In this document: in pieces, positions 1-64,000 of the stretch
Numbering within the stretch: position 1 is the first letter of the stretch
How the letters are laid out: the number at the start of each line of letters is the position of its first letter
Origin: a virus
IMG/VR virus record: IMGVR_UViG_3300018426_001942
Span: 87,965 to 151,964 of that record
DNA length: 64,000 nucleotides
Reading direction: 5' to 3' (one strand)
Position numbers and translations under genes: made by a program
The notes under the pieces: model-generated
What the model saw: the letters and a program-made list of their open reading frames with translations, nothing else
Database searches by the model: none
What the model was told of the DNA's origin: nothing

Positions 1-268
1 TATTCAATGTTTGGGTGTCTTCATTTAGTCCGTGTAGTGTTAGACTTTTCCAGCCTTCGCCGTATTCATCTCTGTGTACATGAAACTTATCTACAAGTGC
101 TTCTGCTTCTGCATACATTTCTTTCCAAGGTTGATTATCTAATGCACTTAATCTAAAACACGGCCAGCCGCTTTCCATTACAACCCATTTAGGATCGAAT
201 TGTTCTGGATATATTATGTCTATTTGCTTATCATTTTCGGACAAATATTTCTCTAATTCAGCATTCAT
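1..268 (-). CDS. Partial CDS (runs off the window start); probable Asp/Asn beta-hydroxylase-like Fe(II)/2OG oxygenase, N-terminal part
   Basis: Not in the ORF track. Hand translation from the ATG at 268 gives MNAELEKYLSENDKQIDIIYPEQFDPKWVVMESGWPCFRLSALDNQPWKEMYAEAEALVDKFHVHRDEYGEGWKSLTLHGLNEDTQTLN with no stop. The 'HR..GWKSLTLHG' segment resembles the N-terminus of AspH-like oxygenases; the catalytic HxD..H would lie outside the window. Confidence 0.6.
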   Translation of the reverse strand, partial: MNAELEKYLSENDKQIDIIYPEQFDPKWVVMESGWPCFRLSALDNQPWKEMYAEAEALVDKFHVHRDEYGEGWKSLTLHGLNEDTQTLN

Positions 269-296
269 GTTTACTTTTTTCTTTACCCCGTGTTGT

Positions 297-308
297 TAAA
301 TATACTTA
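297..308. promoter_or_regulatory. Back-to-back putative late promoter boxes (TAAATA on + at 297-302; TAAGTA on - at 303-308)
   Basis: Located in the divergent intergenic gap 269-336. TAAATA matches the box seen upstream of structural genes in this window. Confidence 0.4.
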
Positions 309-336
309 TGCTAGTTTTTAAGGAGTATGTTTAGTC

Positions 337-1371
337 GTGAGATGCAAATATCTTGATAATCAAATCAATGTTGGCACCAACGGATCATATAGATTATGCT
401 GTATGAGCTTAGAACCCGAAGGCGAATACAATATCAAAACACATACACCACAAGAATGGCACAACAGTGAATTCCATAGAGGTATCAGAGAGCAAATGGC
501 TAGAGGTGAATGGCCTGATGCTTGTAGACGTTGTAAAGAAATGGAAGAACACGGATTACAAAGTCAACGTCAAAAAGAAAGAAGATACGGTCCAGGACTT
601 AGCCATTTAGACTTACGTTTAGGCAATAGTTGTAATTTAAAATGTATTAGTTGCTGGCACATGAGCTCTAGTTCAATAGCAGAAGAAGCCGTTGCTATGC
701 ACCAAGCAGGTGTTACACCATTGCATGGCGTATTAGACGTTCCACACTTTAATTGGGCTGACGACAAAGCATTTGATAAATTACTTGATCTACCAATACA
801 CGAAGTATATATGACCGGCGGCGAACCTATGATGGTAAAACATTTGCCACGCTTTTTAGAAAGGTTAAGTCCAGAAACAATTATACGGTTTAATACTAAC
901 TGTACAATTTGGAATCCTAAATTAGAAAAATTACTTAGGAAATTTAATATGGTAATTATGAGTTTTAGTTTAGATGCGACTGACGATCGCATAAACTATA
1001 TTAGGCACGGCACCAAATGGAAAGAAGCAGAAGAAAATGCAAAACGTTGGGCTGATTTTTGTAAGGTTGATATAAGTCCAACTATTAGTATTTTAAATGC
1101 ATGGTTCTATGATGATATAAAAGAATATGCAGACAAGCGTAATTGGAGCGTCTTTGAAAATTTACTCATGACACCCGACTGGTTACATGTTAAGAATGCA
1201 CCCGACGAATTGAAAGCACAATTTCAAGGTGTAGATAAATGGATGAATGAACCTGCTAATCTACTTAAACAAGAAGAATTTAAATATAATATTAATAAGT
1301 TAGACAGCTGGCGTAAAATGTATATAAAGGATTACCTACCTCCGGTAGCAAAAGCATATGGACTTAATTAA
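337..1371 (+). CDS. Radical SAM enzyme with N-terminal twitch/SPASM-like Cys cluster
   Basis: CNLKCISC (CxxxCxxC), TGGEP and FNTN motifs; N-terminal C..NG...CC and CRRC. GTG start with AAGGAG upstream. Confidence 0.9.
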   Translation: MRCKYLDNQINVGTNGSYRLCCMSLEPEGEYNIKTHTPQEWHNSEFHRGIREQMARGEWPDACRRCKEMEEHGLQSQRQKERRYGPGLSHLDLRLGNSCNLKCISCWHMSSSSIAEEAVAMHQAGVTPLHGVLDVPHFNWADDKAFDKLLDLPIHEVYMTGGEPMMVKHLPRFLERLSPETIIRFNTNCTIWNPKLEKLLRKFNMVIMSFSLDATDDRINYIRHGTKWKEAEENAKRWADFCKVDISPTISILNAWFYDDIKEYADKRNWSVFENLLMTPDWLHVKNAPDELKAQFQGVDKWMNEPANLLKQEEFKYNINKLDSWRKMYIKDYLPPVAKAYGLN

Positions 1372-1813
1372 AACAAATAAACAAAAAAAGCGAAGTGTTT
1401 ACAAAGGCGATGGTTACTATAGAAAACTATGGCATTTTGTAGATATGATATGGCTAGATGAACATGTAAAAATGCTAAACAGTATTGTTCCTAACTATGT
1501 TGTAGACTACGGACATAACGAAGATTCTATGTGGTTAGACACAAAAGAAATAGATGGAGTTCCAGCAAGTACACTAGAACACACACCTGAATTTATAAAA
1601 AGAGTATATAAATTTTGTTTAGAAAATATTGAGCAGACTTTACCCTATGTACATGGCGACTGGGTATTAAGTAATATAATTGTTAACGGTGAAAACATGT
1701 ATATGGTCGATTGGGATAATTGCAATGTATATCCTAAACATATAGTTATAGAAAAAATGCAAAAAGACTTACGTAGTGCATTTGGAGATAAATTTGACCC
1801 CTCAAGCATTTAG
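1358..1813 (+). CDS. Minimal protein-kinase-fold phosphotransferase (APH/choline kinase/RIO-like)
   Basis: Catalytic loop HGDWVLSNIIV and metal-binding VDWD; only 151 aa. Confidence 0.75.
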   Translation: MDLIKTNKQKKRSVYKGDGYYRKLWHFVDMIWLDEHVKMLNSIVPNYVVDYGHNEDSMWLDTKEIDGVPASTLEHTPEFIKRVYKFCLENIEQTLPYVHGDWVLSNIIVNGENMYMVDWDNCNVYPKHIVIEKMQKDLRSAFGDKFDPSSI

Positions 1814-3011
1814 TTACCCGACTGTTGGAAATAACAACATGATTTATTGTGCGCCATACGGCCTTACTGAATCTGTTGACTACATGATTAAGTACAATCC
1901 AACTAATCATTCAATTACTAAAATACCATTATTAGTTGACTCAACTACCGAAAAGTGGCAAAAGGGTATTGTACATAGAAACAAAATTTACTTCCTACCA
2001 TACAATGAAAGCAATATATTGGTATTAGATACTAATGACGATAGCATAGAATACTTAAATTTAGAAAAGAAAGGACAAGGAAAATATATTCAAGGTCACA
2101 TATACGGCAGACACATTATAGCATTACCGTACGGCGAGCACGAACCATTTAATTATGTACTAGACATTGATATGCGTACTAACAATGTAACTACTAGACA
2201 CTTAGCGTTGCCTGATGAAACAAAAAGATGGCATACTACCCAAATGTTAGATGGTATAATTTACGGTTTACCTCGAGGAGAAAACTTAGGAAATACATTT
2301 AATTCAAGGATAGAATACGACTGTTTTAATCGTACTTATAAATTAATAGATATGTTGCCTATACTATATGATTATAAAGACGTAAGACATGCTAATAAAA
2401 AATGGACAACACTTGCAAAAGCAAATGATAAATTGTATGCAGCACCGTATTGTGAACATAAAGAATTTGACCTTCTTGCAATTAGAAAAGAAGGTTGGGA
2501 ATATATACAAACCAAACAAACAGGCACTAGCAGAAAATATTTTTCACACACTGTAACAAAAAATGGTAAAATATTTTTTCCGCCAGCAGGCCACGATGAG
2601 GACTGGAGCGAAATGCTTGTTATAAACAGTATGACAGATGAATGGTATGTTAAAGATTTAGGCATTGGAAAAGAAAGTAAAAAATATTTTGCCGGAGTTG
2701 AGAACAGTAAAGGAAAGTTATACTATATCCCTAGAGGAGGATGTGTTTGCGAGCCAGAGGATACATGGAAAAGCCAAGGTGACTTAGCAGAAATATTAGT
2801 TATTGACACAAACACAGAAGAGCATTATACCATAGACGTAAGTAAATATTTTACAGATAATACTACTATTGAAAAGTATAACCAATGTGTAATTATTAAC
2901 GATATCATATATGCCTTTCCATACGGAGAAAGTGAGAGTTTTCAAACTGTACTAGTATTTGATACAAAAGTTGAAAAAGTTATAAGGACAATAGATTTAA
3001 ATGATGTATAA
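1776..3011 (+). CDS. Kelch-like beta-propeller protein
   Basis: Repeated blade motif [IL]Y..P[YR]G every ~50 aa (IYCAPYG, IYFLPY, IIALPYG, IYGLPRG, LYAAPY, IFFPPAG, LYYIPRGG, IYAFPYG). True start is probably TTG at 1794 (GGAG at 1784-1787). Confidence 0.75.
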   Translation: MHLEINLTPQAFSYPTVGNNNMIYCAPYGLTESVDYMIKYNPTNHSITKIPLLVDSTTEKWQKGIVHRNKIYFLPYNESNILVLDTNDDSIEYLNLEKKGQGKYIQGHIYGRHIIALPYGEHEPFNYVLDIDMRTNNVTTRHLALPDETKRWHTTQMLDGIIYGLPRGENLGNTFNSRIEYDCFNRTYKLIDMLPILYDYKDVRHANKKWTTLAKANDKLYAAPYCEHKEFDLLAIRKEGWEYIQTKQTGTSRKYFSHTVTKNGKIFFPPAGHDEDWSEMLVINSMTDEWYVKDLGIGKESKKYFAGVENSKGKLYYIPRGGCVCEPEDTWKSQGDLAEILVIDTNTEEHYTIDVSKYFTDNTTIEKYNQCVIINDIIYAFPYGESESFQTVLVFDTKVEKVIRTIDLNDV

Positions 3012-4143
3012 AGCATTTGAAGATTTCTACAAAGAAGAAAACATAAAGCACTTATTACTCCTTGACTGGAATGGTATATTAACAAGTCCGCCATTTGCTA
3101 CTGAACAATGTAAAGAGTATGCAGATGTTTGGCGTTTTAAAAAAGATATTATCAAATTAGATCTACCTCCTGCTACTAGTAAAACTAATGCTCCTATTGT
3201 TTTAGATAACGATTTATGGCTTATACCATACGGCATATACGACGAACTTAATATTGTAGTACAAATTAAAGACAACGATGTAGTGTATCACAAATTATCG
3301 TTTGCAGGCAAAGGGCAATTTTACAGTATTGCATCAAACGGTACATCTGCGTTTAGTTTTCCTTTAGGATACGAAGATACTAACTACGGACTGTATATTA
3401 ACGAAGGTAAAGTTAGCGAACACAAACTACCCTACGAAGGCAAAAAATTACATATGGGTACTGTATATTGCAATGGCAGATATTGGAGTATGCCGAGAGG
3501 TGATAATCCCGGGTATAACAAACTACTAAGTTTCGACGGTAATAATTTTGAAAGTTTTGAGTTAGACATCAATAGTAATATTACTAGAAAGTTTAGTGAT
3601 ATAATAGTAAAAGACAATACACTTTACAGTTTGCCTTTCGGCGAAACGCCTGGTATGACAGAAATCGTAGAATTTGATACAACTACTAATAGAGCAATAT
3701 ATCATAATTTAACACTAACTAATGACTTTGCTAAAAAATATAATTGTGGCGTTTTAGTTAATAATAAAATAATTGCATTACCATATGGTGACGAATATAG
3801 CCAAGATAGTAATTGGGGTGTAGTTTTTGATACTGACACGAAAGAAAGTAAAGTTTTTGATATTGGTCTTAACTTTGGTGGCAAGTACAGATATCGTTGT
3901 GGTGTAGCACTAGACAACAAAGCAATATTTTTTCCATCTGGTACACCTAGTTGTCCTATAATGAGTGTAGATGAAAATACAAATATAAAAACATTATATC
4001 TTACTGATTATATGTTAGGTCGTCCGTATGTAAAAAATAATTTAATATGCTGTATGTCATATAGAAAAGCCGATAGACAACACTTTATGTTAATATTTGA
4101 TAGCGAATTAAATTTGCTGGGTAGCTATCAACTCTTTGCGTAG
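3001..4143 (+). CDS. Kelch-like beta-propeller protein (paralog of the upstream gene)
   Basis: Same blade motif repeated: LWLIPYG, AFSFPLG, YWSMPRG, LYSLPFG, IIALPYG, AIFFPSG. Confidence 0.75.
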   Translation: MMYKAFEDFYKEENIKHLLLLDWNGILTSPPFATEQCKEYADVWRFKKDIIKLDLPPATSKTNAPIVLDNDLWLIPYGIYDELNIVVQIKDNDVVYHKLSFAGKGQFYSIASNGTSAFSFPLGYEDTNYGLYINEGKVSEHKLPYEGKKLHMGTVYCNGRYWSMPRGDNPGYNKLLSFDGNNFESFELDINSNITRKFSDIIVKDNTLYSLPFGETPGMTEIVEFDTTTNRAIYHNLTLTNDFAKKYNCGVLVNNKIIALPYGDEYSQDSNWGVVFDTDTKESKVFDIGLNFGGKYRYRCGVALDNKAIFFPSGTPSCPIMSVDENTNIKTLYLTDYMLGRPYVKNNLICCMSYRKADRQHFMLIFDSELNLLGSYQLFA

Positions 4144-5031
4144 ATATATATCACTCAAACAGTAACATTTATCTTTACCGCATGTAATTGTACTATTAGG
4201 TAAAGTATATTTTTCTAAATTACCTATTTTGCCGCCTTGCTGACACTCGGCACGGTATATGTCTCCCCACATATCAATACTAATCATATCTAATCCTGCC
4301 CAGCATTTCCAACCTTTGTGTGCATTAAGCTCATTAACTATTAAGTCATTTGCATTAATATCTTTACCATTTAATAGTAGGCCGCCTCTGTGTAACTTTG
4401 TATCATCTAATTTACGTGTATAAGGCCAATTAGTAATAATGTTTTGCTGTGATGTTGAGTATGCACTAACTTCGTTAGTAGGATATCCTTCAATTTCTTG
4501 TTTATCTAAAATTACCTTTGGCCATATCATTACATTGTCGCTACAATTAAATAAACGTTCTGCAATATCTAATAGTTCATCAAAACTATCAGGTAACATC
4601 ATAAGATTAACAGCAACAGGACAAGTCATTACTTTTATAACTTCTATTATATGATCAATATTAGCAAATTCAGGATGATAACTGATAATCATTCCGTCAG
4701 TGTGTTCTGTTATCTCTGCGAAGTATTCTACTTTTTGACTTGCGTTGGTTAGAAAACTAAAGTATTGGCCTTGTTGTTTTACAAGTTTAGCCATGTCAAT
4801 AAAATGTTTCCAATAAGTAGGTTCGCCGCCTGAAATCCTATAGCAAATTTGTTTGCCATTAGCATCAAAGTTTTCTACAAAATTTTTAACCGTGTCCCAT
4901 TTTTTATGGCCTGTACTTCCGTCATGAAGTCTGCTTGGACAATAAGAACAACGGTAATTGCATTTATTAGATAGTGTCCAACTAACTAAAAACCAATCTT
5001 CTTTTGCAGGGTCTTTGTAAGAAAGTTTCAT
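4108..5031 (-). CDS. Radical SAM enzyme with C-terminal twitch-like domain
   Basis: CNYRCSYC, SGGEPT and LTN motifs; C-terminal CWAG...YRAEC...C....CYC. Confidence 0.9.
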   Translation of the reverse strand: MKLSYKDPAKEDWFLVSWTLSNKCNYRCSYCPSRLHDGSTGHKKWDTVKNFVENFDANGKQICYRISGGEPTYWKHFIDMAKLVKQQGQYFSFLTNASQKVEYFAEITEHTDGMIISYHPEFANIDHIIEVIKVMTCPVAVNLMMLPDSFDELLDIAERLFNCSDNVMIWPKVILDKQEIEGYPTNEVSAYSTSQQNIITNWPYTRKLDDTKLHRGGLLLNGKDINANDLIVNELNAHKGWKCWAGLDMISIDMWGDIYRAECQQGGKIGNLEKYTLPNSTITCGKDKCYCLSDIYLRKELIATQQI

Positions 5032-5684
5032 TCTGCCATTGTGTTATTTAAAATTAGTTGTTGTGTACGTTCATTTAATTTTACTGTTAAAATTAATGAA
5101 TACAGATTATCACTAAAACTAAACACACTGTGATCTAATTGAAAGTTTGTAAAGTAAACAAATCCAGGTTCTGGGTATAATGGCTTGCCGTCTACCATTT
5201 GTACATAATTTTCAGGACTACAACGTCCAAACACTACTAGCAATCTAAAATATTCTGGACTTACACCGTGAAAGTCTCTGTGCGGAGGAAAGAAGCCTCC
5301 TTGGTCAACACGCAATAAATGTACACGACCAATATCTGGTGCAAAAACATCTACTAGTTTTGCAAGCTCAGGAATATTATTATACACCTCTGTTGGTGTG
5401 TTAAAGTTTTCTTCCTTCATTTCTATGTCATGGTATTTCTGCATATGACCAAAACTATTCAAATGGTAATTGTCCATAACATCACCGGTGTGACTTGTTA
5501 CTGGTAACCCCCAGCGATTATTGTGAGTGTCTTTTTTAGCATTGTACGGACACCAATTATCTTTAAACTGTTCTAATTGTTGTTCAACTTGGTGATGGTC
5601 AATATGCCATTTAAGTTTTACTTGGTTACCTAAGTTGACTAAACTTTGCCAACGTAGTCCTCTTTCAATTTCTTCAGGTGTCAT
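5028..5684 (-). CDS. Asp/Asn beta-hydroxylase-like Fe(II)/2OG oxygenase
   Basis: RVHLLRVDQGGFFPPHRD (HxD), then PGFVYFTN...DHSV supplying the distal His; jelly-roll pattern. Confidence 0.75.
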   Translation of the reverse strand: MTPEEIERGLRWQSLVNLGNQVKLKWHIDHHQVEQQLEQFKDNWCPYNAKKDTHNNRWGLPVTSHTGDVMDNYHLNSFGHMQKYHDIEMKEENFNTPTEVYNNIPELAKLVDVFAPDIGRVHLLRVDQGGFFPPHRDFHGVSPEYFRLLVVFGRCSPENYVQMVDGKPLYPEPGFVYFTNFQLDHSVFSFSDNLYSLILTVKLNERTQQLILNNTMAE

Positions 5685-6976
5685 ATATCTCTCAATTCTT
5701 TAAACGTATTTCTAAAGTTTAATTCTCTTGTTTTGTCGCATATTTCTAAGTATTGTACAGCCGCCGGAAGTTTATGTGACCAATCTTCTGAATTCATGTA
5801 ATCAACTAAACCTAACCAACGCATTTTGCCATAAGCATTATTAATAAATTCATGTGTGTTAATACTATTAGCAAACTTACTTATCGTATCTGCGGCTTGG
5901 GCTTTTAAGTCTTGAGGTAGTACTCGCACATTTAAGTAGGACGGTAAGTACACTAAATGTAACCCTATTATACCTCCGCCATATGGCGCACGATTTATTT
6001 TTTTAAAGTTTTGATCTAACTTCCATTGTGCAAGTTCTACTAAACTGTGTACATTAAGAAGTTGTACGGCGCAAGCAAGATTAACAGTTATATGATCTGA
6101 TGTATTATCAAGTAAATGCATATTCTCTACAATACTATCCCACTTACTCGGATGTCTTATGTAATCATTTTTTTCGCCAACACTGTCAACACTAAAGTTA
6201 AATTTTACTTCTTTAAAATATTCCCACATATCAAGCAATCTTTGTGATATGTCTGTAGCATTACTATTATATCTAAGTATACAATCTTTTGCATAACCTT
6301 CGTCTATCATAAATTGTAGTATTGCATAATGTTCCGGTATGAGCAATGGTTCTCCGCCAGCAAAATATAATTCTTTTATATAGTGTGCTTGATTTTTTAC
6401 AGAGTCTAAGAAACTACTTTTCTTGTACCATACATAATCAAAACTAGGATCCCAGCCTTGATCTTGTTTCAAATCTATAAGTTCATATTTTGGATATTGT
6501 AATTTCCAATCTTTAATCCACTTTGAGCTATCATGCGGACTACACATAATGCATTTTAAATTACATAGGTTACCTAATCTTAAATCAAAGTAAGGTATGT
6601 TTACAGGCAACGTGCCATCTTCTTGTGTTTGATCAACAATTTCTTGTACATTGATCCTTTCATTCCATACCTCGGTTTCCCAATTCCTTTTGCTTTTTAT
6701 ACCTTTTGCCTCTTCTTCAAAACATTTTTTACAACTTAAAGGAATTTCATCATTAAGCATTTGCAATCTAGTATTACGCATTTGCTCACTATTCCAAACT
6801 TCTTCGATAGTATGATCACGTAGATTCATGTTAACACCATCTTGTTTAACAAGTCCTACTTCCTTGTTGTCAGTCTTGCCTGCGCCACTAGCGTTTGCTG
6901 TACAACAAACTCTTACATCGCCATTTGGTCTAGTTGCCAAATGTATCCATGGCAAGGGGCAGAATGTTTTACCCAT
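5681..6976 (-). CDS. Radical SAM enzyme with N-terminal twitch/SPASM-like Cys cluster
   Basis: N-terminal CPLPWIH...NGDVRVCC and CKKC; core CNLKCIMC, FAGGEP, YNSN. Confidence 0.92.
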   Translation of the reverse strand: MGKTFCPLPWIHLATRPNGDVRVCCTANASGAGKTDNKEVGLVKQDGVNMNLRDHTIEEVWNSEQMRNTRLQMLNDEIPLSCKKCFEEEAKGIKSKRNWETEVWNERINVQEIVDQTQEDGTLPVNIPYFDLRLGNLCNLKCIMCSPHDSSKWIKDWKLQYPKYELIDLKQDQGWDPSFDYVWYKKSSFLDSVKNQAHYIKELYFAGGEPLLIPEHYAILQFMIDEGYAKDCILRYNSNATDISQRLLDMWEYFKEVKFNFSVDSVGEKNDYIRHPSKWDSIVENMHLLDNTSDHITVNLACAVQLLNVHSLVELAQWKLDQNFKKINRAPYGGGIIGLHLVYLPSYLNVRVLPQDLKAQAADTISKFANSINTHEFINNAYGKMRWLGLVDYMNSEDWSHKLPAAVQYLEICDKTRELNFRNTFKELRDI

Positions 6977-7568
6977 TAAATTTATGTCCTATAATCATAT
7001 ATCTTGTGTACTTAGGTGTTTTAAATTCTCCTACATATGCAACATATACTTTTGATTGCTGTACAAAGTCTTCCATACTTTTTGCACATCTTACGTGTTC
7101 ATCAAGGTCAACATAGTTATTACTTTGTAGTACTACCTTTGTACCTGGTTGAATATTACTTAACCATTTGTCATATTGCTCTTGTGTTAAATGCTCGCAA
7201 CTAGTGTTAATAGCAACATCTGCATCTGTAGTGTACTCGCACATATCTGCTGTTGTGGCAGTAAATCTTCCGTCCATGTGATAACGCATGTTAATAGTTT
7301 CTGCAATAGTTTTACAAACAGGATCAATATCTATGCTTTCTATTTCAGGTATTGCAAGATCACTATTAAAGAGTAAACTTGCAAGTACTCCATTCCAGCC
7401 ACCGTAAATAGCAACATTACCTTGAAGTTTATATTCTTGCATTTGTTCTATTAACCAAAGTTTACTGTGTACTTGGCCTTTCCAAAAACTTTCTAGTGTA
7501 CGATATCGATTTTCGCTGTTACGAATTGCGTCCATCCAAAACAGTACATCTTCAATATCAACTTTCAA
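6969..7568 (-). CDS. Class I SAM-dependent methyltransferase
   Basis: VAIYGGWNG motif I variant, SIDIDP acidic motif II, ADM, INTSCEH. Confidence 0.75.
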   Translation of the reverse strand: MKVDIEDVLFWMDAIRNSENRYRTLESFWKGQVHSKLWLIEQMQEYKLQGNVAIYGGWNGVLASLLFNSDLAIPEIESIDIDPVCKTIAETINMRYHMDGRFTATTADMCEYTTDADVAINTSCEHLTQEQYDKWLSNIQPGTKVVLQSNNYVDLDEHVRCAKSMEDFVQQSKVYVAYVGEFKTPKYTRYMIIGHKFNG

Positions 7569-8544
7569 ATTGAGCTCCTAGTTTATCAAACTTGCCGCAT
7601 TGTTTTTGACATTCTTTTAAACAACCGTTTGACCATGTGTTTTCGATACTACTAAAAAAGTTACTGTCAAATATTTCTTGCAAAGTATGGTTATTAAGAT
7701 TAGGAAAATTTCCTATTTTATCCATGTAATCAATTCTACTTTCACTTACTGGTGGTAGCCATTCTAAATCTAACCAACAACAGGGTGCAATGTTACCGTT
7801 AGCAGCAACATATATAGATTGAGAGTTTTGTGCTTTGCAAGTTATTGTTGGGCTTATTTCTTGTTTTGCTTCTTCTACTATTTTTATAAAACTTTCACTT
7901 GTTTCTGTAGGGTACAAAATATCAATTGTTTTTCCAGTATCATCTAAAACATTAAATTGGCCATTTTTAAATCTACTAGAATTTTTGTACTTAAAATCAC
8001 TAAAGCCTAATTCACTTGCAAGTTGTCTACATTCATCTACTTGATGTTTGTTGTGACGGAACACTAACATATCCCATCTAGCATTGCCGCCTGCATTAAT
8101 AAACGTTTTTGCATTTTCTAGTATAGTGTGAAAGTCTGTGTTTATTCTATAGCGAGAATGTGTATCTTCTAGTCCGTCTATTCCAAATACTACAGTTACA
8201 TCTACACTAGCAAGTTCTTGCCACCATGTACTATTCCTTGCACTACCATTTGTATGCATTTGTAAATTAATGTTAGGATTTACTTCACGCAAGTATTTGT
8301 ATATGTCAAGTGTTTCAGTATTAATAATAGGATCACCTAAGTTACCACACATATTAAGTTTGTCAAGTTGTTGTATAAAACTAACTGAAAACCATTCTTT
8401 GAATGTTTCTAAGGTAATATCATCTAATGTTACATATGGCATCATAGGACCGCCTTGCATACGTCTTGGACACATCGGGCAACGTGCTTGACATCGTGAA
8501 GTAACTTCTAGATGTATGTCTCTTATTTGATCCAACTTATACAT
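7558..8544 (-). CDS. Radical SAM/SPASM(twitch) enzyme
   Basis: CQARCPMC, GNLGDP, HTNG, GIDG; C-terminal CKA...NGNIAPCC...CLKECQKQC. Confidence 0.9.
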   Translation of the reverse strand: MYKLDQIRDIHLEVTSRCQARCPMCPRRMQGGPMMPYVTLDDITLETFKEWFSVSFIQQLDKLNMCGNLGDPIINTETLDIYKYLREVNPNINLQMHTNGSARNSTWWQELASVDVTVVFGIDGLEDTHSRYRINTDFHTILENAKTFINAGGNARWDMLVFRHNKHQVDECRQLASELGFSDFKYKNSSRFKNGQFNVLDDTGKTIDILYPTETSESFIKIVEEAKQEISPTITCKAQNSQSIYVAANGNIAPCCWLDLEWLPPVSESRIDYMDKIGNFPNLNNHTLQEIFDSNFFSSIENTWSNGCLKECQKQCGKFDKLGAQFES

Positions 8545-9247
8545 TGCGCCAACCTTTGTTTAGTTCTTTTATCTGCTCAAAAACATTTGAATTTATTTCG
8601 TGTGTATTTAATGTAGATATTAAGAAGTCTAAATCTTTTGGCAAACATTTACCGTCAAATCCTCTAGTACCATCATGCCCTGGTACATCTAAATATGATT
8701 GTTTTGGTTGCACAGCAAGAAACATATCTTTTATATTATTATAGTCTGCATCAACACTATTTGCTAGATCGTAAAATATATTTGCAAACGCTATACGGAT
8801 TACAGCAAGATTATTTGAAAACATTTTTACAAGCTCTGCTTCTGCTGTAGAACATACTATTATGTCTTCATCATATCTAAGCCATGTCGGAATATCACTA
8901 TCACATCCTACAACCAAAGGACGATTAAGACAGTCTTTTTTCCAATGTCTTTCACGTAAAAACTCCGGCATGTATATTAAGCATGATTTGTTTATCTTTT
9001 TACACGTACCAAGTGGCAATGTACTACGGATTATAACCGTGTCTGCTTTGAGTTTTTCTACTTCACTAATTAAAACATCAATGTCATCTTTTGTGTTAGT
9101 AGGTATACATACAAACACTGTATCTGCATTGTCTAATACACTTCTATCTGTGCCTAATTTAATATCATGTATAACTGTATCGTCAGGTAATCCTAATCCC
9201 AATTTGGTTGCTTTGCCAACAAATCCATACCCTAATATGCCAAACAT
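8537..9247 (-). CDS. ugd: UDP-glucose/GDP-mannose 6-dehydrogenase family protein (short; lacks the C-terminal domain)
   Basis: GYGFVG, FVCIPT, RSTLPLG, PEFLRE, AELVKMFSN, and catalytic GFDGKCLPKD. Confidence 0.85.
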   Translation of the reverse strand: MFGILGYGFVGKATKLGLGLPDDTVIHDIKLGTDRSVLDNADTVFVCIPTNTKDDIDVLISEVEKLKADTVIIRSTLPLGTCKKINKSCLIYMPEFLRERHWKKDCLNRPLVVGCDSDIPTWLRYDEDIIVCSTAEAELVKMFSNNLAVIRIAFANIFYDLANSVDADYNNIKDMFLAVQPKQSYLDVPGHDGTRGFDGKCLPKDLDFLISTLNTHEINSNVFEQIKELNKGWRNV

Positions 9248-10230
9248 TACTTTTTCCTCTTAGGTATTTTGCTATCTGCACTACTTACACAACTATTAGT
9301 AACACACTTAGATGGTGTCTTAAACAGCGTAAAACCGTCTGTAAGCGTGCCTAAGGGTTCTTCATGGCAACTGTATGCCCGCTTTACTTCATTGCTACGT
9401 ATAATGCAACTTTGATACCCTGCATTACAGGTCCAACCTTTAAACTTATTAAAGCCAAAAGCATTAAAACGTTCTGCTTGATCTAATTCGTACTCTATTC
9501 CTTTATTGTCTTTGAGTAAGATTTGTGCGACTTGTTCGCCTTTCCATGTTTGTGGGAATCTTGTTCGCATTCTAGTAATTTGCTCATCTGTGTAACCTCC
9601 AACCACGAAGCTGGCGGTAGGGTCGGACTGGGGTTTGAGAGTGACGTTAATACCTCTGGTGGCAAATCGTTCCAAACGCTCGTAAAGCTCTTCAAACTTT
9701 TCTGGAACCATAACTTGATTGATCGTAACATAAACGCCTCCTTCCATAAGTGCAAGACATTTATCTCCAAAATCTTGTTCGTTAGCAAACTCATCATGGA
9801 AACTTGCTGTAATGCTTCTGCGTTGTAATGTACTAGTGTATTTAATAAATCTGTTCCACCAAGATTGTGCAGGTGATAAATTTGTTGTCATGTGTAGACT
9901 TTGATACTCTGCATCAGGATCCTCTGCATAATATTTTACTACAGTACCAAATTGTTTATACGCTGTAGGTTCTCCTCCACTAAAACTAAAGTGGAAATCT
10001 GTAAAGTTATTTGCACGAGCTTGTGTCTTTATACTATCTATGGTGTTTAAGTATAATTCTAAATCTTGATGATCAGGGGTACTAGATCTTGCGTATGGCC
10101 AGCAATAAGAACAGTTATAATTACAAAATCTAGCCAATATCCAAGAAACATTAAAAAGATGGCTCTTTAACATCGTTTGTTGGCCAAACTCTGTTATATC
10201 TTGCCAAGGTATTTGGTCGTAATTACTCAT
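9247..10230 (-). CDS. Radical SAM enzyme with C-terminal twitch-like domain
   Basis: CNYNCSYC, SGGEPT, MTTN; C-terminal CNAG...RAYSC...C....C. Paralogous in layout to 4108..5031. Confidence 0.9.
   Translation of the reverse strand: MSNYDQIPWQDITEFGQQTMLKSHLFNVSWILARFCNYNCSYCWPYARSSTPDHQDLELYLNTIDSIKTQARANNFTDFHFSFSGGEPTAYKQFGTVVKYYAEDPDAEYQSLHMTTNLSPAQSWWNRFIKYTSTLQRRSITASFHDEFANEQDFGDKCLALMEGGVYVTINQVMVPEKFEELYERLERFATRGINVTLKPQSDPTASFVVGGYTDEQITRMRTRFPQTWKGEQVAQILLKDNKGIEYELDQAERFNAFGFNKFKGWTCNAGYQSCIIRSNEVKRAYSCHEEPLGTLTDGFTLFKTPSKCVTNSCVSSADSKIPKRKK
9495..9731 (-). CDS. Candidate overprinted 78-aa protein nested in an alternative frame of the radical SAM gene
   Basis: AAGGAGG (9743-9737) lies 5 nt upstream of an ATG at 9731, with an open frame to 9495. 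Host-frame codons at 9601-9690 end in G/C in 18 of 30 cases, which is atypical for this AT-rich genome. Confidence 0.5.
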   Translation of the reverse strand: MLRSIKLWFQKSLKSFTSVWNDLPPEVLTSLSNPSPTLPPASWLEVTQMSKLLECEQDSHKHGKANKSHKSYSKTIKE

Positions 10231-11899
10231 AAAATCTTTCCTCTAACCACTGAAAGTCATTTATAAGTGCTAATACATCTGGCTTGTTTTTATTAGCACT
10301 ACCAAATTCTCGCCCTTCAATTGCACCTTTAATAGCATACTCCCCATACGGACTGTCTTTTCCTACTGTGGTCCAGACTTCTAAACGCTGTTCTGTTTCC
10401 TCGTCTTCCTGTCCTTTAATAATTTTACTTGAAAGTTTTGTACATTCTCTAAATGCACTTTTCCATGTGTTAAATGGATCTGTGTTAAACACTGTATAAT
10501 TACTTAGTTGATCAACAACCTTAAATTTATCACTAATACTAGTTGTCATATCAGAACTATTAACATCTACATTTGCTGTAAGCTCAGTAGGCAATAATTT
10601 CACACCACCATACCCGTACTCTAAGTCATTAATTGGATTTTTACTTCTCCAAACATGAACTGTAGTTTCCTCCCATACTGGCACTTGATAGTTAAAATTA
10701 AAATCATCAACTAATTCGGCATCGCCGTCGACAACAAAAAACATATTTGTAGAACAAAGTTCAGCAGCTTTTTTGTGTGCATTATGAATTCCTTTTACAT
10801 CTCTTACCCATCTTAAATTAGTAAAAGGATTGCTTGTTCTAATTTTATCTTGTATCATTGAAAAATGTTTATCAGCATTTTTTTCTTTATAACTTATAAA
10901 CACTACATCATACGGTATAGGCTCTGATATAATTTCTTCATGCTCTTTTCTAGTTACTACATACCTACTGTTAAATTCTCTTTTGCCTAACTTGTGCTTT
11001 GTTGTACTTAGAACTACGCCATTGTGATAAGTAGGCTCACCTCTAAACATGTGTTTGTATACATGATGCATTTCTCTATCAGCATCATAACGACCATCTG
11101 TTGGACTATAGTAAAAGTCAAATATTGTTTGATCTGTAATTTTTACGTTATCCCAAATAATCCAAAAAAGAGGACTTGTTTCTGTTTCAACAATTTTTTC
11201 ATATTCTTCATATGTACTAATTACATGCCTAGGATATCTAAATCTACTTACTGGCTGTTCATTTTCTTTTCTGTTTATTATAAACCTATGTTCTATTTCT
11301 TTTTTTGATAACGGCTTATTCACAGAAGCTAACAACAGTCCTCCATGATAACTTATAGTATCATTACAAAATGTAGGCCATACATGATTTTCGTTTCTAT
11401 CATAACTATTATGATGACTAAAGTATGACGAAAGTATAACACTTTCTGTAATTTCTACATTCTTCCAAACACACCAAAACATTTCGGTATGACTCTTTTG
11501 CAATGCTTCTTCGTAATCTTCATATTTGTCAATATGAAATATATCATACACAGAAGGCATGCTTGCTACAATATCTATTTCTTTTTTATTAACAAAAAAT
11601 CTATGTTTAATTTCTTTTTTTGATATATGTTTATCTTTAGGAACAAGACAAACACCATCAAAATGTTTGTCATTTAGAAATGTATGAACATACTTTTTAT
11701 CCCATTCGGGAACATCGTAGTCAAAATTAAAATTATCTACAATTTCTATATCGTCCCAAACGACATAAAACATATCCGTAAGAGACTTGCGCATTGCCTG
11801 TTCAAAACTTGATGCGTACTTAACTGTTGGAAATCGTTTACACAATTTTTCGTATAGTGCTTTGTTTCCTTTTTGTGATACATAAATGATATCATACAT
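10223..11899 (-). CDS. Glycosyltransferase (GT-A fold) with three degenerate N-terminal repeats
   Basis: C-terminal domain YDVVFISY..GIHNAH..FFVVDGD (DxD)..YGYGGVKL..WKSAFRE, preceded by three ~105-aa homologous repeats. Confidence 0.75.
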   Translation of the reverse strand: MYDIIYVSQKGNKALYEKLCKRFPTVKYASSFEQAMRKSLTDMFYVVWDDIEIVDNFNFDYDVPEWDKKYVHTFLNDKHFDGVCLVPKDKHISKKEIKHRFFVNKKEIDIVASMPSVYDIFHIDKYEDYEEALQKSHTEMFWCVWKNVEITESVILSSYFSHHNSYDRNENHVWPTFCNDTISYHGGLLLASVNKPLSKKEIEHRFIINRKENEQPVSRFRYPRHVISTYEEYEKIVETETSPLFWIIWDNVKITDQTIFDFYYSPTDGRYDADREMHHVYKHMFRGEPTYHNGVVLSTTKHKLGKREFNSRYVVTRKEHEEIISEPIPYDVVFISYKEKNADKHFSMIQDKIRTSNPFTNLRWVRDVKGIHNAHKKAAELCSTNMFFVVDGDAELVDDFNFNYQVPVWEETTVHVWRSKNPINDLEYGYGGVKLLPTELTANVDVNSSDMTTSISDKFKVVDQLSNYTVFNTDPFNTWKSAFRECTKLSSKIIKGQEDEETEQRLEVWTTVGKDSPYGEYAIKGAIEGREFGSANKNKPDVLALINDFQWLEERFYE

Positions 11900-11905
11900 C
11901 TTATT

Positions 11906-11934
11906 ATTATACTACTTTTTTAAGAACTAGTCAA
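11906..11934 (-). promoter_or_regulatory. Sigma70-type promoter TTGACT-N17-TATAAT, probably giving a leaderless mRNA
   Basis: -35 at 11934-11929, -10 at 11911-11906. The ATG at 11899 follows after only 6 intervening nt and there is no SD. Confidence 0.7.
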
Positions 11935-13056
11935 GAAATATTCTTCTGTAGATTTTACAATATTTCTTGTAATTTCATGCTTAAAATTTATGTTGCTATA
12001 TACTTGTGCGTTCTTTTTTAAGATAGGTTCCCAACTTTTTAATAATGGATATCTTTCCTGAGGTGTTAGATGATACCAATATTCTAATGTATCATGGAAT
12101 TCAGAGAATCTTACATTGTGATCTTTTTTGCTATCATAAGTTGTATCTAATCCAGGAAATCTTAAATTGATGCCTATATTATCAAAATAATCTAGTATTC
12201 CAGGTTGTCCTAATATTATACACGGGTGTCCAATAGCAATACATCTAAATGTTTTTTCAGTAATGAACAAACCAGGTTCTTCAAAAAACGTTTCTGTAAC
12301 AATACTGAGCTGACTTGCATTGTAAATGTCTCTATTTGTTACATTACCCAAGCCGCCAACTTTATTATCTACATCTACTTTGTATCCATACCCTGATATT
12401 AAGTTGTCTTTTACAAAGTTTATAATGTTTTTTTCACACCATTCTATGTGTTGCTTTCTGTGAGGTCGATCTGTTCTATTAAGACTATTTAACTTTGCTA
12501 TGCTACTATGGTTGCGTAGAACTTTTTCTATGCATAAAGGCTTATCTGAATTGTAGGCTTCTTTAGCGTCCCATTCTATGCCGCCTTGTATTTCTAACTT
12601 AGGATAAACATTTGCATTTTTACACCATACTAGATATTCGTCATTTAATTTTAAATTACCACTTACAATCAAAACACTTCCATTTGGCAAATTCCTTTGT
12701 TCCATATCATGATGTAATGCCTTAAATGAATTCCAATTTTTATTAATATACGAATCACCTTCTACAATACTTATAATTGCAATTCTACATTTCCCTTGTT
12801 GTACAAGATGTATTACTTCAATAGGAATATTTATTAGTGTATTAAAGCCATCAATATCTGATACATCGCCAGTCCATTGATGCGATAGTTTAGAAACTTC
12901 GATAGGAAAAATACATTCAGTACTTGGCTTGCCGAAGCCAATTCCTAGTTCAGGTATTTTATATCTTTCAATAAAGTCCTTATACTTTCGTACTTCTTTT
13001 ATTTGAGGCACATGATCTAGATTCAATCTGTCTGGTCTTATAAATTGAAACTTCAT
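11920..13056 (-). CDS. Putative glycosyltransferase, GT10 (fucosyltransferase)-like C-terminal motif
   Basis: SIVTETFF...FITEKTFRCIAIGHPCIILG resembles the GT10 motif (E....Y.TEK......P...G). Confidence 0.55.
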   Translation of the reverse strand: MKFQFIRPDRLNLDHVPQIKEVRKYKDFIERYKIPELGIGFGKPSTECIFPIEVSKLSHQWTGDVSDIDGFNTLINIPIEVIHLVQQGKCRIAIISIVEGDSYINKNWNSFKALHHDMEQRNLPNGSVLIVSGNLKLNDEYLVWCKNANVYPKLEIQGGIEWDAKEAYNSDKPLCIEKVLRNHSSIAKLNSLNRTDRPHRKQHIEWCEKNIINFVKDNLISGYGYKVDVDNKVGGLGNVTNRDIYNASQLSIVTETFFEEPGLFITEKTFRCIAIGHPCIILGQPGILDYFDNIGINLRFPGLDTTYDSKKDHNVRFSEFHDTLEYWYHLTPQERYPLLKSWEPILKKNAQVYSNINFKHEITRNIVKSTEEYFLTSS

Positions 13057-13649
13057 TATATACCTCTTGTAAGTATTACACCGTTATTACCACTGTATGC
13101 TATGTTATAACCATGTATTACCGCATAAGGTATTACAGGCCCATTTTTACCAAAGTATACTCCTGCACTTTTGTTGTATGGTGTATCGTCACATATAATT
13201 AAACTTTGATCGTGCATGTATGGCATACAATTAATCATCTGTTCAAGATGCTCACGTTGGCAATCAAAATTTGACATCTTAACACCCATAGCATTATATT
13301 CGTCTATTAGTTTTTGTTCCGCAGGACGTATATTGTCCATAGTGCTTATCCAATCATAATTATCAAGATACAAAATCTTAATTTGTTTTTTTAATTTAGG
13401 TAATTCCTTTTTTGTCCATTCGGCTCCAGAATTTGTAATAACAAAAGTAGTGTGTTTTAGATGGCTTAATGTTCTAGATGCAAAATCTGTTACATCGACT
13501 GAATAAAAATCTACCCAATGATCGTTTGCTACAGAATTAAACCATTCTGTGGACCCTTCGCCTCGCTCGCTTCCTATTTCTAATATAATAGACGAGTTAA
13601 CTTTTAGTTTATCTACAAAAGGTTTTGCATACAAATGAAAATTAGCCAT
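13056..13649 (-). CDS. SAM-dependent methyltransferase (O-methyltransferase-like)
   Basis: ILEIGSERGEGST motif I, YSVD, LYLDNYD, IICDDT. Confidence 0.7.
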   Translation of the reverse strand: MANFHLYAKPFVDKLKVNSSIILEIGSERGEGSTEWFNSVANDHWVDFYSVDVTDFASRTLSHLKHTTFVITNSGAEWTKKELPKLKKQIKILYLDNYDWISTMDNIRPAEQKLIDEYNAMGVKMSNFDCQREHLEQMINCMPYMHDQSLIICDDTPYNKSAGVYFGKNGPVIPYAVIHGYNIAYSGNNGVILTRGI

Positions 13650-14757
13650 TTTGCTTCTCTATAAGTAGATTATAATTATATTCAGTGCGTTCTTTTAATT
13701 CGCTAATGAGCTTTTGATATTCCTCGGATGGTAGATTACAAATTCTGCTTATTTCATCAACAATCATACTAAGTCTAACTTTGTTATCAATTTGTGTATT
13801 ATAACTTTCATCTATTAAAGGGTCAAATGTTTTAAACCCTAAAGCACGTAAATCGTTTAACATATATGGTGTACTAAATGCAATAAAAGGTTTCTTACAT
13901 GCTATTGCCTTGTAAGTTTTTTCAGTTATACTAGTAGGAGCAAATGATCGGTCGTACTTATCATGATTTGTATAGTAAGTTTGATCGTAATGTGTTTCAA
14001 TTACAATATGAAAATCTGTAGATAAAATTGTATCATAAGTGATGTTAGACCACTTGTTTAAAACGCTTCCACTTTCTTGTAGCTCATGCGGACATTCTTT
14101 AAGCCACCTAAACATTGGTTTAGTAATTTCAAATCCTAACTTTTTAACATCTTCTTCAATTTGATAAACTTTAAATACTTTAGGTGGATTTTGATAGGGC
14201 CAAATATTAAAGAAACTGTATTTAAAATGTTCTTGTAATAAATTAGCATCAAGTAACTGAAGATATAAAGCGGCACGCCAATCTCTATAATTGCGACTAA
14301 GACTACTGAATTTGTGTGTTATTTTTGCTTCATGCGATTCAGGTATACTAACTTCTTTTAACAAATAGTTATCAACTACAATATTACAATCTCTACCATA
14401 TTGTGCTAGATAAGCATGCAAAAACCTTTTGTGGTTTTCATCCATTACGATAACTTTAATATCGTTAAAGCCTAGGCTGTTTTCACAAATAGCATCTTTG
14501 AGATCTGTCGCAAACTCTATACTAAATGTTTCACTATCATTTTCATGAACTAGATATACATTTTTATTTTCTTTAATATGTTTCCAATTTACATCATTGA
14601 CAGCGTCTTTTAAAGGTACATTGTGCATCAGCTTATCATACGGATGATGATAATAAATTACATTGTCGCTTGTTAAGTCAACTTTTGATAAATCTTCTAC
14701 ATTTGAAAATTCTAGATCATGTGACCACTTTTTACCCGTTTTGCTGTATATTAGCAT
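13642..14757 (-). CDS. Putative glycosyltransferase, GT10-like C-terminal motif
   Basis: FHIVIETH...ITEKTYKAIACKKPFI...LRALGFKTFDPLIDESY. Confidence 0.55.
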   Translation of the reverse strand: MLIYSKTGKKWSHDLEFSNVEDLSKVDLTSDNVIYYHHPYDKLMHNVPLKDAVNDVNWKHIKENKNVYLVHENDSETFSIEFATDLKDAICENSLGFNDIKVIVMDENHKRFLHAYLAQYGRDCNIVVDNYLLKEVSIPESHEAKITHKFSSLSRNYRDWRAALYLQLLDANLLQEHFKYSFFNIWPYQNPPKVFKVYQIEEDVKKLGFEITKPMFRWLKECPHELQESGSVLNKWSNITYDTILSTDFHIVIETHYDQTYYTNHDKYDRSFAPTSITEKTYKAIACKKPFIAFSTPYMLNDLRALGFKTFDPLIDESYNTQIDNKVRLSMIVDEISRICNLPSEEYQKLISELKERTEYNYNLLIEKQNG

Positions 14758-15721
14758 TTACTTGTTCCTTTATCCAGGCATAGGTATGCTTTAGTCCATA
14801 CTCTAAGTCTTCATCAGGTCTCCAACCTAAAAGTTCTTCAATTAATTTATTATGACTAGTTCGACCCATAACACCTACAGGTCCGTCAACATTGTTTATT
14901 TCTAATGTATTCTTACCTGCTATTTGTGCAATTAATTGGGCTAAGTCGTTTATTGATATCATTCTTTCGCTACCAAGGTTAACTGGTTGATCGATATCAC
15001 TTGCCATAATTTTTTGAAGTCCTTTGATACACTCTTCAATATATAAAAAACTACGTGTTTGGTTACCTGGTCCCCATATATCTACTTTTCCGTTACTTTC
15101 TGCAACTTTACGACAGAGTGCCGCTGGTGCTTTTTCTTTGCCGTCATTCCAACTACCGTATGGGCCAAAGACATTGTGTAATCTTACAACCTTTGCATCT
15201 ATATTGTAATTTTTTCTATGTGTTAAATACAAACGTTCACTAAACAGTTTTTCCCAGCCATATTCTGTATCTGGTTCTGCAGGATATGCACTTACTTCTT
15301 CGCAATAAGGATTATCCGGATCTAATTGATTACGTTCCGGATACACACATGCACTACTTGTGTACAAAATCTTCTTGATACCTTTTTTAGTTGCTTCGTG
15401 TAGTACGTTTAAATTTATTAATGCACTATTATGCATTATATCGCTATCATGCTCACCTATTCCAATATATCCTGTGCCGCCCATATCTGCTGCAAGCTGA
15501 TATATTTCATCTAAATCATTTCTGACAACTCCTGCTACAAAATCAGGATTGCGCAAATCTACTTGATAGAATTCTTGTGCCCTTGTAGGTTCAAATGCAG
15601 GTTGTTTTATATCTGCACCTATCACATAATTTCCTTGCTCGACTAGTTCGTTAACTAGATGATGCCCTATGAAGCCGCCGGCTCCGCATACTAATATTTT
15701 CTTTTTCATCTTAATTCCCAT
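14732..15721 (-). CDS. NAD-dependent epimerase/dehydratase, GDP-mannose 3,5-epimerase-like
   Basis: GAGGFIG, QLAADMGG, SSACVYP, YGWEK (YxxxK), EKAPAALCRKV, QTRSF. True start is probably ATG 15709, just after the upstream stop. Confidence 0.88.
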   Translation of the reverse strand: MGIKMKKKILVCGAGGFIGHHLVNELVEQGNYVIGADIKQPAFEPTRAQEFYQVDLRNPDFVAGVVRNDLDEIYQLAADMGGTGYIGIGEHDSDIMHNSALINLNVLHEATKKGIKKILYTSSACVYPERNQLDPDNPYCEEVSAYPAEPDTEYGWEKLFSERLYLTHRKNYNIDAKVVRLHNVFGPYGSWNDGKEKAPAALCRKVAESNGKVDIWGPGNQTRSFLYIEECIKGLQKIMASDIDQPVNLGSERMISINDLAQLIAQIAGKNTLEINNVDGPVGVMGRTSHNKLIEELLGWRPDEDLEYGLKHTYAWIKEQVNANIQQNG

Positions 15722-16985
15722 ATTTTTCTGTTATTAAATCTAATTCAACATCAGGTAATGTTTTTAAATGTTGAAAATTATATTCAACAATTCCTGCTAC
15801 TTCTTCAGTAAATTTTATCTTACGTTCGTCCGACCAATTTGATATTGAGTTTACAATATCACAAATTTGTTTTATGCGTTCTACTGGATCAGCAACAGTA
15901 TCATAATCTTCTGACCACCAGTGATCAAAAGTTTTGAATCCCATGTCTTTTATATGTTGTAAACTTCCTTTTGCACCCATCATTATAAATGGTTGCTTAT
16001 AAGCAATAGGCTTATAAGTTTTTTCTGTAATGTGTATTTCATCAGTAAAGAAAAAAGTTTCGCTAATAATATTTATTAGGCTATTTTTAAAATAATGCTC
16101 TATTGATTCCTCAGTTGACTCCATAGGATAACTGTTAAAGTTAGGATTATCTAGCACTAACGGAAGTTTATTTTTACTAGGTAAAATATCATCTTTAGTA
16201 ATATCTAAATTAGGATAACGTTTTATAAGATAATCAACATTACTTTCGAATGATCTTCCAGACTCTGGTTGCTTGCTATCCATGCTCATATAAAATTTGT
16301 CAAGTAGTTTTAGTTTAAACATTTTAATAAAAAATGTAAGTCTGTGATCACTATACCTACGCTGAAAACATAAGAAATCTTTCTCTCTTGGTCCAATAAT
16401 ATACGGATCTTGTTTGAGTAGTGTTTGCTCCACGTTTGTTCTATGTATTTTAAATGTAGGAAAATATTCTACATTAATCTTAGGACCTGGTTTATTTTCT
16501 GCCCACTTATTATACAGCTCTTGTCCGTTAGCACAATTTGTAAAATAAACAACCTTGTCTAAAGGTATTTCGTAATGATTAAAAAATTGTGTCATTACTT
16601 CCCAGTGCCTATGAGTTACCCAACCTTCAAATGGAATGGTAACAAGTATGTATCCGTTACCATTCTGTATTTGGTCTCTAATTAACGAACTAGGCGGATT
16701 ATTAACAAATGGTCCGTCAGTAGTACTAAAAAGTTTTGTCCAATCTCTATAATAATACGATGTGAAATTTAATTCGTAAAAGTATTTTTTGTCTTGTGGG
16801 ATTTTAAATGCAGAAATAATTTCTCTATTTTTAAATGACTGAAACACTACTGGTGCTTGTACATCATCATCTACGTGTCCTTCATTCATAGCATAATTTA
16901 TGTCTGCTAGTGTAGGTACTCTATTGTTAGTTATTGGCCATTTAGGTCCGCACCATTTGTATGCAAAACTTAAAATTTTAGACAT
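15711..16985 (-). CDS. Putative glycosyltransferase, GT10-like C-terminal motif
   Basis: SLINIISETFF...ITEKTYKPIAYKQPFIMMG...GFKTFDHWWSEDYD. Confidence 0.55.
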   Translation of the reverse strand: MSKILSFAYKWCGPKWPITNNRVPTLADINYAMNEGHVDDDVQAPVVFQSFKNREIISAFKIPQDKKYFYELNFTSYYYRDWTKLFSTTDGPFVNNPPSSLIRDQIQNGNGYILVTIPFEGWVTHRHWEVMTQFFNHYEIPLDKVVYFTNCANGQELYNKWAENKPGPKINVEYFPTFKIHRTNVEQTLLKQDPYIIGPREKDFLCFQRRYSDHRLTFFIKMFKLKLLDKFYMSMDSKQPESGRSFESNVDYLIKRYPNLDITKDDILPSKNKLPLVLDNPNFNSYPMESTEESIEHYFKNSLINIISETFFFTDEIHITEKTYKPIAYKQPFIMMGAKGSLQHIKDMGFKTFDHWWSEDYDTVADPVERIKQICDIVNSISNWSDERKIKFTEEVAGIVEYNFQHLKTLPDVELDLITEKYGN

Positions 16986-18354
16986 TACTACAATCCTTAT
17001 AAAAGTTTTCTAACTCAGGAAATGTTTCAACTAAGTTAGTATCTCTACGTTTGTCATATTCAGAAAACCAAGAATAAAAATTACGTTTGCCTTTGATAAT
17101 TGTTTCTTCATCATAATTTGTATTTCTCATGTAGTCTACAACCCGTCTAAATCTTTCATATTCTAAAGAACTAAATTTTGTACGGTCTTTGTCATTTACG
17201 TTTGACTCTATAAAGTTTAAGTGGTCTTCCATATATGGCATAAACTTTTCTTTAGGCAAAATATTCATATCAAATTGTAAAGGTTCTTTTAGATACGGTG
17301 TATCAAATCTAACACGTTGCCACTGTGTTTCATTTGTATCAGTATTGTACTTTTGTCGCCATTCTAAAATCTTTACTAGTAGCAAACTAAAACTAGTAAC
17401 AGCAAACAAATTAAATGTTACCATAAACGTTACAGGCCAACCTGTACTACTTAGGTAATAATCTAAATTCTTTTCCCAAAGCTCAATGTCAAGTCCGGTA
17501 CGAGTATATTCTGCACGTGGTCCCCAGGTGTCAATACTAGTATATAACTTAAAACTATTAATACAGTTTTTTGCCTTAAGATCTTTAACACGCTCTACAA
17601 GTCTATAAACCATTGCAGGCTTTACGCCCATATTACTGTTAAGTTCTATATTAAGATGAGGTTTAGGATTTTCTTCTAATTCGTCAAACAATCGCCATGT
17701 ACTCTTATGCATGAGCGGCTCACCGCCTGTAACACGCAATATGTTTAGTGTTTTACTAACTTCAGGCCACCACTTCCACCATGCATCTACATACGGATTA
17801 GTTTCTTCTTCATATAATTCAAACCAGTCAATGTCATTTCTGTGTTCTGTGCTGTCGCTGTATGGGCCGTAATGTTTTATTTCATTATAGTATCTACTAC
17901 TAAATTTTGGATGGCAATAACCGCATTTAAAATTACATTCATTACTAAAGTTTACTTCTATATATTCTGGATTAATATCGTAATCCCAAGGATTGCTTTT
18001 TATTTCTTCTATCCTTTCAGGAGTATAAATGCTTGTAGTCTTGATATGTCTGTCACTTACATAGTCCTTGCCCATACATTCTATATTCCAGCAATATTGA
18101 CAGCCACTGGGCTTGCCTCCATTTAGCATTGCTAACCGTTCTTGTTTTTTCTGTGGAGTATTATGTAACTGGCTCGGATTTTCATCTAACCCTTCGAGTG
18201 GAATTTTATGAGGTGCAGGATGGTAGCAACTATGTGTCTCGCCTGTTTGTAAATAAATTGTAACATGATGCCATTTTGCTAGACAAAAAGTAGGCGAGGT
18301 TTCTCTTTCTACTTTAGGCATAATTTCTTTAATCCTGATTAGCTCAGTATTCAT
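16978..18354 (-). CDS. Radical SAM enzyme with N-terminal twitch/SPASM-like cluster
   Basis: N-terminal CLAKWHH...HSCYH and CQYC; core CNFKCGYC, TGGEP, LNSN, TSID. Confidence 0.92.
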   Translation of the reverse strand: MNTELIRIKEIMPKVERETSPTFCLAKWHHVTIYLQTGETHSCYHPAPHKIPLEGLDENPSQLHNTPQKKQERLAMLNGGKPSGCQYCWNIECMGKDYVSDRHIKTTSIYTPERIEEIKSNPWDYDINPEYIEVNFSNECNFKCGYCHPKFSSRYYNEIKHYGPYSDSTEHRNDIDWFELYEEETNPYVDAWWKWWPEVSKTLNILRVTGGEPLMHKSTWRLFDELEENPKPHLNIELNSNMGVKPAMVYRLVERVKDLKAKNCINSFKLYTSIDTWGPRAEYTRTGLDIELWEKNLDYYLSSTGWPVTFMVTFNLFAVTSFSLLLVKILEWRQKYNTDTNETQWQRVRFDTPYLKEPLQFDMNILPKEKFMPYMEDHLNFIESNVNDKDRTKFSSLEYERFRRVVDYMRNTNYDEETIIKGKRNFYSWFSEYDKRRDTNLVETFPELENFYKDCSNV

Positions 18355-19241
18355 CTTTTCTTAATTATCCTCGGTGTGTTTTGATACACACTTTTAAAAA
18401 ATCTACTACCTTGTGCATCTAGGTCTGATATTTCTAAATCTAATTCATTACGCAAATTATTACCGTACTTAAAACTTTCAGATTTAACATCAAGTTCACT
18501 TACTTTTTCTTCTTTCCAATAATTTGTTAGGTATTTAAAATCTCTTACATTAGTATAGTCCCAATCTGTACACATTGTCATGTAACAGCCCATTCTTGCA
18601 CCAAGTATACTCCAATCTCCATACTCTACATCTGCTCCAACAGTACACCATATACGCAATCTATCTAAGTTTTGCCACCAAACTTTTTTTATGTCAGTTG
18701 CTTTGGCACCTTCGTTAAGGCTCATTTTAACGCCTTCGCGAAATCCTGCTCTCCAAGCCTGAAATGGAGACCCGTTTGTATAACTTACTGAATAATTATC
18801 ATTAAATTGATAATATTTTTCGTCAAAACAAAACTCTACAAGTCCTTTCGTATCGTCTGGATTTGAATTTTCATGTGTTTTCATATTATGGACGAACTTA
18901 CGAGTCCACATTTTTAATCCACCATTGCCGTACATAAGTCCGTTAACGTGAACTTTGCCACACCAACTAAAAACATAGTCTTCAGTGACGCCTAACTTTT
19001 CTAAATCAATTTCTTGCTGTAAAAATTCAGTGTCTATTATGTTGTCACCGTCAACTGTGACAAAATATTCTGTTTCACTTAGATCTGCACATGCCTTGTG
19101 TGCGGCATCTGATCCGTCTACACCATGAACACGCTTTGCCCAAGGCAACTTGTTACACAAGTCTGCATAGTTTTTTTCAGCATTTGGTTCGTCATAAGAT
19201 AAAAAGATAATATCTTGATCAATGACTTTGATTTTACTCAT
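18351..19241 (-). CDS. Glycosyltransferase (GT-A fold)
   Basis: DIIFLSYDE..GSDAAH..FVTVDGD (DxD)..YGNGGLK..AWRAGFREG; homologous to the C-terminal domain of 10223..11899. Confidence 0.72.
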   Translation of the reverse strand: MSKIKVIDQDIIFLSYDEPNAEKNYADLCNKLPWAKRVHGVDGSDAAHKACADLSETEYFVTVDGDNIIDTEFLQQEIDLEKLGVTEDYVFSWCGKVHVNGLMYGNGGLKMWTRKFVHNMKTHENSNPDDTKGLVEFCFDEKYYQFNDNYSVSYTNGSPFQAWRAGFREGVKMSLNEGAKATDIKKVWWQNLDRLRIWCTVGADVEYGDWSILGARMGCYMTMCTDWDYTNVRDFKYLTNYWKEEKVSELDVKSESFKYGNNLRNELDLEISDLDAQGSRFFKSVYQNTPRIIKKR

Positions 19242-19809
19242 TTACTACCTCGCAAGAATACTTCTGAAACCTTCTATTAGTATATACACTAAAATCTTCA
19301 AGATTAAACTGAGTCTGGCTGTTAAACTCGAGTTCATTATCGATTAAATGCTCTACTGTAGTGGTAAAATATTCGTGCAAGATATTCGGATTATTCTTCT
19401 GCGTAACAGAAAACCTTAAATTTTGATTTATTCTTTCTTTTTTATCTTCTAGTTCTAGTTTTGCCTCGTCTGATAAAGAAATATTCCACAAATTTTGTTT
19501 TGTTTTGTATTTTACTATAACTTGAGCATTATTTGTTGGAATAATTTTATACACATTATCATTAACATCTGACTCAATTTTCTTATTCTTAGATACAATT
19601 ACATAAGATGATGTTCCGACATCATAAACAACTTTGTGCGTTGTTATACTTTTGTTGCCGTCTAGAAAATCACGTATATCTTCAATTTGTGCCGGGAAAG
19701 AGCTCTCAAATTCCTGTTCTATGTTAGATATAGATTTAATATCTCCTGTATCTTTATCAAAATATACCTTATGTTTGATTTCAAATTTAGGTGTCTGTAG
19801 TACAATCAT
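19234..19809 (-). CDS. Hypothetical protein
   Basis: 191-aa ORF overlapping both neighbours in operon fashion; no recognisable motif. Confidence 0.75.
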   Translation of the reverse strand: MIVLQTPKFEIKHKVYFDKDTGDIKSISNIEQEFESSFPAQIEDIRDFLDGNKSITTHKVVYDVGTSSYVIVSKNKKIESDVNDNVYKIIPTNNAQVIVKYKTKQNLWNISLSDEAKLELEDKKERINQNLRFSVTQKNNPNILHEYFTTTVEHLIDNELEFNSQTQFNLEDFSVYTNRRFQKYSCEVVNE

Positions 19810-20642
19810 ATATCTAACCTCTTTTCTAGTATACTCAAAATGTCATCTGTTAAGAAACTATCTTCAGTGTAATGGAAAATACCAGTTTGCTTGTAATTAC
19901 CAATAAAAAGTTCTGCTTGATTTGTAAAATATGAGCCAACTTTCGTTTGCCAACTCTCACGAATATCATTCCAGCCTTGTATGTTTGCTTTCATGTGTGT
20001 AAATGAAGGATTAGGTAAATTAGGATTAGTAACTTTTGACTTACAGTCAAGCATATCTACAGTCATTGCTGCCGTTAAATCCATACTTGCAAAATTTTGT
20101 ATTAATTTATCGCCCTTAACCTTATAAAAATCCTGCCAATTGTTAGTAATAGTATCTAACCATTTGTAAAATTCAAGTGCAAAATCACTTTTCTTAAAAT
20201 AATGGAAACCCATGTACACATCAGGTAAATGTAACTTTTTAAAATTACGTCTATAAAATGTATCTGTAACTCTTTCACCTCTGTAATCATAAACTGTTGA
20301 CGTTAGAAACATATCATAAGGTTGTAAAATTTCCATCCAACTTGTAATATCGTCTAACACTAACATGTCTGTGTCTAACACTATTGCATCATCATAAGGA
20401 GATATAAAGTAAGTTTTCCATCTATTGTGTATTTTCCAATCATACTTGTTTGCTAAGTCGCCCCATGGTATTTCAATAATGTTATCAAACAGGTCTTTGT
20501 ATTTTTCAGGCACAACATTATCGGTTAGAATACTAATTTTAGAATTAGGAGTAGTGTTGTGTATGCTCATAGCAAGAGCACATGCTTGCTGCACGTAATC
20601 AACATGTTCAGTATTTTGTGCAACTAGAATAAAATTAGGCAT
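19806..20642 (-). CDS. Glycosyltransferase, GT8-like
   Basis: DYVQQA..LA.SI, ISPYDDAIVLDTDML (DxD), FTHMK, FHYT. Confidence 0.72.
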   Translation of the reverse strand: MPNFILVAQNTEHVDYVQQACALAMSIHNTTPNSKISILTDNVVPEKYKDLFDNIIEIPWGDLANKYDWKIHNRWKTYFISPYDDAIVLDTDMLVLDDITSWMEILQPYDMFLTSTVYDYRGERVTDTFYRRNFKKLHLPDVYMGFHYFKKSDFALEFYKWLDTITNNWQDFYKVKGDKLIQNFASMDLTAAMTVDMLDCKSKVTNPNLPNPSFTHMKANIQGWNDIRESWQTKVGSYFTNQAELFIGNYKQTGIFHYTEDSFLTDDILSILEKRLDI

Positions 20643-21477
20643 CTATTATTTCCTCTAATGCATATTTGTTCATTACATGCACACTATTTCCTAAAAACTT
20701 ACAAGGAATAAATTGATCAATAGTATTTTCTTTTTGTAGTAAGAACGTAAATTTATCATCTTGAATACTGTGAACTAAATCTCTATCCGCCGTAAAAAAC
20801 AATTTACCCGGCATTGACTTTGCAAAATTTCCTTGCTTAAAATTGTTCATTATATGAATTGCAATACTAAAAGCATAATCGTTTCTATAAGTTGTGGAGA
20901 CAATATTATAAACATTTCTATAGTGTCTATAATTTTCCTGTATATGCTTTAATAAATTAAAAAAAGTTCTATTTAATTCTGTTTTTCTAAAAAATACACA
21001 AGTAGCCCAATAAAAATCTACACTTGTTTCACTTATAAATTTAAATTCACTTGTATCTCTTGATGCTAGATCAATAGCATCTTTGTAAATTAAAAAGTCA
21101 TAGGCACTATCATAAGCATTTTTTAATATGCTATCTGCAATAACATAATCACTATCTAGTACTATAGTTTCATCATACGGACTAAGATCAAAAGCAAGTA
21201 CCCTATCATCATTTTTGAAATCTAAAACTTTGTGTGTCTTTGCACTATTGTAAAAATATTTCTTGCTGGACTCAACTGTGATATCATTTATAATAATTTT
21301 ATCAAATACATCTTTATACCTGTCATTAATGCTCTGTTTATCTGTAACTATAGAAACAGGAATAGACAAATATTGTTCAGCACGTTTTGCAAGAAAAGCT
21401 GCTTGCTTTACATAATCAATTTCACTGTTATTATGTGCAAAAACAAGAATACCTTTACTCATTAAAGATGCCTTCAA
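20635..21477 (-). CDS. Glycosyltransferase, GT8-like (paralog of the downstream gene)
   Basis: DYVKQA, LSPYDETIVLDSDY (DxD), RND, VHVMNK. Start is probably the second Met (MSKGILVFA). Confidence 0.72.
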   Translation of the reverse strand: MKASLMSKGILVFAHNNSEIDYVKQAAFLAKRAEQYLSIPVSIVTDKQSINDRYKDVFDKIIINDITVESSKKYFYNSAKTHKVLDFKNDDRVLAFDLSPYDETIVLDSDYVIADSILKNAYDSAYDFLIYKDAIDLASRDTSEFKFISETSVDFYWATCVFFRKTELNRTFFNLLKHIQENYRHYRNVYNIVSTTYRNDYAFSIAIHIMNNFKQGNFAKSMPGKLFFTADRDLVHSIQDDKFTFLLQKENTIDQFIPCKFLGNSVHVMNKYALEEIIDA

Positions 21478-21802
21478 CTGATCGTTGCTTTTTGATTTTA
21501 TTGTATTCGGTGAAATACTTGTTAGAGGCTTCTGCGTATGTTTTTACAAGATTATTTGTAAACCTTGGTAAATCATCTACAAGAATAGGAATGCCATTAT
21601 CATCTGTAAGTACAATTTGATCTTGTTCTAAACTTACTAGACTTTGACAAAAACTAATTAGTTCTTTAGAGGATGTAAACTGACAGCCGCTTTCGTAATG
21701 TATTAAGTCTGATTGATATTGTTGCTGTAAAAGATTCTTTTGTTGATTTATAATGTCAAGTAATTTACTTGCTTCAAGTGCTTTTGCTAATTTTTCGTCC
21801 AT
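21455..21802 (-). CDS. Hypothetical protein (first gene of the glycosylation operon)
   Basis: 115-aa ORF with a GGAG SD directly downstream of a consensus promoter. Confidence 0.75.
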   Translation of the reverse strand: MDEKLAKALEASKLLDIINQQKNLLQQQYQSDLIHYESGCQFTSSKELISFCQSLVSLEQDQIVLTDDNGIPILVDDLPRFTNNLVKTYAEASNKYFTEYNKIKKQRSVEGIFNE

Positions 21803-21827
21803 ACAAAGTCTCCATAAGTATACTGTA

Positions 21828-21856
21828 ATTATACACTATCAGGCTTTGATTGTCAA
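21828..21856 (-). promoter_or_regulatory. Perfect sigma70 consensus promoter TTGACA-N17-TATAAT
   Basis: -35 at 21856-21851, -10 at 21833-21828, followed by a GGAG SD and the ATG at 21802. Confidence 0.85.
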
Positions 21857-22335
21857 GAAAAAGACCAAGTCCAAATTGTTGTTAGATCTGTATCTGTTAT
21901 AGTAGGCACACGGGGTTCTGCTAAAGGATTTTCTGTACAAGCTCTTCTAATCCAGTTGTCATCTCTCCATTTTTTGAGAGTTGTAATTGTCTTACCTGTA
22001 TACCCTAGTTCAATGAATTTATTATTGCAAATTTCAAAGTATTCTTTTTGGTATAAGTAATCTCTATTTCCATTATGTGTTATACTGTAAATTCCATGGA
22101 TATAAAAATGCATAGTTTCCGCATCTAAAATTCCAAAAATTACAGAAACAGGAATATTATCTATAGTTACAATAAAAATTTCTGAATATGTATTAGAAAC
22201 ATACGATAAGTAACTTTCAAAATTATTAGACAGTCCGTCTGTGCTGTTAACAAAAACACCTCCAAGTTCTTGAACTAGTCTATCAACAAACTCTTGATCT
22301 AATTTATCAACTTTATGTACAAAATATGTTGCCAT
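21853..22335 (-). CDS. Hypothetical protein downstream of the tail fibre (possibly GNAT-like fold or fibre accessory)
   Basis: 160-aa ORF coupled to the fibre gene by a TAATG overlap at 22335. The fold is a weak guess. Confidence 0.65.
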   Translation of the reverse strand: MATYFVHKVDKLDQEFVDRLVQELGGVFVNSTDGLSNNFESYLSYVSNTYSEIFIVTIDNIPVSVIFGILDAETMHFYIHGIYSITHNGNRDYLYQKEYFEICNNKFIELGYTGKTITTLKKWRDDNWIRRACTENPLAEPRVPTITDTDLTTIWTWSFS

Positions 22336-25300
22336 TATTCAAGTGTCCTTACTAGTAAATTCCAAGTAGTATTCCATATCAGGGCTGGTCCTGCTGGTCC
22401 TGCGCCATCGCCGGCTTGTATTAATGGTGACGTACCGTCTAGTAATGTATCAAAAATAAATTGTGTTTGATTGGCTCCTGCGCTGTAAGATCTTGATGTT
22501 CTCACTGTTCTTACAAAATTAAGTTGATTACCACTACTACTCGCTGTTAACGTAACACTGTGTATTCTTTCAGCAGGAACATTACCTGTTAATGCTACTA
22601 CAATTTGGTATCTATACCCTATCATATTAGTAACATTTGTAACAATAGATCTAACAATGGATGTGTTTGCTAAACTATGACTACCTGTGCTTATAGTAAA
22701 GTTTTGACTAATACCTGTTATAGAAACACTTTGAAAATTTGTACTTATAAAGTTTTGCTGAGATGTCCCATTTGCTGTATATGTTTGAAATTGTCTTGCT
22801 GGTCCTGTAGAACTGTACCTTTTAACAGCAACAAGACCAGGGTGGCCAGCGCCTCCATATGCAGCAACTTGCTGCATAGCTCGTCCGCCGCCCCCGCAGC
22901 CTGGGCCAAATCCATTTGGATATACATCAGCATATTGGTGTACACTACTTGTGCCGCCTTGATAGACGAACCAATTAATCATGTCATCCCCTGTTGGAGG
23001 ATTCGCTCTACCACCGTTTTCAAAAGTATTTGCTGAACTATGGAATGTACCTGCAAGAGGTCTATTTGTGCCATTAGGAATATTTGGTAATACACCGTTT
23101 CCGAAATTTGTAGCTGCTCCTGTACTTGCTGTATGGCCGTTAAATACCGCTGAGGTAAATAACCCTTGAACTCCATTGTTATTTACATCTCCACCAATAG
23201 CAAAACCAGCAGCTCCTCCTGATCCAGCTTCTCCAGGTGCTAGTGCTATTCCGCCTCCGCCGCCAGATGTATAAAAAATTTCACTTGCTGTTTCTATAGC
23301 ATAATAAAATGCAACTTCGGGTTCAGTCGGTGTTCCAGTCTGTACGTTTGCTTTCAGACTACCTCTGTTATATACAACTCCGTTTATAGTTTTTGAGCTG
23401 CTAAAGTCATTTAGTCCAGTTGCTATTACTTTGCCTTGATGCACCCAAACAGATGGGACGTTAGTTCCTTGAAATACAAATGATTGATTACCACTTTGAA
23501 AGCTGTAAAATTCTTTGTTAGTAGAACTAAATGATGATGTTCCTCCTAGGCCGCCGCCGACGAAGGATGATGCACCTGAAACTCTTTGAGCACCATCTCC
23601 GCCACATCCAACTATAATACTAGTTGAATTAGGAATGTTGGCTCCTGTATAAGTTTTAAAACTAGTTGCTCCTGAACCTCCTCCTGGACCTGTTCCTTCT
23701 CTAGCAGAATCAACACTACTGGCGCCGCCTCCGCCGCCGCCTCCGATAAGCCAAACATCAATCCTATTATCATTAGGACCTTTAGTCCAAGTATAACCCG
23801 TGTCAGTACCTCCATAAAATCTGTTTTGTGAAAGTGTTTGGACTATTGGCGCACTAGACGAGTTTGCTGATACTATTGTAGTCTTAGAATGCGAGTCACC
23901 CCAGGTTTCAAAGTTGTCAATACCGTTAGTTCCTTGATCTAAGTCACTTACAGTATAGTATTCTAAAGAATAAAAGTTTTCTGTTACTGGTGGTACTGAT
24001 GTATCATTTACTGTTGTAACTTTTGAATCTACAACAGTGCCACCTACACCGCCTATTCTAGCAGAGATTGTTACATCTTCTGTATCACCAAGAACAGCAT
24101 CACTTAATGCTGTTAAATTAAATGATCCAGCGCCTCCTGTAACTGAGAAACTTCCACTATCTGAATCCATAACACCTGTTGGTGTTACACTATAGTAGTA
24201 AGTGCCATCTGAATCATCTGTAGTAAAATTATATGTGCCTTGGACTCCTTCATCTAAACTTGATGGGCCTGCAATTTGATATGTATTAGCAGGCGGTGGT
24301 GCCGCTACTGACTGACTCGTATCTATTATTTGTATAGCTGTCTGAATATTAAAAGATGGCACATAGCATATTAAAGTTTCGTCGCCGCCGGTATCAGTAG
24401 TCTGATCTTGAGCTATTGTTATAGTTACAGACCCTTGGCCTCCTTGCATCTCAAAATCACCACCCATTCCTTGACTGTTATCAAAGTCTGAAACATCTAT
24501 TCCTGTACCGCTTAATGTATATGGAATCAGTGTTCCATTAGTACTCGGGCTGACGCTTAGTGTAAATGTAACATCATCACCTTCATTAATTGTACCAGTA
24601 GCTGGAGTTCTAGTTAATGATGCAACAGCACCTCCTTGTACACCGCCGTCTAGCTCTGTAATTTCTGTAAACGAAGGTGCTGGTATGCCTAATACTGTAT
24701 CATGGTATACTAAACAATTACTTTCGATATTGTTAGTTACATATTCGTCTGTGCTAGGAAATGGTGATCCTGTACTAAAATCGTTGTCTTGAAATTCTAT
24801 TCTAAAACGCAAAACGCTAGGAGTACTAGAATTGCCTGCGCCTGCCTCCCATGCTTGAATAGTATATTTTATATCAGCATATAAGCCAGATCCGTTTTTT
24901 GTAAAAATAGTTGCTCTATTACTTGCACTAGTTGATCCCCAACTTGCATAGTAGTTACCAATTGCTGTGCCAGTACCTGGATTTGACCCATCTGAATATG
25001 TTGAATTTTTTGTGAAATGTATGGTACCCATATTTTCTAAAATAGTATTCCATACATCGTTTTTACTATTAGCTGTTACAGCGCCTATTAAGTCTGCATT
25101 AAATCTTATTTCTCCGCCACTGTTGAAAAAGTAGCGTCTCTCATCTGCATTAGCCCAAGTAATCTCTATTTCGTGTGTTATTTTTGAGCCAGGATTAGAA
25201 TAGTCACCTCCGCCCCATTGTGATGTTCTTTCACTTGTTGCTTTTGTTGTCGTACTAAAATTAGTTGCATCATGAACATCTTTGTCAGTAACAATTTCAG

Positions 25301-25835
25301 TAGCTGCAGCTTCGAAGTCTAAGTAACCTTCTGCTAGATCTTCTTCAGCGTTTGCACTTGTAGGTGCTAGTTTTGCTTGTCCTGATCCTGTTCCAGCCCC
25401 AGTTGCAACAAATTTTATACCAACTTCATTTGCTGATGCACCTATTAGTGTAAAGTCTGATGGATTATTAGGATCTGGATCTATGGAAAGTATTTGGTAT
25501 TCTATGCCGTTTGTTAGTGCTGTAATATCAATAGGAGTTTCGTTGCCTACATCTGCTGCACTAACACCTACATTTTCATCTGAAGATGGTGCCGCTAATC
25601 CGTCAGCGTTTGTCCATGTAAGGGGATTAGCTTGGTGTAACCTTGCTTTTATTAAATCATCGTATAAGGCTTGCATGTCAGATGCTTGTATTAAATCACC
25701 TGAACTTTTTTGAGAACTTTGTAATGTTCTGCCGTAGCCGTTCTGACCGCCATCACCTACTCCAAGAACATCTTGGATTTTTTGTTGAATAGTGTTATAG
25801 TTTGCCGCGGTAACATTTGTTCCAACTACAGCCAT
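22335..25835 (-). CDS. Tail fibre / virion adhesin with Calx-beta-like and glycine-rich domains
   Basis: N-terminal ~390 aa paralogous to 25860..26873; INEGDDVTFTL..IPYTLSG..SDF..ETL (Calx-beta-like); LIGGGGGGG..GGGSG..VG.GG..G..G.V.V glycine-rich fibre domain. Confidence 0.75.
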   Translation of the reverse strand: MAVVGTNVTAANYNTIQQKIQDVLGVGDGGQNGYGRTLQSSQKSSGDLIQASDMQALYDDLIKARLHQANPLTWTNADGLAAPSSDENVGVSAADVGNETPIDITALTNGIEYQILSIDPDPNNPSDFTLIGASANEVGIKFVATGAGTGSGQAKLAPTSANAEEDLAEGYLDFEAAATEIVTDKDVHDATNFSTTTKATSERTSQWGGGDYSNPGSKITHEIEITWANADERRYFFNSGGEIRFNADLIGAVTANSKNDVWNTILENMGTIHFTKNSTYSDGSNPGTGTAIGNYYASWGSTSASNRATIFTKNGSGLYADIKYTIQAWEAGAGNSSTPSVLRFRIEFQDNDFSTGSPFPSTDEYVTNNIESNCLVYHDTVLGIPAPSFTEITELDGGVQGGAVASLTRTPATGTINEGDDVTFTLSVSPSTNGTLIPYTLSGTGIDVSDFDNSQGMGGDFEMQGGQGSVTITIAQDQTTDTGGDETLICYVPSFNIQTAIQIIDTSQSVAAPPPANTYQIAGPSSLDEGVQGTYNFTTDDSDGTYYYSVTPTGVMDSDSGSFSVTGGAGSFNLTALSDAVLGDTEDVTISARIGGVGGTVVDSKVTTVNDTSVPPVTENFYSLEYYTVSDLDQGTNGIDNFETWGDSHSKTTIVSANSSSAPIVQTLSQNRFYGGTDTGYTWTKGPNDNRIDVWLIGGGGGGGASSVDSAREGTGPGGGSGATSFKTYTGANIPNSTSIIVGCGGDGAQRVSGASSFVGGGLGGTSSFSSTNKEFYSFQSGNQSFVFQGTNVPSVWVHQGKVIATGLNDFSSSKTINGVVYNRGSLKANVQTGTPTEPEVAFYYAIETASEIFYTSGGGGGIALAPGEAGSGGAAGFAIGGDVNNNGVQGLFTSAVFNGHTASTGAATNFGNGVLPNIPNGTNRPLAGTFHSSANTFENGGRANPPTGDDMINWFVYQGGTSSVHQYADVYPNGFGPGCGGGGRAMQQVAAYGGAGHPGLVAVKRYSSTGPARQFQTYTANGTSQQNFISTNFQSVSITGISQNFTISTGSHSLANTSIVRSIVTNVTNMIGYRYQIVVALTGNVPAERIHSVTLTASSSGNQLNFVRTVRTSRSYSAGANQTQFIFDTLLDGTSPLIQAGDGAGPAGPALIWNTTWNLLVRTLE

Positions 25836-25856
25836 TTATTTTTCCTCTATATTATG

Positions 25857-25862
25857 TATTTA
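25857..25862 (-). promoter_or_regulatory. Putative late promoter TAAATA overlapping the upstream stop codon
   Basis: TAAATA, then a GAGG SD and the ATG at 25835. Confidence 0.55.
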
Positions 25863-26873
25863 CAGATTAGAATTAACTGTTGGACTTGGAACTGATATAC
25901 CTAATGCTCCTGTTGCTGTTAAGAATGATACGGAACTTTCAGTTATGCCTGTTACATCTTCATCCTCAGGTCCTGACGAATTTGGATCTGAAACCTCGTC
26001 GCCGATATCGTTATCTACAAATACAATATTAAATCTTAAACTATTAGATGCTGTTTCCCATGCATCTATATAGTATTCGTTTTCTGCGTAAAGGCCAATT
26101 CCGCCTTTTGTAAAAAGTCTTACAGGGCTTGAAGAACTAGAACTTGACCAATCATGATAATTACCAATTGCTGTGCCTGTTCCTGGGTTTGATCCATCTG
26201 CTGACGTACTATTCTTTCCAAATGTAATTGTACCCATTGAATTAAGCATTGTTTGCCAAATTTCATCTTTGGTGCCAGGTGGTGCTGTAATTACCGTACC
26301 TGGAACACTAGTTCCGCCTGTAAGATTTGCATCAAATTTTATTAGTCCGCCTGTATTAAAAAAGTAACGTCTTTCATCTGCATTTTCCCACGTTACTGTT
26401 ATTGTATGATTAATACTTCCATTCCAACTTGACTGTCTTGTATTAGTATCTGCAATTGAAGTTGAAAATTGTGTGCTATCAAACACATCTCTATCGTCTA
26501 GAATGTTTTGTGCAGCAGCTTCAAAATCTGCAAATCCTTCTGCTTGATCTTCTGTTGCATCAGCTGATGTTCCTCCCGGACCTATATCAGCTGCATATAC
26601 ACCAACTATTTCTCCTATTGACGGAGCTGCGAGACCATCTGGATTTGTCCAAGTAGGCGGATTTCCTGTTTGGTGTGTTCTTGCTTTTACTAGATCATTA
26701 AAAAGTAATTGCATGTCATTAGCATATATGATATCATTATCTGCTTTTGACTTGCTTTCTAATGTTCTACCATAACCATTTTGTGCGCCATCACCAGGTC
26801 CAAGAACATTACTTATTGTACTTCGTATTGAGTTATATACTGATGAGTTAACTAAATCTGTGACCGCTGGCAT
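25860..26873 (-). CDS. Virion structural protein (fibre-anchor paralog)
   Basis: Shares YN.I...I..VLG.GDG.QNGYGRTL and W.NADERRYFFN.GG.I.F with the N-terminus of 22335..25835. Confidence 0.7.
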   Translation of the reverse strand: MPAVTDLVNSSVYNSIRSTISNVLGPGDGAQNGYGRTLESKSKADNDIIYANDMQLLFNDLVKARTHQTGNPPTWTNPDGLAAPSIGEIVGVYAADIGPGGTSADATEDQAEGFADFEAAAQNILDDRDVFDSTQFSTSIADTNTRQSSWNGSINHTITVTWENADERRYFFNTGGLIKFDANLTGGTSVPGTVITAPPGTKDEIWQTMLNSMGTITFGKNSTSADGSNPGTGTAIGNYHDWSSSSSSSPVRLFTKGGIGLYAENEYYIDAWETASNSLRFNIVFVDNDIGDEVSDPNSSGPEDEDVTGITESSVSFLTATGALGISVPSPTVNSNL

Positions 26874-26883
26874 TCATATTCTC

Positions 26884-28383
26884 CTAAAGTTTTAATATAC
26901 ACTCTACTAGTTTTTCGTCTTCACTTAAATTTGTTTCTAGAGCTATACCAACTAAAGGATTGCCATTAAAGTGTGTACTTGCGCAACCTTCTGCATCTAC
27001 ATAAACTTTGTCACCCTTTGCTACAGCGCCTATGCATCTTACAGGAACACGACCTTCAAGTGCTATTGCTTGACCTTTTGCTTCTGCATTCATTAGATAT
27101 GCAGGCTTTTCAGATATAACACCTACTGGAAAACTGTCTAGCACACATGGTGCAATTTCATATTCACCTGCTGTACATACATACATAACTGTTCCTACAG
27201 GATGATCTTTTTCTACAGTGTATTTTTCTGCTAAGTCAGCAAACTGTGCTTGAGTAGCTGTACCTTGGAAAATATCTGCAACAATTTTTGTATTATCACC
27301 GTCTTGCTCTCTAACAGCAATAGTACCACCAGTATTAGCTGCTGTTGCATAAGAGTAAGAAGATCCTGAATTTCCTATTCTAATTTGATTTGCTTGATCT
27401 GCTGTACCTTTAAAACTTGTAGCATGGATTTCATTGAATTCCTCACCAGTGCCGCCTATGTTGAAACTACCATCACTGGCACCGGGGACAATTCCTGCAG
27501 CGGTAATTGATATCGAATGTGTTAACTCTCCTGTACTAGCCGCTTTAAGTTCAAAATCTATTTGGTTGGCATCCGCACTTGTATTCTTAATCAAACCGGT
27601 GACATTATCTTCGCGCATAGTAAAGTAAAAATTACTATGTGTTACTAATCCTGCTGATAAATTTAGCTGTGTTGAAAATGTTGGTGTTCCAGCTTGAACA
27701 AAATTTTCAGCTGATAATCCATTTAACGATTCTGCGTTTGTTGCTGTACCATGGAACCTAAATCCGGTTGATGTAACACCAGAAGCCGGTGTATCACGTA
27801 AAGTAATACCTTGTTGAATATCACTAAATCCTTGTATTTCGTTATCAGCACCCGAACCTAATGTAAATGCTACTGGCGATATAACAAATACAACATTGTC
27901 GTTAACTGTTGCTGTAATAATACTTCTGGAGACACCATTTGGTGACGTGTTATCAAGTACTGTTCTACTAACCATTTGTGTTTGGCCTTCACCAGCATCT
28001 TGTGGTCCAATTAGGACAAAGTTTGAACCATTAAACACATAAAGTTGTTCGTTAGCACTATCCCACCAAAAATCACCGTTTGCTAATCCTGCTGGCTGAG
28101 CACCACTTACTTCAGCACCTCCAACTGTTCTCCAGTTTTGGTTGCCATCTCTAAATTTCATTCTATCTGATGCAGAATCAAACCATAATTGACCGCTTAA
28201 CGGTTTAGGTGGTTGATTTGCACCTGCAAAATTTTCTAGCAAGAATAAGAAGTTTTCATTATGAATTTCTCCATATCCTGCATAATTCTTTCCTACAAAT
28301 TTGATGTCTGTAGTTTCGTCAAGAGTACCATCTTCCACTGTTGTGAGCGGACTCTTATTAAATCTGTCTATTTGATACGCCAT
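26884..28383 (-). CDS. Tail fibre/baseplate-associated structural protein with a C-terminal intramolecular-chaperone-like domain
   Basis: Shared N-domain GKNYAGYGE..ENF..LLENFA..P..GQLWFD; C-terminal ADLAEKY...GVISEKPAYLMN...IAL.GRVPV. Confidence 0.7.
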   Translation of the reverse strand: MAYQIDRFNKSPLTTVEDGTLDETTDIKFVGKNYAGYGEIHNENFLFLLENFAGANQPPKPLSGQLWFDSASDRMKFRDGNQNWRTVGGAEVSGAQPAGLANGDFWWDSANEQLYVFNGSNFVLIGPQDAGEGQTQMVSRTVLDNTSPNGVSRSIITATVNDNVVFVISPVAFTLGSGADNEIQGFSDIQQGITLRDTPASGVTSTGFRFHGTATNAESLNGLSAENFVQAGTPTFSTQLNLSAGLVTHSNFYFTMREDNVTGLIKNTSADANQIDFELKAASTGELTHSISITAAGIVPGASDGSFNIGGTGEEFNEIHATSFKGTADQANQIRIGNSGSSYSYATAANTGGTIAVREQDGDNTKIVADIFQGTATQAQFADLAEKYTVEKDHPVGTVMYVCTAGEYEIAPCVLDSFPVGVISEKPAYLMNAEAKGQAIALEGRVPVRCIGAVAKGDKVYVDAEGCASTHFNGNPLVGIALETNLSEDEKLVECILKL

Positions 28384-28398
28384 TTTGTTTGTCCTATA

Positions 28399-28427
28399 TA
28401 TTTACGTGTCTACACGTTGTATTTATA
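28399..28427 (-). promoter_or_regulatory. T4-type late promoter TATAAATA (28427-28420), palindrome ACGTGT-N2-ACACGT (28404-28417), second TAAATA (28404-28399)
   Basis: Exact T4 late consensus in the intergenic gap upstream of the ATG at 28383. Confidence 0.7.
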
Positions 28428-30242
28428 CTAATTTGCTACCCATGCTCCATTAGTAATAATAAAGTTTCTTTGCCCTCTTGTAACACTCAAAGTAAATGTT
28501 GGCGTTAAAGAGTTAGGTAAATTTACACCTTGTATAACACTAACAACACCGCCTGCTGCTGCGTTTACATCTACTTCGGTAAATGTAGTTGGAGTAGCAA
28601 TGTCAATTGCGTCAGTTGATTGTCCTGATGCGTAAAAGAATGTTGCTATACGTGCTTCTTTTCCATTAGCAAAACTAGATGCTGGATAAAGACTGTTCAG
28701 TATTGTAATTAGTTCATCGTTTACACTAATCATTCCTGTAATATCCATAGAAAACACAATTGGTTCTGTTTGGATAGTTTGATCTGTGTAGTTTTTATTA
28801 GATGCATCAGCTGGATTTGTAGGACTATCAAGACCTGTAATTTTGCTGTTGTTAACTTCAATATCTCCAGCAACATTAAATTCAAATCCAGTTGCTCCGC
28901 CTGTCCTTGTAAGTGTTCCTGTTCCATTTAAATTTGTATTGCCAACTGAAAGTTGTGTTAGAATACCGACATTTTGTAAACTACTGTTTACAACTCCTGA
29001 CCCTAGTGTAGTTGAAGAAAGTACATCTACTTCGTTTATTTTATAAGTCTTAGTAGATGCTAAATCAAAGTTTTCGCTACTAGTCCAACTTGCTGTAGAT
29101 AATTGCCAATTAATTGTTTTATCTACTTGGGCTTTTAAAGTAATACCGCCGCCTGTTGCTGTTGCATCAGTTGGACTGTCTACAACACCTAATTCAATAT
29201 TTTTATCAGCAATTTGTAGTGTTTCTGCTTCAGTAACAAAACTGTCACCTTCTACAGTAAGATTGCCTGTTATTCTAGCATCACCTGTTACATCTAAATT
29301 GTATGCAGGATTAGAATTAAAAATACCTACACGTTTTGAGTTAGGCTTAATTTTAATTGCACTAGTTGCATCAAGTACATCTTGTGCGCCACGTACAACA
29401 ATATTAAAGTCAGCACCCGACTTATAATTTCTAATTGTAAAACCATTGTCTATAAACATTTGGGTATCGTCGTCAACACCAACTGTAACACCGCCTGACG
29501 ATCTTATGTTTAATTTACCGTATAAAACTGAATCTTCATCATTTTTCATTAATCTTGATTCAGGAACAATATCTCCTAATGCACTAATTAAGTTTTCTGA
29601 TTTTTCTGCTATACCATGATACTTAAATTCGTTAATGTCTATTAAGTTAATACCCTTCTTAATAATACCTTGTGGGTTCTCTGTTGTAACTAATCCAGCA
29701 ACAAGATTATTAGGTAACGGATTAGGTGTAAATGTTTCTCCTGATATTACAGAATATAATATTTCATTGACAAAAAGTTTTAGTACAGTTTTAGGATTTA
29801 AATCTGTATCAAAAATTGTATCGGTAACAAATCCACTTTTTCCTTGTAGCCTACTATATGCAGGACCAATCAGTGTCCATTCTGAACCGTCATACAAGTA
29901 AAATTGTTTTTCCGCTGTACTAAACCAAGTATCTCCTGGCACTGGTCCGCTTGGAAATGTTTCACTAATAAAACTACCAGCTGCTGACTGAAAATCAGTA
30001 CCATCAAAAACTTTTAATTTGTTTTCGCTAGTGTCATACCAAAGCTGGCCGCGTAACGGTGCTACAGGCTGATTTGGATTAGCAAAATTTTCTAAAATTT
30101 TAATAAAGTTTTCATTTAAAAATTCGCCATATCCTGTATAGTTCCTGCCTACTAATGCAAGATCAGTTGTATCTGTATCTAGTATCCCGTCAACTAGTTC
30201 TGTAAGCAATGTTCCGTCTGTTTTATTTAAATTATAACTCAT
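28428..30242 (-). CDS. Tail fibre/baseplate-associated structural protein
   Basis: Same N-domain (GRNYTGYGE..ENFA..GQLWYD); RVGIFNSNP.Y.LDV.G fibre motif; ITGL..PT...DA.NK.Y.D motif. Confidence 0.7.
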   Translation of the reverse strand: MSYNLNKTDGTLLTELVDGILDTDTTDLALVGRNYTGYGEFLNENFIKILENFANPNQPVAPLRGQLWYDTSENKLKVFDGTDFQSAAGSFISETFPSGPVPGDTWFSTAEKQFYLYDGSEWTLIGPAYSRLQGKSGFVTDTIFDTDLNPKTVLKLFVNEILYSVISGETFTPNPLPNNLVAGLVTTENPQGIIKKGINLIDINEFKYHGIAEKSENLISALGDIVPESRLMKNDEDSVLYGKLNIRSSGGVTVGVDDDTQMFIDNGFTIRNYKSGADFNIVVRGAQDVLDATSAIKIKPNSKRVGIFNSNPAYNLDVTGDARITGNLTVEGDSFVTEAETLQIADKNIELGVVDSPTDATATGGGITLKAQVDKTINWQLSTASWTSSENFDLASTKTYKINEVDVLSSTTLGSGVVNSSLQNVGILTQLSVGNTNLNGTGTLTRTGGATGFEFNVAGDIEVNNSKITGLDSPTNPADASNKNYTDQTIQTEPIVFSMDITGMISVNDELITILNSLYPASSFANGKEARIATFFYASGQSTDAIDIATPTTFTEVDVNAAAGGVVSVIQGVNLPNSLTPTFTLSVTRGQRNFIITNGAWVAN

Positions 30243-30250
30243 GTTGTTTC

Positions 30251-32326
30251 CTAAGCATTGTCAGCAAATATAATATAGTTTACTGTAGCGAAAGGAGGCA
30301 TAATATCTAGCTCTAAGCCCAATCCACCACTTCTATAATTACCTTGTCCATCTGTACCGCCCTCGTCAATAGGACCACTACTTGGAATACCACTTGTAGT
30401 TTGGGCTCCTTGTGCAATATTCAACGGTTGGTTAATACTGTTTTGTTCTGATACTGTATTATCTAGTATCGCATAGTGTTGTGTACCACCTGGTGATTTA
30501 AGATCGTGTTCGTGATCTGGTAAGTGTTCTTTTGTAATGTCTTTAAATTCACTACCTGACGATTTACCTACTTCGTCAGCATTTGAATTTGTTGTAACAT
30601 CTGCAGGTACTCCGCCCATACTATCCATACCGAGTAGGAATCTGCCTCTAAAATCTGGTAGGGCAAAGTGTGTAGTACTCGGATTTTGGAATGTTGGATC
30701 TGAAGGACTTTTAAACTTAAATCCAATTACATCAAATAAATTGGATGCCTCTGTTTTTTTAATTTCTCTACCGTCACATAAGTACCAACCAGGAGGTGCT
30801 ACATCACCGCCAAACGGTGCAATCATTCCAATTGGATTTTTTGGCACACCTTTTAATAGGTTTGATTGAGAAATTTTAAATAAACCTTGATCACCTTGTG
30901 TTCTGTTTATAAGTAACTCATCTCCAGTTTGTGTTGTTACTACAACTTGTTTAGAAGCAATAAACTGGTTACTAAGTTCCGTAGTAAATGTTTGATTTAA
31001 TGAGCCTGCACCATCAAAGGTAATTTCATTTGAACTGACGTCACCTTCCATTTTGAATACAGTTTTATTATTTAATTTTGCTGCACTCGATGCTGTACCA
31101 GTAATTGTGCCTGAAACACTACCTTTAAAAAATCCTTCAAACGTGTCTGCTTTAACAGTGCCGAAACCTTCTATGTTAGGCTTGGTAAGTGCATCAGGAT
31201 CTGCAACAATATTATTGCCTATATTTGTTTGTCCTTTTACAGTTAAATCTGCTCCTACTTTAGTATTTTTTGCAATACTAGCACCACCTGAAGTAATTAT
31301 TGCACCTTCTGTTAATACATCATTAAATGAATTATCTGCATCTTCAGTGCCTGCTACTTCTAAATTACCTGAAAATTTGCCGCTACCTGTTACATCTAAT
31401 GGTACTTGAGGATTGGTATTATTAATACCTACATTAGTATCTGATTTTATCTGTACTACAGTTTGCTCGCCTTGATCATTTTTTACTTTCAATGCAAGAC
31501 TAGCACCATTAAAATTACTCTTTACAACGCCGCCTTCGCCTGATGCTTCAAGTGCTAATTGCGCATTTGCACCAACTTGTACACCTTGATTGTTTTTTAC
31601 ATAAAGTGTACCATTTGCGGTTGTGTTAACATCTGCACGTAAAAAATTAGAAGAACTAATATCATTGTTACCTATTCTCAATGCATCTGAAGACTGTGCT
31701 ACTCCGTTATATTTGGCGTTGGTACCTGCTAAAGTTAAACTTGTTAAATTCATACCAGGCTTAATTTCTGAAAACCCTCTAATATTAACTTTAGGAATAA
31801 ATTGGTCTTTTGACAGTATGATTACAGGAACAGCGTCAATTTCTATTTTTAATACGGTATAAGTTTTATCATCAGTACCTACTATTGTGTCTGGTCTAGT
31901 GCCCGATGTTAATCCGTCACTAAATTCAGGACCTACTAAAATCCAACTTGCTCCATTGTTTAAATAAAGTTGTTGGTTACTAGTATCTACCCATAAATCT
32001 CCAATAACACTATTTCCAACTTCAGGTTGTGCGGCACCTTTTTTAACACCGCCTGACTCAACCCAGTTAGTTCCGTCATAAACTTTTAATGTATCAACAC
32101 CTACTGATGTATCATACCATGTTTGTCCTTCTACTGGGTTAGAAGGAGGATTATTATTTGCAAAATTTTCTAAAATATGTAGGAAGTTACTTGCTATTGC
32201 TTCGCCATACCCAGTTGTATTTCTTCCAGGTATAGCTAAACTTGTGTCAGAAGTATTAATTTCTCTATCTTCGACAATTATAGCACCTTTGTTTATGCTA
32301 TCTGTAAACTGGATTTGGTAAGCCAT
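30251..32326 (-). CDS. Short tail fibre-like protein with a phage tail collar domain
   Basis: PIGMIAPFGGDVAPPGWYLCDGR...FALPDFRGRF (collar); HLPDHEH metal-binding tip; C-terminal MPPFATVNYII; shared N-domain. Confidence 0.82.
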   Translation of the reverse strand: MAYQIQFTDSINKGAIIVEDREINTSDTSLAIPGRNTTGYGEAIASNFLHILENFANNNPPSNPVEGQTWYDTSVGVDTLKVYDGTNWVESGGVKKGAAQPEVGNSVIGDLWVDTSNQQLYLNNGASWILVGPEFSDGLTSGTRPDTIVGTDDKTYTVLKIEIDAVPVIILSKDQFIPKVNIRGFSEIKPGMNLTSLTLAGTNAKYNGVAQSSDALRIGNNDISSSNFLRADVNTTANGTLYVKNNQGVQVGANAQLALEASGEGGVVKSNFNGASLALKVKNDQGEQTVVQIKSDTNVGINNTNPQVPLDVTGSGKFSGNLEVAGTEDADNSFNDVLTEGAIITSGGASIAKNTKVGADLTVKGQTNIGNNIVADPDALTKPNIEGFGTVKADTFEGFFKGSVSGTITGTASSAAKLNNKTVFKMEGDVSSNEITFDGAGSLNQTFTTELSNQFIASKQVVVTTQTGDELLINRTQGDQGLFKISQSNLLKGVPKNPIGMIAPFGGDVAPPGWYLCDGREIKKTEASNLFDVIGFKFKSPSDPTFQNPSTTHFALPDFRGRFLLGMDSMGGVPADVTTNSNADEVGKSSGSEFKDITKEHLPDHEHDLKSPGGTQHYAILDNTVSEQNSINQPLNIAQGAQTTSGIPSSGPIDEGGTDGQGNYRSGGLGLELDIMPPFATVNYIIFADNA

Positions 32327-32946
32327 TAGCTATTTCCTCCGCTAAGACTTTGTACTCTTACAGTATAATCTACTTGTATAAGTCTGTTTAAACTCTTTTG
32401 TACAGGATGAAATATAACATGTGTTAATAGTCTTCCATTTCCTAATACTCCGTCTGAACTTGCACTACGTAATCCTAATTCGTCAAATACAAAAGCATTA
32501 TCAGCATCTGATGCTGTATCAAATGCATCTTGTCCGTTAGGCTCACCATAATCTAGCAAGCAGGAAATAACTATATCTGTATAGTTTGTACCATTTAAAT
32601 GTCTTGTTTCAATTCTGTTTCTTGTAGGATCGTTATTATCAGTATTTCTATCATCTACAATTTTACTAAATGTTTGGTTATATAGTCCTGCATTAGTTCC
32701 TGTACTATTAGGTGTAAGATACGTAATAACACCTGTACTATCAATATTAGTACCGCCATTTCCAAAGCTCATAACCGCAATAGGACCTTGTCCAGCATTA
32801 CCTAAACTTTCTGCAAGAGCAATACTCATGTTCTCATAGTGTATAGCATTCTTTTTGTTTACAAAAATTTCGCCTGACTTTGGATCATGTATCTTGATAT
32901 GACCTTGTACATATACACCGCTATTTTCATTAATTTTGTTTGTCAT
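32326..32946 (-). CDS. Virion/baseplate structural protein (hypothetical)
   Basis: 206-aa ORF in the structural operon; KNAIH..MSFGNGG..FDELGL..THVIFHPVQKS pattern typical of baseplate periphery proteins. Confidence 0.65.
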   Translation of the reverse strand: MTNKINENSGVYVQGHIKIHDPKSGEIFVNKKNAIHYENMSIALAESLGNAGQGPIAVMSFGNGGTNIDSTGVITYLTPNSTGTNAGLYNQTFSKIVDDRNTDNNDPTRNRIETRHLNGTNYTDIVISCLLDYGEPNGQDAFDTASDADNAFVFDELGLRSASSDGVLGNGRLLTHVIFHPVQKSLNRLIQVDYTVRVQSLSGGNS

Positions 32947-32964
32947 TTTTTATTCCTACATGTG

Positions 32965-32970
32965 TATTTA
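32965..32970 (-). promoter_or_regulatory. Putative late promoter TAAATA overlapping the stop codon of the giant gene
   Basis: AATAAATA, then an AGGA SD and the ATG at 32946. Confidence 0.55.
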
Positions 32971-35900
32971 TTCGGGTAATTCACTTATTGCTCCGCGCAA
33001 GAAATTACCAATGTCATTTTGAACATCTTTAAGTGGAGTTCCTGGGTCAGTCCACAATTTACCTACTTTCCTAATAACAATTAGCTTCTGATTTTCTTTC
33101 ATAGGTTCAGTAAGTGTTAAAATATTACCGTTTACACTAAACTCTGCTGGTGTATTTACGTCACCTTGTGGCGAATCAATAGCCAATGTTGGATCAAACT
33201 TTTGTATAGCATTTTTGTTTAATCGTTTGCCAGCGGCAAACACTTCAAATTCATTAACGCTTCCAGGTACAAAGTCAAGTGTAAATTCAGTTTGTCCTTC
33301 AGTTACAGGGTCTACTGGTGACCAAACAATAGTTTCGTCTTTGTAAGGGATATTTTTATCTATAGAGCCACCGTAAATTTTAGTTCCTACTGGATAAACT
33401 GGCTTTGCTCCTGTCCCTAAAGTTCCCCTTCTTAGTTGTCTAAGTTCGTTATTAGTTTTAGCAAAATATTCTATACGTTCGCCGTCAATCCATATTACGC
33501 CTGGCCTGTTAGCACGTTTGTCTGGGTTAGGTAAAAGCTCTGCGTTTTCTACTATAACTACTTTTAAGTCATCATATTTTAGATCTTGTGCTAATTCTAT
33601 TCCTTGATTATTATCAACCCTCTTATAGTGTGTTCTATTCAATATGTCCTTGAATTGCTTCCATGCTATAGTCGGTGTACTAATAGGTGCTGTAAAATGT
33701 ATTACATCAACAACATCATTTTCACTTGGTTCGTTTACAAGATGTATTATTCTTCCGTTTGGATCTAGTTTATAATCAACTGTAGGTGTAAGCATATTAC
33801 CATTCAACATAACCCAAACATATTCTACGCCTAATGCAGGTTGTTGTAATAAAATTCTTCCTGCTGTTAGAGCATGATATTTAGAATAATTTTCAGATCC
33901 AGGTGTAAGAGTACTTCTATTAATAACATCATAACTTATTCTATGAATATCCAAAACGTCATGATTTGTAAATGTATACACATTCATTACAGCGTCTTCA
34001 GCTGGGGCTGTTTCAAATACAACTTGATCACCAATTATATTGTATCCGCTGTTCCTTAAATATATGCTTAAAACATCTCCGTTACTTACTAGATTATTTT
34101 CTAATATAATTGAACTTGTACCAATGTTAATTAGGTAGTCTTCAACTTGGGTAAGTTTAGATCCGTTTAAGTAAACTTCTAACTGAGCTGCAACAATACT
34201 CGAAGGTGGTACTTGGAATGTGTCTAGAGTATACTCACGAATTCTATCATTTGTGATTGTTAATACTTTAGAATAACCTGGCTTTTGTATAACTCCATCA
34301 ATTTCTACAATACTAAAGAACTCTGCTGGTGTTGCATACTGAGATGCAATAGAAAGATTATAAACTGTACTCGAGCCGTCAGCAACTATAGAATCTTTAT
34401 TAACTTTACTGTAATTAATTTGTGTATTATTAGAATATATTTCATAATCAAGTCTTGTACCAGCTACTGGTGCAATTGGTGAAAACTTAAATTCTATAAA
34501 TCCGTTGTCACTTTTTCTTGCAATTAACTCTGGACCGTCTGGTATAATACCATCTCGTCTTAAAAAGATACTGTATCTATCATTCCACATAATTTGTGTT
34601 TCGTAAATATCTTTACCATCTTCTGTAAGAATAGTTCCTATATCGATAATATTTTGCCCGTTAACTCCTATAGTTAATATAGTCAATATTTGATCTTGAG
34701 CCAGCGCATTGTTAAATGTTATTTTTAAATTTTTATAATCTACAGTATATTCTGATTTATCAACTATTGTATTACCTAATTTTACAATAACAGCATCTTC
34801 AGAATTAGGAAGTAAACCTAAAGGATATTCTGTAGTACTTCCGTCTGTTAGATAATTTTGATTATAAACTTGACCTTGACCTTCACCTGTTCTTTCATAA
34901 ACAGTAATATCAACACTATCTAAAACCTGTCCTGCTACTAATTCTTCAGGACCTTGGCTAGTAAGCGGAGTAACAAATAGATCACCGTCTAGTATTATGT
35001 CATCTGCATTTACGCCAGCAGCATTTCCATAATCTATAGTGCCTCCATCTAATTGTGTATCATATGAATCAGGATCAGGTAAGAAACTACCATCTGATGT
35101 AATCTTTCTTATAGTAAACACATCACCGTCATTTAATTCAATGTCGTTATCTGCTAAATTAATAATTGTAGTAACACCGTCGCCTGTTATTGTTTGTATT
35201 AGTGCATTTTGATTGTTACCATTTGGATATAACGGATCGTCAATTCTAATTGCTTGCGCTTGGCCAGCACGTTTTAAATAGACATTGTATACTATTTCAT
35301 CTTCAAGTGGCTTAGATAACTCTACAGCAACAGTTGTACCATCAGCAATGAATACTTCATCTTCAAAAGTATTATCATAACTATCCCAAGTATCTGTACC
35401 ATAATCGTCTACCATCCAACCTGATGTGCCTTCGAAACCAAAACTTTTAACTTCAACGCCGCCGTAGTCAACACCTGTCATAAGCTGGCCTAAATTTTTG
35501 CCAAGCATTCCAGTAGTTGGACTATAAAGTTGATTAATTCTATCTTGTGCATTAAGCATCAAAGGATTCTTTTCATATTCAACTACAATAATGCTGTTTA
35601 ATTCAGGTGCTGTTGTGAATTGAATTTGACCAAACTGTCTATTGTATGTGTAAGTTTTATCTTCTATATTTGAAAAAGTATATTGACTACGTAATAGTAA
35701 TTCACCGTTGACAGTAACCTTAACTTTATTTCTCTTTAAGTTCATAGGATACTTTAGTTGGAAAGTATCATTGATTGCTGTTCCTGTAAATGTTTCTGTT
35801 TCTGGCAATGACAGTATAAAGTACTCGCCTGAAACTCTATCAAATTTCATTTGAACATTTAGTGTTCTAACAACAGTTTCACCAATTTGTGCAGACGCAA

Positions 35901-38900
35901 CGGCTGTTGTAGAATCATCTGCACCCGAACCTGATATTGTTACAGTTGGTGCGCTTAAATATCCAGATCCTGGATTAGTTACTATAATTTTAACTACTTT
36001 TCCGGCGCCTAAATACGCTCTTGCTGTAGCGCCGGTTCCGCCGCCGCCGGTAATTGTAACAGTTGGAGGAAATGTATATTTGCTACCTCCATCATAAATG
36101 TTAATACCTACAACTTTAAATCCATTATTATCTTTCCAATTTTTTGCAGGATACTCGTCAAAGAATGCATCAACACCGATAATTTCATTATCAATAACTT
36201 TAACAGGTTTTGTCTTAATTGCATTTTCACTAAAGTCATAGAATGGTGGTAAATCAAAATCTGCTGTAACTGTATTAGTATTTTCTAACTTATCATAAGA
36301 GCTTACATATTCTCTAATATTAGTTTTGTAAGGTTTAACTTCTCTAATATAATCATTGTAACTACTTAAATTATCATTTTGATAATTAATTTTTTCAGTT
36401 AAGCCGCCAACATTATGTTTTGCTTTAACAAAACTAGTTTTGTAAACCCAGTCAACATTTTGCTGTTCAGATAGTACATATCTTATACTTGCAAAGAATA
36501 GTTCTTGCCATTTAATTTTTAAGTCATCAACAAAAATGTCATTCTTCAAAGCTTCTAATATTTTTCTTGCTTCTGTAACAGGCTCTGTATCAAAGAATCT
36601 ATTATCAAAACCTAATAAATCATAACCAACTGTATTTTCTACAACATCGTAAAGTTTGCTACTGATTTCTATAGTGCCGTTTTGTCTACCTATAGTTTCA
36701 TAATCAATTGTATAATCAGCACTGTTAGTATTCTTAATACGTTTAAGTAAGAGCCAACCGCCTGTTCCGATATTTGCAATTTTAACAATTTGTCCGATTT
36801 TTGCGTTTGCCGATAAAAGCTGATAACTTTCATCAACACGATGATCAATTCTAGTAAACTGATTAGTGTTAGGTGCATACCAATCAATATATTTCCAATA
36901 TGCTGTTGTATCAAAACTTGAAGACAATTTTCTGTCCCATAAGCCCGAAGTTGCATTCCAACTGTAAATAGCCCACTTATTATCAACAGTAATGTCATTT
37001 TCTACATAGATTGATACAGGTCTAACGGTAATAACAGTGTTTTCATCGTACCCTGTGCCGCCATTAATTATGTTTACTTTGTTAATTTGTCCTAGTGGAT
37101 TAATTTCTAAATTAAAATCTAAACCAGTACCTTTACCTACAACAGTAAAACTAGGTCCGTGTCTAACTGTTGAAGTTTCTATATTATAAGTAGGATCTGC
37201 ATATCCTCTACCTGTATTGATAATTCTGATATCAGTTACTACGCCGTTATGTACTGACGGTATTAAAGTTGCTTGTGCAATTTTGTTTGTACCAATAAAT
37301 TGTACTTCGTCCAAAGTGTCTACTTTGTAATCATAAAGTCTTTCAGTAACAAATGGAGGTTGATCAACGCTATTTAATGTGTCAAAACTAAAGTCATCAA
37401 CAATAATAGTTTCTTGCAAGGCAATATTAGCTCTTTCAATTACTTGCTTAAATGCTTCTTGTCTATTTACAAACCAACTTTGTCTAGGACTATTTAAATT
37501 GCCGTATTTGTCTGCAGGACTAAGTTCAGGATCAGGTACTGTACGACCCCTATCATCATAACCAATTAAACTATCAATCCATTTTCTTTCCAAATCTGCT
37601 CTAGGAACACTTGTTTCTAAACCTTCAGTGACCAATTGATATTCTAAATGTCTATTTTGCTCTTGTGTATCTTGCGTATAATAACTTACGTGCAGAGCTA
37701 CTTCTTTATCTTTTATCAAACTTTCACCGTTGTAAATAACAAATCTGTTATCACTAAGTAGAGCAACAAACTGATATCCTTGTCCTCTTGGGTCTCCAAT
37801 TAGTTTTGCAACTTCTGATGCCGGTAAACTTCTATCTTCTGTTGCGGGTATTGTTAATTTATTTTTTACCCAGAAGTAATATTTTGTATTAAAAGTTTTT
37901 GTTGCTGAATTATATGAAAGTTTTTGGCTATATGCATCTACACCATACTTAGATTGTCCGCTTATGCCTTGAGCGAAACCTCTAGCTGTATCTGCTAGTG
38001 TATCCCACTCATCTGGAGGAATAGAACTTTCTACCCACTCATAGACATCAACAGAATAGTTAGGAATTAATTTGCTCCAGTAGTTTGCTTGAGTGGCTAC
38101 ATCTTCTTGATATGCATTAAAGAATTTTGCGGTTGATAAATCCCACCACAATTTGCCCACATACTTTTCTTCCCAGTTGTCAGTTTCACTAAAGAAGTTT
38201 GGCAAACTTGTGACATTATATCTAGCTAAATCAATATTAGATTTAAATGTTAATTCTTGTTCAGCAGGTCCTGCTATCTTACCTTGCACAGGATCGATGT
38301 AATCAATGTATGATACTAATTTATCTGTAACAGTATTGTACAAGTAAACTGACTTAATTGCATTAACGTCTACAACATTGTTTGGTGTTCTAATAGTTGT
38401 CCAGGGTTTTTGATCAGCAGCAACCTTATAATCAACCCAACTACCAGGATTGATTCCTACTTCGTCTACATTAGGATCTCCAGGTATACCAACATATATG
38501 TGGTTTTTATTTGCTAACACTTGGTCGCCAAACCTACCTGCTTGTAATACTGTAGAATCACCGCCGTAGTCTAATTCTTCTCCAAGAATATATGCGTCTT
38601 TTATAAACTGATAAAGTCTTACACTTCCGCTGTCTATTTTCTTATCCGGGAATGTTGTAAATGTTTCATCAAAGGATGTTTCGCCGCTATCAAAGGTTGT
38701 ATTGGTTATTATATCTCCGGCGCCGCTACTTACAGCAATCAAGTCATTTGTTGCGGTAACTTTAATACCAAATCTTTCAGCAGGTGTTTTCGTACCTGAC
38801 AATGTTTGGTGTAATTCATACTGTAATCCGTCTTTAGCATAAACGTAAACTTTACCTGCATGATATGCATCTTCACTGTTTTCAGGATCTCCAATAACAA

Positions 38901-41900
38901 TAATGTTTCCATTTTCAGATATATCTAAACTACTACCCCAACCAGTATTAGAAACTGGTGCAACAATAGTTTGACTTAAAACATATCTGTCATCTAGTAT
39001 TCTATAAATTAAAACTTTGTTATCTTGGTCAACTGATTCATCTGTAATAATACTCGTTACAAGAATTTGTCCATTTTCGCTAACTTTAACTTGCTTTGAA
39101 AAATCAATGACTTGCTCGTTTAAATCGTCAAACACAGGATCATTGTAAATATTAACATCATTTGGAAGTGTTGGTAGATAATTTACTTGGTTGCCTAATA
39201 TTTCCCATTTTAATAAATTTGTAGGAATAACATTTTTGTTAAAAGTCAATGCACTATACAACTGATTATCATATAATACAATTTCTCCAGTTTTGTAAAT
39301 TGCATCCGGAGTGTATGGTCCTCTATAATGAGGATTTATGTCAAGAGCAAATCTATATGTTTTTCCGTATTTGTCAGTACCGTGTTTAATTACGGTAAGA
39401 TTTTCTTTAGACCCTACATAGAATCTATATAAATCTCCATCTTGGCTTACAGCAACTTGTTTACCTACATTGCTACCTGTTGAACTTCCAGGAATAGTAT
39501 ATGTTCCTTGATTTGTCCAAACGCTTCCTACACTACTAAAGATACTATAAACACCTTGATTAGTAGGTTTGCTATCTGTTGATCCTGATGTATCTACAGG
39601 AAGATTGTAAACAAGTCTCCAGTCACTATTAGATGTGCTAGGTATGCTTGCTTGGGCTTCTGCTCCTGCTTCTGTTAAATTTTCTTTGTATATCCAAAAC
39701 TCTTTGTTTACATATGCAAAAGTATTTAGATCAGCAAACTGTTCCAATCCACCATATGATTCAGGATGTGCAGGAAACGGTGTTCCCCTTTCCATTACAG
39801 CAATTTTTCCTGTATTTGATCCTGTTAAAGAAATTTTATTAATAGGTCCCATAATACGCAAGTTTGCTTGCGGTGGATTTCCTTCTTGTGTTTCTAATAG
39901 CAATCTATTACCTTGTGTAAAGTTTCCTGTAACTTCTTTAAGATATACTCTACCTTGGTTAATATTACGTCTTATATAATATGCTACTCGACCTCTTGCA
40001 CCGGTGATCTCATCTCTAATAAAATCACCATCAGCTCCGCCTATGTTTACAATATTTCCTAATGTGTCTGTAAATACTTTACCCTCGTATGCAGGCTCAA
40101 AGAAGTCACCAACATCAGTATCTTGGTCTGATAATATATCAATATCTGCTGTTTGGAATTTTGTAAATGTAAAGTCAATATATCCTTCCCATACATCAAT
40201 AACAGTATGCAAGTTATCATTTAGATAAGATGCTTCGATGCCAAGTAATGATTCGTCAACTGGATCTGCTTGGTCGTCGATAGCAACCCTAAACTGATCA
40301 CCTGGTTGGTTAATTTCTCCAGCAAGCGTAGGTGGAACTCGCATTAGCCATCTTGGATCTAAAATATTTTGAATGCCGTCAACATCTTCGTTAATGTATG
40401 CTCCGCCTCTATGAGATAATATTCCAATAAATCCAGGTTCATCTCTATCTGGGAATAACGTACCATTTACATCATTAAGAATATTTTTATAAAAATTAGG
40501 AATTGTTCTTGCATAGGAATCAGTATTTTCATCATAAACTAGTATATCTCGATACACTAAGCCATAAGCAGGAACACCATAATCTTTTGTTTCTGTAAAT
40601 TCGTCTGACGTAACATATGTACCATTAGTATTGATATACCACCAGCCACCGATGCCGCCTGATGTACCATTAAAATTAGGTTGGGTATATGTACCAATTT
40701 CAGTACCTGCAGCATTTGATATTGTGCCGTTTTCTGTAAATACACCATTAGTGTCTTTAGTATAAATTACTAATTTAAAATCTCTTGTAAATGTTTTGAA
40801 AACAGTTGCAGAGCCACTAGGTGTTGAAATAACATCACCTTCTTCAGGCGGGTCTGTATATGGTTCAAGTAGTAATACACTATCAACCTTTTCAATAATT
40901 TCATGTTCGCCGTCTATAAAAGAGCCACCCGGTTCGTTGTATTGTGCTTGCACATTTTGCGAATTGATTCCTGTGGGGAATAGTTCTACTGAAGTATTTG
41001 GTCCTTCATTTCTATTAAAGTTTGTATAAAAATTCCAATTTAGAACAAGTTTATCTTTTACTTTAGTGCCTCTATATTGATCAAAAGGCGCAGCTATTAA
41101 TAAGTGATCTGTTTCGGTATTAGGTAAGTAAGGACTTCCTTGTAAAACTAATGTAAGTAAACTACTATCACTTTGTCTTTCTAAATTTGTATAGCTATCA
41201 AATGTACTAAATGCAACACTACTACTTTCTGGAGTAATAGTTCTTATAGACTTCCAATAGTTTTCATTAAACTTAACAATATCATTTTCGCTATATGCTG
41301 AAGTTTTACTATAATCTCCTTTATAACTAGATGCAACTCCACTTGCTGTACTAGATCCTACTATAATAAACTTTCCATCGGGGCTCATTGCAACACTTGC
41401 ACCAAATCTATGATCGTCATCCATTGGATACAATGCTGTATCTAAATCTAATTCAGATTCGTATAAGAAATTGCGTAAATTTGACCCTCTTTGATAGGTA
41501 TAAACTTTACCCTTATTATTATTTGCACTGTGATCTGCTATTGCTATTCTTGTATTAGCACTATTCACAGTCATTTCTGAACCAAACTCGTAAGTACTGG
41601 AAGGATCGTAATTTGCAGGGTTATTATAGTGATCTGCATCTAAAAATGCATCAGTTCTTTCAGCAACAAGCCAATCTTTAGTAGTTCCGTCTATCCAAAT
41701 CTTTTGTTGATTTGCAACTCGATCTTCCATTACATAATTTGCATTTTTAACTGTATCAAATTTGACTGATCTTAATTTACTGATATATCCGTCTACTTCT
41801 TCTAATGCTTCTATGCTTTGATTTGCACTAGCAAATACATCAATTTGTGTAGGTCTAACTGTTTCTATAATGTAAAACGCATCATTTGCTGTTGAAGTGT

Positions 41901-44900
41901 TAGATACTCCTATAATATCGCCAACCTTAAATGAATGTGCTTTATTAAGATAGAAAGTACCTCCAGGATTTGCAGGTAATTCTCGTGCATCAGCACTTGC
42001 ACTAAATGCTTCAATTTTAGTAACTCTTATATCTGTAGTAATATGCTGTACTACATCCCAGTCTCCAGTTTTTCCTGTTATCCATATATAATCATTTGCG
42101 CCTATTCTATCAATATTTGCTGTTAATATATCATTTCTGTCGTTAATTCTGTAAACTACATCACCTTCGTAAACATAACCAGCATCTCTTGTGTATTGAT
42201 TATAAAGATCTACTACTGGAAATGGTTTATGATCGTAGTTTTGAGGCTTTTTATATATGTCACTAGGAGTTAGTTTATAAATAGTGTCGGTATCGTTAGC
42301 CGGTTTACTTAACACAAGCTCTATAGGCTGTGGATTAGTTTTTATTTCTGCTTCGTCAATTAGAAATTCTACTTCTTCAAAGTTATCTGTAGCACCATAT
42401 TGTCCTAACCTAATAGCCCATTCTTCATAAAACTCTAAACTTTCTTTATCTGCGCTTGCTAAAGCATCAAACAGTTTTGTTAAACTATTTTTTGTTCCTT
42501 TATCTTGCAACATGCCTTGATAAAATTTATATTGACTTACATCATCATTAATAATATTTTCAAGATACTTACGTTTTTGATATCCTATTAAATGCTGAGC
42601 ATGTTTTTGCTGTTCAATATCAAAATTATCTGTATCAAGATCATAAAAGTCAGCAAACTGATTAACTTTATATTCAAAGTTTGTTAATAGTTTAGATTCT
42701 GGTCTTTCACTTAATCTTTCCCATTGATTATCGATGAATACTTCTGTGCCACTGATATTGTTAGTTGCTACATAGTAAAATTCTTTGTACTTAATTAGTT
42801 TGCCGATACCATAATCTTTCCAAGGTTCCCAATCTCTTACTTCAGCTTCATCATAAATGAATCCTGGAATATTAAGGCCACCGCTCCAGTTGTCACTTCT
42901 ATACCCTGTAACCTTTATACGTTCTTGTCTATAGCCCGCTTCTTGATCATAAATTACATCACCAAACTCTGTTACGTTGTCTAAAAGAATTACATGTTCT
43001 CGTTGTACTAACGGCAAACGTATACTATAAATGCCATCTGCTGTATTTTTTACAGACAACCCAAAATCATTTTCACTGTCTCGTGCAATGCTACTAAACG
43101 ATCTGTCTAATTTTCTGCCGTCGGCCTTTAATAAACTATAATCATAAAAATCATCAAATATATTATCAACTACATGATAGGGTTTATTAAATTTAATTTG
43201 TTGAGCACCAGGACTAATCGTAAGCACACTTCCTGCGGCCCAATTTTGTGTAGTCCAGAACATAAATTCTTTAACACTAAATGTCCAGTCCTCAACTATT
43301 TCGATATCATTATTATAATATTCAAATATAAATCCTTGTGCTTTTAAATATGCTTCATATCCTAACAAGAAGTCTACAACCGCTTGTACACTATTAAGTT
43401 GAGTTCCATATGATATTGTTTTAACACGGTTAGTAAATTTACGTCTTAGAACACTATCTCTACCGCCTACTTGTGGCAATGCAGCAAGTTTAGACATTTT
43501 ATCATCTGCAAATGTTGTTCCACTAACATGACTTTCTTTCACTCTATAAAAGAAACTATCAAACCTAACATTTTGTCCTTTAATATATTGCTTTCCATTA
43601 TCCCAATCTACAAATGATTCCGATATGCCTCCAACATTGATACTAGGATCTGATTGTGTTTCAATTGCTTCAAAATAATCAAACGAACTTTTAGCCTGAT
43701 CGTATCCTTTTATAATAAATCCGCCAGTTGCTTTTTCAATAACAACACCACTGTAGTTTGCAATAGTTACTGGAGTAGAGGTATTTAAAAATAATTTGTA
43801 GTTTTCTGGTGGAACAAATACATTGCCTTCATTTAGAGGTGTTCTACTATCTAAAATTAATTTAAATTTACTTTTATCAGTAAATCCTCCAACTTTTAAT
43901 GCAAGTTTATTTTTTAGAGTAGTTAATGTATTTTGATATTCGTCATAATTTGTGTTTATATCACTTACAATATAATTGTAAATGTAGTTTACTAATCCAG
44001 AAGTTATGACACGCTGATTATCTGTATATGTATTTGGAAATACCAAATCTCTTAATCTTAAAATAGTATTTGACTCACTGTATACAATGTTGCCTACAGC
44101 ATTTCTTGACATTCTTGATAAATCATAGCCTAGTCCGATTACTTTTGCTGGTTGATTTAATATCCAAGATGTAATTAACGCAAATGGATATTCACTACCA
44201 CGTCTCCATGCTGTTTCAGTAGGTGTTTCGTCGCCAAATGTATATGCATCTCTAGCTCTAATAGCAACATAATTTTTTGCATAGTTGCTATCTAACGGAC
44301 TTAAAAGTTTTCCGTTGGAATCTACTGGAATATGATTTAGTAAACCTGGTCTTTTGTATTTAGAATTTACTACTGTAGGTACGCCAGGTTGGCGAATTAC
44401 ACCATTTTGTAAATCTTCCCATAATACAAAATTGTTGGCTGTGTAGGGTGCCGGCCCGTATACTTCTTCCCACCATTTTGGTTTAATTGTAAAGCCGAGC
44501 ATTTCCCAAGGATGAGTATGAGGACGATCTGTATCATAAGCATCTTTATAAACAGCTCTCCAAAAACCTGGTAATTTTTTACCAGTAGGTGAAGACATAT
44601 TTTTATAATTGTATCTAAATGTAAAAGTGTCTTTATAAAAATCGTTATTGGTATAATTAGGATCGCCTGCGATAACAGTCCATTGTACAAAATCAGATAC
44701 CATGCCTGTATCTATGTTTGCTCTTTCAAATCCTGTGTCTCTATAGTTTCCGCCTACAAAATCATGAATATTAAAAATATCAGGATTATATTCTTGCTTT
44801 AAGTTATTGTAAACTCTTCTTTCAAATTCTAATATTAAATCGTCTCTAAAATCGTCATATGCAAACACAATACTACCGTCGTGTCCTTGAATAACTTTTC

Positions 44901-47900
44901 TAGGTGTTTCATAGGTATCGTCGATAAAAATTTCTGGTTTGTACTTAGGATACAGTCCTAACTTTGTAGGAGTTGCAGGAACAAAACAACCGTCTGTTGT
45001 ATCGTATTCGTATATTTCAAGCTCGTCTCCTACTTGTAAAGTTGTAAGTACTTTTACGAAACCTTCTTGTGTAAACTCGTAATCTGAGCCGTAACAAAGA
45101 GATTTACCATTTAGGTAAACCATTACGCTTCTGTTACTTAATTGGTCTAAGTCAAAGTATTCTGATAATGCAAAAAATTCGCTATCACTTGCTCTTACAA
45201 TATGAGTTGTGCCTTTTGATGCACCATGTGGTATCATATCTGAAAAGTAAAATGGCATACCTTCAGTTTTTTGACTATTAATTTCTGCTATAATGTTATC
45301 AACATGTTGTTTTATTGGACCGTCATATCCTAAATTTTCAGCAACTTGAATAAACAATCTTTTAAACTTTGCGTATTCTAATCTTGCATATTTTAATGCC
45401 TTTATAATGTTTGCGTTTTTATCTGTAAGATGATAACTTGCAAGAGCAATTGGGCCAGTATGTTTAACAAATCTTGTTCCGTTTTTAACAATAAACCCTA
45501 AGTCTCTTAGGTTGCTTGATCCTGGAAAAATGTTTCCATTATAATCAAAGGTATTTTCTATTATTGTACCTACATGGTCATTTACTTCTGCAATAGTAAA
45601 ATCTTTAATATTTTCGTTTAAAGGATTTCTTTCTAAATTATAAGCAAGTTCATAATACCCATTTTGATTAGATGGTGTCTTAGAAAAACATCTTAAAATT
45701 AAAATATCTCCAGTTTTAAGATTATCAGTAAAAGTAATATACGCAATACCATTAATTCTGTTGATAGTATAATGTACTTCTTCTTTCCTAAAGTAACTAT
45801 TAACATAAACTTTTACTTCTAAATCATTTAAGTCACCACTACGGTCAAATACATCTACAGCAAAATCATTAAGTTGATCTTCTACATCATATTGTTTAAT
45901 TACAGCCTGTTTACTAAGTTGATTTGCTTTTTCCCAACCATTTTTACTTTTAAAGTTCGTAATATTACTGTACTGTCTCAAGTAACCCGTTTCTGTATTG
46001 ACTTTAATTTTTTCGTTATCTTGTTCGTATACAAAGGCATCAGTTACTAGCGGAAAATTAAATTGTATATCACCAAAGTTTTCTATAGCTCTGTATGAAA
46101 GAGGGAATCCTAATTCACTGTCGTTAGTACCAGTTCCAATCTTGTAAGCAAAAAGTTCTGTTCCTGCAAATGTTGATGCATTATAAGTTGAAAAACTATT
46201 TCCCATTGTATCAAATACATCGAACTTTGGTTGTTGGTTAACCTTTACTTTTTCTTGTGATGCAACCCACGATGTTCCGTCGAAGTAAAATAATTTACCT
46301 TTGTATATGTCTCCGCTTTTAACTAGAACAGTTTCATTTTCGGTTGGTATTGCATCATCATCTTCAATTAAACTTATTTGCCTTATATTGTCAATTAAAA
46401 TAAATTTAACTTTGTAAATTTTTCCTCTAACAAGACGGTCAGTATCTGCATTAAAAATAACACGCATTCCGTCTGCAAGATTTACATTATCAATATTATA
46501 ACCTGTAGAACCTTCTACTGTACTAAAAGCATCAGTAGTTTTATAATCAATTAAGTCTACATCATGTTTTGCTTGAGTACCATAATTAAATAATTTTAGT
46601 CCTGCATTAAATTCAATAATTGGCCTTGACGCCCTAGCAGATTGATCAATACTAGGAACACTATCATTATATTCTGCTGACTTTTCTATAACATCTCTAT
46701 GGAACCATTTGTTATATCTTGACCATGCATTTCTATCAGGACTAGCTCTATTAATTACAATATAATCTTTTGTTTCTGCAAAGGCACTAGCATTACCAAA
46801 TGGCAATCTATCAAATCCTTCGCTGTCAAATGGTACTAATTTATTTCCGACATAACTGGCAGGAATAACTAAATCTAATTCGTTAATTAATCTAATGCTT
46901 TCGCCTACACCTTCTACAAAAAATTCTTTATCTTTGTAAAACTCAGGAGTTACATTTCCAGCAAATTTTATTTTTAGTCCATTTGATAATGCAACCTTGT
47001 TAGCACTTGTATATTGCTTTTTACCAACAATTTCGTTAACATCTATTGATGTATTTTCAATTATATCAAATACTTTAATATACCCACTTGTGTTTATATC
47101 ACTTTGGCTTACATAATATAATTGATCAGGTGCATTATACGGAACGGTGAATGTAATTTTACCTTGTTCAACATTAACTGGGTCAATTTCATTACCTTCT
47201 AAATCAACGGCTGTAATTCCTTGAACATATAGGCTAGAAATATTTTCAGAATCTCCAGATATAACTTTATAACTTCCGTCATTTTGTTTTTCAAGTGTAA
47301 ACGGAGCATCTGAAAATCTTCTGTTAGTAGAAAACGAAAATGGATGGCCTTGAGTATCAATATCAAATGTATAAGTTTGTCCTCTGTATAATGTTAAAGC
47401 AGGATTAGGTTCAAATCCTGGAGGATCAAATTTATAAACTGTATTGTCATCTTGTACTTCAGTAGTTACTGTGTAAGTACTAGTTTCATCTTCCGACTTG
47501 CCAAAAACTGTTACAGTTTGAGGGCCATTAGGTAGCCAATAGTATTCTCTAAAGTTTGTAAATTTATCAAAACAAATATTAGGGTTCCAAGCATAGTATT
47601 CTTGGCTATTCATTAAACTATGATTAGCATTACTACCATTAAAGTTTTTAATTTGGTTTACATAGTCTGCATAATCAGCATAAAAATTTACATTACCTAA
47701 ATCATCTACAGATACTGTGGCCGGTTCTAATTGCCTATTTTGTCGTTGTACAGTTACATCTTCTATGTAAGTATCATTAAGCCTATGAGCTTTAGAATTT
47801 TTTCTGCCCATATAGCCATTAACTTTTTCTGCTGATCCAGGTTGTACTAACTGATCTAATGTACTAGATAGAATCTTTTTATTTGCTTGCGTTCTAAAAT

Positions 47901-47985
47901 ACTTAGGTAAGAGATCAGTGCTTTTTCTTTTCTCTTGATCGCCTGTTGGCAATGGTGATTCTGTCTGATCGTTATCGTAAGCCAT
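32968..47985 (-). CDS. Giant (5005 aa) multidomain baseplate wedge/virion structural protein
   Basis: Uninterrupted 15-kb ORF directly after the gp6-like gene. Contains FG-GAP-like propeller blades, aromatic CBM-like repeats and GG.GY...P.V.I repeats. Confidence 0.8.
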   Translation of the reverse strand: MAYDNDQTESPLPTGDQEKRKSTDLLPKYFRTQANKKILSSTLDQLVQPGSAEKVNGYMGRKNSKAHRLNDTYIEDVTVQRQNRQLEPATVSVDDLGNVNFYADYADYVNQIKNFNGSNANHSLMNSQEYYAWNPNICFDKFTNFREYYWLPNGPQTVTVFGKSEDETSTYTVTTEVQDDNTVYKFDPPGFEPNPALTLYRGQTYTFDIDTQGHPFSFSTNRRFSDAPFTLEKQNDGSYKVISGDSENISSLYVQGITAVDLEGNEIDPVNVEQGKITFTVPYNAPDQLYYVSQSDINTSGYIKVFDIIENTSIDVNEIVGKKQYTSANKVALSNGLKIKFAGNVTPEFYKDKEFFVEGVGESIRLINELDLVIPASYVGNKLVPFDSEGFDRLPFGNASAFAETKDYIVINRASPDRNAWSRYNKWFHRDVIEKSAEYNDSVPSIDQSARASRPIIEFNAGLKLFNYGTQAKHDVDLIDYKTTDAFSTVEGSTGYNIDNVNLADGMRVIFNADTDRLVRGKIYKVKFILIDNIRQISLIEDDDAIPTENETVLVKSGDIYKGKLFYFDGTSWVASQEKVKVNQQPKFDVFDTMGNSFSTYNASTFAGTELFAYKIGTGTNDSELGFPLSYRAIENFGDIQFNFPLVTDAFVYEQDNEKIKVNTETGYLRQYSNITNFKSKNGWEKANQLSKQAVIKQYDVEDQLNDFAVDVFDRSGDLNDLEVKVYVNSYFRKEEVHYTINRINGIAYITFTDNLKTGDILILRCFSKTPSNQNGYYELAYNLERNPLNENIKDFTIAEVNDHVGTIIENTFDYNGNIFPGSSNLRDLGFIVKNGTRFVKHTGPIALASYHLTDKNANIIKALKYARLEYAKFKRLFIQVAENLGYDGPIKQHVDNIIAEINSQKTEGMPFYFSDMIPHGASKGTTHIVRASDSEFFALSEYFDLDQLSNRSVMVYLNGKSLCYGSDYEFTQEGFVKVLTTLQVGDELEIYEYDTTDGCFVPATPTKLGLYPKYKPEIFIDDTYETPRKVIQGHDGSIVFAYDDFRDDLILEFERRVYNNLKQEYNPDIFNIHDFVGGNYRDTGFERANIDTGMVSDFVQWTVIAGDPNYTNNDFYKDTFTFRYNYKNMSSPTGKKLPGFWRAVYKDAYDTDRPHTHPWEMLGFTIKPKWWEEVYGPAPYTANNFVLWEDLQNGVIRQPGVPTVVNSKYKRPGLLNHIPVDSNGKLLSPLDSNYAKNYVAIRARDAYTFGDETPTETAWRRGSEYPFALITSWILNQPAKVIGLGYDLSRMSRNAVGNIVYSESNTILRLRDLVFPNTYTDNQRVITSGLVNYIYNYIVSDINTNYDEYQNTLTTLKNKLALKVGGFTDKSKFKLILDSRTPLNEGNVFVPPENYKLFLNTSTPVTIANYSGVVIEKATGGFIIKGYDQAKSSFDYFEAIETQSDPSINVGGISESFVDWDNGKQYIKGQNVRFDSFFYRVKESHVSGTTFADDKMSKLAALPQVGGRDSVLRRKFTNRVKTISYGTQLNSVQAVVDFLLGYEAYLKAQGFIFEYYNNDIEIVEDWTFSVKEFMFWTTQNWAAGSVLTISPGAQQIKFNKPYHVVDNIFDDFYDYSLLKADGRKLDRSFSSIARDSENDFGLSVKNTADGIYSIRLPLVQREHVILLDNVTEFGDVIYDQEAGYRQERIKVTGYRSDNWSGGLNIPGFIYDEAEVRDWEPWKDYGIGKLIKYKEFYYVATNNISGTEVFIDNQWERLSERPESKLLTNFEYKVNQFADFYDLDTDNFDIEQQKHAQHLIGYQKRKYLENIINDDVSQYKFYQGMLQDKGTKNSLTKLFDALASADKESLEFYEEWAIRLGQYGATDNFEEVEFLIDEAEIKTNPQPIELVLSKPANDTDTIYKLTPSDIYKKPQNYDHKPFPVVDLYNQYTRDAGYVYEGDVVYRINDRNDILTANIDRIGANDYIWITGKTGDWDVVQHITTDIRVTKIEAFSASADARELPANPGGTFYLNKAHSFKVGDIIGVSNTSTANDAFYIIETVRPTQIDVFASANQSIEALEEVDGYISKLRSVKFDTVKNANYVMEDRVANQQKIWIDGTTKDWLVAERTDAFLDADHYNNPANYDPSSTYEFGSEMTVNSANTRIAIADHSANNNKGKVYTYQRGSNLRNFLYESELDLDTALYPMDDDHRFGASVAMSPDGKFIIVGSSTASGVASSYKGDYSKTSAYSENDIVKFNENYWKSIRTITPESSSVAFSTFDSYTNLERQSDSSLLTLVLQGSPYLPNTETDHLLIAAPFDQYRGTKVKDKLVLNWNFYTNFNRNEGPNTSVELFPTGINSQNVQAQYNEPGGSFIDGEHEIIEKVDSVLLLEPYTDPPEEGDVISTPSGSATVFKTFTRDFKLVIYTKDTNGVFTENGTISNAAGTEIGTYTQPNFNGTSGGIGGWWYINTNGTYVTSDEFTETKDYGVPAYGLVYRDILVYDENTDSYARTIPNFYKNILNDVNGTLFPDRDEPGFIGILSHRGGAYINEDVDGIQNILDPRWLMRVPPTLAGEINQPGDQFRVAIDDQADPVDESLLGIEASYLNDNLHTVIDVWEGYIDFTFTKFQTADIDILSDQDTDVGDFFEPAYEGKVFTDTLGNIVNIGGADGDFIRDEITGARGRVAYYIRRNINQGRVYLKEVTGNFTQGNRLLLETQEGNPPQANLRIMGPINKISLTGSNTGKIAVMERGTPFPAHPESYGGLEQFADLNTFAYVNKEFWIYKENLTEAGAEAQASIPSTSNSDWRLVYNLPVDTSGSTDSKPTNQGVYSIFSSVGSVWTNQGTYTIPGSSTGSNVGKQVAVSQDGDLYRFYVGSKENLTVIKHGTDKYGKTYRFALDINPHYRGPYTPDAIYKTGEIVLYDNQLYSALTFNKNVIPTNLLKWEILGNQVNYLPTLPNDVNIYNDPVFDDLNEQVIDFSKQVKVSENGQILVTSIITDESVDQDNKVLIYRILDDRYVLSQTIVAPVSNTGWGSSLDISENGNIIVIGDPENSEDAYHAGKVYVYAKDGLQYELHQTLSGTKTPAERFGIKVTATNDLIAVSSGAGDIITNTTFDSGETSFDETFTTFPDKKIDSGSVRLYQFIKDAYILGEELDYGGDSTVLQAGRFGDQVLANKNHIYVGIPGDPNVDEVGINPGSWVDYKVAADQKPWTTIRTPNNVVDVNAIKSVYLYNTVTDKLVSYIDYIDPVQGKIAGPAEQELTFKSNIDLARYNVTSLPNFFSETDNWEEKYVGKLWWDLSTAKFFNAYQEDVATQANYWSKLIPNYSVDVYEWVESSIPPDEWDTLADTARGFAQGISGQSKYGVDAYSQKLSYNSATKTFNTKYYFWVKNKLTIPATEDRSLPASEVAKLIGDPRGQGYQFVALLSDNRFVIYNGESLIKDKEVALHVSYYTQDTQEQNRHLEYQLVTEGLETSVPRADLERKWIDSLIGYDDRGRTVPDPELSPADKYGNLNSPRQSWFVNRQEAFKQVIERANIALQETIIVDDFSFDTLNSVDQPPFVTERLYDYKVDTLDEVQFIGTNKIAQATLIPSVHNGVVTDIRIINTGRGYADPTYNIETSTVRHGPSFTVVGKGTGLDFNLEINPLGQINKVNIINGGTGYDENTVITVRPVSIYVENDITVDNKWAIYSWNATSGLWDRKLSSSFDTTAYWKYIDWYAPNTNQFTRIDHRVDESYQLLSANAKIGQIVKIANIGTGGWLLLKRIKNTNSADYTIDYETIGRQNGTIEISSKLYDVVENTVGYDLLGFDNRFFDTEPVTEARKILEALKNDIFVDDLKIKWQELFFASIRYVLSEQQNVDWVYKTSFVKAKHNVGGLTEKINYQNDNLSSYNDYIREVKPYKTNIREYVSSYDKLENTNTVTADFDLPPFYDFSENAIKTKPVKVIDNEIIGVDAFFDEYPAKNWKDNNGFKVVGINIYDGGSKYTFPPTVTITGGGGTGATARAYLGAGKVVKIIVTNPGSGYLSAPTVTISGSGADDSTTAVASAQIGETVVRTLNVQMKFDRVSGEYFILSLPETETFTGTAINDTFQLKYPMNLKRNKVKVTVNGELLLRSQYTFSNIEDKTYTYNRQFGQIQFTTAPELNSIIVVEYEKNPLMLNAQDRINQLYSPTTGMLGKNLGQLMTGVDYGGVEVKSFGFEGTSGWMVDDYGTDTWDSYDNTFEDEVFIADGTTVAVELSKPLEDEIVYNVYLKRAGQAQAIRIDDPLYPNGNNQNALIQTITGDGVTTIINLADNDIELNDGDVFTIRKITSDGSFLPDPDSYDTQLDGGTIDYGNAAGVNADDIILDGDLFVTPLTSQGPEELVAGQVLDSVDITVYERTGEGQGQVYNQNYLTDGSTTEYPLGLLPNSEDAVIVKLGNTIVDKSEYTVDYKNLKITFNNALAQDQILTILTIGVNGQNIIDIGTILTEDGKDIYETQIMWNDRYSIFLRRDGIIPDGPELIARKSDNGFIEFKFSPIAPVAGTRLDYEIYSNNTQINYSKVNKDSIVADGSSTVYNLSIASQYATPAEFFSIVEIDGVIQKPGYSKVLTITNDRIREYTLDTFQVPPSSIVAAQLEVYLNGSKLTQVEDYLINIGTSSIILENNLVSNGDVLSIYLRNSGYNIIGDQVVFETAPAEDAVMNVYTFTNHDVLDIHRISYDVINRSTLTPGSENYSKYHALTAGRILLQQPALGVEYVWVMLNGNMLTPTVDYKLDPNGRIIHLVNEPSENDVVDVIHFTAPISTPTIAWKQFKDILNRTHYKRVDNNQGIELAQDLKYDDLKVVIVENAELLPNPDKRANRPGVIWIDGERIEYFAKTNNELRQLRRGTLGTGAKPVYPVGTKIYGGSIDKNIPYKDETIVWSPVDPVTEGQTEFTLDFVPGSVNEFEVFAAGKRLNKNAIQKFDPTLAIDSPQGDVNTPAEFSVNGNILTLTEPMKENQKLIVIRKVGKLWTDPGTPLKDVQNDIGNFLRGAISELPE

Positions 47986-50900
47986 TAGTAATAACTTCCT
48001 CCACTATTTGGACTAGTTGAACTTACAAAAGAAGTAGAACTAGTTATGCCTACATTGTCTGTGTCGCTAGAAGTTACAACATTACCTGAAGCATTCAGTC
48101 TAGTTGCTGTAATTTCATCTATTAATTCTATGTTTGCTACTGTTGCACTATTGATAAAAATTTCATCCGGTTCACTTCTTATTTCAAACAAACTTCCAAA
48201 TGCTTGTGTAATTTGATTTGGTACAATTACTACACTTACAAGATCAGGAGCAAGTCTGCTCATTATGTATGTTGCCAATTCTTGAAAGTAAAAAGTATCT
48301 CCAAAATCCCAATTTTCTAATGCAAAATATTGATTTATTGCTTCTATGCATCTTGTCTTAATATCGTTGTCATTTAAAACTAAGTCTTTATTTTTAACTA
48401 ACTTAAATGTTGCTTGTAAATCAGTCTTTGCTGTAGAACCAAATAGTTCTTTATATTTTACAGGATGATAAATTACCTCATCACTAATAGATTTTATTTT
48501 GTTTAATTCCCTTCCATAAGTTCTAAATAATTCGTCCGAACTTGGTGGAAGCGGTTTTTGTGAAAGTTGGCCATCAATCCACAATCTATAATTTCTATCA
48601 TATGTCTTAGTAAGCATAAACGTATCAATTAGATTACTTGCACTAGGATCAATTCTGTTATTGCTATCAGCTGTGTGTAAATAATGGAATTTAAGTTTAT
48701 CTCTACCTATAAATGCTTTATAATCACTAATAGTAACTAATTCATTTTGTGATTGATTATACTGTTTGAAGGTATCACTTGACTGTAAGTAAAAAATATC
48801 ACCGTCAGTATATGCACTAAGAGGACCTATACTTGTTTGGTTCAAAAATATCTTAATGTTTGCACTAGTTGCATCTACGTATTTGAAGTCTTCTACTCCT
48901 GTGCCAGTAATATATTTTTCTTGCATGATTAATTTTGTAAGAGGATTTATATCTTCAGCTACGATATGATCAAATAATTCAGGATCGTCAATGATACCAT
49001 CATTATCTCTGTCAGCAAATGTAATTTCTATTTTCTTAGTATCTACATAACCTTCTTTGTCTCTATATGCTTCTAAGATATCAAAAGTAAAATCGCTTGT
49101 AAACGGTGATGTATTATCAGGCTGGGTGTTTATATTCAGTACTGTAATTTTATCTTTTTTAGTTTTTCCTGTTTTATTATTGTACATTGTGTCAGCACTG
49201 TCATAATAAAATTTAATTTCTTTATCGCTTTCAAATACATATTGTAAGCCACGGTAAGTAACTTTGTATGTTTCGCCATTTGTTTCAAATAATATGAGCC
49301 AACTTGCATCAAGGTTACTATTAGTTACATTACCTGAAAAGCCTGTACCAAAACTACTACGCTTATCTATATCCGATGCTTTAATTAGTCGCCAAATTCT
49401 GTTTGTTTGGTCATAACGCAAGCCAAAATCGTTGTAGGCAAATGCCTGGTCAATTATTTCAACTTTTACATCATCAGTAAGACTTTCTGCAAGTCTTGGT
49501 CTCACTTGAACTAGTCTACATCCTGTAGGTATTTTATCACCTAGTGCAATCGCACCTTGTATCTCAGTTAATCCTGGTTGAATACCGTTGCCTGAAACAG
49601 CAACTACTTTTGTCCATTTATACAAACTACTACCTACATGATCAGGAGTACCAGCCATTAAACTTCCATCACTCATAAAATGATATCCTTCAGGTGCTTG
49701 GAATTTAACTGATGTTCCTGCTTCAATATATTTTAAACTGTTAGTAGTAAAAGTTCCTACGTTGTATGCTTCACCGGTGCTCGATTCAAACTGTCCTGTA
49801 AATGTATTTGTGTCTTCACTTACTACTTTCCAAAATACATTCAAATCAAACGTATTAATTTTAGGAAACTTGTCTAGATAAAAATGCTTGACACGCTTGT
49901 TATCAAGAATAGGCTCAATTTGATTTATAATAATGCCTTCGATGTCTGTTTGTGTGTCAAAGTTAAAACTTGTTTTATCAATCGTGTATTCTTTATAAAC
50001 TACACCATCATTGCCATATAAATTTGTATTACTATATTTTCCAGTTGCGTCAACTATATCAAAATATCTAGATATACCACTAGATGTTCTGTTAACACTT
50101 TTAACTTTTACAATTTCTTGACTTACTCCTAAAGGAGCAACGTTGTAATCTTCTCCTGTAATCATTCTATTTTGTGTATAGTATGTTGCAGGCGCATTTT
50201 GTTTAATGCTTAAATTTGTTTCTGTTCTGCTACCGTTAGCTACTGTAGTTTGCAGGCTTAGTGTAATTGTTAAAGTTTGTACTCTACCTTTTTTGCTAAG
50301 ATAAGGAATACTAACAGTAATGTTACTAATTGCTGCTGGTGTTATCACCATATTCCTATTTTCGCTAACTCTATAATAGGCTTTAAAGTTACCTTTTGGT
50401 AGGTTTCCAAACACACCGTCTGAGAAAATTAAGTTAATGCGATCATCGACTCTAGTTAAAACACTGTAAATGTTTCTAATTTTTTTGTTTATACTATTAT
50501 AGATTACATTGTTGCCTTCTACAGCATCTAATTTTGACCACAACTCTGACTCGTTGTTGTTACCGTCTAATTTAAATAACCACACATCAGAATCATTAAT
50601 ATTTTCAGCATCGATACCTACAGTCTGATTCGGTGAAGGTTGTGTAACACTAAATTGTCCGCTTTCTAATCTACCTTGTCTAAAGTGTGCAAAAAATCCT
50701 GTATTACTACTTCCTGGACCTTGTGTATCATTCCTATAAGTAAATGCAAAGTTATTTCCAGGTACAGGTGGCTCTTCAACTAGACTGCCATCTTCTATAT
50801 CCATTGACACAACTTCAAATGGTGTGCTTTTTCCTTCTACAGGTTTTTCAAAACTAAAGACAGGAACATCTGTGTTAACACCGTTTACTCTATATTGATC

Positions 50901-51452
50901 AGTTTGAATTCCGCCTACTACTTCGCTTTTATTTGGTTTGCCAAATACGCCATTTACTGGTAATGAAGCATTAAGTACTTTAATAAACTGTTCATACCAG
51001 TTAGAGTTAGTACTGTCATTCCATTGAATTGTTTGTCCTGCTAGGTTTGTACCGTTAGAATCTATAATATCTTCTGTAGTTTTAATACCTGTAAATTTAA
51101 GTAGACCATTCGCTGATTGATTTCTACGAGGATTGTAGTTTAATAGCCTAGCTAATCTTAAAACAGATTCACGTCTTTCTGCAAGTTCTAAGAAGTTTTC
51201 TCTAGCGTTTAAGTCTATTCTAAATGATAAGTTTTGCCCGAGGAAAGCAATTAAGTCAATTAGTGCAAGATATTCACTAGATTCAATGTAATCGTTAAAA
51301 TCTTCAGGATAATTAGTCCTGAGATATTCTATCATTGTTCTTCTTAAGTTATCAAAATCGTAACTTTGAAAATCGGCATTACGGAAAGATTGGTAGACTT
51401 TCTTCCAATCTTCTGCAACTAATAATCTGTTTTGTCTATCGGTAGCTGACAT
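47985..51452 (-). CDS. gp6: Baseplate wedge subunit, T4 gp6-like
   Basis: DFDNLR..YL...YPEDFND..SSE...LIDLIAF..NARENFL..AERRESVL.LA..L.Y.P, and AP..Y..QNRMIT..DY; follows gp25. Confidence 0.85.
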   Translation of the reverse strand: MSATDRQNRLLVAEDWKKVYQSFRNADFQSYDFDNLRRTMIEYLRTNYPEDFNDYIESSEYLALIDLIAFLGQNLSFRIDLNARENFLELAERRESVLRLARLLNYNPRRNQSANGLLKFTGIKTTEDIIDSNGTNLAGQTIQWNDSTNSNWYEQFIKVLNASLPVNGVFGKPNKSEVVGGIQTDQYRVNGVNTDVPVFSFEKPVEGKSTPFEVVSMDIEDGSLVEEPPVPGNNFAFTYRNDTQGPGSSNTGFFAHFRQGRLESGQFSVTQPSPNQTVGIDAENINDSDVWLFKLDGNNNESELWSKLDAVEGNNVIYNSINKKIRNIYSVLTRVDDRINLIFSDGVFGNLPKGNFKAYYRVSENRNMVITPAAISNITVSIPYLSKKGRVQTLTITLSLQTTVANGSRTETNLSIKQNAPATYYTQNRMITGEDYNVAPLGVSQEIVKVKSVNRTSSGISRYFDIVDATGKYSNTNLYGNDGVVYKEYTIDKTSFNFDTQTDIEGIIINQIEPILDNKRVKHFYLDKFPKINTFDLNVFWKVVSEDTNTFTGQFESSTGEAYNVGTFTTNSLKYIEAGTSVKFQAPEGYHFMSDGSLMAGTPDHVGSSLYKWTKVVAVSGNGIQPGLTEIQGAIALGDKIPTGCRLVQVRPRLAESLTDDVKVEIIDQAFAYNDFGLRYDQTNRIWRLIKASDIDKRSSFGTGFSGNVTNSNLDASWLILFETNGETYKVTYRGLQYVFESDKEIKFYYDSADTMYNNKTGKTKKDKITVLNINTQPDNTSPFTSDFTFDILEAYRDKEGYVDTKKIEITFADRDNDGIIDDPELFDHIVAEDINPLTKLIMQEKYITGTGVEDFKYVDATSANIKIFLNQTSIGPLSAYTDGDIFYLQSSDTFKQYNQSQNELVTISDYKAFIGRDKLKFHYLHTADSNNRIDPSASNLIDTFMLTKTYDRNYRLWIDGQLSQKPLPPSSDELFRTYGRELNKIKSISDEVIYHPVKYKELFGSTAKTDLQATFKLVKNKDLVLNDNDIKTRCIEAINQYFALENWDFGDTFYFQELATYIMSRLAPDLVSVVIVPNQITQAFGSLFEIRSEPDEIFINSATVANIELIDEITATRLNASGNVVTSSDTDNVGITSSTSFVSSTSPNSGGSYY

Positions 51453-51471
51453 CTATTTTCCTCGTATAACG

Positions 51472-51497
51472 TATTTATTATAATGTGTTAAGTACGT
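51472..51497 (-). promoter_or_regulatory. Putative late promoter with upstream element: ACGTACTTAA-N10-TAAATA
   Basis: Intergenic, upstream of a GAGG SD and the gp6 ATG; the same spacing and motif occur at 59270-59295. Confidence 0.6.
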
Positions 51498-51507
51498 GTT
51501 TAATTCT

Positions 51508-51954
51508 TTACGCAAGAAGCCCTGCTTCTCTATCAAACTGTAGTCTCATAGATTCAGCTATACTGTAGTTCAAGTATATTAATGTACACTCAATTTGTAT
51601 TCCACTTTCATAAGTATCAACTACTACATTGTCTACTAGAACTCTAGGATCATAGTTTATGATCTGTTCAACATTTTCTACAATAGCAGATTTTAATGCT
51701 TCTGTAAGAGGATCAAAAAGAACATCCCATATTATTGTACCGAATTCAGGATTTTCTAGTTTTTCGCCTTGACGTATATGAAAATGATTTATTACGTCTT
51801 GCTTAATAACCGCAAGATCGTATAATCTAAAACCATCATTAGCAGGGTTTACTGTGCTAATGGACCTATAAGCCGCACTACTTGCAGGTTTCTTTTGTAC
51901 TTTTTGACTTGATACATTTACTCTTTTGTAAATATTTTTTTCTAACGTGCTCAT
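51508..51954 (-). CDS. gp25: Baseplate wedge subunit, T4 gp25-like
   Basis: IKQDVINHFHIRQGEKLENPEFGTIIWDVLFDP...INYDPRV gp25 signature. Confidence 0.9.
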   Translation of the reverse strand: MSTLEKNIYKRVNVSSQKVQKKPASSAAYRSISTVNPANDGFRLYDLAVIKQDVINHFHIRQGEKLENPEFGTIIWDVLFDPLTEALKSAIVENVEQIINYDPRVLVDNVVVDTYESGIQIECTLIYLNYSIAESMRLQFDREAGLLA

Positions 51955-51959
51955 ATCTA

Positions 51960-51965
51960 TATTTA
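51960..51965 (-). promoter_or_regulatory. Putative late promoter TAAATA just upstream of gp25 (near-leaderless)
   Basis: TAAATA sits 5 nt before the ATG at 51954, with no SD. Confidence 0.5.
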
Positions 51966-51969
51966 CCCC

Positions 51970-54402
51970 CTATGCAAGTCCTGATTCTCGTGCATTTCTG
52001 ACCGCTGCAACTAACTCTGTAGTGCTTATTAATGACCTGTTTAATCCATCACCTGCATAATAACTTTCTCCAGGATTTACAATACGTGATGCACCTTGTG
52101 TTCTTTGTGTAACTGGTAAACTTGCCCATTCTTGTGCAATAGCTTTTAAAAATGCTGACTCTGAAAGAGATCCTGCAACGTATCTGTCAAGTCCTCTGCC
52201 TTGTAGCAATCGTCTAGCCATAGCATCTTGTGTAGTAGGATCAAATTTATCTGTTCTAGATGCAACACCTAACTGATCTACTAGGTAGACTAAGGTTCTT
52301 TTAATAATTTGATACCTACCTGCAGCAGAGCTCGCAGAGCCTGCATCTACTGATGCTGTCTGCCAGTCGATAACTTCTTGTATAGTAAGCTGTGTTAGAC
52401 TTTTTCCATAAAGTGTTTCAGGAGTAATCCTGCTTCCGCCAAATACAGTATTGTAACCTGCGCCTTCTGCTCTACTAATCATATCTAATAAATTACCGTC
52501 TGGGCCAACTGTTGAGAATGATTGTGGTGGTGTTAGAGTATCTCCGCCGGATCCTCCTTGTTCTGTAACTGGATTAACTCCACTAGTGTTAGGATCTAAG
52601 TTTGGATTAGTGCCGCCACGTGTTCCGTCTCCTGCGGCTCCTGCTGCTGTTGCTCCTGATCCTCCAGAAAAACTCTTTCTAAACGTATCTGCTGAACTTC
52701 TATATTGTGCAACACTAAGAACAACAGGATTAGTAATATCTGTTCTTTCGCTTTTTACCATTATTGGATCTAAATTTTCATGTTGATAATATGGCTCGTG
52801 TGTCGGCATTCTTTTTACGAAAGTAGAAATATCTGAGGATATGTCTGTTCCGGGTGATGTTTTTGGAACTGTCCAATTTTTAAGATAGATAAAATCTACA
52901 GCATCTTCTGCGTCAGTTGCCGCTGTTCCGTTTGTTGCTATATCACTATTAAGATATACATTTGCACCATCTACGTTAACATCTGCTGATGCATTTAAAT
53001 CTATTAAACCATCTGTTGCTGTTAATTTTCCTACTTTACCAACTAGGTGTAAAGTTTCATCTGTGTTAACGTGTAAATCTTCTACTGTGCGGACATGACC
53101 TTGGGCATCTGCTAACACATATAAATTTGCATTTGTGTGATGATGTATATCTCCTTCTACAAGTGTTTTTTGATATCCAGTAACTTTAGTTTCTTGATAT
53201 CCTTTTACATTTACAAGCATATTTTGTTCTGAAAGCATTTTTGTATCAAACTTACTTTCAATTTGTACGTTACCGCTACCTCCGTTACTTTGAAAGCCAG
53301 TATACCTAGCACTTGCTCTTACATTAACATTTCTGCCGCCTTCAATATTAACATCTCTATCTGCTGTTAAATTTATATCCGAGTCACTATGAATAGAAAT
53401 ACTGTCTAATCCGTAAACATCAATTTTACCATCACTAGTTAATTCAACCCATGCTGTTCCCCTACTGTTAGCAATATAGATAAAGTCTTCTGCATTATGC
53501 ATTAATATCTGATGACCGGTTCGAGTTCTAAATCTCATTACCTCATTATGGGGTATAGTTTTATCCCCAAATAATTCACCGCCTTCTACGTTTGCATATA
53601 TAGGAGGTCCTGCTGATGCATGAGATACTCTTAGTAATTTGTCATCACCGTCGTCCATAACAAAACTAGAGCCGCCTAAGCGATTAACAAATGCCGAGTA
53701 TTTTAGTCCTGCTTCACCTTGTAATCCTCTTGGTGCGCCTGAACGCTTGTCAATTGGTCCTGGGGTGCTAATACCAAAAACAGAACTCGGAGCTTCTCTT
53801 CTAGCACTAGAAGTTGTTGTTCCTCTGTTTTCATCTCTAATTAAACCTTGTATTTCTAAAGTTTGTGAAAAATCTTTATTATATGGTTTAGGATATCTTG
53901 TTGGGTCTCTGCCAGAGCCTCGTTCAACTTTTTTATTATATTCGCCTACAGGTAATTTTAATCCTTGTAGATTGTCGGGTGTTGCTGCGGTAGTTATTTC
54001 AGTTGATGCTCTTCCATCAGGAACCATGAAATTCATAAACTTATCTTGAACACATCCTATCCAAAATCCGTTTGATATATCACCTTCTGCAAAAATAACT
54101 AGAACACGTGATCCAATATCAGGAGGAACAAACCACATACCATAACTTTTTTGAGTACTTGCATAACCGTCATTTGCCGTTGCTGTATCTAATGATGTTA
54201 CTCCGTAAAACGGAGACAGATACCTAACCTCAATAGACGTTCCAATTTTTTCAGGTAAACTACCCGAAGTATTATTTTTCAAAACATCTACTTTAAGACT
54301 ACCCATATAGGTAGGGTCAAGGTTACTTACAACTATAGCCTCGTAAGGACCAGTTCCTATATCATCTAAGTTTCTATAATTTGTACGTCTACTTTGTGGC
54401 AA
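51970..54402 (-). CDS. gp5: Baseplate central spike, gp5/VgrG-like, with a C-terminal lambda-type lysozyme domain
   Basis: OB-fold DPTYMGSLKV..WFVPPDIGSRVLV.F..G; RTRTGHQI; beta-helix V.G repeats; C-terminal AEG.GYN..FGG..SAAGRYQII..QEWASLP. TTG start with GAGG SD. Confidence 0.82.
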   Translation of the reverse strand: MPQSRRTNYRNLDDIGTGPYEAIVVSNLDPTYMGSLKVDVLKNNTSGSLPEKIGTSIEVRYLSPFYGVTSLDTATANDGYASTQKSYGMWFVPPDIGSRVLVIFAEGDISNGFWIGCVQDKFMNFMVPDGRASTEITTAATPDNLQGLKLPVGEYNKKVERGSGRDPTRYPKPYNKDFSQTLEIQGLIRDENRGTTTSSARREAPSSVFGISTPGPIDKRSGAPRGLQGEAGLKYSAFVNRLGGSSFVMDDGDDKLLRVSHASAGPPIYANVEGGELFGDKTIPHNEVMRFRTRTGHQILMHNAEDFIYIANSRGTAWVELTSDGKIDVYGLDSISIHSDSDINLTADRDVNIEGGRNVNVRASARYTGFQSNGGSGNVQIESKFDTKMLSEQNMLVNVKGYQETKVTGYQKTLVEGDIHHHTNANLYVLADAQGHVRTVEDLHVNTDETLHLVGKVGKLTATDGLIDLNASADVNVDGANVYLNSDIATNGTAATDAEDAVDFIYLKNWTVPKTSPGTDISSDISTFVKRMPTHEPYYQHENLDPIMVKSERTDITNPVVLSVAQYRSSADTFRKSFSGGSGATAAGAAGDGTRGGTNPNLDPNTSGVNPVTEQGGSGGDTLTPPQSFSTVGPDGNLLDMISRAEGAGYNTVFGGSRITPETLYGKSLTQLTIQEVIDWQTASVDAGSASSAAGRYQIIKRTLVYLVDQLGVASRTDKFDPTTQDAMARRLLQGRGLDRYVAGSLSESAFLKAIAQEWASLPVTQRTQGASRIVNPGESYYAGDGLNRSLISTTELVAAVRNARESGLA

Positions 54403-54412
54403 TTTTTAACCT

Positions 54413-57400
54413 CTAGATTTCAATTTCGTCACCAAATTCATCATATGTTGAAACAGGTGTGCTACTACTTACAGCTACTTCGTCGCCGAATTCATTATAC
54501 GTTACACCACTACTAGTAGTTGTAACAGGTGTACTTACTTCTACACCCTGATTAGTATAAAAATTTGCTATAGCTCTAATTTTATTTCCTGCTTTTACAT
54601 CATATAAGTTATCTAGTGCATCTGTAGGGAAATAAGGACGCAATGTGGATTCACCAAATTGTCCTGATTGGAATTGTTGCTCTCTTAATGCAAAATCGTT
54701 AGCAACCGAATTTACTCCGCTAACTCTAGAACCAGATGCTGCTACAAAACTTGCTTTAGGAGTTCCATCTGGGTTATGAGTTGCGGCATATCTACGATCC
54801 CAAGTTTCTTGTGCATTTTGTCCTGATGCAGGTCTTCTTCTTACTGTTTCAGATGATGGTTGAGGTTGTCTTTGTTCTGGCTCAGAAGGTGCTGTCTCTG
54901 GAGCATCTTCCGGTACACGTTGACCACTTTCCGGTGTGCCTGGTATTAAACCATTTCTAGGCCAATCTAATTGACCGCCTTCTCGTTTTGCCGCACTAAA
55001 ATGCATCGCATCAATCGAGCTTCGCCAGTCTCCTCCCCAACCTAATCCGTATTTTTCAGCAAGTGCTTTCATTTGCGACCCTGTGCCGCCTTCTGGCATA
55101 TCTGTGTATGGTTCAGGAGCATCTTCAGGTCTAGGTCTAATCATAGGGTTTTGTGTAGCGTTTATATCAATGGCCAAGCCACTTGCATGGTAACTAGGAC
55201 TTGTACTTCCTCTAGCGTTTCTTTGAACATAACCGCCGAGTGATCTAATTTCGTATCCGTAGTCATTTTCTAGTTCGTCAATAAGTCCTTGAAAATTTTC
55301 TGCATAGATTGCCGCAACCTGTGTTGTTTTACCTGTAGAAGATCTTATAGTTGCAAGGGCTCCGTTTGAACCACTTGGTGGAACAATTTCGCTGTCTCTT
55401 ACCGTTGTATTTTCTTGCGGATCAGTACCTACTTCTTCAGTTGGTTCGCCGTCTGCTGTATTAACACCCTCGCATGCAGGTAACTCTACAAGAGCTTGAT
55501 CGTTACTTATACCTTCTGTACTTTGATTTCGTCTTCTTACCAATTCAAGGGTTTGAGTAAACTTATTTCCACTTATTCTACTATTAACAGTTATGACCTG
55601 GTATACTCCGCTAAAACTATCTACAGCAATAGTTTGTCCTGGAAAAAACATAGTACCATTATTGTTATAGTCTATAGGAGTTCTAAAGTTTATAATAACA
55701 TCTATTTCATTTCTTTGATGATCTATAGAGCCGGTTGCTGTAATATTTTTTGAGCCTCCTCTCGGTGCTGTCCAGTTACCTACTCCGCTATCAGGTATAA
55801 AATACGGATCACCCCAAATTTCTAATTCTGCTGTTATAAGATCTGCTTTACTATTCAACAATGCATTATGAAACATCTTAGCAACAGCTTCGCCGTATTG
55901 TTTATTGTAACTACCGCCATTAAAATTACCGGCCCTCATTACACTCCTTGTTCTACCTTCAGGCACAGTTTGTCCTGGTGTAGGTCTACCTAGTGCAGGA
56001 TCTCTTGGAGTAACAGTAATACTTTCTCTATCATTAACAACATCAGATGCTTGTAATTGGCCCATATCCATGCGTATTGCTTGGAAGAATGCTGCATTAA
56101 ATTTTATTTCAAATCCTAACACATCTTCATTTTGTCCGCTGTAAATGTAATTGTATGTTTTTACACAATGCCTTGCTTTTTGTATCAATCCAGAATTTGC
56201 TTGGCTAGGAGCACTAAATCTACTTGCATCAACTTTGTAAGGTACTACATCAAATACATATATTTTTGGTGATTCACCTGTTTCTGTCTCGTGTGCTGAA
56301 TCTGGTACTACATAACATTTAGCTTCAATTTTAAACCAATCTATTTCGCCCTTGTTGTCTACTCGTTGTAATGCAGATCTACCGTATTCACTAACAAGCA
56401 CCATTTCTTCTATGACTTTAGTAATTGGTGTTCCTTGTGTAAATTTAAACGTTCTGTTAGTATCGCTAATTGTCATTTCTACACCGTTACGTTTGTAGAC
56501 ATTAGCTTCCTCGTCATATGTATATAATCCTAAGCCAAAAGGACTATCTCCGCCTGCGGTAAATTCTGATATCATAGAACTAGCACCAATAGCATTAAGA
56601 TTAGTTATACTATCTCCTTTAAGTGACTGTAGCAAAGAATTGCTGCTTGTATCTATACCAATATTTCTAAAAAATGTTGTAAGGCCGTCTTCTTCAACTT
56701 CGGCAGCTTGCTCTCCTCGTCTAGAAGATAATGCTTCAGCATCACTAATAGTAGCTCTGTTTTCTGTTGCTGTTGGACTTATATTTCCAATATCTCCTGC
56801 TCTTGTAGTTGGAAATCTAATCAAATAATAATCTGAAGCCGGTGAACAAGTGTCTTCGGCAATTTGTTTTAATTTGTCATTTATAATTGTAGACAGTCCT
56901 TGCTCTCCTGTAGACAAACATTCTACAAGATCATTTCCTGTAATACTAACAGTATCTTGAAGTGTCATTACATCATCTTGAAATGTTTGTTCATTCCATG
57001 GAATGCAATTTACTTGATATGTACTACCGCCCGACTCTACATCAAATTCAACAGTTGTTAGTTTAAAAGGCAATTTTCTATTACTGTACGATACTGGTTT
57101 GCCGCCGTCGTCGTCCCAGCCTACAAAATCTAATTCTAACAAATACGGTGCTTGTAAATAGTTTTGAAATCCTGCATCAAAAGCCGCACTTTGTAAAGAT
57201 TGTAAAAATAACCCCATAGAGTATGGCTCTTTTACACTAAAACTAAAATTAATAGCCTGTGAAGTACCTGTTCTGTTATTAGGAGATATTATAGATGTCA
57301 TTTCAAAATCATCTATAAAATATTCTAAGTTACCTGCTTCCTCTCCTATAGAATCATAATAAGTTTGTATACGTTTATTATCTATACCGCCGCCACCGGA

Positions 57401-58057
57401 TCTTAGTATAGTAAAATCTGCACCACGCTTAATATACGTCTCTGATGGATTATTTGCACTGTCTGCTGTTAATACACCTAAACTAAAAATACAGTTGTAA
57501 CTTTGAAATTGTCTTAGCGGATTTTTTATTGTAACACCTGGTGCAGAAGGCTCTCTTTCTGGAGCACTTAGACTTCCTCTAGCAGACTCTGTAAATTTTT
57601 CTACAAATTGTTCAACTTCTTGTTCTACAGACTGTAGTGTTAGACTATTGATTTGACTTTCTAGATCTGCAACAGCCGAGTCTATTCCATTTGCTAAACT
57701 TCCTGTTAACGGAACTACTTGATCTACTAAATTCTGTGCTTTGCTTGCTAATGAATTGCCAAAGCCGTTTGCAAACTGATTTAAACTAGGAGGAAAAATA
57801 GCACTAGGATCGTCAATATTTGCCAAAGACGGTATGCTGTTTCCAAGACTTGCTATTCTATTTTGTAACCCAGCTGTGTCAAGACCAATGCTATCTGGAA
57901 GTTGTATGTTAATCTTAGACGATGCATCAAACACATTGCGTGAAACTAAATCAAATTGTTCAGTTAACGCTGCGGTATCGACGCTTTCAACAGCTTCGCC
58001 TAGACTACTTGCTAATGTCTGAGCTTTGTTTGAAATAATTGCACTAGGATTAATCAT
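54413..58057 (-). CDS. Baseplate hub protein (gp27/GpD-like) with a peptidase M15 domain
   Basis: Hub-type LEIWGDPYF and FSGVYQV..V.S.I.G.KFTQTLELVR; M15 motifs SYHASGLAID, GLGWGGDW, DAMHF. Confidence 0.72.
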   Translation of the reverse strand: MINPSAIISNKAQTLASSLGEAVESVDTAALTEQFDLVSRNVFDASSKINIQLPDSIGLDTAGLQNRIASLGNSIPSLANIDDPSAIFPPSLNQFANGFGNSLASKAQNLVDQVVPLTGSLANGIDSAVADLESQINSLTLQSVEQEVEQFVEKFTESARGSLSAPEREPSAPGVTIKNPLRQFQSYNCIFSLGVLTADSANNPSETYIKRGADFTILRSGGGGIDNKRIQTYYDSIGEEAGNLEYFIDDFEMTSIISPNNRTGTSQAINFSFSVKEPYSMGLFLQSLQSAAFDAGFQNYLQAPYLLELDFVGWDDDGGKPVSYSNRKLPFKLTTVEFDVESGGSTYQVNCIPWNEQTFQDDVMTLQDTVSITGNDLVECLSTGEQGLSTIINDKLKQIAEDTCSPASDYYLIRFPTTRAGDIGNISPTATENRATISDAEALSSRRGEQAAEVEEDGLTTFFRNIGIDTSSNSLLQSLKGDSITNLNAIGASSMISEFTAGGDSPFGLGLYTYDEEANVYKRNGVEMTISDTNRTFKFTQGTPITKVIEEMVLVSEYGRSALQRVDNKGEIDWFKIEAKCYVVPDSAHETETGESPKIYVFDVVPYKVDASRFSAPSQANSGLIQKARHCVKTYNYIYSGQNEDVLGFEIKFNAAFFQAIRMDMGQLQASDVVNDRESITVTPRDPALGRPTPGQTVPEGRTRSVMRAGNFNGGSYNKQYGEAVAKMFHNALLNSKADLITAELEIWGDPYFIPDSGVGNWTAPRGGSKNITATGSIDHQRNEIDVIINFRTPIDYNNNGTMFFPGQTIAVDSFSGVYQVITVNSRISGNKFTQTLELVRRRNQSTEGISNDQALVELPACEGVNTADGEPTEEVGTDPQENTTVRDSEIVPPSGSNGALATIRSSTGKTTQVAAIYAENFQGLIDELENDYGYEIRSLGGYVQRNARGSTSPSYHASGLAIDINATQNPMIRPRPEDAPEPYTDMPEGGTGSQMKALAEKYGLGWGGDWRSSIDAMHFSAAKREGGQLDWPRNGLIPGTPESGQRVPEDAPETAPSEPEQRQPQPSSETVRRRPASGQNAQETWDRRYAATHNPDGTPKASFVAASGSRVSGVNSVANDFALREQQFQSGQFGESTLRPYFPTDALDNLYDVKAGNKIRAIANFYTNQGVEVSTPVTTTSSGVTYNEFGDEVAVSSSTPVSTYDEFGDEIEI

Positions 58058-58360
58058 TTATATTCCTAACACTCTTTTTAAACTATCTGGTTTTGGCAGG
58101 TATATAGTTGTTCCTGCAACCATATCAAATACAGGATCTTTTAAAATATTCATATTGCGCTGTGCAAATACCCACCATAGTTTAGGACTACCATAATAGT
58201 CATATGCAAGTAAATCTGGTCTGTAAGTATACTGTGTTTCTATTGTATATTGTACATCATCTGAAGATGACGGAATTGGACGTATTCGTAATACATCTAA
58301 TGCACCTGTTCTTGTATAGCCTGTTTTATGCCAAGGACTAGAACTTTTATAATTAGCCAT
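58058..58360 (-). CDS. gp53: Baseplate wedge protein, gp53/LysM-like
   Basis: YTIETQYTYRPDLLAYDYYGSPKLWWVFA..N...DP.FD...G..I.LP. Confidence 0.72.
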   Translation of the reverse strand: MANYKSSSPWHKTGYTRTGALDVLRIRPIPSSSDDVQYTIETQYTYRPDLLAYDYYGSPKLWWVFAQRNMNILKDPVFDMVAGTTIYLPKPDSLKRVLGI

Positions 58361-59250
58361 TAAATAAAGCCCTCCCCGCCGTTAACATATCCACCGTTAA
58401 CAAACTTTTGTAAATTAAATTCACTAACACGTCTTCTTGAAAATGTAGGTTTGAGTGTTATACTTATTTGTGAGTTTGATGGCGCCCAAGTTGTTGCACC
58501 ATTTTCTGCTCCTTGCAAATCAACAGCAATATAATCAACATCTGCTGGTAAGTCTACTGTAAAGTTTGAAATAACTACAGGAACATTGTTAAAAACATAA
58601 TCTCCGTATCCGTTTAATCTAACAACAGGAGGAGGTGCTCCTGCGTTTTCAGAACTTTCACCATAAAACATTTTTGTAACTGTTCTTAGATAATGTATAA
58701 CAGCTACCCAATATCTTCCTTCGTCTGCATTTTCTACAGGAAATTCGCCTGTAATAATAATATCGTCTGCTTGACTGTTTTCGTAAACCTGGAATGGATA
58801 GTTTGTATGCACAGGCTGTAAAGTATTGTAATTTGCACTGTGGCTTATAATAATAGTAGGCGTTAAAGGAAAACATAGCCCGCCTGTTGCAGCTAAAGGA
58901 GACAGTAGTTTAGCATCTTTTACATTTGGAGAAGTTGGCATTGATAGTTTTACACGCCAATCAGCATCTTTTGCTGTAGCAGAAAAACTTTTACTAACAT
59001 TTGATTCTACACGACCTGTCTCAGCTGACGGTAAATTTATACTTCTTATAAGTTTGTTAAATCCAGTAGCGCCAAAGGCAAACGATGCTGCATCTTTAAT
59101 TGCATTATCAATGAATCCTACACCTGTGTTGAGTTTATCTCCAATAAAGTTTTGTACTGACGCTTCTGCATCATTTTGTAGTTGAGTCAGGGCTCTATTA
59201 GCCTGTGTCCTGACCGCTCTGCCTATACTGTCAAAGGGATTAGTTGCCAT
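58360..59250 (-). CDS. Tail tube initiator / baseplate-tube junction protein (gp48/gp54-like)
   Basis: FP.TP.I...H.A.Y..HTNY; PPVVRLNGYG...NVPVVI..F..DLP tube-fold pattern; position before gp53, hub and gp5. Confidence 0.65.
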   Translation of the reverse strand: MATNPFDSIGRAVRTQANRALTQLQNDAEASVQNFIGDKLNTGVGFIDNAIKDAASFAFGATGFNKLIRSINLPSAETGRVESNVSKSFSATAKDADWRVKLSMPTSPNVKDAKLLSPLAATGGLCFPLTPTIIISHSANYNTLQPVHTNYPFQVYENSQADDIIITGEFPVENADEGRYWVAVIHYLRTVTKMFYGESSENAGAPPPVVRLNGYGDYVFNNVPVVISNFTVDLPADVDYIAVDLQGAENGATTWAPSNSQISITLKPTFSRRRVSEFNLQKFVNGGYVNGGEGFI

Positions 59251-59269
59251 TCAGTTCTCCTATATGTAT

Positions 59270-59295
59270 TATTTAGTTGACATAATTAAGTATGT
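59270..59295 (-). promoter_or_regulatory. Putative late promoter with upstream element: ACATACTTAA-N10-TAAATA, for the baseplate operon
   Basis: TAAATA at 59275-59270, then an AGGAG SD and the ATG at 59250. Confidence 0.6.
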
Positions 59296-59305
59296 AGTTT
59301 ATAAT
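59277..59305 (+). promoter_or_regulatory. Perfect sigma70 consensus promoter TTGACA-N17-TATAAT for gp55
   Basis: -35 at 59277-59282, -10 at 59300-59305. Confidence 0.85.
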
Positions 59306-59318
59306 ATGACTATTAAAC

Positions 59319-60191
59319 TTGGAGAAACATGTGCGATCTAGAAATTATTTAAACAACAAGGATATCTTATCAGAAATCCACAAATCAAAGAATACGTTTA
59401 ATAGCTATATAGACCCAGAATACCATCAGTACGATATTATTCTTACAGATATAGAAAAGGTAAACAGATTAACTATTGCAGAAGCAAAAAGAAACAAAGC
59501 AAAGCGTCTAAGCAATGCAGACTACGAAACCCGCAAAATGGCCGGTGAAAAGGTAAAACAAGCAGATTGCGAAGTTGACTGGAAAAAGATTACAAAAGAA
59601 GAACTAATCTTCCGTATTATGACATTTGATCATATTCCAGATGAACCTGGAAGAAAGAAAAATCCTAAAACTATAGCAGATCACAAGGTAAAATTAAATT
59701 TTCCTCCATTTCAACACTATAAATTTAACGAAAATGATGAACTAGTGTGTGTAGGCAAAAGTCATTGGCAAGGCGGCATGGAAAACGGACATTTTGATCA
59801 TAAACACGGTAAAGCAACTAACAAACTAGCAACTATGTGGTTAAAATTAGTTGATAGGTATGCAACTAGAGGTAACGTTAGAGGTTATACTTACAACGAC
59901 GAAATGAAGGGGCAAGCAATACTACAACTAGCACAGATAGGACTACAGTTCGATGAATCTAAAAGTAATAATCCTTTTGCTTACTATACCGCTGCTGTTA
60001 CTAATTCATTTGTTCGTGTCATTAATATAGAAAAACGTAATCAAAATATTAGAGACGATATTTTAGAGATGAACGACTTAAACCCATCATACACACGACA
60101 AGCACAAGGTGAATGGGAAGCCGCTGTAAAAAGAAATGAAGAACTAAAAACTTCAATTTTCCAAGAAAGAAAAGTGGTTGACAAAGATTAA
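59319..60191 (+). CDS. gp55: Late-transcription sigma factor, T4 gp55-like
   Basis: NYLNNKD, RGNVRGYTYNDEM and FDESKSNNPFAYYT..NSF.R.I..EK match gp55 motifs; gene precedes gp47/gp46. True start is probably GTG 59331 (GGAGA SD). Confidence 0.88.
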   Translation: MEKHVRSRNYLNNKDILSEIHKSKNTFNSYIDPEYHQYDIILTDIEKVNRLTIAEAKRNKAKRLSNADYETRKMAGEKVKQADCEVDWKKITKEELIFRIMTFDHIPDEPGRKKNPKTIADHKVKLNFPPFQHYKFNENDELVCVGKSHWQGGMENGHFDHKHGKATNKLATMWLKLVDRYATRGNVRGYTYNDEMKGQAILQLAQIGLQFDESKSNNPFAYYTAAVTNSFVRVINIEKRNQNIRDDILEMNDLNPSYTRQAQGEWEAAVKRNEELKTSIFQERKVVDKD

Positions 60192-60206
60192 CTTTTGTTA
60201 TATTAT
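60178..60206 (+). promoter_or_regulatory. Sigma70-type promoter TTGACA-N17-TATTAT for gp47/gp46
   Basis: -35 at 60178-60183, -10 at 60201-60206, upstream of a GGAGG SD. Confidence 0.75.
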
Positions 60207-60234
60207 AAACTAAAAGCCTTACGGAGGACTCAGT

Positions 60235-61257
60235 TTGTTTAAAAAAGCCGCTGTGTTTACTGATATACACTTTGGTCTAAAAAGTAACAGTCGCGTTCAC
60301 AATGACGATTGCGAAGAATTTATAGATTGGTATATCAAAACAGCAAAAGAAAACGGATGTGAAACTGGTATTTTCTGTGGAGATTGGCATCACAATCGAA
60401 ACAGTCTTAACCTCACGACCATGGATGCTACTATTAGAAGTATGGAAAAACTTGGTAAAGCATTTGACAAGTTTATATTCTTCGATGGCAACCATGATTT
60501 GTACTACAAAGATAAAAGAGATGTAAACTCTACAGCGTTTGCAAAACACATACCAGGAATTACATTTATCGATGAATTAACTGTAGAAGACGATGTTGCT
60601 ATTGTCCCATGGCTTGTAGCAGACGAATGGAAAAAAATACAAAAATGTAAGGCAAAATACATGTTTGGACATTTTGAACTTCCAAGTTTTTACATGAATG
60701 CTATGGTTAAAATGCCTGATCACGGTGGTGACTTAAACAAAGAACACTTTGCTAATCAAGACTATGTCTTTAGTGGACATTTTCATAAGCGTCAAAATCA
60801 AGGCAAAATACATTATATCGGTAATGCTTTCCCTCACAACTATGCAGATGCATGGGATGACGAACGTGGTATGATGATTCTTGACAAAGAAAACAACAAA
60901 GAACCAGAGTACATCAATTGGCCGGATTGTCCTAAGTATAGAACTGTTAAACTTTCTAAACTAATCGACGAACAAGACACACTTATAAAAAGCAAAATGT
61001 ACCTGCGAGTAGAACTTGACATTGATATCAGTTATGAAGAAGCAAGTTTTATAAAAGAAACATTTATCAATCAGTATAACTGTAGAGAAATTACACTTAT
61101 ACCTAAATCACATATTGAAGAAATTAGCACAGACTTAGACATTAGTTCATTTGTTAGTGTTGATCAAATCGTTGCAAGTGAGATATCTGAACTAGACACA
61201 GACTCATTTGATAAGAAAAAACTTTTGGAGATATACAACGGATTAACGCATGATTAA
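60235..61257 (+). CDS. gp47: Recombination endonuclease subunit, T4 gp47 (Mre11/SbcD-like)
   Basis: Metallophosphoesterase motifs DIHFG, GDWHH, GNHD, GHFE, SGHFH; TTG start. Confidence 0.92.
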   Translation: MFKKAAVFTDIHFGLKSNSRVHNDDCEEFIDWYIKTAKENGCETGIFCGDWHHNRNSLNLTTMDATIRSMEKLGKAFDKFIFFDGNHDLYYKDKRDVNSTAFAKHIPGITFIDELTVEDDVAIVPWLVADEWKKIQKCKAKYMFGHFELPSFYMNAMVKMPDHGGDLNKEHFANQDYVFSGHFHKRQNQGKIHYIGNAFPHNYADAWDDERGMMILDKENNKEPEYINWPDCPKYRTVKLSKLIDEQDTLIKSKMYLRVELDIDISYEEASFIKETFINQYNCREITLIPKSHIEEISTDLDISSFVSVDQIVASEISELDTDSFDKKKLLEIYNGLTHD

Positions 61258-63022
61258 AATTAAGGACCTAACCGTTAAAAATTTTATGAGTGTTGGCAAC
61301 CAAACACAAGCGGTTGACTTTGATAAACAACAACTCACACTAGTACTAGGCGAAAACTTAGATCAAGGAGGTGACGATTCTGGCTCCCGTAATGGTACTG
61401 GTAAAACAACTATAATTAATGCGTTAAGTTATGCTCTTTACGGCAACGCTCTTACGAACATAAGAAAAAACAATTTAATTAACAAGACTAATTCTAAAGG
61501 AATGTTAGTTACACTTGCTTTTGAAAAAGACAGTGTTCAGTACCGAATTGAGAGAGGTAGATCGCCAAATGTTTTAAAGTTCTATGTCAACAACGAAGAG
61601 CAAGTTGACATAGACGAATCTCAAGGTGATAGTCGTAAAACACAGGAATCGATTGATTCTTTATTAGGTATGAGTCACGACATGTTCAAACATGTTGTAG
61701 CACTTAACACTTATACAGAACCGTTCTTAAGCATGCGAACAAACGATCAACGTGCTATTATAGAACAGTTACTCGGAATAACTATACTTTCTGAAAAAGC
61801 AGATCTTTTAAAAGAAGAAGTACGAAAATCTAAAGACGAACTTACGCAAGAAACTATGCGTATTGATGCAATACAATCTGCTAATTCTAAAATTGACGAA
61901 ACTATAGAAGGTCTTAAAAGCAAGCAAAAAGCATGGCTTTCAAAACGCACTACAGATGTTGTAAAGCTAAAGGAATCTATCGAAGAACTTGAACACCTTG
62001 ATATTGATGCAGAACTCGAATCGCACGAAAAACTAGCAAACTGGACTGAGCTAAACAATGCTATTTTGGCTCTTAATAAAGAAAAAAGCACACTCGAGAC
62101 AGCACAGTTACGTGCCAGTAAGTCTGTTAAAAAAGTCGAAAAAGACATCTTAGAACTAGATAGTGCTACTTGTTATACATGCGGACAGTCTTTACATGCA
62201 GACAAAAAAGCAGAAATTTTAGATAAAAAATCTAAAGAATTAGTTGATGCAGACGCATATCTTACAGAAATTACAGACAAACTAAACAGTGTTGAAAAAG
62301 AGCTCGGCGATATAGGTGATATCAACGGACGTCCGAACACGTACTACGAAACGTCTAAAGAAGCATATGATCATAGAAACAATGTAGACACTTTAAAAAA
62401 TGCTTACGAAAACAGAAAAGATGAAGTTGACCCGTATCAGGAACAGATTGACGATCTTGAAGCTAGTGCAAAACAAGATATTGATTGGTCAACAGTTAAC
62501 GATATAACATCTACAAAAGAGCACCAAGAATTCTTGTTAAAACTTCTAACAAACAAAGACAGTTTTATACGTAAAAAAATTATCGATCAAAATCTAGCAT
62601 ATCTAAACAATAGATTAACATACTATCTAGATAAACTAGGTTTGCCGCACACCGTAACATTCTTAAATGACCTTTCTGTTGAAATTACACAGTTAGGTCA
62701 AGACTTAGACTTTGATAATCTATCACGTGGTGAACGTAATAGACTTATACTAGGACTAAGTTTTGCCTTCCGTGACGTTTGGGAAAGTTTATATCAAAAT
62801 GTTAACTTACTATTCATTGACGAACTTATAGACAGCGGTATGGATTCCAACGGTGTTGAAAACAGTCTTGCTGTACTTAAGAAAATGGGCAGAGAAAGAG
62901 AAAAAAATATCTACTTAATCAGTCATAAAGATGAACTTATTGGCAGAGTTAACAACGTTCTTAAAGTTGTAAAAGAAAATGGATTTACCAGTTACGAAAA
63001 CGATATTGATGTAGTTGAATAA
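61250..63022 (+). CDS. gp46: Recombination ATPase subunit, T4 gp46 (Rad50/SbcC-like)
   Basis: KNFMSVGN, Walker A NGTGKTT, coiled coil with CYTCG zinc hook, LSRGE signature, FIDE Walker B, ISH. Confidence 0.93.
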   Translation: MIKIKDLTVKNFMSVGNQTQAVDFDKQQLTLVLGENLDQGGDDSGSRNGTGKTTIINALSYALYGNALTNIRKNNLINKTNSKGMLVTLAFEKDSVQYRIERGRSPNVLKFYVNNEEQVDIDESQGDSRKTQESIDSLLGMSHDMFKHVVALNTYTEPFLSMRTNDQRAIIEQLLGITILSEKADLLKEEVRKSKDELTQETMRIDAIQSANSKIDETIEGLKSKQKAWLSKRTTDVVKLKESIEELEHLDIDAELESHEKLANWTELNNAILALNKEKSTLETAQLRASKSVKKVEKDILELDSATCYTCGQSLHADKKAEILDKKSKELVDADAYLTEITDKLNSVEKELGDIGDINGRPNTYYETSKEAYDHRNNVDTLKNAYENRKDEVDPYQEQIDDLEASAKQDIDWSTVNDITSTKEHQEFLLKLLTNKDSFIRKKIIDQNLAYLNNRLTYYLDKLGLPHTVTFLNDLSVEITQLGQDLDFDNLSRGERNRLILGLSFAFRDVWESLYQNVNLLFIDELIDSGMDSNGVENSLAVLKKMGREREKNIYLISHKDELIGRVNNVLKVVKENGFTSYENDIDVVE

Positions 63023-63231
63023 TGGATGATACTCACGATAAACTTGTAAAAGCATATTTAGAATATTTTGAAGAGAACGAAAAATTTGAATCTCGTAATT
63101 CTGTGCGAACACACGGAAGTGCAAGACGTGCATTACGTAACATACGTACACTTGCAAAATTACGCATGGATGAAATACACGAAAAACACTTAAACAAGGA
63201 AAAAAGTCAAAACGAACCTAGCGACGATTAA
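63022..63231 (+). CDS. Small protein, histone H1-like Hc1-family-like
   Basis: ENEKFE..N.....ARRAL..I..LAK.R..EI resembles the Hc1 N-terminal motif (..KF..GNKAAG.RARKAL..L.K..K). Confidence 0.55.
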   Translation: MDDTHDKLVKAYLEYFEENEKFESRNSVRTHGSARRALRNIRTLAKLRMDEIHEKHLNKEKSQNEPSDD

Positions 63232-63250
63232 ATGCTAGGTAAGTACCTAC
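63216..63250 (+). promoter_or_regulatory. Competing hairpins with an embedded TAAGTA box ahead of the GIY-YIG gene
   Basis: ACCTAGC (63216-22)/GCTAGGT (63234-40) versus TAGGTA (63236-41)/TACCTA (63244-49). TAAGTA at 63240-45 lies 5 nt before the ATG. Confidence 0.45.
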
Positions 63251-63700
63251 ATGGAGTGGACTTATAAAGGCAAAAAAATTGAAACCATACCAGAAGAATT
63301 TGAAGGCTTCGTATATCTAATAACGAATAAAAAAACAGGGCAAAAATATATAGGCAAAAAACTAGCAAAGTTTAAAACTACAAAGCCACCTCTTAAAGGC
63401 AAAAAGAATAAACGTAGAGGCTATAAAGAAAGCGACTGGAAAACCTATTGGGGTAGTTCTGATAGATTAAATGCAGACGTTAAAGCACTAGGCGAAAAAA
63501 ACTTTACAAGAGAAATATTATACCTATGCAGAGGCAGGGGCGAAATGTCCTACATTGAGGCAAGAGAGCAATTTGACCGCCGTGTATTAGAGAGCGACGA
63601 GTATTACAATGGAATTATTAATGTTAGAGTTGGCGGTTCCGATAAATTGCGCAAGGCTTTGCTAGAACACACCATCAAGGCAAAACAATCCAACACCTAA
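63251..63700 (+). CDS. GIY-YIG family endonuclease (stand-alone catalytic domain, Seg/EndoII-like)
   Basis: GFVYLITN...KYIGKK, Y.GSS, F.REIL, E...Q, YYN; 149 aa with no C-terminal DNA-binding extension. Confidence 0.85.
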   Translation: MEWTYKGKKIETIPEEFEGFVYLITNKKTGQKYIGKKLAKFKTTKPPLKGKKNKRRGYKESDWKTYWGSSDRLNADVKALGEKNFTREILYLCRGRGEMSYIEAREQFDRRVLESDEYYNGIINVRVGGSDKLRKALLEHTIKAKQSNT

Positions 63701-64000
63701 GGTTGGCGGGCCAGTTTGAAAATACCGCTGTGGAAAAAGCATCCTTGATCGGAGCACACGTAACATACTGATTGACACACCAGAGTGTGGAAGCCATCAA
63801 ACAAATTGGGCTCACTAGTTGGTATAGATAGATTGTTGGCTGTCGAAAAACTGTACATTACACATAAAAACCCCTTAGCACTAGGAACGAAGCGGGGGAT
63901 AATGTACTGTATAGAAAGCATAAAAGCGTTTTACGCACTCTATATAGTACATGATGTCGACGTAGGTTGGGAAAGGTCAGAGCCCATTGTGTAGCAGATA
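63701..64000 (+). ncRNA. Putative large structured non-coding RNA (continues beyond the window; family not identified)
   Basis: About 44% GC by hand count (131/300), higher than the AT-rich intergenic gaps elsewhere, and no credible ORF. Nested helices: TGGGCTC/GAGCCCA (63807-13/63980-86), GTCGA/TCGAC (63842-46/63957-61), a 14-bp stem (63902-15/63939-52), CACAC/GTGTG (63776-80/63785-89), GCGG/CCGC (63706-09/63725-28). Confidence 0.6.

Follow-up and report, generated by a model that had tools for sequence, protein, structure and literature searches.

What does a dense island of radical SAM enzymes, Fe(II) oxygenases and glycosyltransferase (GT)-like proteins do for a phage that carries it beside its tail-fibre genes? 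The phage in question is an uncultured marine giant (jumbo) phage, known from a contig of 152 kb (CheckV completeness 43%), and its baseplate is nearest to that of the SCTP-2, Atu_ph07 and PA5oct group. A sequence-only reading of the window (the whole stretch of 64,000 nucleotides that was analysed) had proposed that the genes form a complete pathway for an unusual glycan, in a cluster of at least 21.8 kb that was open at the left edge.

The dense cluster of overlapping enzyme genes by the tail-fibre genes is present and is larger than was noted, at about 31.2 kb (contig 78582 to 109766, window -9382 to 21802). Its left end is not open: it extends 9.4 kb beyond the window and stops at a Mtd_N fibre gene. 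The other border is the main fibre block, which is both context and candidate target:

22335 to 32326, minus strand: five fibre-type proteins (PHROG tail fibre and tail protein matches; Collar domain)

Within the window the genes run on the minus strand from 21802 down to 4108 and on the plus strand from 337 to 4143. The 24 ORFs abut or overlap by 1 to 38 nt, the sole gaps being of 68, 20 and 50 bp, and 17.7 kb of the island consists of translationally coupled, overlapping genes. The catalytic motifs of the island enzymes are all intact.

The radical SAM enzymes were considered as a group.

337 to 1371, plus strand: N-terminal twitch-domain radical SAM enzyme (N_Twi_rSAM; NF033640, 224.8 bits; CX3CX2C at residue 99)
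4108 to 5031, minus strand: radical SAM enzyme with a C-terminal Cys group, paralogue of 9247 to 10230 (PF04055, 43.8 bits; phmmer E 7e-19)
5681 to 6976, minus strand: N_Twi_rSAM radical SAM enzyme, conserved core member (NF033640, 407.8 bits)
7558 to 8544, minus strand: radical SAM enzyme with a C-terminal SPASM domain, conserved core member (PF04055, 35.7 bits; PF13186, 26.2 bits)
9247 to 10230, minus strand: radical SAM enzyme, best-conserved core member (PF04055, 42.3 bits)
16978 to 18354, minus strand: N_Twi_rSAM radical SAM enzyme between GT genes (NF033640, 315.4 bits)

All six, which had been predicted to carry extra Cys clusters, were confirmed as intact, each with CX3CX2C and further Cys groups. 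The first five exceed the Pfam cut-off for PF04055; the sixth scores 27.1 against a cut-off of 29.5, yet reaches 315.4 bits with the NCBIfam model NF033640 (N_Twi_rSAM), for which the cut-off is 170 bits. The three members of NF033640 in the window (225 to 408 bits) keep the N-terminal Cys set as well as CX3CX2C. A literature search found no characterised member of this family and no paper on it. In this phage and its relatives it is expanded to 2 to 10 copies per phage, five larger related records each holding that many genes above the cut-off. The radical SAM gene at 5681 to 6976 has 4722 metagenomic homologues and was found in every related locus; that at 9247 to 10230 shows 64 to 72% identity in distant phage loci and 48% in Pseudobdellovibrionaceae.

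The two AspH-like oxygenases expected in the window were also recovered, one through PF05118 and the other through paralogy and its HxD...H motif.

1 to 268, minus strand: AspH-type cupin oxygenase, first 89 codons of a 232-aa gene reaching contig 87534, left of the window (PF05118, 50.7 bits for the whole gene; HxD...H)
5028 to 5684, minus strand: divergent AspH-type cupin oxygenase (phmmer E 2.4e-6 to an AspH paralogue; invariant HxD...H)

The second has no Pfam match and is 71 to 95% identical in relatives. Six further AspH-type cupin proteins are encoded in the part of the island left of the window, and HxD...H, the Fe(II) site, is invariant in all eight cupin domains of the whole island. 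The presence of Fe-S enzymes beside oxygenases had been presented as a paradox. This was overstated, as radical SAM enzymes and O2-dependent oxygenases occur together routinely in aerobic cells.

Evidence that sugars are involved comes from nine further genes.

8537 to 9247, minus strand: truncated UDP-glucose/GDP-mannose dehydrogenase-like protein, 236 aa (PF00984, 54.4 bits; PF03721, 24.7 bits, below cut-off)
14732 to 15721, minus strand: GDP-mannose 3,5-epimerase (GME) homologue (E 2e-87, 297 bits to plant GME over residues 8 to 322; PF01370, 145 bits)
10223 to 11899, minus strand: 558-aa protein with degenerate GT-A-like repeats, then one intact type 1 GT-A-like domain (DGD)
18351 to 19241, minus strand: type 1 GT-A-like protein with invariant DxD (D64 and D66)
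11920 to 13056, minus strand: type 2 GT-B-fold GT-like protein, paralogue of 15711 to 16985 (in alignment A1)
13642 to 14757, minus strand: type 2 GT-B-fold GT-like protein (phmmer E 5e-15 to 15711 to 16985)
15711 to 16985, minus strand: type 2 GT-B-fold GT-like protein, the modelled copy (AF2 pLDDT 72.7)
19806 to 20642, minus strand: type 3 GT8-like (glycogenin-like) GT-A protein (profile A3 matches glycogenin, E 0.0023)
20635 to 21477, minus strand: type 3 GT8-like paralogue (phmmer E 1.1e-10 to 19806 to 20642)

Both nucleotide-sugar enzymes were confirmed by Pfam. The epimerase homologue matches plant GME (PDB 2c59) over its whole SDR domain, the second-best family reaching only 96 bits; it differs in its length of 329 aa, lacking the plant N-terminal extension. 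Judged from its sequence, it would supply GDP-L-galactose or GDP-L-gulose. The dehydrogenase is without the C-terminal nucleotide-sugar domain and has a GKCLPKD motif near its C-terminus.

The count of about seven GT-like proteins of three types held up as seven proteins, which fall into three families of paralogues (GT-A-like, GT-B and GT8-like); none of the seven reaches a Pfam or NCBIfam cut-off, and the assignment is backed by fold and profile evidence. For the model of 15711 to 16985, 45 of the best 46 VIA matches (Z 8 to 11.9) are GT-B-fold sugar-transferase enzymes, including alpha1,3-fucosyltransferases, the single exception (rank 44) being a receptor entry matched over a domain only. 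In BFVD, one relative of the type 2 proteins is a fusion with the N-domain of a UDP-glucose/GDP-mannose dehydrogenase. The model of 18351 to 19241 has a pLDDT of about 80 for residues 1 to 100 and is poor past residue 100. Foldseek matched it to SpsA, TarP and SunS (E about 1e-4 to 1e-3), and its VIA matches (Z 7 to 8.5) were to GT-A and nucleotidyltransferase folds alike, with no separation of the two. This protein matches residues 328 to 529 of the 558-aa protein (BLASTP E 7e-23), whose N-terminal profile matches three times. Pfam GT8 gives no match to 19806 to 20642.

The remaining genes of the window are less easily placed.

1358 to 1813, plus strand: minimal APH/RIO-type kinase-like protein, 151 aa (RIO1, 22.0 bits, equal to the cut-off; APH, 21.0 bits, just below)
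1776 to 3011, plus strand: Kelch-like repeat protein (Kelch E 0.0019, below cut-off; eight xP(Y/R)G repeats spaced by 43 to 63 aa)
3001 to 4143, plus strand: paralogue of the preceding repeat protein (phmmer E 9.7e-14)
6969 to 7568, minus strand: small class I methyltransferase-like protein, conserved core member (Methyltransf_25 in 6 of 10 orthologues, best E 1.8e-4)
13056 to 13649, minus strand: possible class I methyltransferase (Methyltransf_24, E 0.091 only)
19234 to 19809, minus strand: conserved 191-aa protein without family match (65 to 70% identity in relatives)
21455 to 21802, minus strand: first gene of the main operon, 115 aa, without family match (42 to 83% identity in relatives)

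What had been called a kinase is better described as kinase-like, with HGD...N and DWD motifs. For the two supposed beta-propellers the repeats and the paralogy stand; the propeller assignment comes from sequence, 1776 to 3011 probably being one and 3001 to 4143 having no Pfam match. The two methyltransferases are plausible only: 6969 to 7568 is backed through its orthologues, the window's own copy having no family match, and the profile of 13056 to 13649 found no match in the PDB. Left of the window the island also encodes a 222-aa adenylation-enzyme (AMP-binding) fragment, a flavin halogenase and a phosphatase-like protein of the CX5R type.

Synteny across related phages supports the locus as a unit. 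In more than 40 IMG/VR loci the island genes recur together, with synteny and as a mosaic of cassettes. Even in two distant loci (L055 and L056, identity only 27 to 28%) N_Twi radical SAM genes, including homologues of 16978 to 18354, lie amid homologues of GT types 1, 2 and 3. Among the five larger related records, AspH matches are in or beside the radical SAM cluster in four; in the fifth (G005) they lie at a distance of about 13 kb. Fibre homologues lie 5 to 10 kb away in three. The module of epimerase and type 2 GT is absent from five more distant records that retain radical SAM and AspH genes. The proposal stands as far as a coherent locus, conserved in relatives, in which sugar enzymes and three GT-fold kinds are interspersed with genes for radical SAM enzymes and Fe(II) oxygenases; a complete pathway, like the choice among virion fibres, host surface and DNA as its target, goes beyond what the genes show.

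No characterised phage pathway accounts for the locus, as had been claimed. The kind of island is not new, however: comparable ones, the host recognition cluster (HRC) of pelagimyophages and cyanomyophages, were published in 2020 with cassettes of GTs, UDP-glucose dehydrogenase, AspH and radical SAM genes (Zaragoza-Solas et al. 2020, PMC7029224). The HRC, itself known by annotation only, is a large hypervariable island of marine T4-like phages, set within their structural module. Its tail fibres are mixed with GTs (GT8 being the commonest), with UDP-glucose dehydrogenase and AspH, and with radical SAM genes in insertable cassettes, and its content differs among close relatives (PMC7029224). 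The present phage differs in being a jumbo relative, in the far denser enzyme part (six radical SAM enzymes, eight cupin domains, a halogenase and GME) and in the island's own conserved sigma-70 promoter. We consider there to be an even chance that the island is the jumbo-phage form of the HRC, encoding soluble cytoplasmic enzymes that build, and then heavily edit, a glycan-type product.

The promoter bears on the target of such a product.

21828 to 21856, minus strand: perfect sigma-70 consensus promoter, TTGACA-N17-TATAAT (12 of 12 positions), in the 50-bp gap heading the main operon

It is perfect in seven relatives, including where the upstream gene differs. Nine perfect sites occur in the contig. 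Most of them are in the half that holds the replication genes, on the plus strand, and none precedes a baseplate or fibre gene; the main operon has the promoter class that precedes replication genes in the same phage. An early-type promoter of this sort is no less compatible with a host or DNA target than with decoration of the virion. It counts towards remodelling of the host envelope, in which LPS core, O-chain or capsule would be altered at the cytoplasmic face, blocking superinfection or re-adsorption of progeny to infected cells. Enzymes of the GT8-like, NDP-sugar dehydrogenase and WaaP/APH-like kinase types are characteristic of pathways for the LPS core, the GTs of which are peripheral and without membrane segments, and LpxO, an AspH-family enzyme, hydroxylates lipid A. 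LpxO is membrane-bound, however, and the island cupins are not. A change of the host O-chain is also the role proposed for the pelagimyophage HRC glycosyltransferases (PMC7029224). Against this, the island contains no lipid-carrier transferase, flippase or polymerase, none of the 37 proteins checked has a hydrophobic stretch of the kind seen in membrane proteins, and the role does not need the tight link to fibre genes seen across lineages. We regard envelope remodelling as possible but unlikely.

The chemistry of the radical SAM enzymes raises another possibility. A three-radical-SAM core is present in Pseudobdellovibrionaceae chromosomes, in one of them adjoining dnaG-rpoD, and no GT was found among the ten neighbours scanned. 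Because the core is found there without GTs, these enzymes need not be sugar-specific and their chemistry may not be glycan chemistry. Together with the cupins, halogenase, adenylation fragment, kinase and methyltransferases they could modify a peptide, structural protein or metabolite, to which the GTs would add sugar late. The SPASM domain, weak matches to peptide maturases, the halogenase and the AMP-binding fragment are consistent with this, and protein hydroxylation is what the AspH family is chiefly known for. The maturase matches all fall far short of the cut-offs of their models, however, the adenylation enzyme is a fragment of 222 aa, gaps of at most 68 bp leave no room for a precursor-like small ORF, and GTs are interleaved with N_Twi radical SAM genes in distant phages. 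A role of this kind is improbable.

The mosaic content could also mean that independent accessory genes have gathered at an insertion-tolerant site, with no single pathway. Close relatives with a 97% identical radical SAM enzyme differ in alleles and gene presence, sub-modules are found apart from each other, and a recombination joint lies at the promoter, where the island and the gene upstream recombine independently. The coupling and overlap across 17.7 kb, the intact catalytic motifs and the recurrence of the same enzyme families together in lineages with less than 30% identity make such a loose assembly distinctly improbable. Glycosylation and tailoring of a modified base in the phage DNA is the most improbable role of all: the early-type promoter would suit this and the GT-B fold matches of 15711 to 16985 include the alpha- and beta-glucosyltransferases of T4 (Z 11.0), but dozens of other GT-B enzymes match at least as well, family searches of the island proteins gave no match to a base hydroxymethylase, a TET/JBP-type oxygenase or a DNA-binding domain, and the island is located in the fibre module.

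For the preferred reading, an HRC-like island building and editing a glycan-type product, eukaryotic viruses provide a parallel. To our knowledge, chloroviruses and Megavirinae do not use radical SAM or AspH tailoring enzymes, and their hosts are eukaryotic, unlike that of a phage. They do have soluble GTs and nucleotide-sugar enzymes acting in the cytoplasm, in clade-specific clusters (PMC9614988, PMC10117803), the fibril glycosylation clusters of giant viruses varying by clade (PMC10117803). Their products decorate capsid or fibrils and the glycans are characterised (PMC9614988, PMC10117803). Chlorovirus and mimivirus GTs occur among the GT fold matches.

The operon would be transcribed early by the host RNA polymerase, and host GDP-mannose would be converted to GDP-L-galactose or GDP-L-gulose. 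The three fucosyltransferase-like GT-B paralogues, with the GT-A-type enzymes, would then build up an oligosaccharide on an acceptor in the cytoplasm, and this product would afterwards be diversified by the radical SAM enzymes and cupins and by the methyl-, phospho- and halogenating enzymes. The acceptor is the weakest step of the proposal; by analogy with chloroviruses and mimiviruses, it would most probably be fibre or virion proteins of the phage itself.

The contig is 151,964 bp long, has a GC content of 35% and lacks a terminal repeat, and the window is its final 64 kb. CheckV put the completeness of the contig at 43%; the genome is therefore about 350 kb. The right half of the window is occupied by a T4-type structural module, whose baseplate wedge protein shares 36-38% identity with its counterparts in the jumbo phages SCTP-2, Atu_ph07 and PA5oct. 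A single ORF of 5005 aa (32968-47985), located between a baseplate wedge gene and the fibre genes, may be a candidate counterpart of cyanophage VrlC. A Megablast search with 22 kb against 50,697 phage records gave zero matches, and tblastn with two of the radical SAM (rSAM) genes gave at best only 22-24% identity, in Campylobacter, Vibrio and Ralstonia phages. Judged from these phage searches, the enzyme island appears to be carried by no cultured relative.

The sequence-only reading had described the cluster as open at the left edge of the window. It is in fact bounded: the dense packing goes on leftward and then stops at the gene for a fibre protein of 361 aa that carries an Mtd_N domain, past which lie MoxR/VWA-type genes. 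The island thus extends over about 31.2 kb (contig 78582-109766) and holds some 36 genes, with fibre genes at both ends. The features to the left of the window and in its right half are as follows (coordinates without a prefix are those of the window).

Left of the window: a conserved 489-aa protein, part of the tight gene packing
Left of the window: four additional AspH-type cupin proteins, one of them two-domain
Left of the window, opposite strand: two further proteins, another cupin and a 222-aa AMP-binding fragment
Right half of the window: baseplate proteins, namely wedge components resembling gp25 and gp6, and a gp5-like hub with lysozyme
Right half of the window: gp46/47-like recombination nuclease genes
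Right half of the window: five fibre-type proteins

Family, motif and paralogy checks bore out the earlier gene inventory almost item by item. A PHROGs search with ten proteins that had no assignment gave nothing useful.

All six enzymes read as radical SAM proteins have the CX3CX2C motif, and five of the six exceed the 29.5-bit cut-off of PF04055, the sixth (16978-18354) falling below it at 27.1 bits. Membership of NF033640 (N_Twi_rSAM) was defined as a whole-protein score of at least 170 bits plus Cys ligands on the N-terminal side of the rSAM core. Three proteins belong to it (337-1371, 224.8 bits; 5681-6976, 407.8 bits; 16978-18354, 315.4 bits) and the remaining three, at 21-52 bits, are non-members. 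In an alignment of 16 N_Twi rSAM sequences C6, C82 and C85 are invariant and lie N-terminal to the invariant C138, C142 and C145. The non-members are one enzyme with a C-terminal SPASM domain (7558-8544; PF13186, 26.2 bits against a cut-off of 21.5 bits) and two paralogues with a C-terminal Cys group (4108-5031 and 9247-10230). SPASM also matches 5681-6976, at the N-terminus (38.1 bits). The family of 5681-6976 has 4722 metagenomic members at E <= 1e-5. PDB sequence searches with the single rSAM proteins gave no significant match, and literature searches on the N-terminal twitch rSAM family, for which no reaction is known, and on jumbo phage with radical SAM and glycosyltransferase returned nothing relevant.

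The Asp/Asn beta-hydroxylase family PF05118 (cut-off 22.6 bits) is matched by five domains in four proteins, located left of the window or across its edge. A further cupin domain scores 18.1-18.4 bits, below the cut-off, and the cupins 5028-5684 and contig 78582-79352 have no Pfam match and are linked to the others by paralogy only. Across the eight cupin domains the H, D and H of the HxD/E...H iron triad are the sole invariant columns. No EGF-like Cys pattern is evident in the neighbouring fibre proteins, which have 0-5 Cys each. The presence of Fe-S enzymes alongside oxygenases had been regarded as a paradox; this was dropped, as aerobic cells routinely run Fe-S enzymes beside O2-dependent oxygenases.

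Several other genes accompany the cupins. A 368-aa flavin enzyme of the Trp_halogenase family (contig 81293-82399; 13293-14399 in L001, this phage's contig stretch; 244 bits) lies at the end of the cupin array, is shorter than the 458-position profile and has 58-59% identical homologues in two related loci, L018 and L021. The 222-aa AMP-binding fragment (contig 80157-80825; L001:12157-12825) begins at about the TSGST...PK motif, so that the N-terminal third of an adenylating enzyme is missing; the 271-aa ORF upstream of and overlapping it has no family match. Amid the cupin genes is a 148-aa CX5R phosphatase-like protein (C-A-K-G-Q-S-R; contig 83561-84007; L001:15561-16007), which could form a phosphorylation/dephosphorylation pair with the kinase-like protein 1358-1813.

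Two nucleotide-sugar enzymes had been proposed. The epimerase (14732-15721) proved to be specifically like GDP-mannose 3,5-epimerase (GME): it matches the plant enzyme over residues 8-322 of 329 with 297 bits (E 2e-87), and the next SDR family is far behind at 96 bits. The dehydrogenase (8537-9247) stands as a relative but not as a standard member. Its central domain is the only one above threshold, at 54.4 bits; the N-domain reaches 24.7 bits where 27 are required, and the protein ends past the central domain at 236 aa, without the C-terminal nucleotide-sugar domain. By these domain matches it is therefore a truncated relative of UDP-glucose/GDP-mannose dehydrogenases, lacking the standard three domains, in which the GKCLPKD motif is kept. 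For both methyltransferase-like families and the propellers PDB profile searches gave nothing significant, and hhalign found no relation between the two methyltransferase-like families.

The seven glycosyltransferase (GT)-like proteins do fall into three types, which phmmer recovers as paralogue families, but none has a Pfam, NCBIfam or PHROGs match. They are:

18351-19241 and the C-terminal part of 10223-11899, minus strand: type 1, GT-A-like, with an invariant DxD
11920-13056, 13642-14757 and 15711-16985, minus strand: type 2, a GT-B-like paralogue family
19806-20642 and 20635-21477, minus strand: type 3, GT8-like; a nine-sequence profile matches glycogenin (GT8) at E 0.0023

An AF2 model of one type 2 protein, 15711-16985 (pLDDT 72.7), was compared with the PDB using VIA, an all-against-PDB structural search. 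The best 46 matches (Z 8.0-11.9) were all GT-B-fold sugar-transferase enzymes except rank 44, and the full-length ones aligned over 245-316 residues. They include alpha1,3-fucosyltransferases (5zoi, Z 10.6; FUT9, Z 10.5), a chlorovirus GT and the T4 glucosyltransferases. Foldseek agreed on the GT-B fold, with its two Rossmann domains, for the modelled type 2 protein. The invariant block of the family, ...E-T-F-F...I-T-E-K..., is one that we take to resemble the GT10 motif; a search of the contig with Pfam GT10 (PF00852, alpha1,3-fucosyltransferases) found nothing, even with E allowed up to 10. The family has numerous phage relatives without names; a type 2 profile search retrieved 238 proteins, all unnamed and none with a Pfam domain. 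In one 788-aa protein of an uncultured phage (BFVD A0A6J5TB28) a UDP-glucose/GDP-mannose dehydrogenase N-domain is fused to a type 2 GT-B-like domain, suggesting that the two activities are coupled.

Type 1 has invariant D64 and D66, and its model is confident for residues 1-100, a Rossmann-like N-terminal domain that VIA places at Z 7-8.5 from GT-A enzymes and nucleotidyltransferases alike. PDB sequence-profile searches with types 1 and 2 gave nothing significant, and an Atlas search with type 1 gave only viral clusters, none with a Pfam family. The 558-aa protein 10223-11899 apparently consists of three degenerate copies of the type 1 N-domain, with WDD, WKN and WDN in place of DxD, followed by one intact copy (VDGD); copies 1, 2 and 4 were detected by profile and copy 3 by eye only. 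Neither type 3 protein has a Pfam match, and the whole contig, searched with GT8 (PF01501) to an E of 10, gave nothing, so that type 3 is best described as GT8-like by resemblance, not as an HMM-defined member.

An island of this kind has already been published, at annotation level (PMC7029224). The host recognition cluster (HRC) of pelagimyophages and cyanomyophages was described by annotation and has glycosyltransferases, mostly GT8, and a UDP-glucose dehydrogenase; AspH is a core gene, radical SAM cassettes can be inserted, and its authors proposed a role in modification of the host O-chain (PMC7029224). Like the HRC (PMC7029224), the present island is hypervariable and combines tail-fibre with glycan-type genes in the structural module: fibre genes flank it on both sides and its content is mosaic among relatives. 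Compared with the published HRC, what is particular to it is that it belongs to a jumbo phage, that eight cupin domains are arrayed with a halogenase, that it is linked to GME and that its promoter is conserved. A Wzx/Wzy or ABC-type O-antigen or capsule locus does not fit: Pfam and hydropathy revealed no lipid-carrier transferase, flippase/transporter or polymerase in the island. Membrane-type hydrophobic segments are absent from all its proteins (maximum 19-residue hydropathy 1.89); only three proteins exceed 1.8, each in one short peak.

The main reading, for which we regard the chances as evenly balanced, is that the island would correspond to the HRC and that it builds and tailors a glycan in the cytoplasm, with the virion as the probable target. 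A virion protein is probably favoured by the conserved linkage to fibre genes, by the lack of an export or lipid-carrier step and by the known cases of viruses that glycosylate capsids and fibrils with genes of their own, in a clade-specific way (PMC9614988, PMC10117803). Because of the epimerase homologue and the three fucosyltransferase-like GT-B paralogues, part of the product might contain L-galactose or L-gulose residues.

The main operon, on the minus strand from 21802 to 4108, has overlapping stop and start codons from end to end. A perfect TTGACA-N17-TATAAT (21828-21856) lies in the 50-bp gap at its head, where chance would give an estimated 0.06 perfect sites per 20 kb. The promoter is perfect in seven related contigs, despite a differing spacer and upstream gene, and near-perfect in one relative although the first gene there is only 42% identical. 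When loci L059-L062 are compared with L066-L068, identity upstream of the homologues of 21455-21802 ends exactly at the -35 box; different upstream genes are joined to the operon in different relatives, and a recombination joint therefore lies at the promoter. The 152-kb contig has nine perfect TTGACA-N16-18-TATAAT sites against about 0.5 expected. Most are in the plus-strand replication/nucleotide-metabolism half, several directly 5' of an ORF, and one is at the head of the island; none of the nine precedes a baseplate or fibre gene. This set looks like a clean marker of an early promoter class. The conservation and distribution of these sites suggest that the main operon is most likely an early-type unit transcribed by host RNA polymerase, and not late fibre-gene read-through; the island would then be a separate transcription unit, not the tail of a late fibre operon. 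The window has far fewer copies of the T4 late-promoter octamer TATAAATA than expected (2 on both strands against 13.3), and the octamer is unusable as a timing marker for the island; one copy is 37 nt upstream of the fibre gene 26884-28383.

Early-type expression, like the LPS-core-like enzyme types, would suit modification of the host envelope, which we regard as rather doubtful. Chlorovirus glycosylation genes are also early, so that the promoter need not point to host or DNA.

A product that is a peptide, protein or small molecule is unlikely. No precursor-like short ORF as in a RiPP cluster was found in the intergenic gaps, all of which are <=68 bp. On its side is a bacterial counterpart: two Pseudobdellovibrionaceae MAGs encode homologues of 9247-10230 with 48% identity. 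One homologue is on a 558-kb contig, adjoining dnaG and rpoD, and next to it are two genes for N_Twi rSAMs and one for a methyltransferase-like protein. Pfam detected no GT among the ten neighbours scanned. The rSAM core therefore appears to be mobile and able to work in the absence of the GT set, and its substrate may be other than a glycan. These core genes in the chromosomes of predatory bacteria (MAG contigs L087, L088) share about 60% identity with those of the IMG/VR loci L034, L050, L053 and L057, which are closer to them than to this phage; recent exchange is one suggested explanation, the other being that such bacteria are hosts of those phages. A genome-collection scan with an N_Twi rSAM protein gave no close bacterial relative.

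Two protein-seeded IMG/VR scans gave 72 related loci, for which a presence/identity matrix and gene maps were prepared. The entire block is present in near-identical phages. Individual genes or cassettes are swapped among these, and in loci with a 97% identical rSAM the adjoining genes range from absent to 55-99% identical. The block from the 489-aa protein through 10223-11899 is kept down to 66% identity and a smaller core (rSAM 5681-6976, methyltransferase-like 6969-7568, SPASM rSAM 7558-8544 and rSAM 9247-10230) down to 43%. At 27-28% identity (L055, L056), N_Twi rSAM genes are interleaved with homologues of type 1, 2 and 3 GTs. Five larger related records have 2-10 N_Twi rSAM genes each, above the cut-off; in four of them the AspH matches fall within or next to this rSAM cluster, and in the fifth they are about 13 kb off. 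Three have fibre homologues at a distance of 5-10 kb, and the epimerase is absent from all five. A loose accessory region is a very unlikely account of the island, and DNA as the target, for which the early-type promoter would speak, is scarcely probable.

A tentative further step is that a glycan or glycoprotein destined for the fibres is the direct substrate of the N_Twi rSAMs and of the AspH-type cupins. The sugar coat of the virion would then undergo radical C-H chemistry (epimerisation, dehydration, C-methylation or cross-linking), hydroxylation and halogenation. This would be the first function for a large, unstudied rSAM family and would give the first radical-SAM-tailored viral glycans. 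The island would provide a testable substrate context for N_Twi_rSAM, whose metagenomic members number in the thousands. For reconstitution, the epimerase together with the fucosyltransferase-like GT-B proteins is a concrete entry point, through GDP-L-galactose or GDP-L-gulose. Tailoring of the coat would be a fast-evolving means to vary or mask host-recognition structures and, if the fibres carry the product, chemistry would join fibre sequence as a source of diversity in host recognition among abundant marine giant phages.

Follow-up and report, generated by a model that had tools for sequence, protein, structure and literature searches.

An open reading frame (ORF) of 78 codons lies wholly inside, and in the +1 frame of, the gene for a radical SAM enzyme in an uncultured T4-like phage, which is seen in salt-marsh metagenomes of many studies. 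The ORF was never reported by gene callers. Comparison of the host gene with its homologues makes it probable (about 0.85) that the ORF is a conserved, selected gene which arose de novo by overprinting and would be translated by internal initiation. The first-pass annotation of this DNA had proposed a real hidden gene under dual coding and this proposal has held up, the second frame being open, with its start codon kept, in 59 of 72 homologous lineages. The window referred to throughout is the whole stretch of DNA that was analysed, 64,000 nucleotides corresponding to positions 87,965 to 151,964 of IMG/VR record IMGVR_UViG_3300018426_001942, and all coordinates are counted from its first letter.

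The host gene is full-length and conserved, and the enzyme that it encodes has a CxxxCxxC core and a Cys-rich tail at its C-terminus. Within it the nested ORF is complete, in another frame. The features concerned are as follows.

9247-10230, minus strand: host gene, encoding a 327-aa radical SAM enzyme (Pfam Radical_SAM, E = 1.2e-10)
9732-9797, minus strand: upstream extension of the open frame, in which an alternative ATG at 9797 gives a 100-codon form
9737-9743, minus strand: Shine-Dalgarno (SD) sequence AAGGAGG, formed by host codons (G)AA GGA GG(C), Glu-Gly-Gly
9729-9731, minus strand: start ATG of the conserved 78-codon form, formed by host TAT GTT, Tyr-Val
9495-9731, minus strand: nested gene, 78 codons plus a TAG stop (9497-9495), in the +1 frame of 9247-10230
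9582-9731, minus strand: conserved core of the nested protein, residues ~1-50, from an alignment of 26 nested peptides
9601-9690, minus strand: patch of rare C-ending host codons (GCC, ACC, GTC, CTC, CCC, TCC and others)
9495-9581, minus strand: variable, basic Lys/Ser/His tail of the nested protein, of dispensable length and different in relatives

The host codons GAA GGA GGC GTT TAT GTT do read AAGGAGG-CGTTT-ATG (9743-9729) one base out of step, as the first-pass annotation had it, and translation of the nested ORF gave a peptide identical to the one it listed, of 78 codons. The unusual run of G/C-ending host codons that it described was also confirmed, with 18 of 30 such codons in 9690-9601 compared with 79 of 298 (27%) over the remainder of the gene (Fisher p = 3e-4). 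The 100-codon form starting from ATG 9797 is limited to the window and a few relatives; most relatives have an in-frame TAA or TGA, forced by host Leu-Met-Asn/Lys codons, directly before the conserved start. At the other end, 32 of the 59 ORF-bearing lineages use the same TAG and most others stop 6-11 codons sooner, the tail among relatives ranging from 6-11 codons shorter up to 30 codons longer.

The nested gene lies within a long minus-strand operon in which there are five or more other radical SAM genes, an epimerase gene and a UDP-glucose-dehydrogenase-like gene, and SPASM, epimerase and UDP-glucose dehydrogenase domains were recognised in the neighbours that were scanned. The window also encodes a gp46/SbcC-like nuclease (best cultured match 50% identical), tail-fibre proteins and a giant protein of 5005 aa. 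A nucleotide search of cultured phages gave no match, and a protein search found only Campylobacter phage CP21, which at 22% identity is too distant for use. Contigs matching 9234-9660 exactly, a range that takes in only part of the ORF, were present in one salt-marsh metatranscriptome; these are a weak hint of transcription only, strand, transcript ends and translation lying beyond such data.

The length of the ORF is not special by itself, since the window holds 20 nested ORFs of at least 78 aa, 17 of them antisense and three sense. Expectation was set by a null model in which the host protein is held fixed and synonymous codons are drawn from the usage of the gene outside the stretch, evaluated by exact dynamic programming. 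The logic resembles that of the single-genome method of PMC6188560, in which detection proceeds from codon-permutation nulls. For the window's own stretch 6.9 stops were expected in the +1 frame and P(open) was 3e-5. More than 580 homologues of the host gene were found in IMG/VR, a single-sequence query from an ORF-lacking lineage, which returned three loci only, having been replaced by an alignment query. From IMG/VR 160 loci were fetched, which yielded 154 full genes that were codon-aligned and dereplicated at 97% nucleotide identity to 72 lineages with 64-78% nucleotide identity to the window. An open +1 frame of 67-108 codons, beginning at the same place and with a usable start, was found in 59 of the 72 dereplicated lineages, for each of which the null (host protein fixed) gives 4.7-8.0 expected stops and a P(open) of 1e-5 to 8e-4. 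The 13 ORF-lacking lineages have 1-7 stops each, mostly 5-7, as the null expects, and stop counts across the 72 lineages are bimodal, being either none or about the neutral number. Host protein and codon usage do not account for a frame kept open so widely among diverged homologues, and on this evidence the comparative data would put the nested ORF far beyond chance. The in-window paralogue at 4108-5031 has seven stops in the homologous stretch. Stops also abound over the stretch of the nested ORF in the +2 frame and in two antisense frames. A further candidate, an antisense ORF of 101 aa in the codon-aligned frame (9523-9828), was rejected as a by-product of the codon shift; only 13 of 40 homologues have it open.

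It is also clear that stops are avoided codon by codon. Leu, Ile and Val codons of the form xTA give rise to a +1-frame TAA or TAG when the next base is A or G, and inside the ORF none was used in this dangerous context (0/505), whereas before C or T, where they are harmless, they were used at 78 of 237 positions. In the dangerous context xTA accounts for 52% outside the ORF and 39% inside the same stretch of ORF-lacking lineages. At three columns the use of xTA tracks the base that follows (0/41 vs 10/11, 0/9 vs 45/50 and 0/34 vs 14/24). Followed along the gene, the share of xTA in dangerous context falls from 0.59 at the column just ahead of the ORF to 0.00 at nine consecutive columns within it, rises to 0.1-0.3 over the dispensable tail, reaches 1.0 at the stop codon and is 0.27-0.86 beyond. 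The nine risky columns are not frozen, swapping among ATC/ATT, GTT/GTC, CTC/CTT and the like, and at least 86 codon changes were counted there by parsimony among the 59 lineages, none of them to a stop-creating codon, on trees that are weakly supported and blurred by recombination. The codon never reached at these columns is the one that is otherwise commonest for those amino acids.

The first-pass annotation had named suppressed synonymous variation as a mark by which dual coding could be recognised, and it was found in the overlap in ORF-bearing lineages only. Synonymous p-distance in these lineages was 0.46 in the overlap vs 0.68 in the flanks, giving a ratio of 0.68 (bootstrap CI 0.57-0.80), while the ratio in ORF-lacking lineages was 1.03. 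The reduction in the host frame is confined to the overlap, and the non-synonymous ratio of overlap to flanks was ~1 in both lineage groups (0.96 in the ORF-bearing one). Codon choice at individual columns follows the same division. When a rare-codon column was defined as one whose dominant codon is present in at least 75% of lineages and makes up at most 20% of use elsewhere in the gene, 11 of the 42 host-conserved columns in the overlap qualified, vs 0/141 in the flanks and 0/34 in ORF-lacking lineages. At the columns of ORF-bearing lineages GCC reached a share of 97% vs 6% elsewhere in the gene, TCC 90% vs 2% and GTG 81% vs 5%. These rare fixed codons encode Pro24, Pro25, the Ser/Pro run and Trp43 of the nested protein, and the C-ending host patch at 9601-9690 specifies Pro/Ser/Thr in the nested frame; at a column where the host residue varies between Ala, Ser and Thr, Pro is retained in the nested frame. 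An OLGenie-like estimate of dNN/dNS gave the nested frame a value of 0.99 (CI 0.71-1.43), the same as for control frames and flanks, a test whose power is low because host constraint dominates both classes of site. By this measure no purifying selection at the amino-acid level is seen, and selection on the nested sequence would therefore be modest and concentrated in few residues. As read from these alignments, the lineages show selection that keeps the frame open and fixes particular residues of the nested frame.

Studies of the start site gave a more variable picture. The AAGGAGG that lies 5 nt before the ATG is the longest SD match in the window, where 27 of the 37 annotated genes have an SD of at least 4 nt and the maximum among them is 6 nt. 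An SD of 7-8 nt was present in 24 of 59 ORF-bearing vs none of 13 ORF-lacking lineages; among the ORF-bearing lineages 33 have an SD of at least 5 nt and 16 have none. The canonical start column is ATG in 33 lineages and TTG in 19. An ATG is found at that column or up to five codons upstream in 52 of the 59, and the other seven have a TTG behind an SD of 7-8 nt. The nested gene of the window has its own start codon and ribosome-binding site, and of the SD-ATG unit whose conservation the first-pass annotation had proposed as a check the start is retained in 59/59 ORF-bearing lineages and the SD is not universal. Since the SD comes from host Glu/Lys-Gly-Gly and the ATG from host Tyr/His-Val, both are partly dictated by the host protein and are weaker evidence than the open frame.

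The history of the segment is one of exchange. A total of eight changes of ORF state is needed on a tree of the flanks and three on a tree of the overlap region, with the caveat that selection on the overlap may itself draw ORF-bearing alleles together in the latter. The flanks of the window's gene are sister to the ORF-lacking lineage L064 (98-99 SH-aLRT) and its centre is closest to L027 (88% identity), a conflict between flank and centre trees from which it follows that the central segment was exchanged by recombination. Eight ORF-lacking lineages, including those with the most divergent genes (64-66% identity), are basal in the region tree, a placement that agrees with the ORF having arisen once in the family. 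Two others, L076 and L079, are nested among ORF-bearing alleles and look like secondary loss. With the ORF absent or lost in ~18% of lineages (13/72) the nested gene is dispensable. The neighbourhood is mosaic, the downstream gene being a UDP-glucose-dehydrogenase-like gene, a 199-aa ORF or a SPASM enzyme, and no correlation of neighbouring genes with ORF presence was found across lineages.

Readings other than an overprinted gene have to be weighed against these observations. A programmed +1 frameshift similar to that of prfB would use the SD-like element as a stimulator and join the nested sequence to the first ~166 residues of the enzyme, and a strong internal AAGGAGG in a translated gene followed by a selected open +1 frame fits such a frameshift equally well. 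It is nevertheless very unlikely. The prfB stimulator lies 3 nt from the site of the shift, next to a zero-frame stop or hungry codon, whereas here neither a zero-frame stop nor an obvious hungry or slippery codon follows the SD (GGC GTT TAT GTT ACG) and the spacing of 5 nt between SD and ATG is typical of initiation. Furthermore, an ATG, or a TTG with an SD, is kept at or near the 5' border in every ORF-bearing lineage, stops in the +1 frame stand immediately upstream of the start in most lineages, and 16 of the 59 have no SD at all.

Two other explanations dispense with the nested protein altogether. The central segment might be a GC-richer allele whose +1 frame is open by luck and which is shared via recent descent, and it does behave as a recombining allele (the eight vs three state changes, the L064 flanks and L027 centre), nested ORFs of its length are common in the window, and its GC3 is 0.43-0.46 in ORF-bearing vs 0.18-0.20 in ORF-lacking lineages. 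Such an accident of composition and recombination is, however, highly unlikely. There is no general GC shift, as ACA, CCA and GGA are equally frequent inside and outside the ORF and xTA stands at 33-36% wherever it is harmless. The segment is not young, because its non-synonymous divergence equals that of the flanks, and the synonymous p-distance of 0.46 that remains inside it, with the many codon changes at risky sites and no stop, is at odds with recent descent. It is still less probable, indeed extremely unlikely, that a non-coding constraint such as RNA structure, a promoter or regulatory site within the gene, or protein-binding DNA holds the codons in place with the open frame as a by-product. 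Lowered synonymous variation and fixed rare codons could come from any constraint at the sequence level, but the avoidance seen here is specific to one phase and to stop triplets, TAA, TAG and TGA all occurring often over this stretch in the +2 phase, and it spans ~200 nt bounded by a start and a stop codon. RNA over the stretch was predicted to fold no better than shuffled sequence (z = +1.27). The GC3 anomaly to which the first-pass annotation had drawn attention is thus explained neither by RNA structure nor by a general GC shift, A-ending codons being normal wherever they are harmless.

The nested protein has a median pI of 9.4 across lineages, and alignment of 26 nested peptides revealed a conserved core of ~50 residues followed by a variable basic tail. 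The core contains an amphipathic basic helix, an invariant-like DLPPE motif, a Ser/Pro-rich loop and Trp43. In the AlphaFold2 model (mean pLDDT 69, pTM 0.28) there are helices at residues 2-22 and 25-32 (pLDDT 82-86), a weaker helix at 41-64 and a disordered tail, residues 63-78 having a pLDDT below 50. The N-terminal helix is cationic and amphipathic (Lys6, Lys11, Lys14), as the first-pass annotation had described it, and is not a transmembrane segment. Much of the apparent conservation of the peptide is forced by the conserved host protein. Trp8 and Cys55 are invariant because at these places the host has invariant Met codons with G or C as the next base, and they are uninformative on function; Trp43 and Pro24/Pro25, which arise from rare host codons, look selected on the evidence of codon use. 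Searches of Pfam and PHROGs with the nested peptide gave no match, a search for homologous proteins gave no candidate, and a protein collection of 5.8 billion cluster representatives contains no match to it; a search of the ESM Atlas gave no usable match and Foldseek found no match in the PDB to the AlphaFold2 model. The peptide's protein language-model recognition score was 1678, known families usually scoring above 2300. To have no sequence relative, fold match or language-model neighbour is the profile of a de novo protein. An HMM built from the 26 nested peptides and run against 1.84 billion proteins had one match, a 686-aa protein which was discarded as a tandem-repeat artefact.

If the nested ORF is an overprinted gene, as is preferred here, the mRNA of the radical SAM operon would also carry an internal ribosome-binding site, AAGGAGG, 5 nt before the ATG at 9731. 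Ribosomes would start there independently in the +1 frame and produce a basic protein of ~78 aa, laid out as an N-terminal amphipathic helix, a DLPPE/Ser-Pro-rich loop, a second helix and a disordered Lys/Ser/His tail. The gene would have been born de novo inside one orthologue group of phage radical SAM genes, an origin proposed because no homologue was found and because the in-window paralogue is without the ORF, and it would travel as an allele of the central segment via intragenic recombination.

With regard to function, a small accessory protein that would be produced alongside the tail-fibre-associated island of tailoring enzymes may be offered as a tentative guess, and an unlikely one. 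The more specific suggestion that the protein is a functional partner of the enzyme island, serving its radical SAM enzymes as a substrate, as a leader-like peptide or as a factor in assembly or regulation, is improbable. The predicted complex of the host radical SAM enzyme with the nested peptide, which scored 0.01, is evidence neither for nor against it. If such a partnership were true, this would be the first such factor born de novo inside the gene of its own enzyme, and its presence and absence alleles would tune modification of the virion, at the tail fibre or the giant virion protein. The first-pass annotation had suggested, as a possibility, a RiPP-like substrate of, or a membrane scaffold for, the island's twitch/SPASM radical SAM enzymes, and co-encoding with six radical SAM genes and the presence of Trp, Cys and Pro-rich motifs, with Trp43 specified by a rare host GTG in 81% of lineages, are in keeping with that idea. 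It is decidedly improbable all the same. Host Met codons dictate Trp8 and Cys55, no PqqD-like RiPP-recognition domain was found by Pfam in the host enzyme or the scanned neighbours, and no hydrophobic segment is available for membrane insertion. The cluster lies behind tail-fibre and giant structural genes, together with sugar enzymes, which suggests virion-protein or glycan targets. ORF-lacking lineages keep the same enzyme neighbourhood, and ORF presence is linked to no neighbouring gene.

The observations have implications beyond this one locus. An ORF under selection would be present in most members of a widespread marine and salt-marsh T4-like phage family, and it would provide a clean, well-controlled case of a gene born by overprinting in a large dsDNA phage, for which the natural ORF-lacking alleles act as an internal negative control. 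Odd patches of codons inside phage enzyme genes can flag hidden genes. A practical consequence is that recoding or codon-optimising the radical SAM gene would silently destroy the nested gene.

Embedded genes are known in phages, the lambda spanin pair with Rz1 in Rz being one example and 18.7 in 18.5 of T7 and lysC in lysB of P2 being others. Like Rz1, the nested gene described here is small (60-100 codons) and contained completely within a larger phage gene, whose strand it shares and in whose +1 frame it is read, and it has a Pro-rich product and its own ribosome-binding site. Unlike Rz1, its host gene encodes a radical SAM enzyme in an operon of tailoring enzymes rather than an i-spanin in a lysis cassette, nothing ties it to lysis genes, and inspection of the alignment by eye found no signal peptide, hydrophobic core or Cys of an L-x-x-C lipobox. 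Rz1 inside Rz is therefore the closest analogy, although the features that define spanins are absent here. A second comparison is with the de novo overprinted accessory genes of viruses, which are reviewed in PMC8227390. The nested gene shares with these its status as an orphan, odd codon usage, predicted partial disorder, restricted distribution and what may be weak purifying selection, and it was detected, in the manner of PMC6188560, through an excess of ORF length given the host protein. It differs from the viral overprinted accessory genes in that it belongs to a large dsDNA T4-like phage, in which genome compression is not an obvious driver, and in that, inside a single gene family, it behaves as an allele that segregates and recombines.

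The radical SAM gene (9247-10230, minus strand) that contains the nested gene, a 78-codon ORF in the +1 frame (9495-9731, minus strand), is an intragenic mosaic when compared with its homologues at the IMG/VR loci L064 and L027. Its flanks are sister to L064, a lineage without the nested ORF, while for the central 270 nt the nearest relative is L027, with 88% identity. The segment with the nested ORF thus behaves as a recombining allele. The length of the ORF also varies among the homologues and in three lineages (L025, L029 and L100) the nested frame is open for 30 codons more, giving 108 codons in total and extending deeper into the host gene. A paralogue of the host gene is also found in the window:

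4108-5031, minus strand: radical SAM paralogue, with identity at 82 of 277 aligned residues

Where this paralogue aligns with the nested gene, its +1 frame holds seven stops and therefore the nested gene was born after the duplication, or in one paralogue only.

The stretch occupied by the nested gene is also overlapped on the opposite strand:

9523-9828, plus strand: antisense ORF of 101 aa, codon-aligned with the host frame

This ORF is open in just 13 of 40 homologues and looks like a by-product of the avoidance of TTA and CTA codons. Across the whole window the only other sense-strand nested ORFs of at least 78 aa were two within the giant gene encoding a 5005-aa protein (32968-47985):

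36690-36998, minus strand: nested ORF of 102 aa
44397-44690, minus strand: nested ORF of 97 aa

The surroundings of the radical SAM gene vary as well. In a comparison of window 6969-9247 with loci L001-L163, the gene found downstream differed between relatives: a UDP-glucose-dehydrogenase-like gene in some, and in others a 199-aa ORF or a radical SAM gene of the SPASM type. The GT-like repeat protein upstream occurs in short (~227 aa matched) and long (~540 aa) forms. The window itself carries:

8537-9247, minus strand: UDP-glucose/GDP-mannose dehydrogenase-like protein of 236 aa

From its profile match, which takes in the central domain and part of the N-terminal NAD domain only (profile positions 74-173), this looks like a truncated dehydrogenase. 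Salt-marsh metagenomes from many studies contain the phage together with several strains that are 90-95% similar (window 8800-10700), and exact contigs spanning 9234-9660 are present in one metatranscriptome.

What the first reader, a model, noticed from the sequence alone, without database searches (positions are those of the whole stretch)
63251..64000. Stand-alone GIY-YIG nuclease directly followed by a large, nested structured RNA: candidate nuclease-RNA system
Seen: a 149-aa GIY-YIG catalytic domain with no DNA-binding tail ends at 63700. At least 300 nt of non-coding, GC-enriched sequence (~44% by hand count) follow in a genome whose other intergenic gaps here are under ~70 nt and AT-rich. 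It folds as a multibranch RNA. An outer helix ACAA-AT-TGGGCTC (63801-13)/GAGCCCA-TTGT (63980-90) encloses GTCGA/TCGAC (63842-46/63957-61). That helix encloses CCCCTT/AAG(C)GGG (63871-76/63890-96) and a long hairpin, ATGTACTGTATAGA/TCTATATAGTACAT (63902-15/63939-52), extended by GC-TAAAA/TTTTA-GC. Hairpins further 5' lie at 63690-63706 (spanning the nuclease stop codon), 63705-29, 63730-59 and 63776-89. Most wobble pairs are G-U on the + strand. Known: phages carry large ornate ncRNAs (GOLLD, ROOL), and compact nucleases pair with adjacent RNAs (HEARO, OMEGA). Inference: this is an unassigned large phage RNA, possibly a partner or specificity factor for the nuclease. Alternatives are an independent RNA or a replication origin.
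Basis: partly seen in the sequence, partly recalled or inferred. Interest (0 to 1): 0.85.

Follow-up and report, generated by a model that had tools for sequence, protein, structure and literature searches.

The report
Twin-box phage RNA, Polynucleobacter-1 relative
Behind a small DNA-cutting enzyme gene, this uncultured marine giant phage carries a conserved, knotted non-coding RNA of about 415 bases that does not need that enzyme, is a divergent relative of an unexplained RNA motif catalogued in 2010, and may help start DNA copying, which is unproven.

Summary
The structured element is real. The contig ends inside it, so the window holds only the first ~310 of ~415 nt. In about 100 homologues, covariation supports a multiply pseudoknotted fold that starts inside the nuclease's last codons. 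In homologues the missing 3' end carries one 7-nt word twice (identical in 163/166 loci, 29 different words), then an A+T-rich tract and DNA-type GCGNNAGC mini-hairpins. Rfam RF01718 (Polynucleobacter-1) does not match this 5' domain, but RF01718-positive loci follow the same nuclease family and share the twin-box 3' domain. The RNA is not an obligate GIY-YIG partner: a complete 382-kb phage has the same RNA behind a PD-(D/E)XK resolvase and no PF19835 gene, and a complete 30-kb phage also has it without one. Best mechanistic bet (about 0.3): an origin-opening or primer RNA working like ColE1 RNA II. A trans-acting RNA with two equal binding sites is nearly as likely. No transcript data could be obtained. 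This scan has reported the family on other DNA (about 50 earlier notes); those notes gave me the Polynucleobacter-1, twin-box and primer leads, which I re-tested.

The parts
63240..63245 (+). TAAGTA, late-promoter-like hexamer exactly 5 nt before the nuclease ATG; probably gives a leaderless late transcript that runs into the RNA (inferred)
   Evidence: same hexamer class and 5-nt spacing in most homologues and at 6 genes of this genome
63251..63700 (+). stand-alone GIY-YIG nuclease (PF19835, PHROG 447); occupies a slot that a PD-(D/E)XK RusA-like resolvase fills in other phages of the clade
63690..64000 (+). 5' three quarters of the twin-box RNA; overlaps the last nuclease codons; cut by the contig end; about 105 nt with both boxes are missing
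   Evidence: third-position heterozygosity 0.10 in codons 141-150 against 0.16-0.53 elsewhere
63690..63839 (+). pseudoknot 1: 63690-95 pairs with 63834-39, the loop of the hairpin 63827-30/63841-44
   Evidence: 100% paired, 4 of 6 pairs with double changes; tree-aware E<0.03 for 63690:63839
63705..63759 (+). helices 63705-09/63725-29, 63730-32/63757-59 and variable hairpin 63739-63755
63765..63825 (+). long helix 63765-74/63816-25 carrying an exchangeable module (63776-63813)
   Evidence: several pairs at E<=0.05; 96.5% paired
63858..63994 (+). long-range helix, core 63861-64/63988-91; crosses the helix that starts at 63962 (pseudoknot 2)
   Evidence: two pairs at E<0.03
63871..63898 (+). helix 63871-74/63895-98 with a nearly invariant AGGAACGA loop
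63902..63952 (+). variable hairpin; a 4-bp GNRA-capped stem to >70 nt in homologues
63957..63986 (+). conserved core: 63959-61/63976-78 (pseudoknot 3), 63968-71/63983-86, and 63962-67 whose partner strand lies beyond the contig end
59319..63231 (+). context: gp55-like late sigma factor, gp47-like nuclease, gp46-like ATPase and a 69-aa ORF; begins at the divergent coding-strand switch 59251-59318

Best explanation
Identity (about 0.9): a single-copy, ~350-440-nt multiply pseudoknotted non-coding RNA gene of a jumbo T4-like phage clade, with an exchangeable 5' domain (the Rfam Polynucleobacter-1 motif is one such domain, the window's is another) and a shared 3' twin-box domain. It is the nuclease gene's neighbour, not its guide. 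Mechanism (about 0.3, all steps inferred): it works like ColE1 RNA II or a T4 R-loop origin. The transcript folds and presents box 1 single-stranded; box 1 pairs with the template DNA strand at box 2, which explains why the boxes must be identical yet may be almost any sequence; this seeds a persistent RNA-DNA hybrid over the A+T-rich tract behind box 2; the freed DNA folds GCGNNAGC and C(GNA)G mini-hairpins that load primase or helicase. The adjacent branch nuclease (GIY-YIG or resolvase) belongs to the gp47-gp46 recombination cluster.
For: Covariation incl. two pseudoknots beats a tree-aware null. GNRA loops are strand-biased in the body, 39 vs 4 on the other strand. Boxes identical in 163/166 loci found without requiring identity, 29 words in all; no exact complement in the RNA in 0/167 loci and no excess in the flanks. 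+7..+60 behind box 2 is 25% G+C. GCGN1-2AGC follows on the same strand in 88/117 window-type and 30/39 loci of the Polynucleobacter-1-pattern set, against 2% background; GNA-triloop hairpins in 95/122 and 26/42 against 4%. GCGTTAGC, the commonest form, is the alpha3/St-1 primase-origin mini-hairpin (PMC13037366). The element lies within about 5-10 kb of a main divergent coding-strand switch in 5 of 5 large contigs. ColE1 and T4 use transcript-made R-loops over unwinding elements (PMC5043065, PMC3016281).
Against: The promoter looks late, whereas T4 R-loop origins use middle promoters and are shut off late. Skew at four-fold sites does not flip cleanly at the locus. Mini-hairpin density is not uniquely high there genome-wide. 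Some complete relatives gave no detectable copy (G014) and G008 has two with different boxes. Boxes keep a family likeness (position 6 is A in 21 of 23 words), which pure pairing would not require. The upstream-copy/template pairing in ColE1 is from my memory (Masukata and Tomizawa 1990); I did not find it in the library.
Confidence: 0.33

Rival explanations
1. A trans-acting late RNA (scaffold, decoy or packaging-linked RNA) whose 3' domain is two equivalent modules; both boxes bind the same partner, a homodimeric protein or one nucleic-acid target elsewhere. The DNA mini-hairpins are a separate element.
For: Late-type promoter; each box is preceded by a similar TGAC-linker-ACTC/ATCT context; conserved box likeness; in 30-kb phages the RNA lies just ahead of methylase and terminase genes; ornate phage RNAs such as GOLLD and ROOL form large RNA assemblies (PMC12286853 abstract).
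Against: A protein reader would have to change specificity about 29 times; no third site found nearby; mini-hairpins travel with the RNA in all lineages, including small phages.
Confidence: 0.3
2. One reading: the RNA is a cofactor or specificity factor of the GIY-YIG nuclease (or of whichever nuclease fills the slot).
For: Adjacent or near in 82 of 90 informative RNA-found loci; probably co-transcribed; one small-phage lineage keeps both in reversed order (9 loci); the protein has a basic beta-hairpin at residues 38-60.
Against: Complete genomes with RNA and no PF19835; unrelated resolvase in the same slot in 40 loci; inverted nuclease loci; 78/80 distant nucleases lack the RNA nearby; box differs in 12 of 83 pairs with 95-99% identical nuclease; no genome-wide avoidance of the box.
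Confidence: 0.1
3. The whole element acts as folded single-stranded DNA (an origin or packaging signal), not as RNA.
For: DNA mini-hairpins downstream; no transcript shown.
Against: Strand-specific GNRA loops and G-U pairs in the body, few GNA triloops there; GAAA, UUCG and GCAA loops interchange in the published Polynucleobacter-1 alignment; three pseudoknots.
Confidence: 0.1
4. Template-jumping RNA (DRT2- or telomerase-like): a polymerase copies from one box and re-anneals at the other, which needs identical boxes.
For: Identity without a complement is what template jumping predicts (own knowledge of DRT2 and telomerase).
Against: No RVT_1 in G000, five relatives, or complete G011, G012, G014; a divergent or host enzyme is not excluded.
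Confidence: 0.08
5. A 3' untranslated regulatory or stabilising structure of the upstream mRNA.
For: Begins at the stop codon of whichever gene is upstream.
Against: Upstream gene is freely exchanged or inverted; size and complexity exceed need; RF01718 records show their own TAAATA box upstream.
Confidence: 0.07

Closest known systems
Polynucleobacter-1 RNA motif (Rfam RF01718; Weinberg et al. 2010, PMC2864571)
   Same: Lies downstream of the same gene family (PSSM2_218 is a tblastn hit of this nuclease). RF01718-positive loci and the published flanks carry the same twin-box 3' domain and mini-hairpins; a model built only from window-type 3' domains finds them at the right place. Function unknown in both.
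   Different: The 141-position Rfam model covers only a 5' domain and does not match the window or its close homologues. The twin boxes are not part of the Rfam model.
ColE1 RNA II and T4 oriF/oriG R-loop origins
   Same: Long folded transcript followed by an A+T-rich tract and single-strand DNA signals (analogy only).
   Different: No sequence homology tested or claimed; no antisense RNA I equivalent found; promoter looks late; origin activity not shown.
GOLLD and ROOL ornate RNAs
   Same: Large, pseudoknotted, phage-linked, function unknown.
   Different: No Rfam match; smaller; no tRNA nearby; twin identical boxes.
HEARO/OMEGA RNA with IscB or TnpB
   Same: Compact nuclease gene next to a structured RNA.
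   Different: GIY-YIG, not HNH/RuvC; not mobile; no guide; the RNA persists without the nuclease.
PHROG 447 / PF19835 SegE-like GIY-YIG proteins (annotated 'NAD synthetase')
   Same: Same family; 817 cultured phage records match.
   Different: Melnitz and P-SSM2 copies have no such RNA; in this clade the gene alternates with a RusA-like resolvase.

Membership tests
Polynucleobacter-1 (RF01718) | score above the gathering threshold of the Rfam model | tested here: not met
Polynucleobacter-1 (RF01718) | downstream of a PSSM2_218-like gene | tested here: met
Polynucleobacter-1 extended family | shared twin-box 3' domain | tested here: met
   met for close homologues (11 of 14 hits at the twin-box site, best E 0.0045); the window itself is cut before this domain
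GOLLD / ROOL / tmRNA / self-splicing introns | Rfam or ARAGORN match | tested here: not met
RNA-guided nuclease systems (HEARO/OMEGA) | RNA and nuclease strictly co-occur | tested here: not met
RNA-guided nuclease systems (HEARO/OMEGA) | variable guide matching a target | tested here: not met
   variable parts are self-paired hairpins; box neither avoided nor matched nearby
RNA-guided nuclease systems (HEARO/OMEGA) | RNA binds the nuclease and directs cleavage | not testable with these tools
   needs biochemistry
GIY-YIG nucleases | fold and conserved Tyr, Tyr-Gly, Glu, Asn | tested here: met
   invariant Y22, Y33, G35, E103, N120; I-TevI Z 8.3, rmsd 2.6, 82 aligned
GIY-YIG nucleases | conserved helix-1 arginine | tested here: inconclusive
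   no invariant Arg at the usual place; K37 is invariant; not superposed residue by residue
RNA-primed origins (ColE1 RNA II, T4 oriF) | A+T-rich unwinding tract and single-strand DNA signals behind the transcript | tested here: met
   (in homologues)
RNA-primed origins (ColE1 RNA II, T4 oriF) | replication-type skew change at the locus | tested here: inconclusive
   total skew turns nearby but tracks the coding strand
RNA-primed origins (ColE1 RNA II, T4 oriF) | persistent R-loop and priming | not testable with these tools
   needs experiment
DRT2-like template-jumping RNAs | linked reverse transcriptase | tested here: not met
   (RVT_1 only)

The most novel reading that the evidence does not exclude
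A widespread phage RNA that opens or primes DNA replication by pairing an upstream copy of a free-sequence 7-mer with the template strand at its downstream twin: an RNA-programmed origin of jumbo phages that also works in 30-kb phages with no recognisable replication genes.
Probability: 0.25. Interest if true: 0.85.

Novelty: new variant of a known kind. Interest (0 to 1): 0.55.

Why it matters
It shows that an orphan motif from 2010 is only one exchangeable 5' domain of a much larger RNA family that is common in uncultured marine and freshwater jumbo phages and has spread to small phages. Covariation by identity rather than complementarity is unusual and gives a sharp genetic test (single against double box changes). 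If the origin model holds, it names the replication start of this phage group. Separately, the alternation of the PF19835 protein with a RusA-like resolvase suggests that a very common phage gene mislabelled 'NAD synthetase' is a branch-cleaving nuclease.

Tried and rejected
Extending the contig: it is linear and ends at 64000. Three ENA contigs with 99-100% identical upstream DNA carry other RNA alleles (71-82% identical); L200 switches to being identical to another phage (L017) inside the RNA, and same-nuclease IMG/VR contigs nearly always share the RNA, so I treat these as probable assembly chimeras, not as a recombination hot spot. The window's own allele could be affected the same way. 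Nucleotide search of cultured phages found nothing. The genome contigs pattern scan appeared to give only chance matches (not screened further). Single-sequence fold was poor and was redone with an alignment. Sequence search of the PDB gave nothing significant. Cis complement or third copy of the box: none above background. Restriction-like avoidance of the box: none. A small ORF from the box ATG, kink-turn C/D boxes and DnaA boxes were considered and dropped because many box variants lack the needed letters. Proteins flanking the RNA in the 30-kb phage gave no replication function. Literature search found only the 2010 paper. No complex prediction was run, as it cannot score RNA.

Full report
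Setting. The window is the last 64 kb of a 152-kb linear virus contig estimated 43% complete. The region reads gp55-like late sigma factor, gp47, gp46, a 69-aa ORF, the nuclease and then 300 non-coding bases to the contig end. The nuclease is PF19835 / PHROG 447, with matches in 817 cultured phage records; the closest is Methylophilales phage Melnitz at 67%, where only a short gap follows.

Is the element real? Folding energy alone does not show it (z -1.26). Homologues do. Eighty loci with 85-93% identical nucleases mostly have 480-570 non-coding bases downstream, made of near-invariant blocks and exchangeable hairpins. A nuclease-independent pattern scan added more. On 101 distinct sequences, a G-test with a tree-aware null gave 11 pairs that none of 40 null alignments reached, including 63690:63839 and 63861:63991, which define two pseudoknots. 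The first comparison is biased in favour of my fold because it was derived from these sequences; the tree-aware test is not. The RNA starts inside the last nuclease codons, where synonymous variation drops. GNRA loops are strand-biased in the body, 39 against 4, which favours RNA on the plus strand. No transcript data could be obtained.

The missing 3' end. In homologues about 105 more bases follow: a strand that pairs with 63962-67, then ACTC-box, a hairpin, TGAC, a linker and ATCT-box. The two 7-nt boxes are identical in 163 of 166 loci that were found without requiring identity; across all sets 29 different words occur (the wider sets were detected by identity, so they add words, not a rate). 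Spacing is mostly 50-65 nt, and no exact complement of the box lies in the RNA in any of 167 loci; flanks show no excess of a third copy or complement. Behind box 2 the next 50 bases are 25% G+C, and GNA-triloop hairpins and a GCGN1-2AGC motif follow in about three quarters of loci against 2-4% background. These are DNA-type mini-hairpins, and GCGTTAGC is the form at the alpha3 and St-1 primase origins (PMC13037366).

Relation to known RNAs. Rfam finds nothing in the window or in divergent homologues. An earlier scan note pointed to Polynucleobacter-1. Weinberg et al. 2010 state that these RNAs lie downstream of genes like PSSM2_218, which is a hit of our nuclease. Their alignment flanks contain twin boxes in the same context. 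A pattern from that alignment fetched 59 loci with the nuclease, twin boxes or both; 12 of 16 tested pass the RF01718 threshold. A covariance model built only from window-type 3' domains put 11 of its 14 hits at the twin-box site of those loci, best E 0.0045. Several other 5' domains sit on the same core. So this is one family with exchangeable 5' domains, of which Rfam models one. The window is a relative, not an RF01718 member.

Link to the nuclease. The protein has a GIY-YIG fold with invariant Y22, Y33, G35, K37, E103 and N120. A TAAGTA box 5 nt before its ATG is conserved, suggesting a leaderless late transcript. Adjacency is common: 71 adjacent, 8 near, 3 downstream and 8 without in informative RNA-found loci. 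It is not obligate. Of 78 loci of a PD-(D/E)XK RusA-like resolvase that fills the same slot behind gp46, 40 carry the RNA and none a GIY-YIG. G011 (382 kb, 100% complete) has the window-type RNA, the resolvase and no PF19835, with positive controls ringing in three other genomes. G001 (30 kb, 100%) has the RNA and no PF19835. In about 20 loci the nuclease is inverted and the RNA stays on the gp46 strand; 78 of 80 more distant nucleases have no twin box nearby. The box differs in 12 of 83 pairs with 95-99% identical nucleases and is not avoided in the genome. One small-phage lineage does keep RNA and nuclease together in reversed order, so a loose functional tie remains possible.

How it most likely works. 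Shown: conserved fold, twin identity, no complement in cis, A+T tract, DNA mini-hairpins, mostly one copy per genome, position near a main divergent coding-strand switch in five large contigs. Inferred: everything about function. Two sequences that must match each other but may be almost anything, with no complement in the RNA, most simply pair with one shared strand. The template DNA is such a strand, and the downstream anatomy is that of an RNA-opened origin as in ColE1 and T4 (PMC5043065, PMC3016281). I put this at about 0.3. Against it are the late-type promoter, an inconclusive four-fold-site skew, mini-hairpin density that is not unique and two copies in G008. A trans-acting RNA with two equal binding sites is about as likely. 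Template jumping lacks a reverse transcriptase.

Novelty. New variant of a known but unexplained kind. Only the 2010 paper names the motif in the library. This scan has about 50 earlier notes on the family in other genomes; I used them as leads and re-tested them. Caveat: 23 of 80 contigs end within 500 nt behind the nuclease and none within 500 nt before it, so assemblies are fragile here and the window's allele needs long-read confirmation.

Noticed in passing
L607-L684, G011, G012 against G006, G007, G009: PF19835 GIY-YIG and PF24608 (PDDEXK_15, RusA-like resolvase) fill the same slot behind gp46 and did not co-occur in the genomes tested, suggesting non-orthologous replacement; the PHROG 447 label 'NAD synthetase' is unsupported.
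   Followed up: partly
G008:166007 and G008:276029 (L446, L337): One 302-kb phage has two copies with different boxes (GCATGAA, AGATGAA); the first is in an unrelated neighbourhood with no nuclease.
   Followed up: partly
L466-L509: Nuclease gene inverted relative to gp46 and the RNA; the RNA begins back to back with the nuclease start and has C-richer boxes (ACCACAT, AGCACAT, ACCACAG).
   Followed up: partly
L084, L099, L112, L142, L083, L163 (G001): Small ~30-kb tailed phages carry the RNA in their non-structural block, ahead of methylase and terminase genes; no replication genes recognised in G001.
   Followed up: partly
L101, L115, L124, L134, L161, L164, L191, L608: Short ORFs of 60-100 aa are inserted between nuclease and RNA; the RNA then starts at their stop codon.
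   Followed up: no
L350, twin-box region: The letter in front of both boxes changes together (ACAC and ATCA instead of ACTC and ATCT), so the repeat may extend past 7 nt with a bulged C.
   Followed up: no
L200, L201, L202 against window 63660-64000: Contigs identical to the window upstream carry other RNA alleles; L200 continues as L017. Probable chimeric assembly.
   Followed up: yes
downstream gene in L003-L080: The gene after the RNA is highly variable in length (about 115-490 aa) but usually starts with an MKI.E-like motif behind a TAAATA box.
   Followed up: no
window 63235-63250: The late-promoter-like box lies in a small inverted repeat (TAGGT/ACCTA) just before the ATG; the repeat did not look conserved in the homologues shown.
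   Followed up: partly
L062, L065, L066 (722-1450 nt behind the nuclease stop): A 242-aa ORF on the minus strand is inserted between the RNA and the next gene.
   Followed up: no
G007:165901-166800, G009:264001: Other mini-hairpin-rich stretches exist in these genomes, away from the RNA.
   Followed up: no
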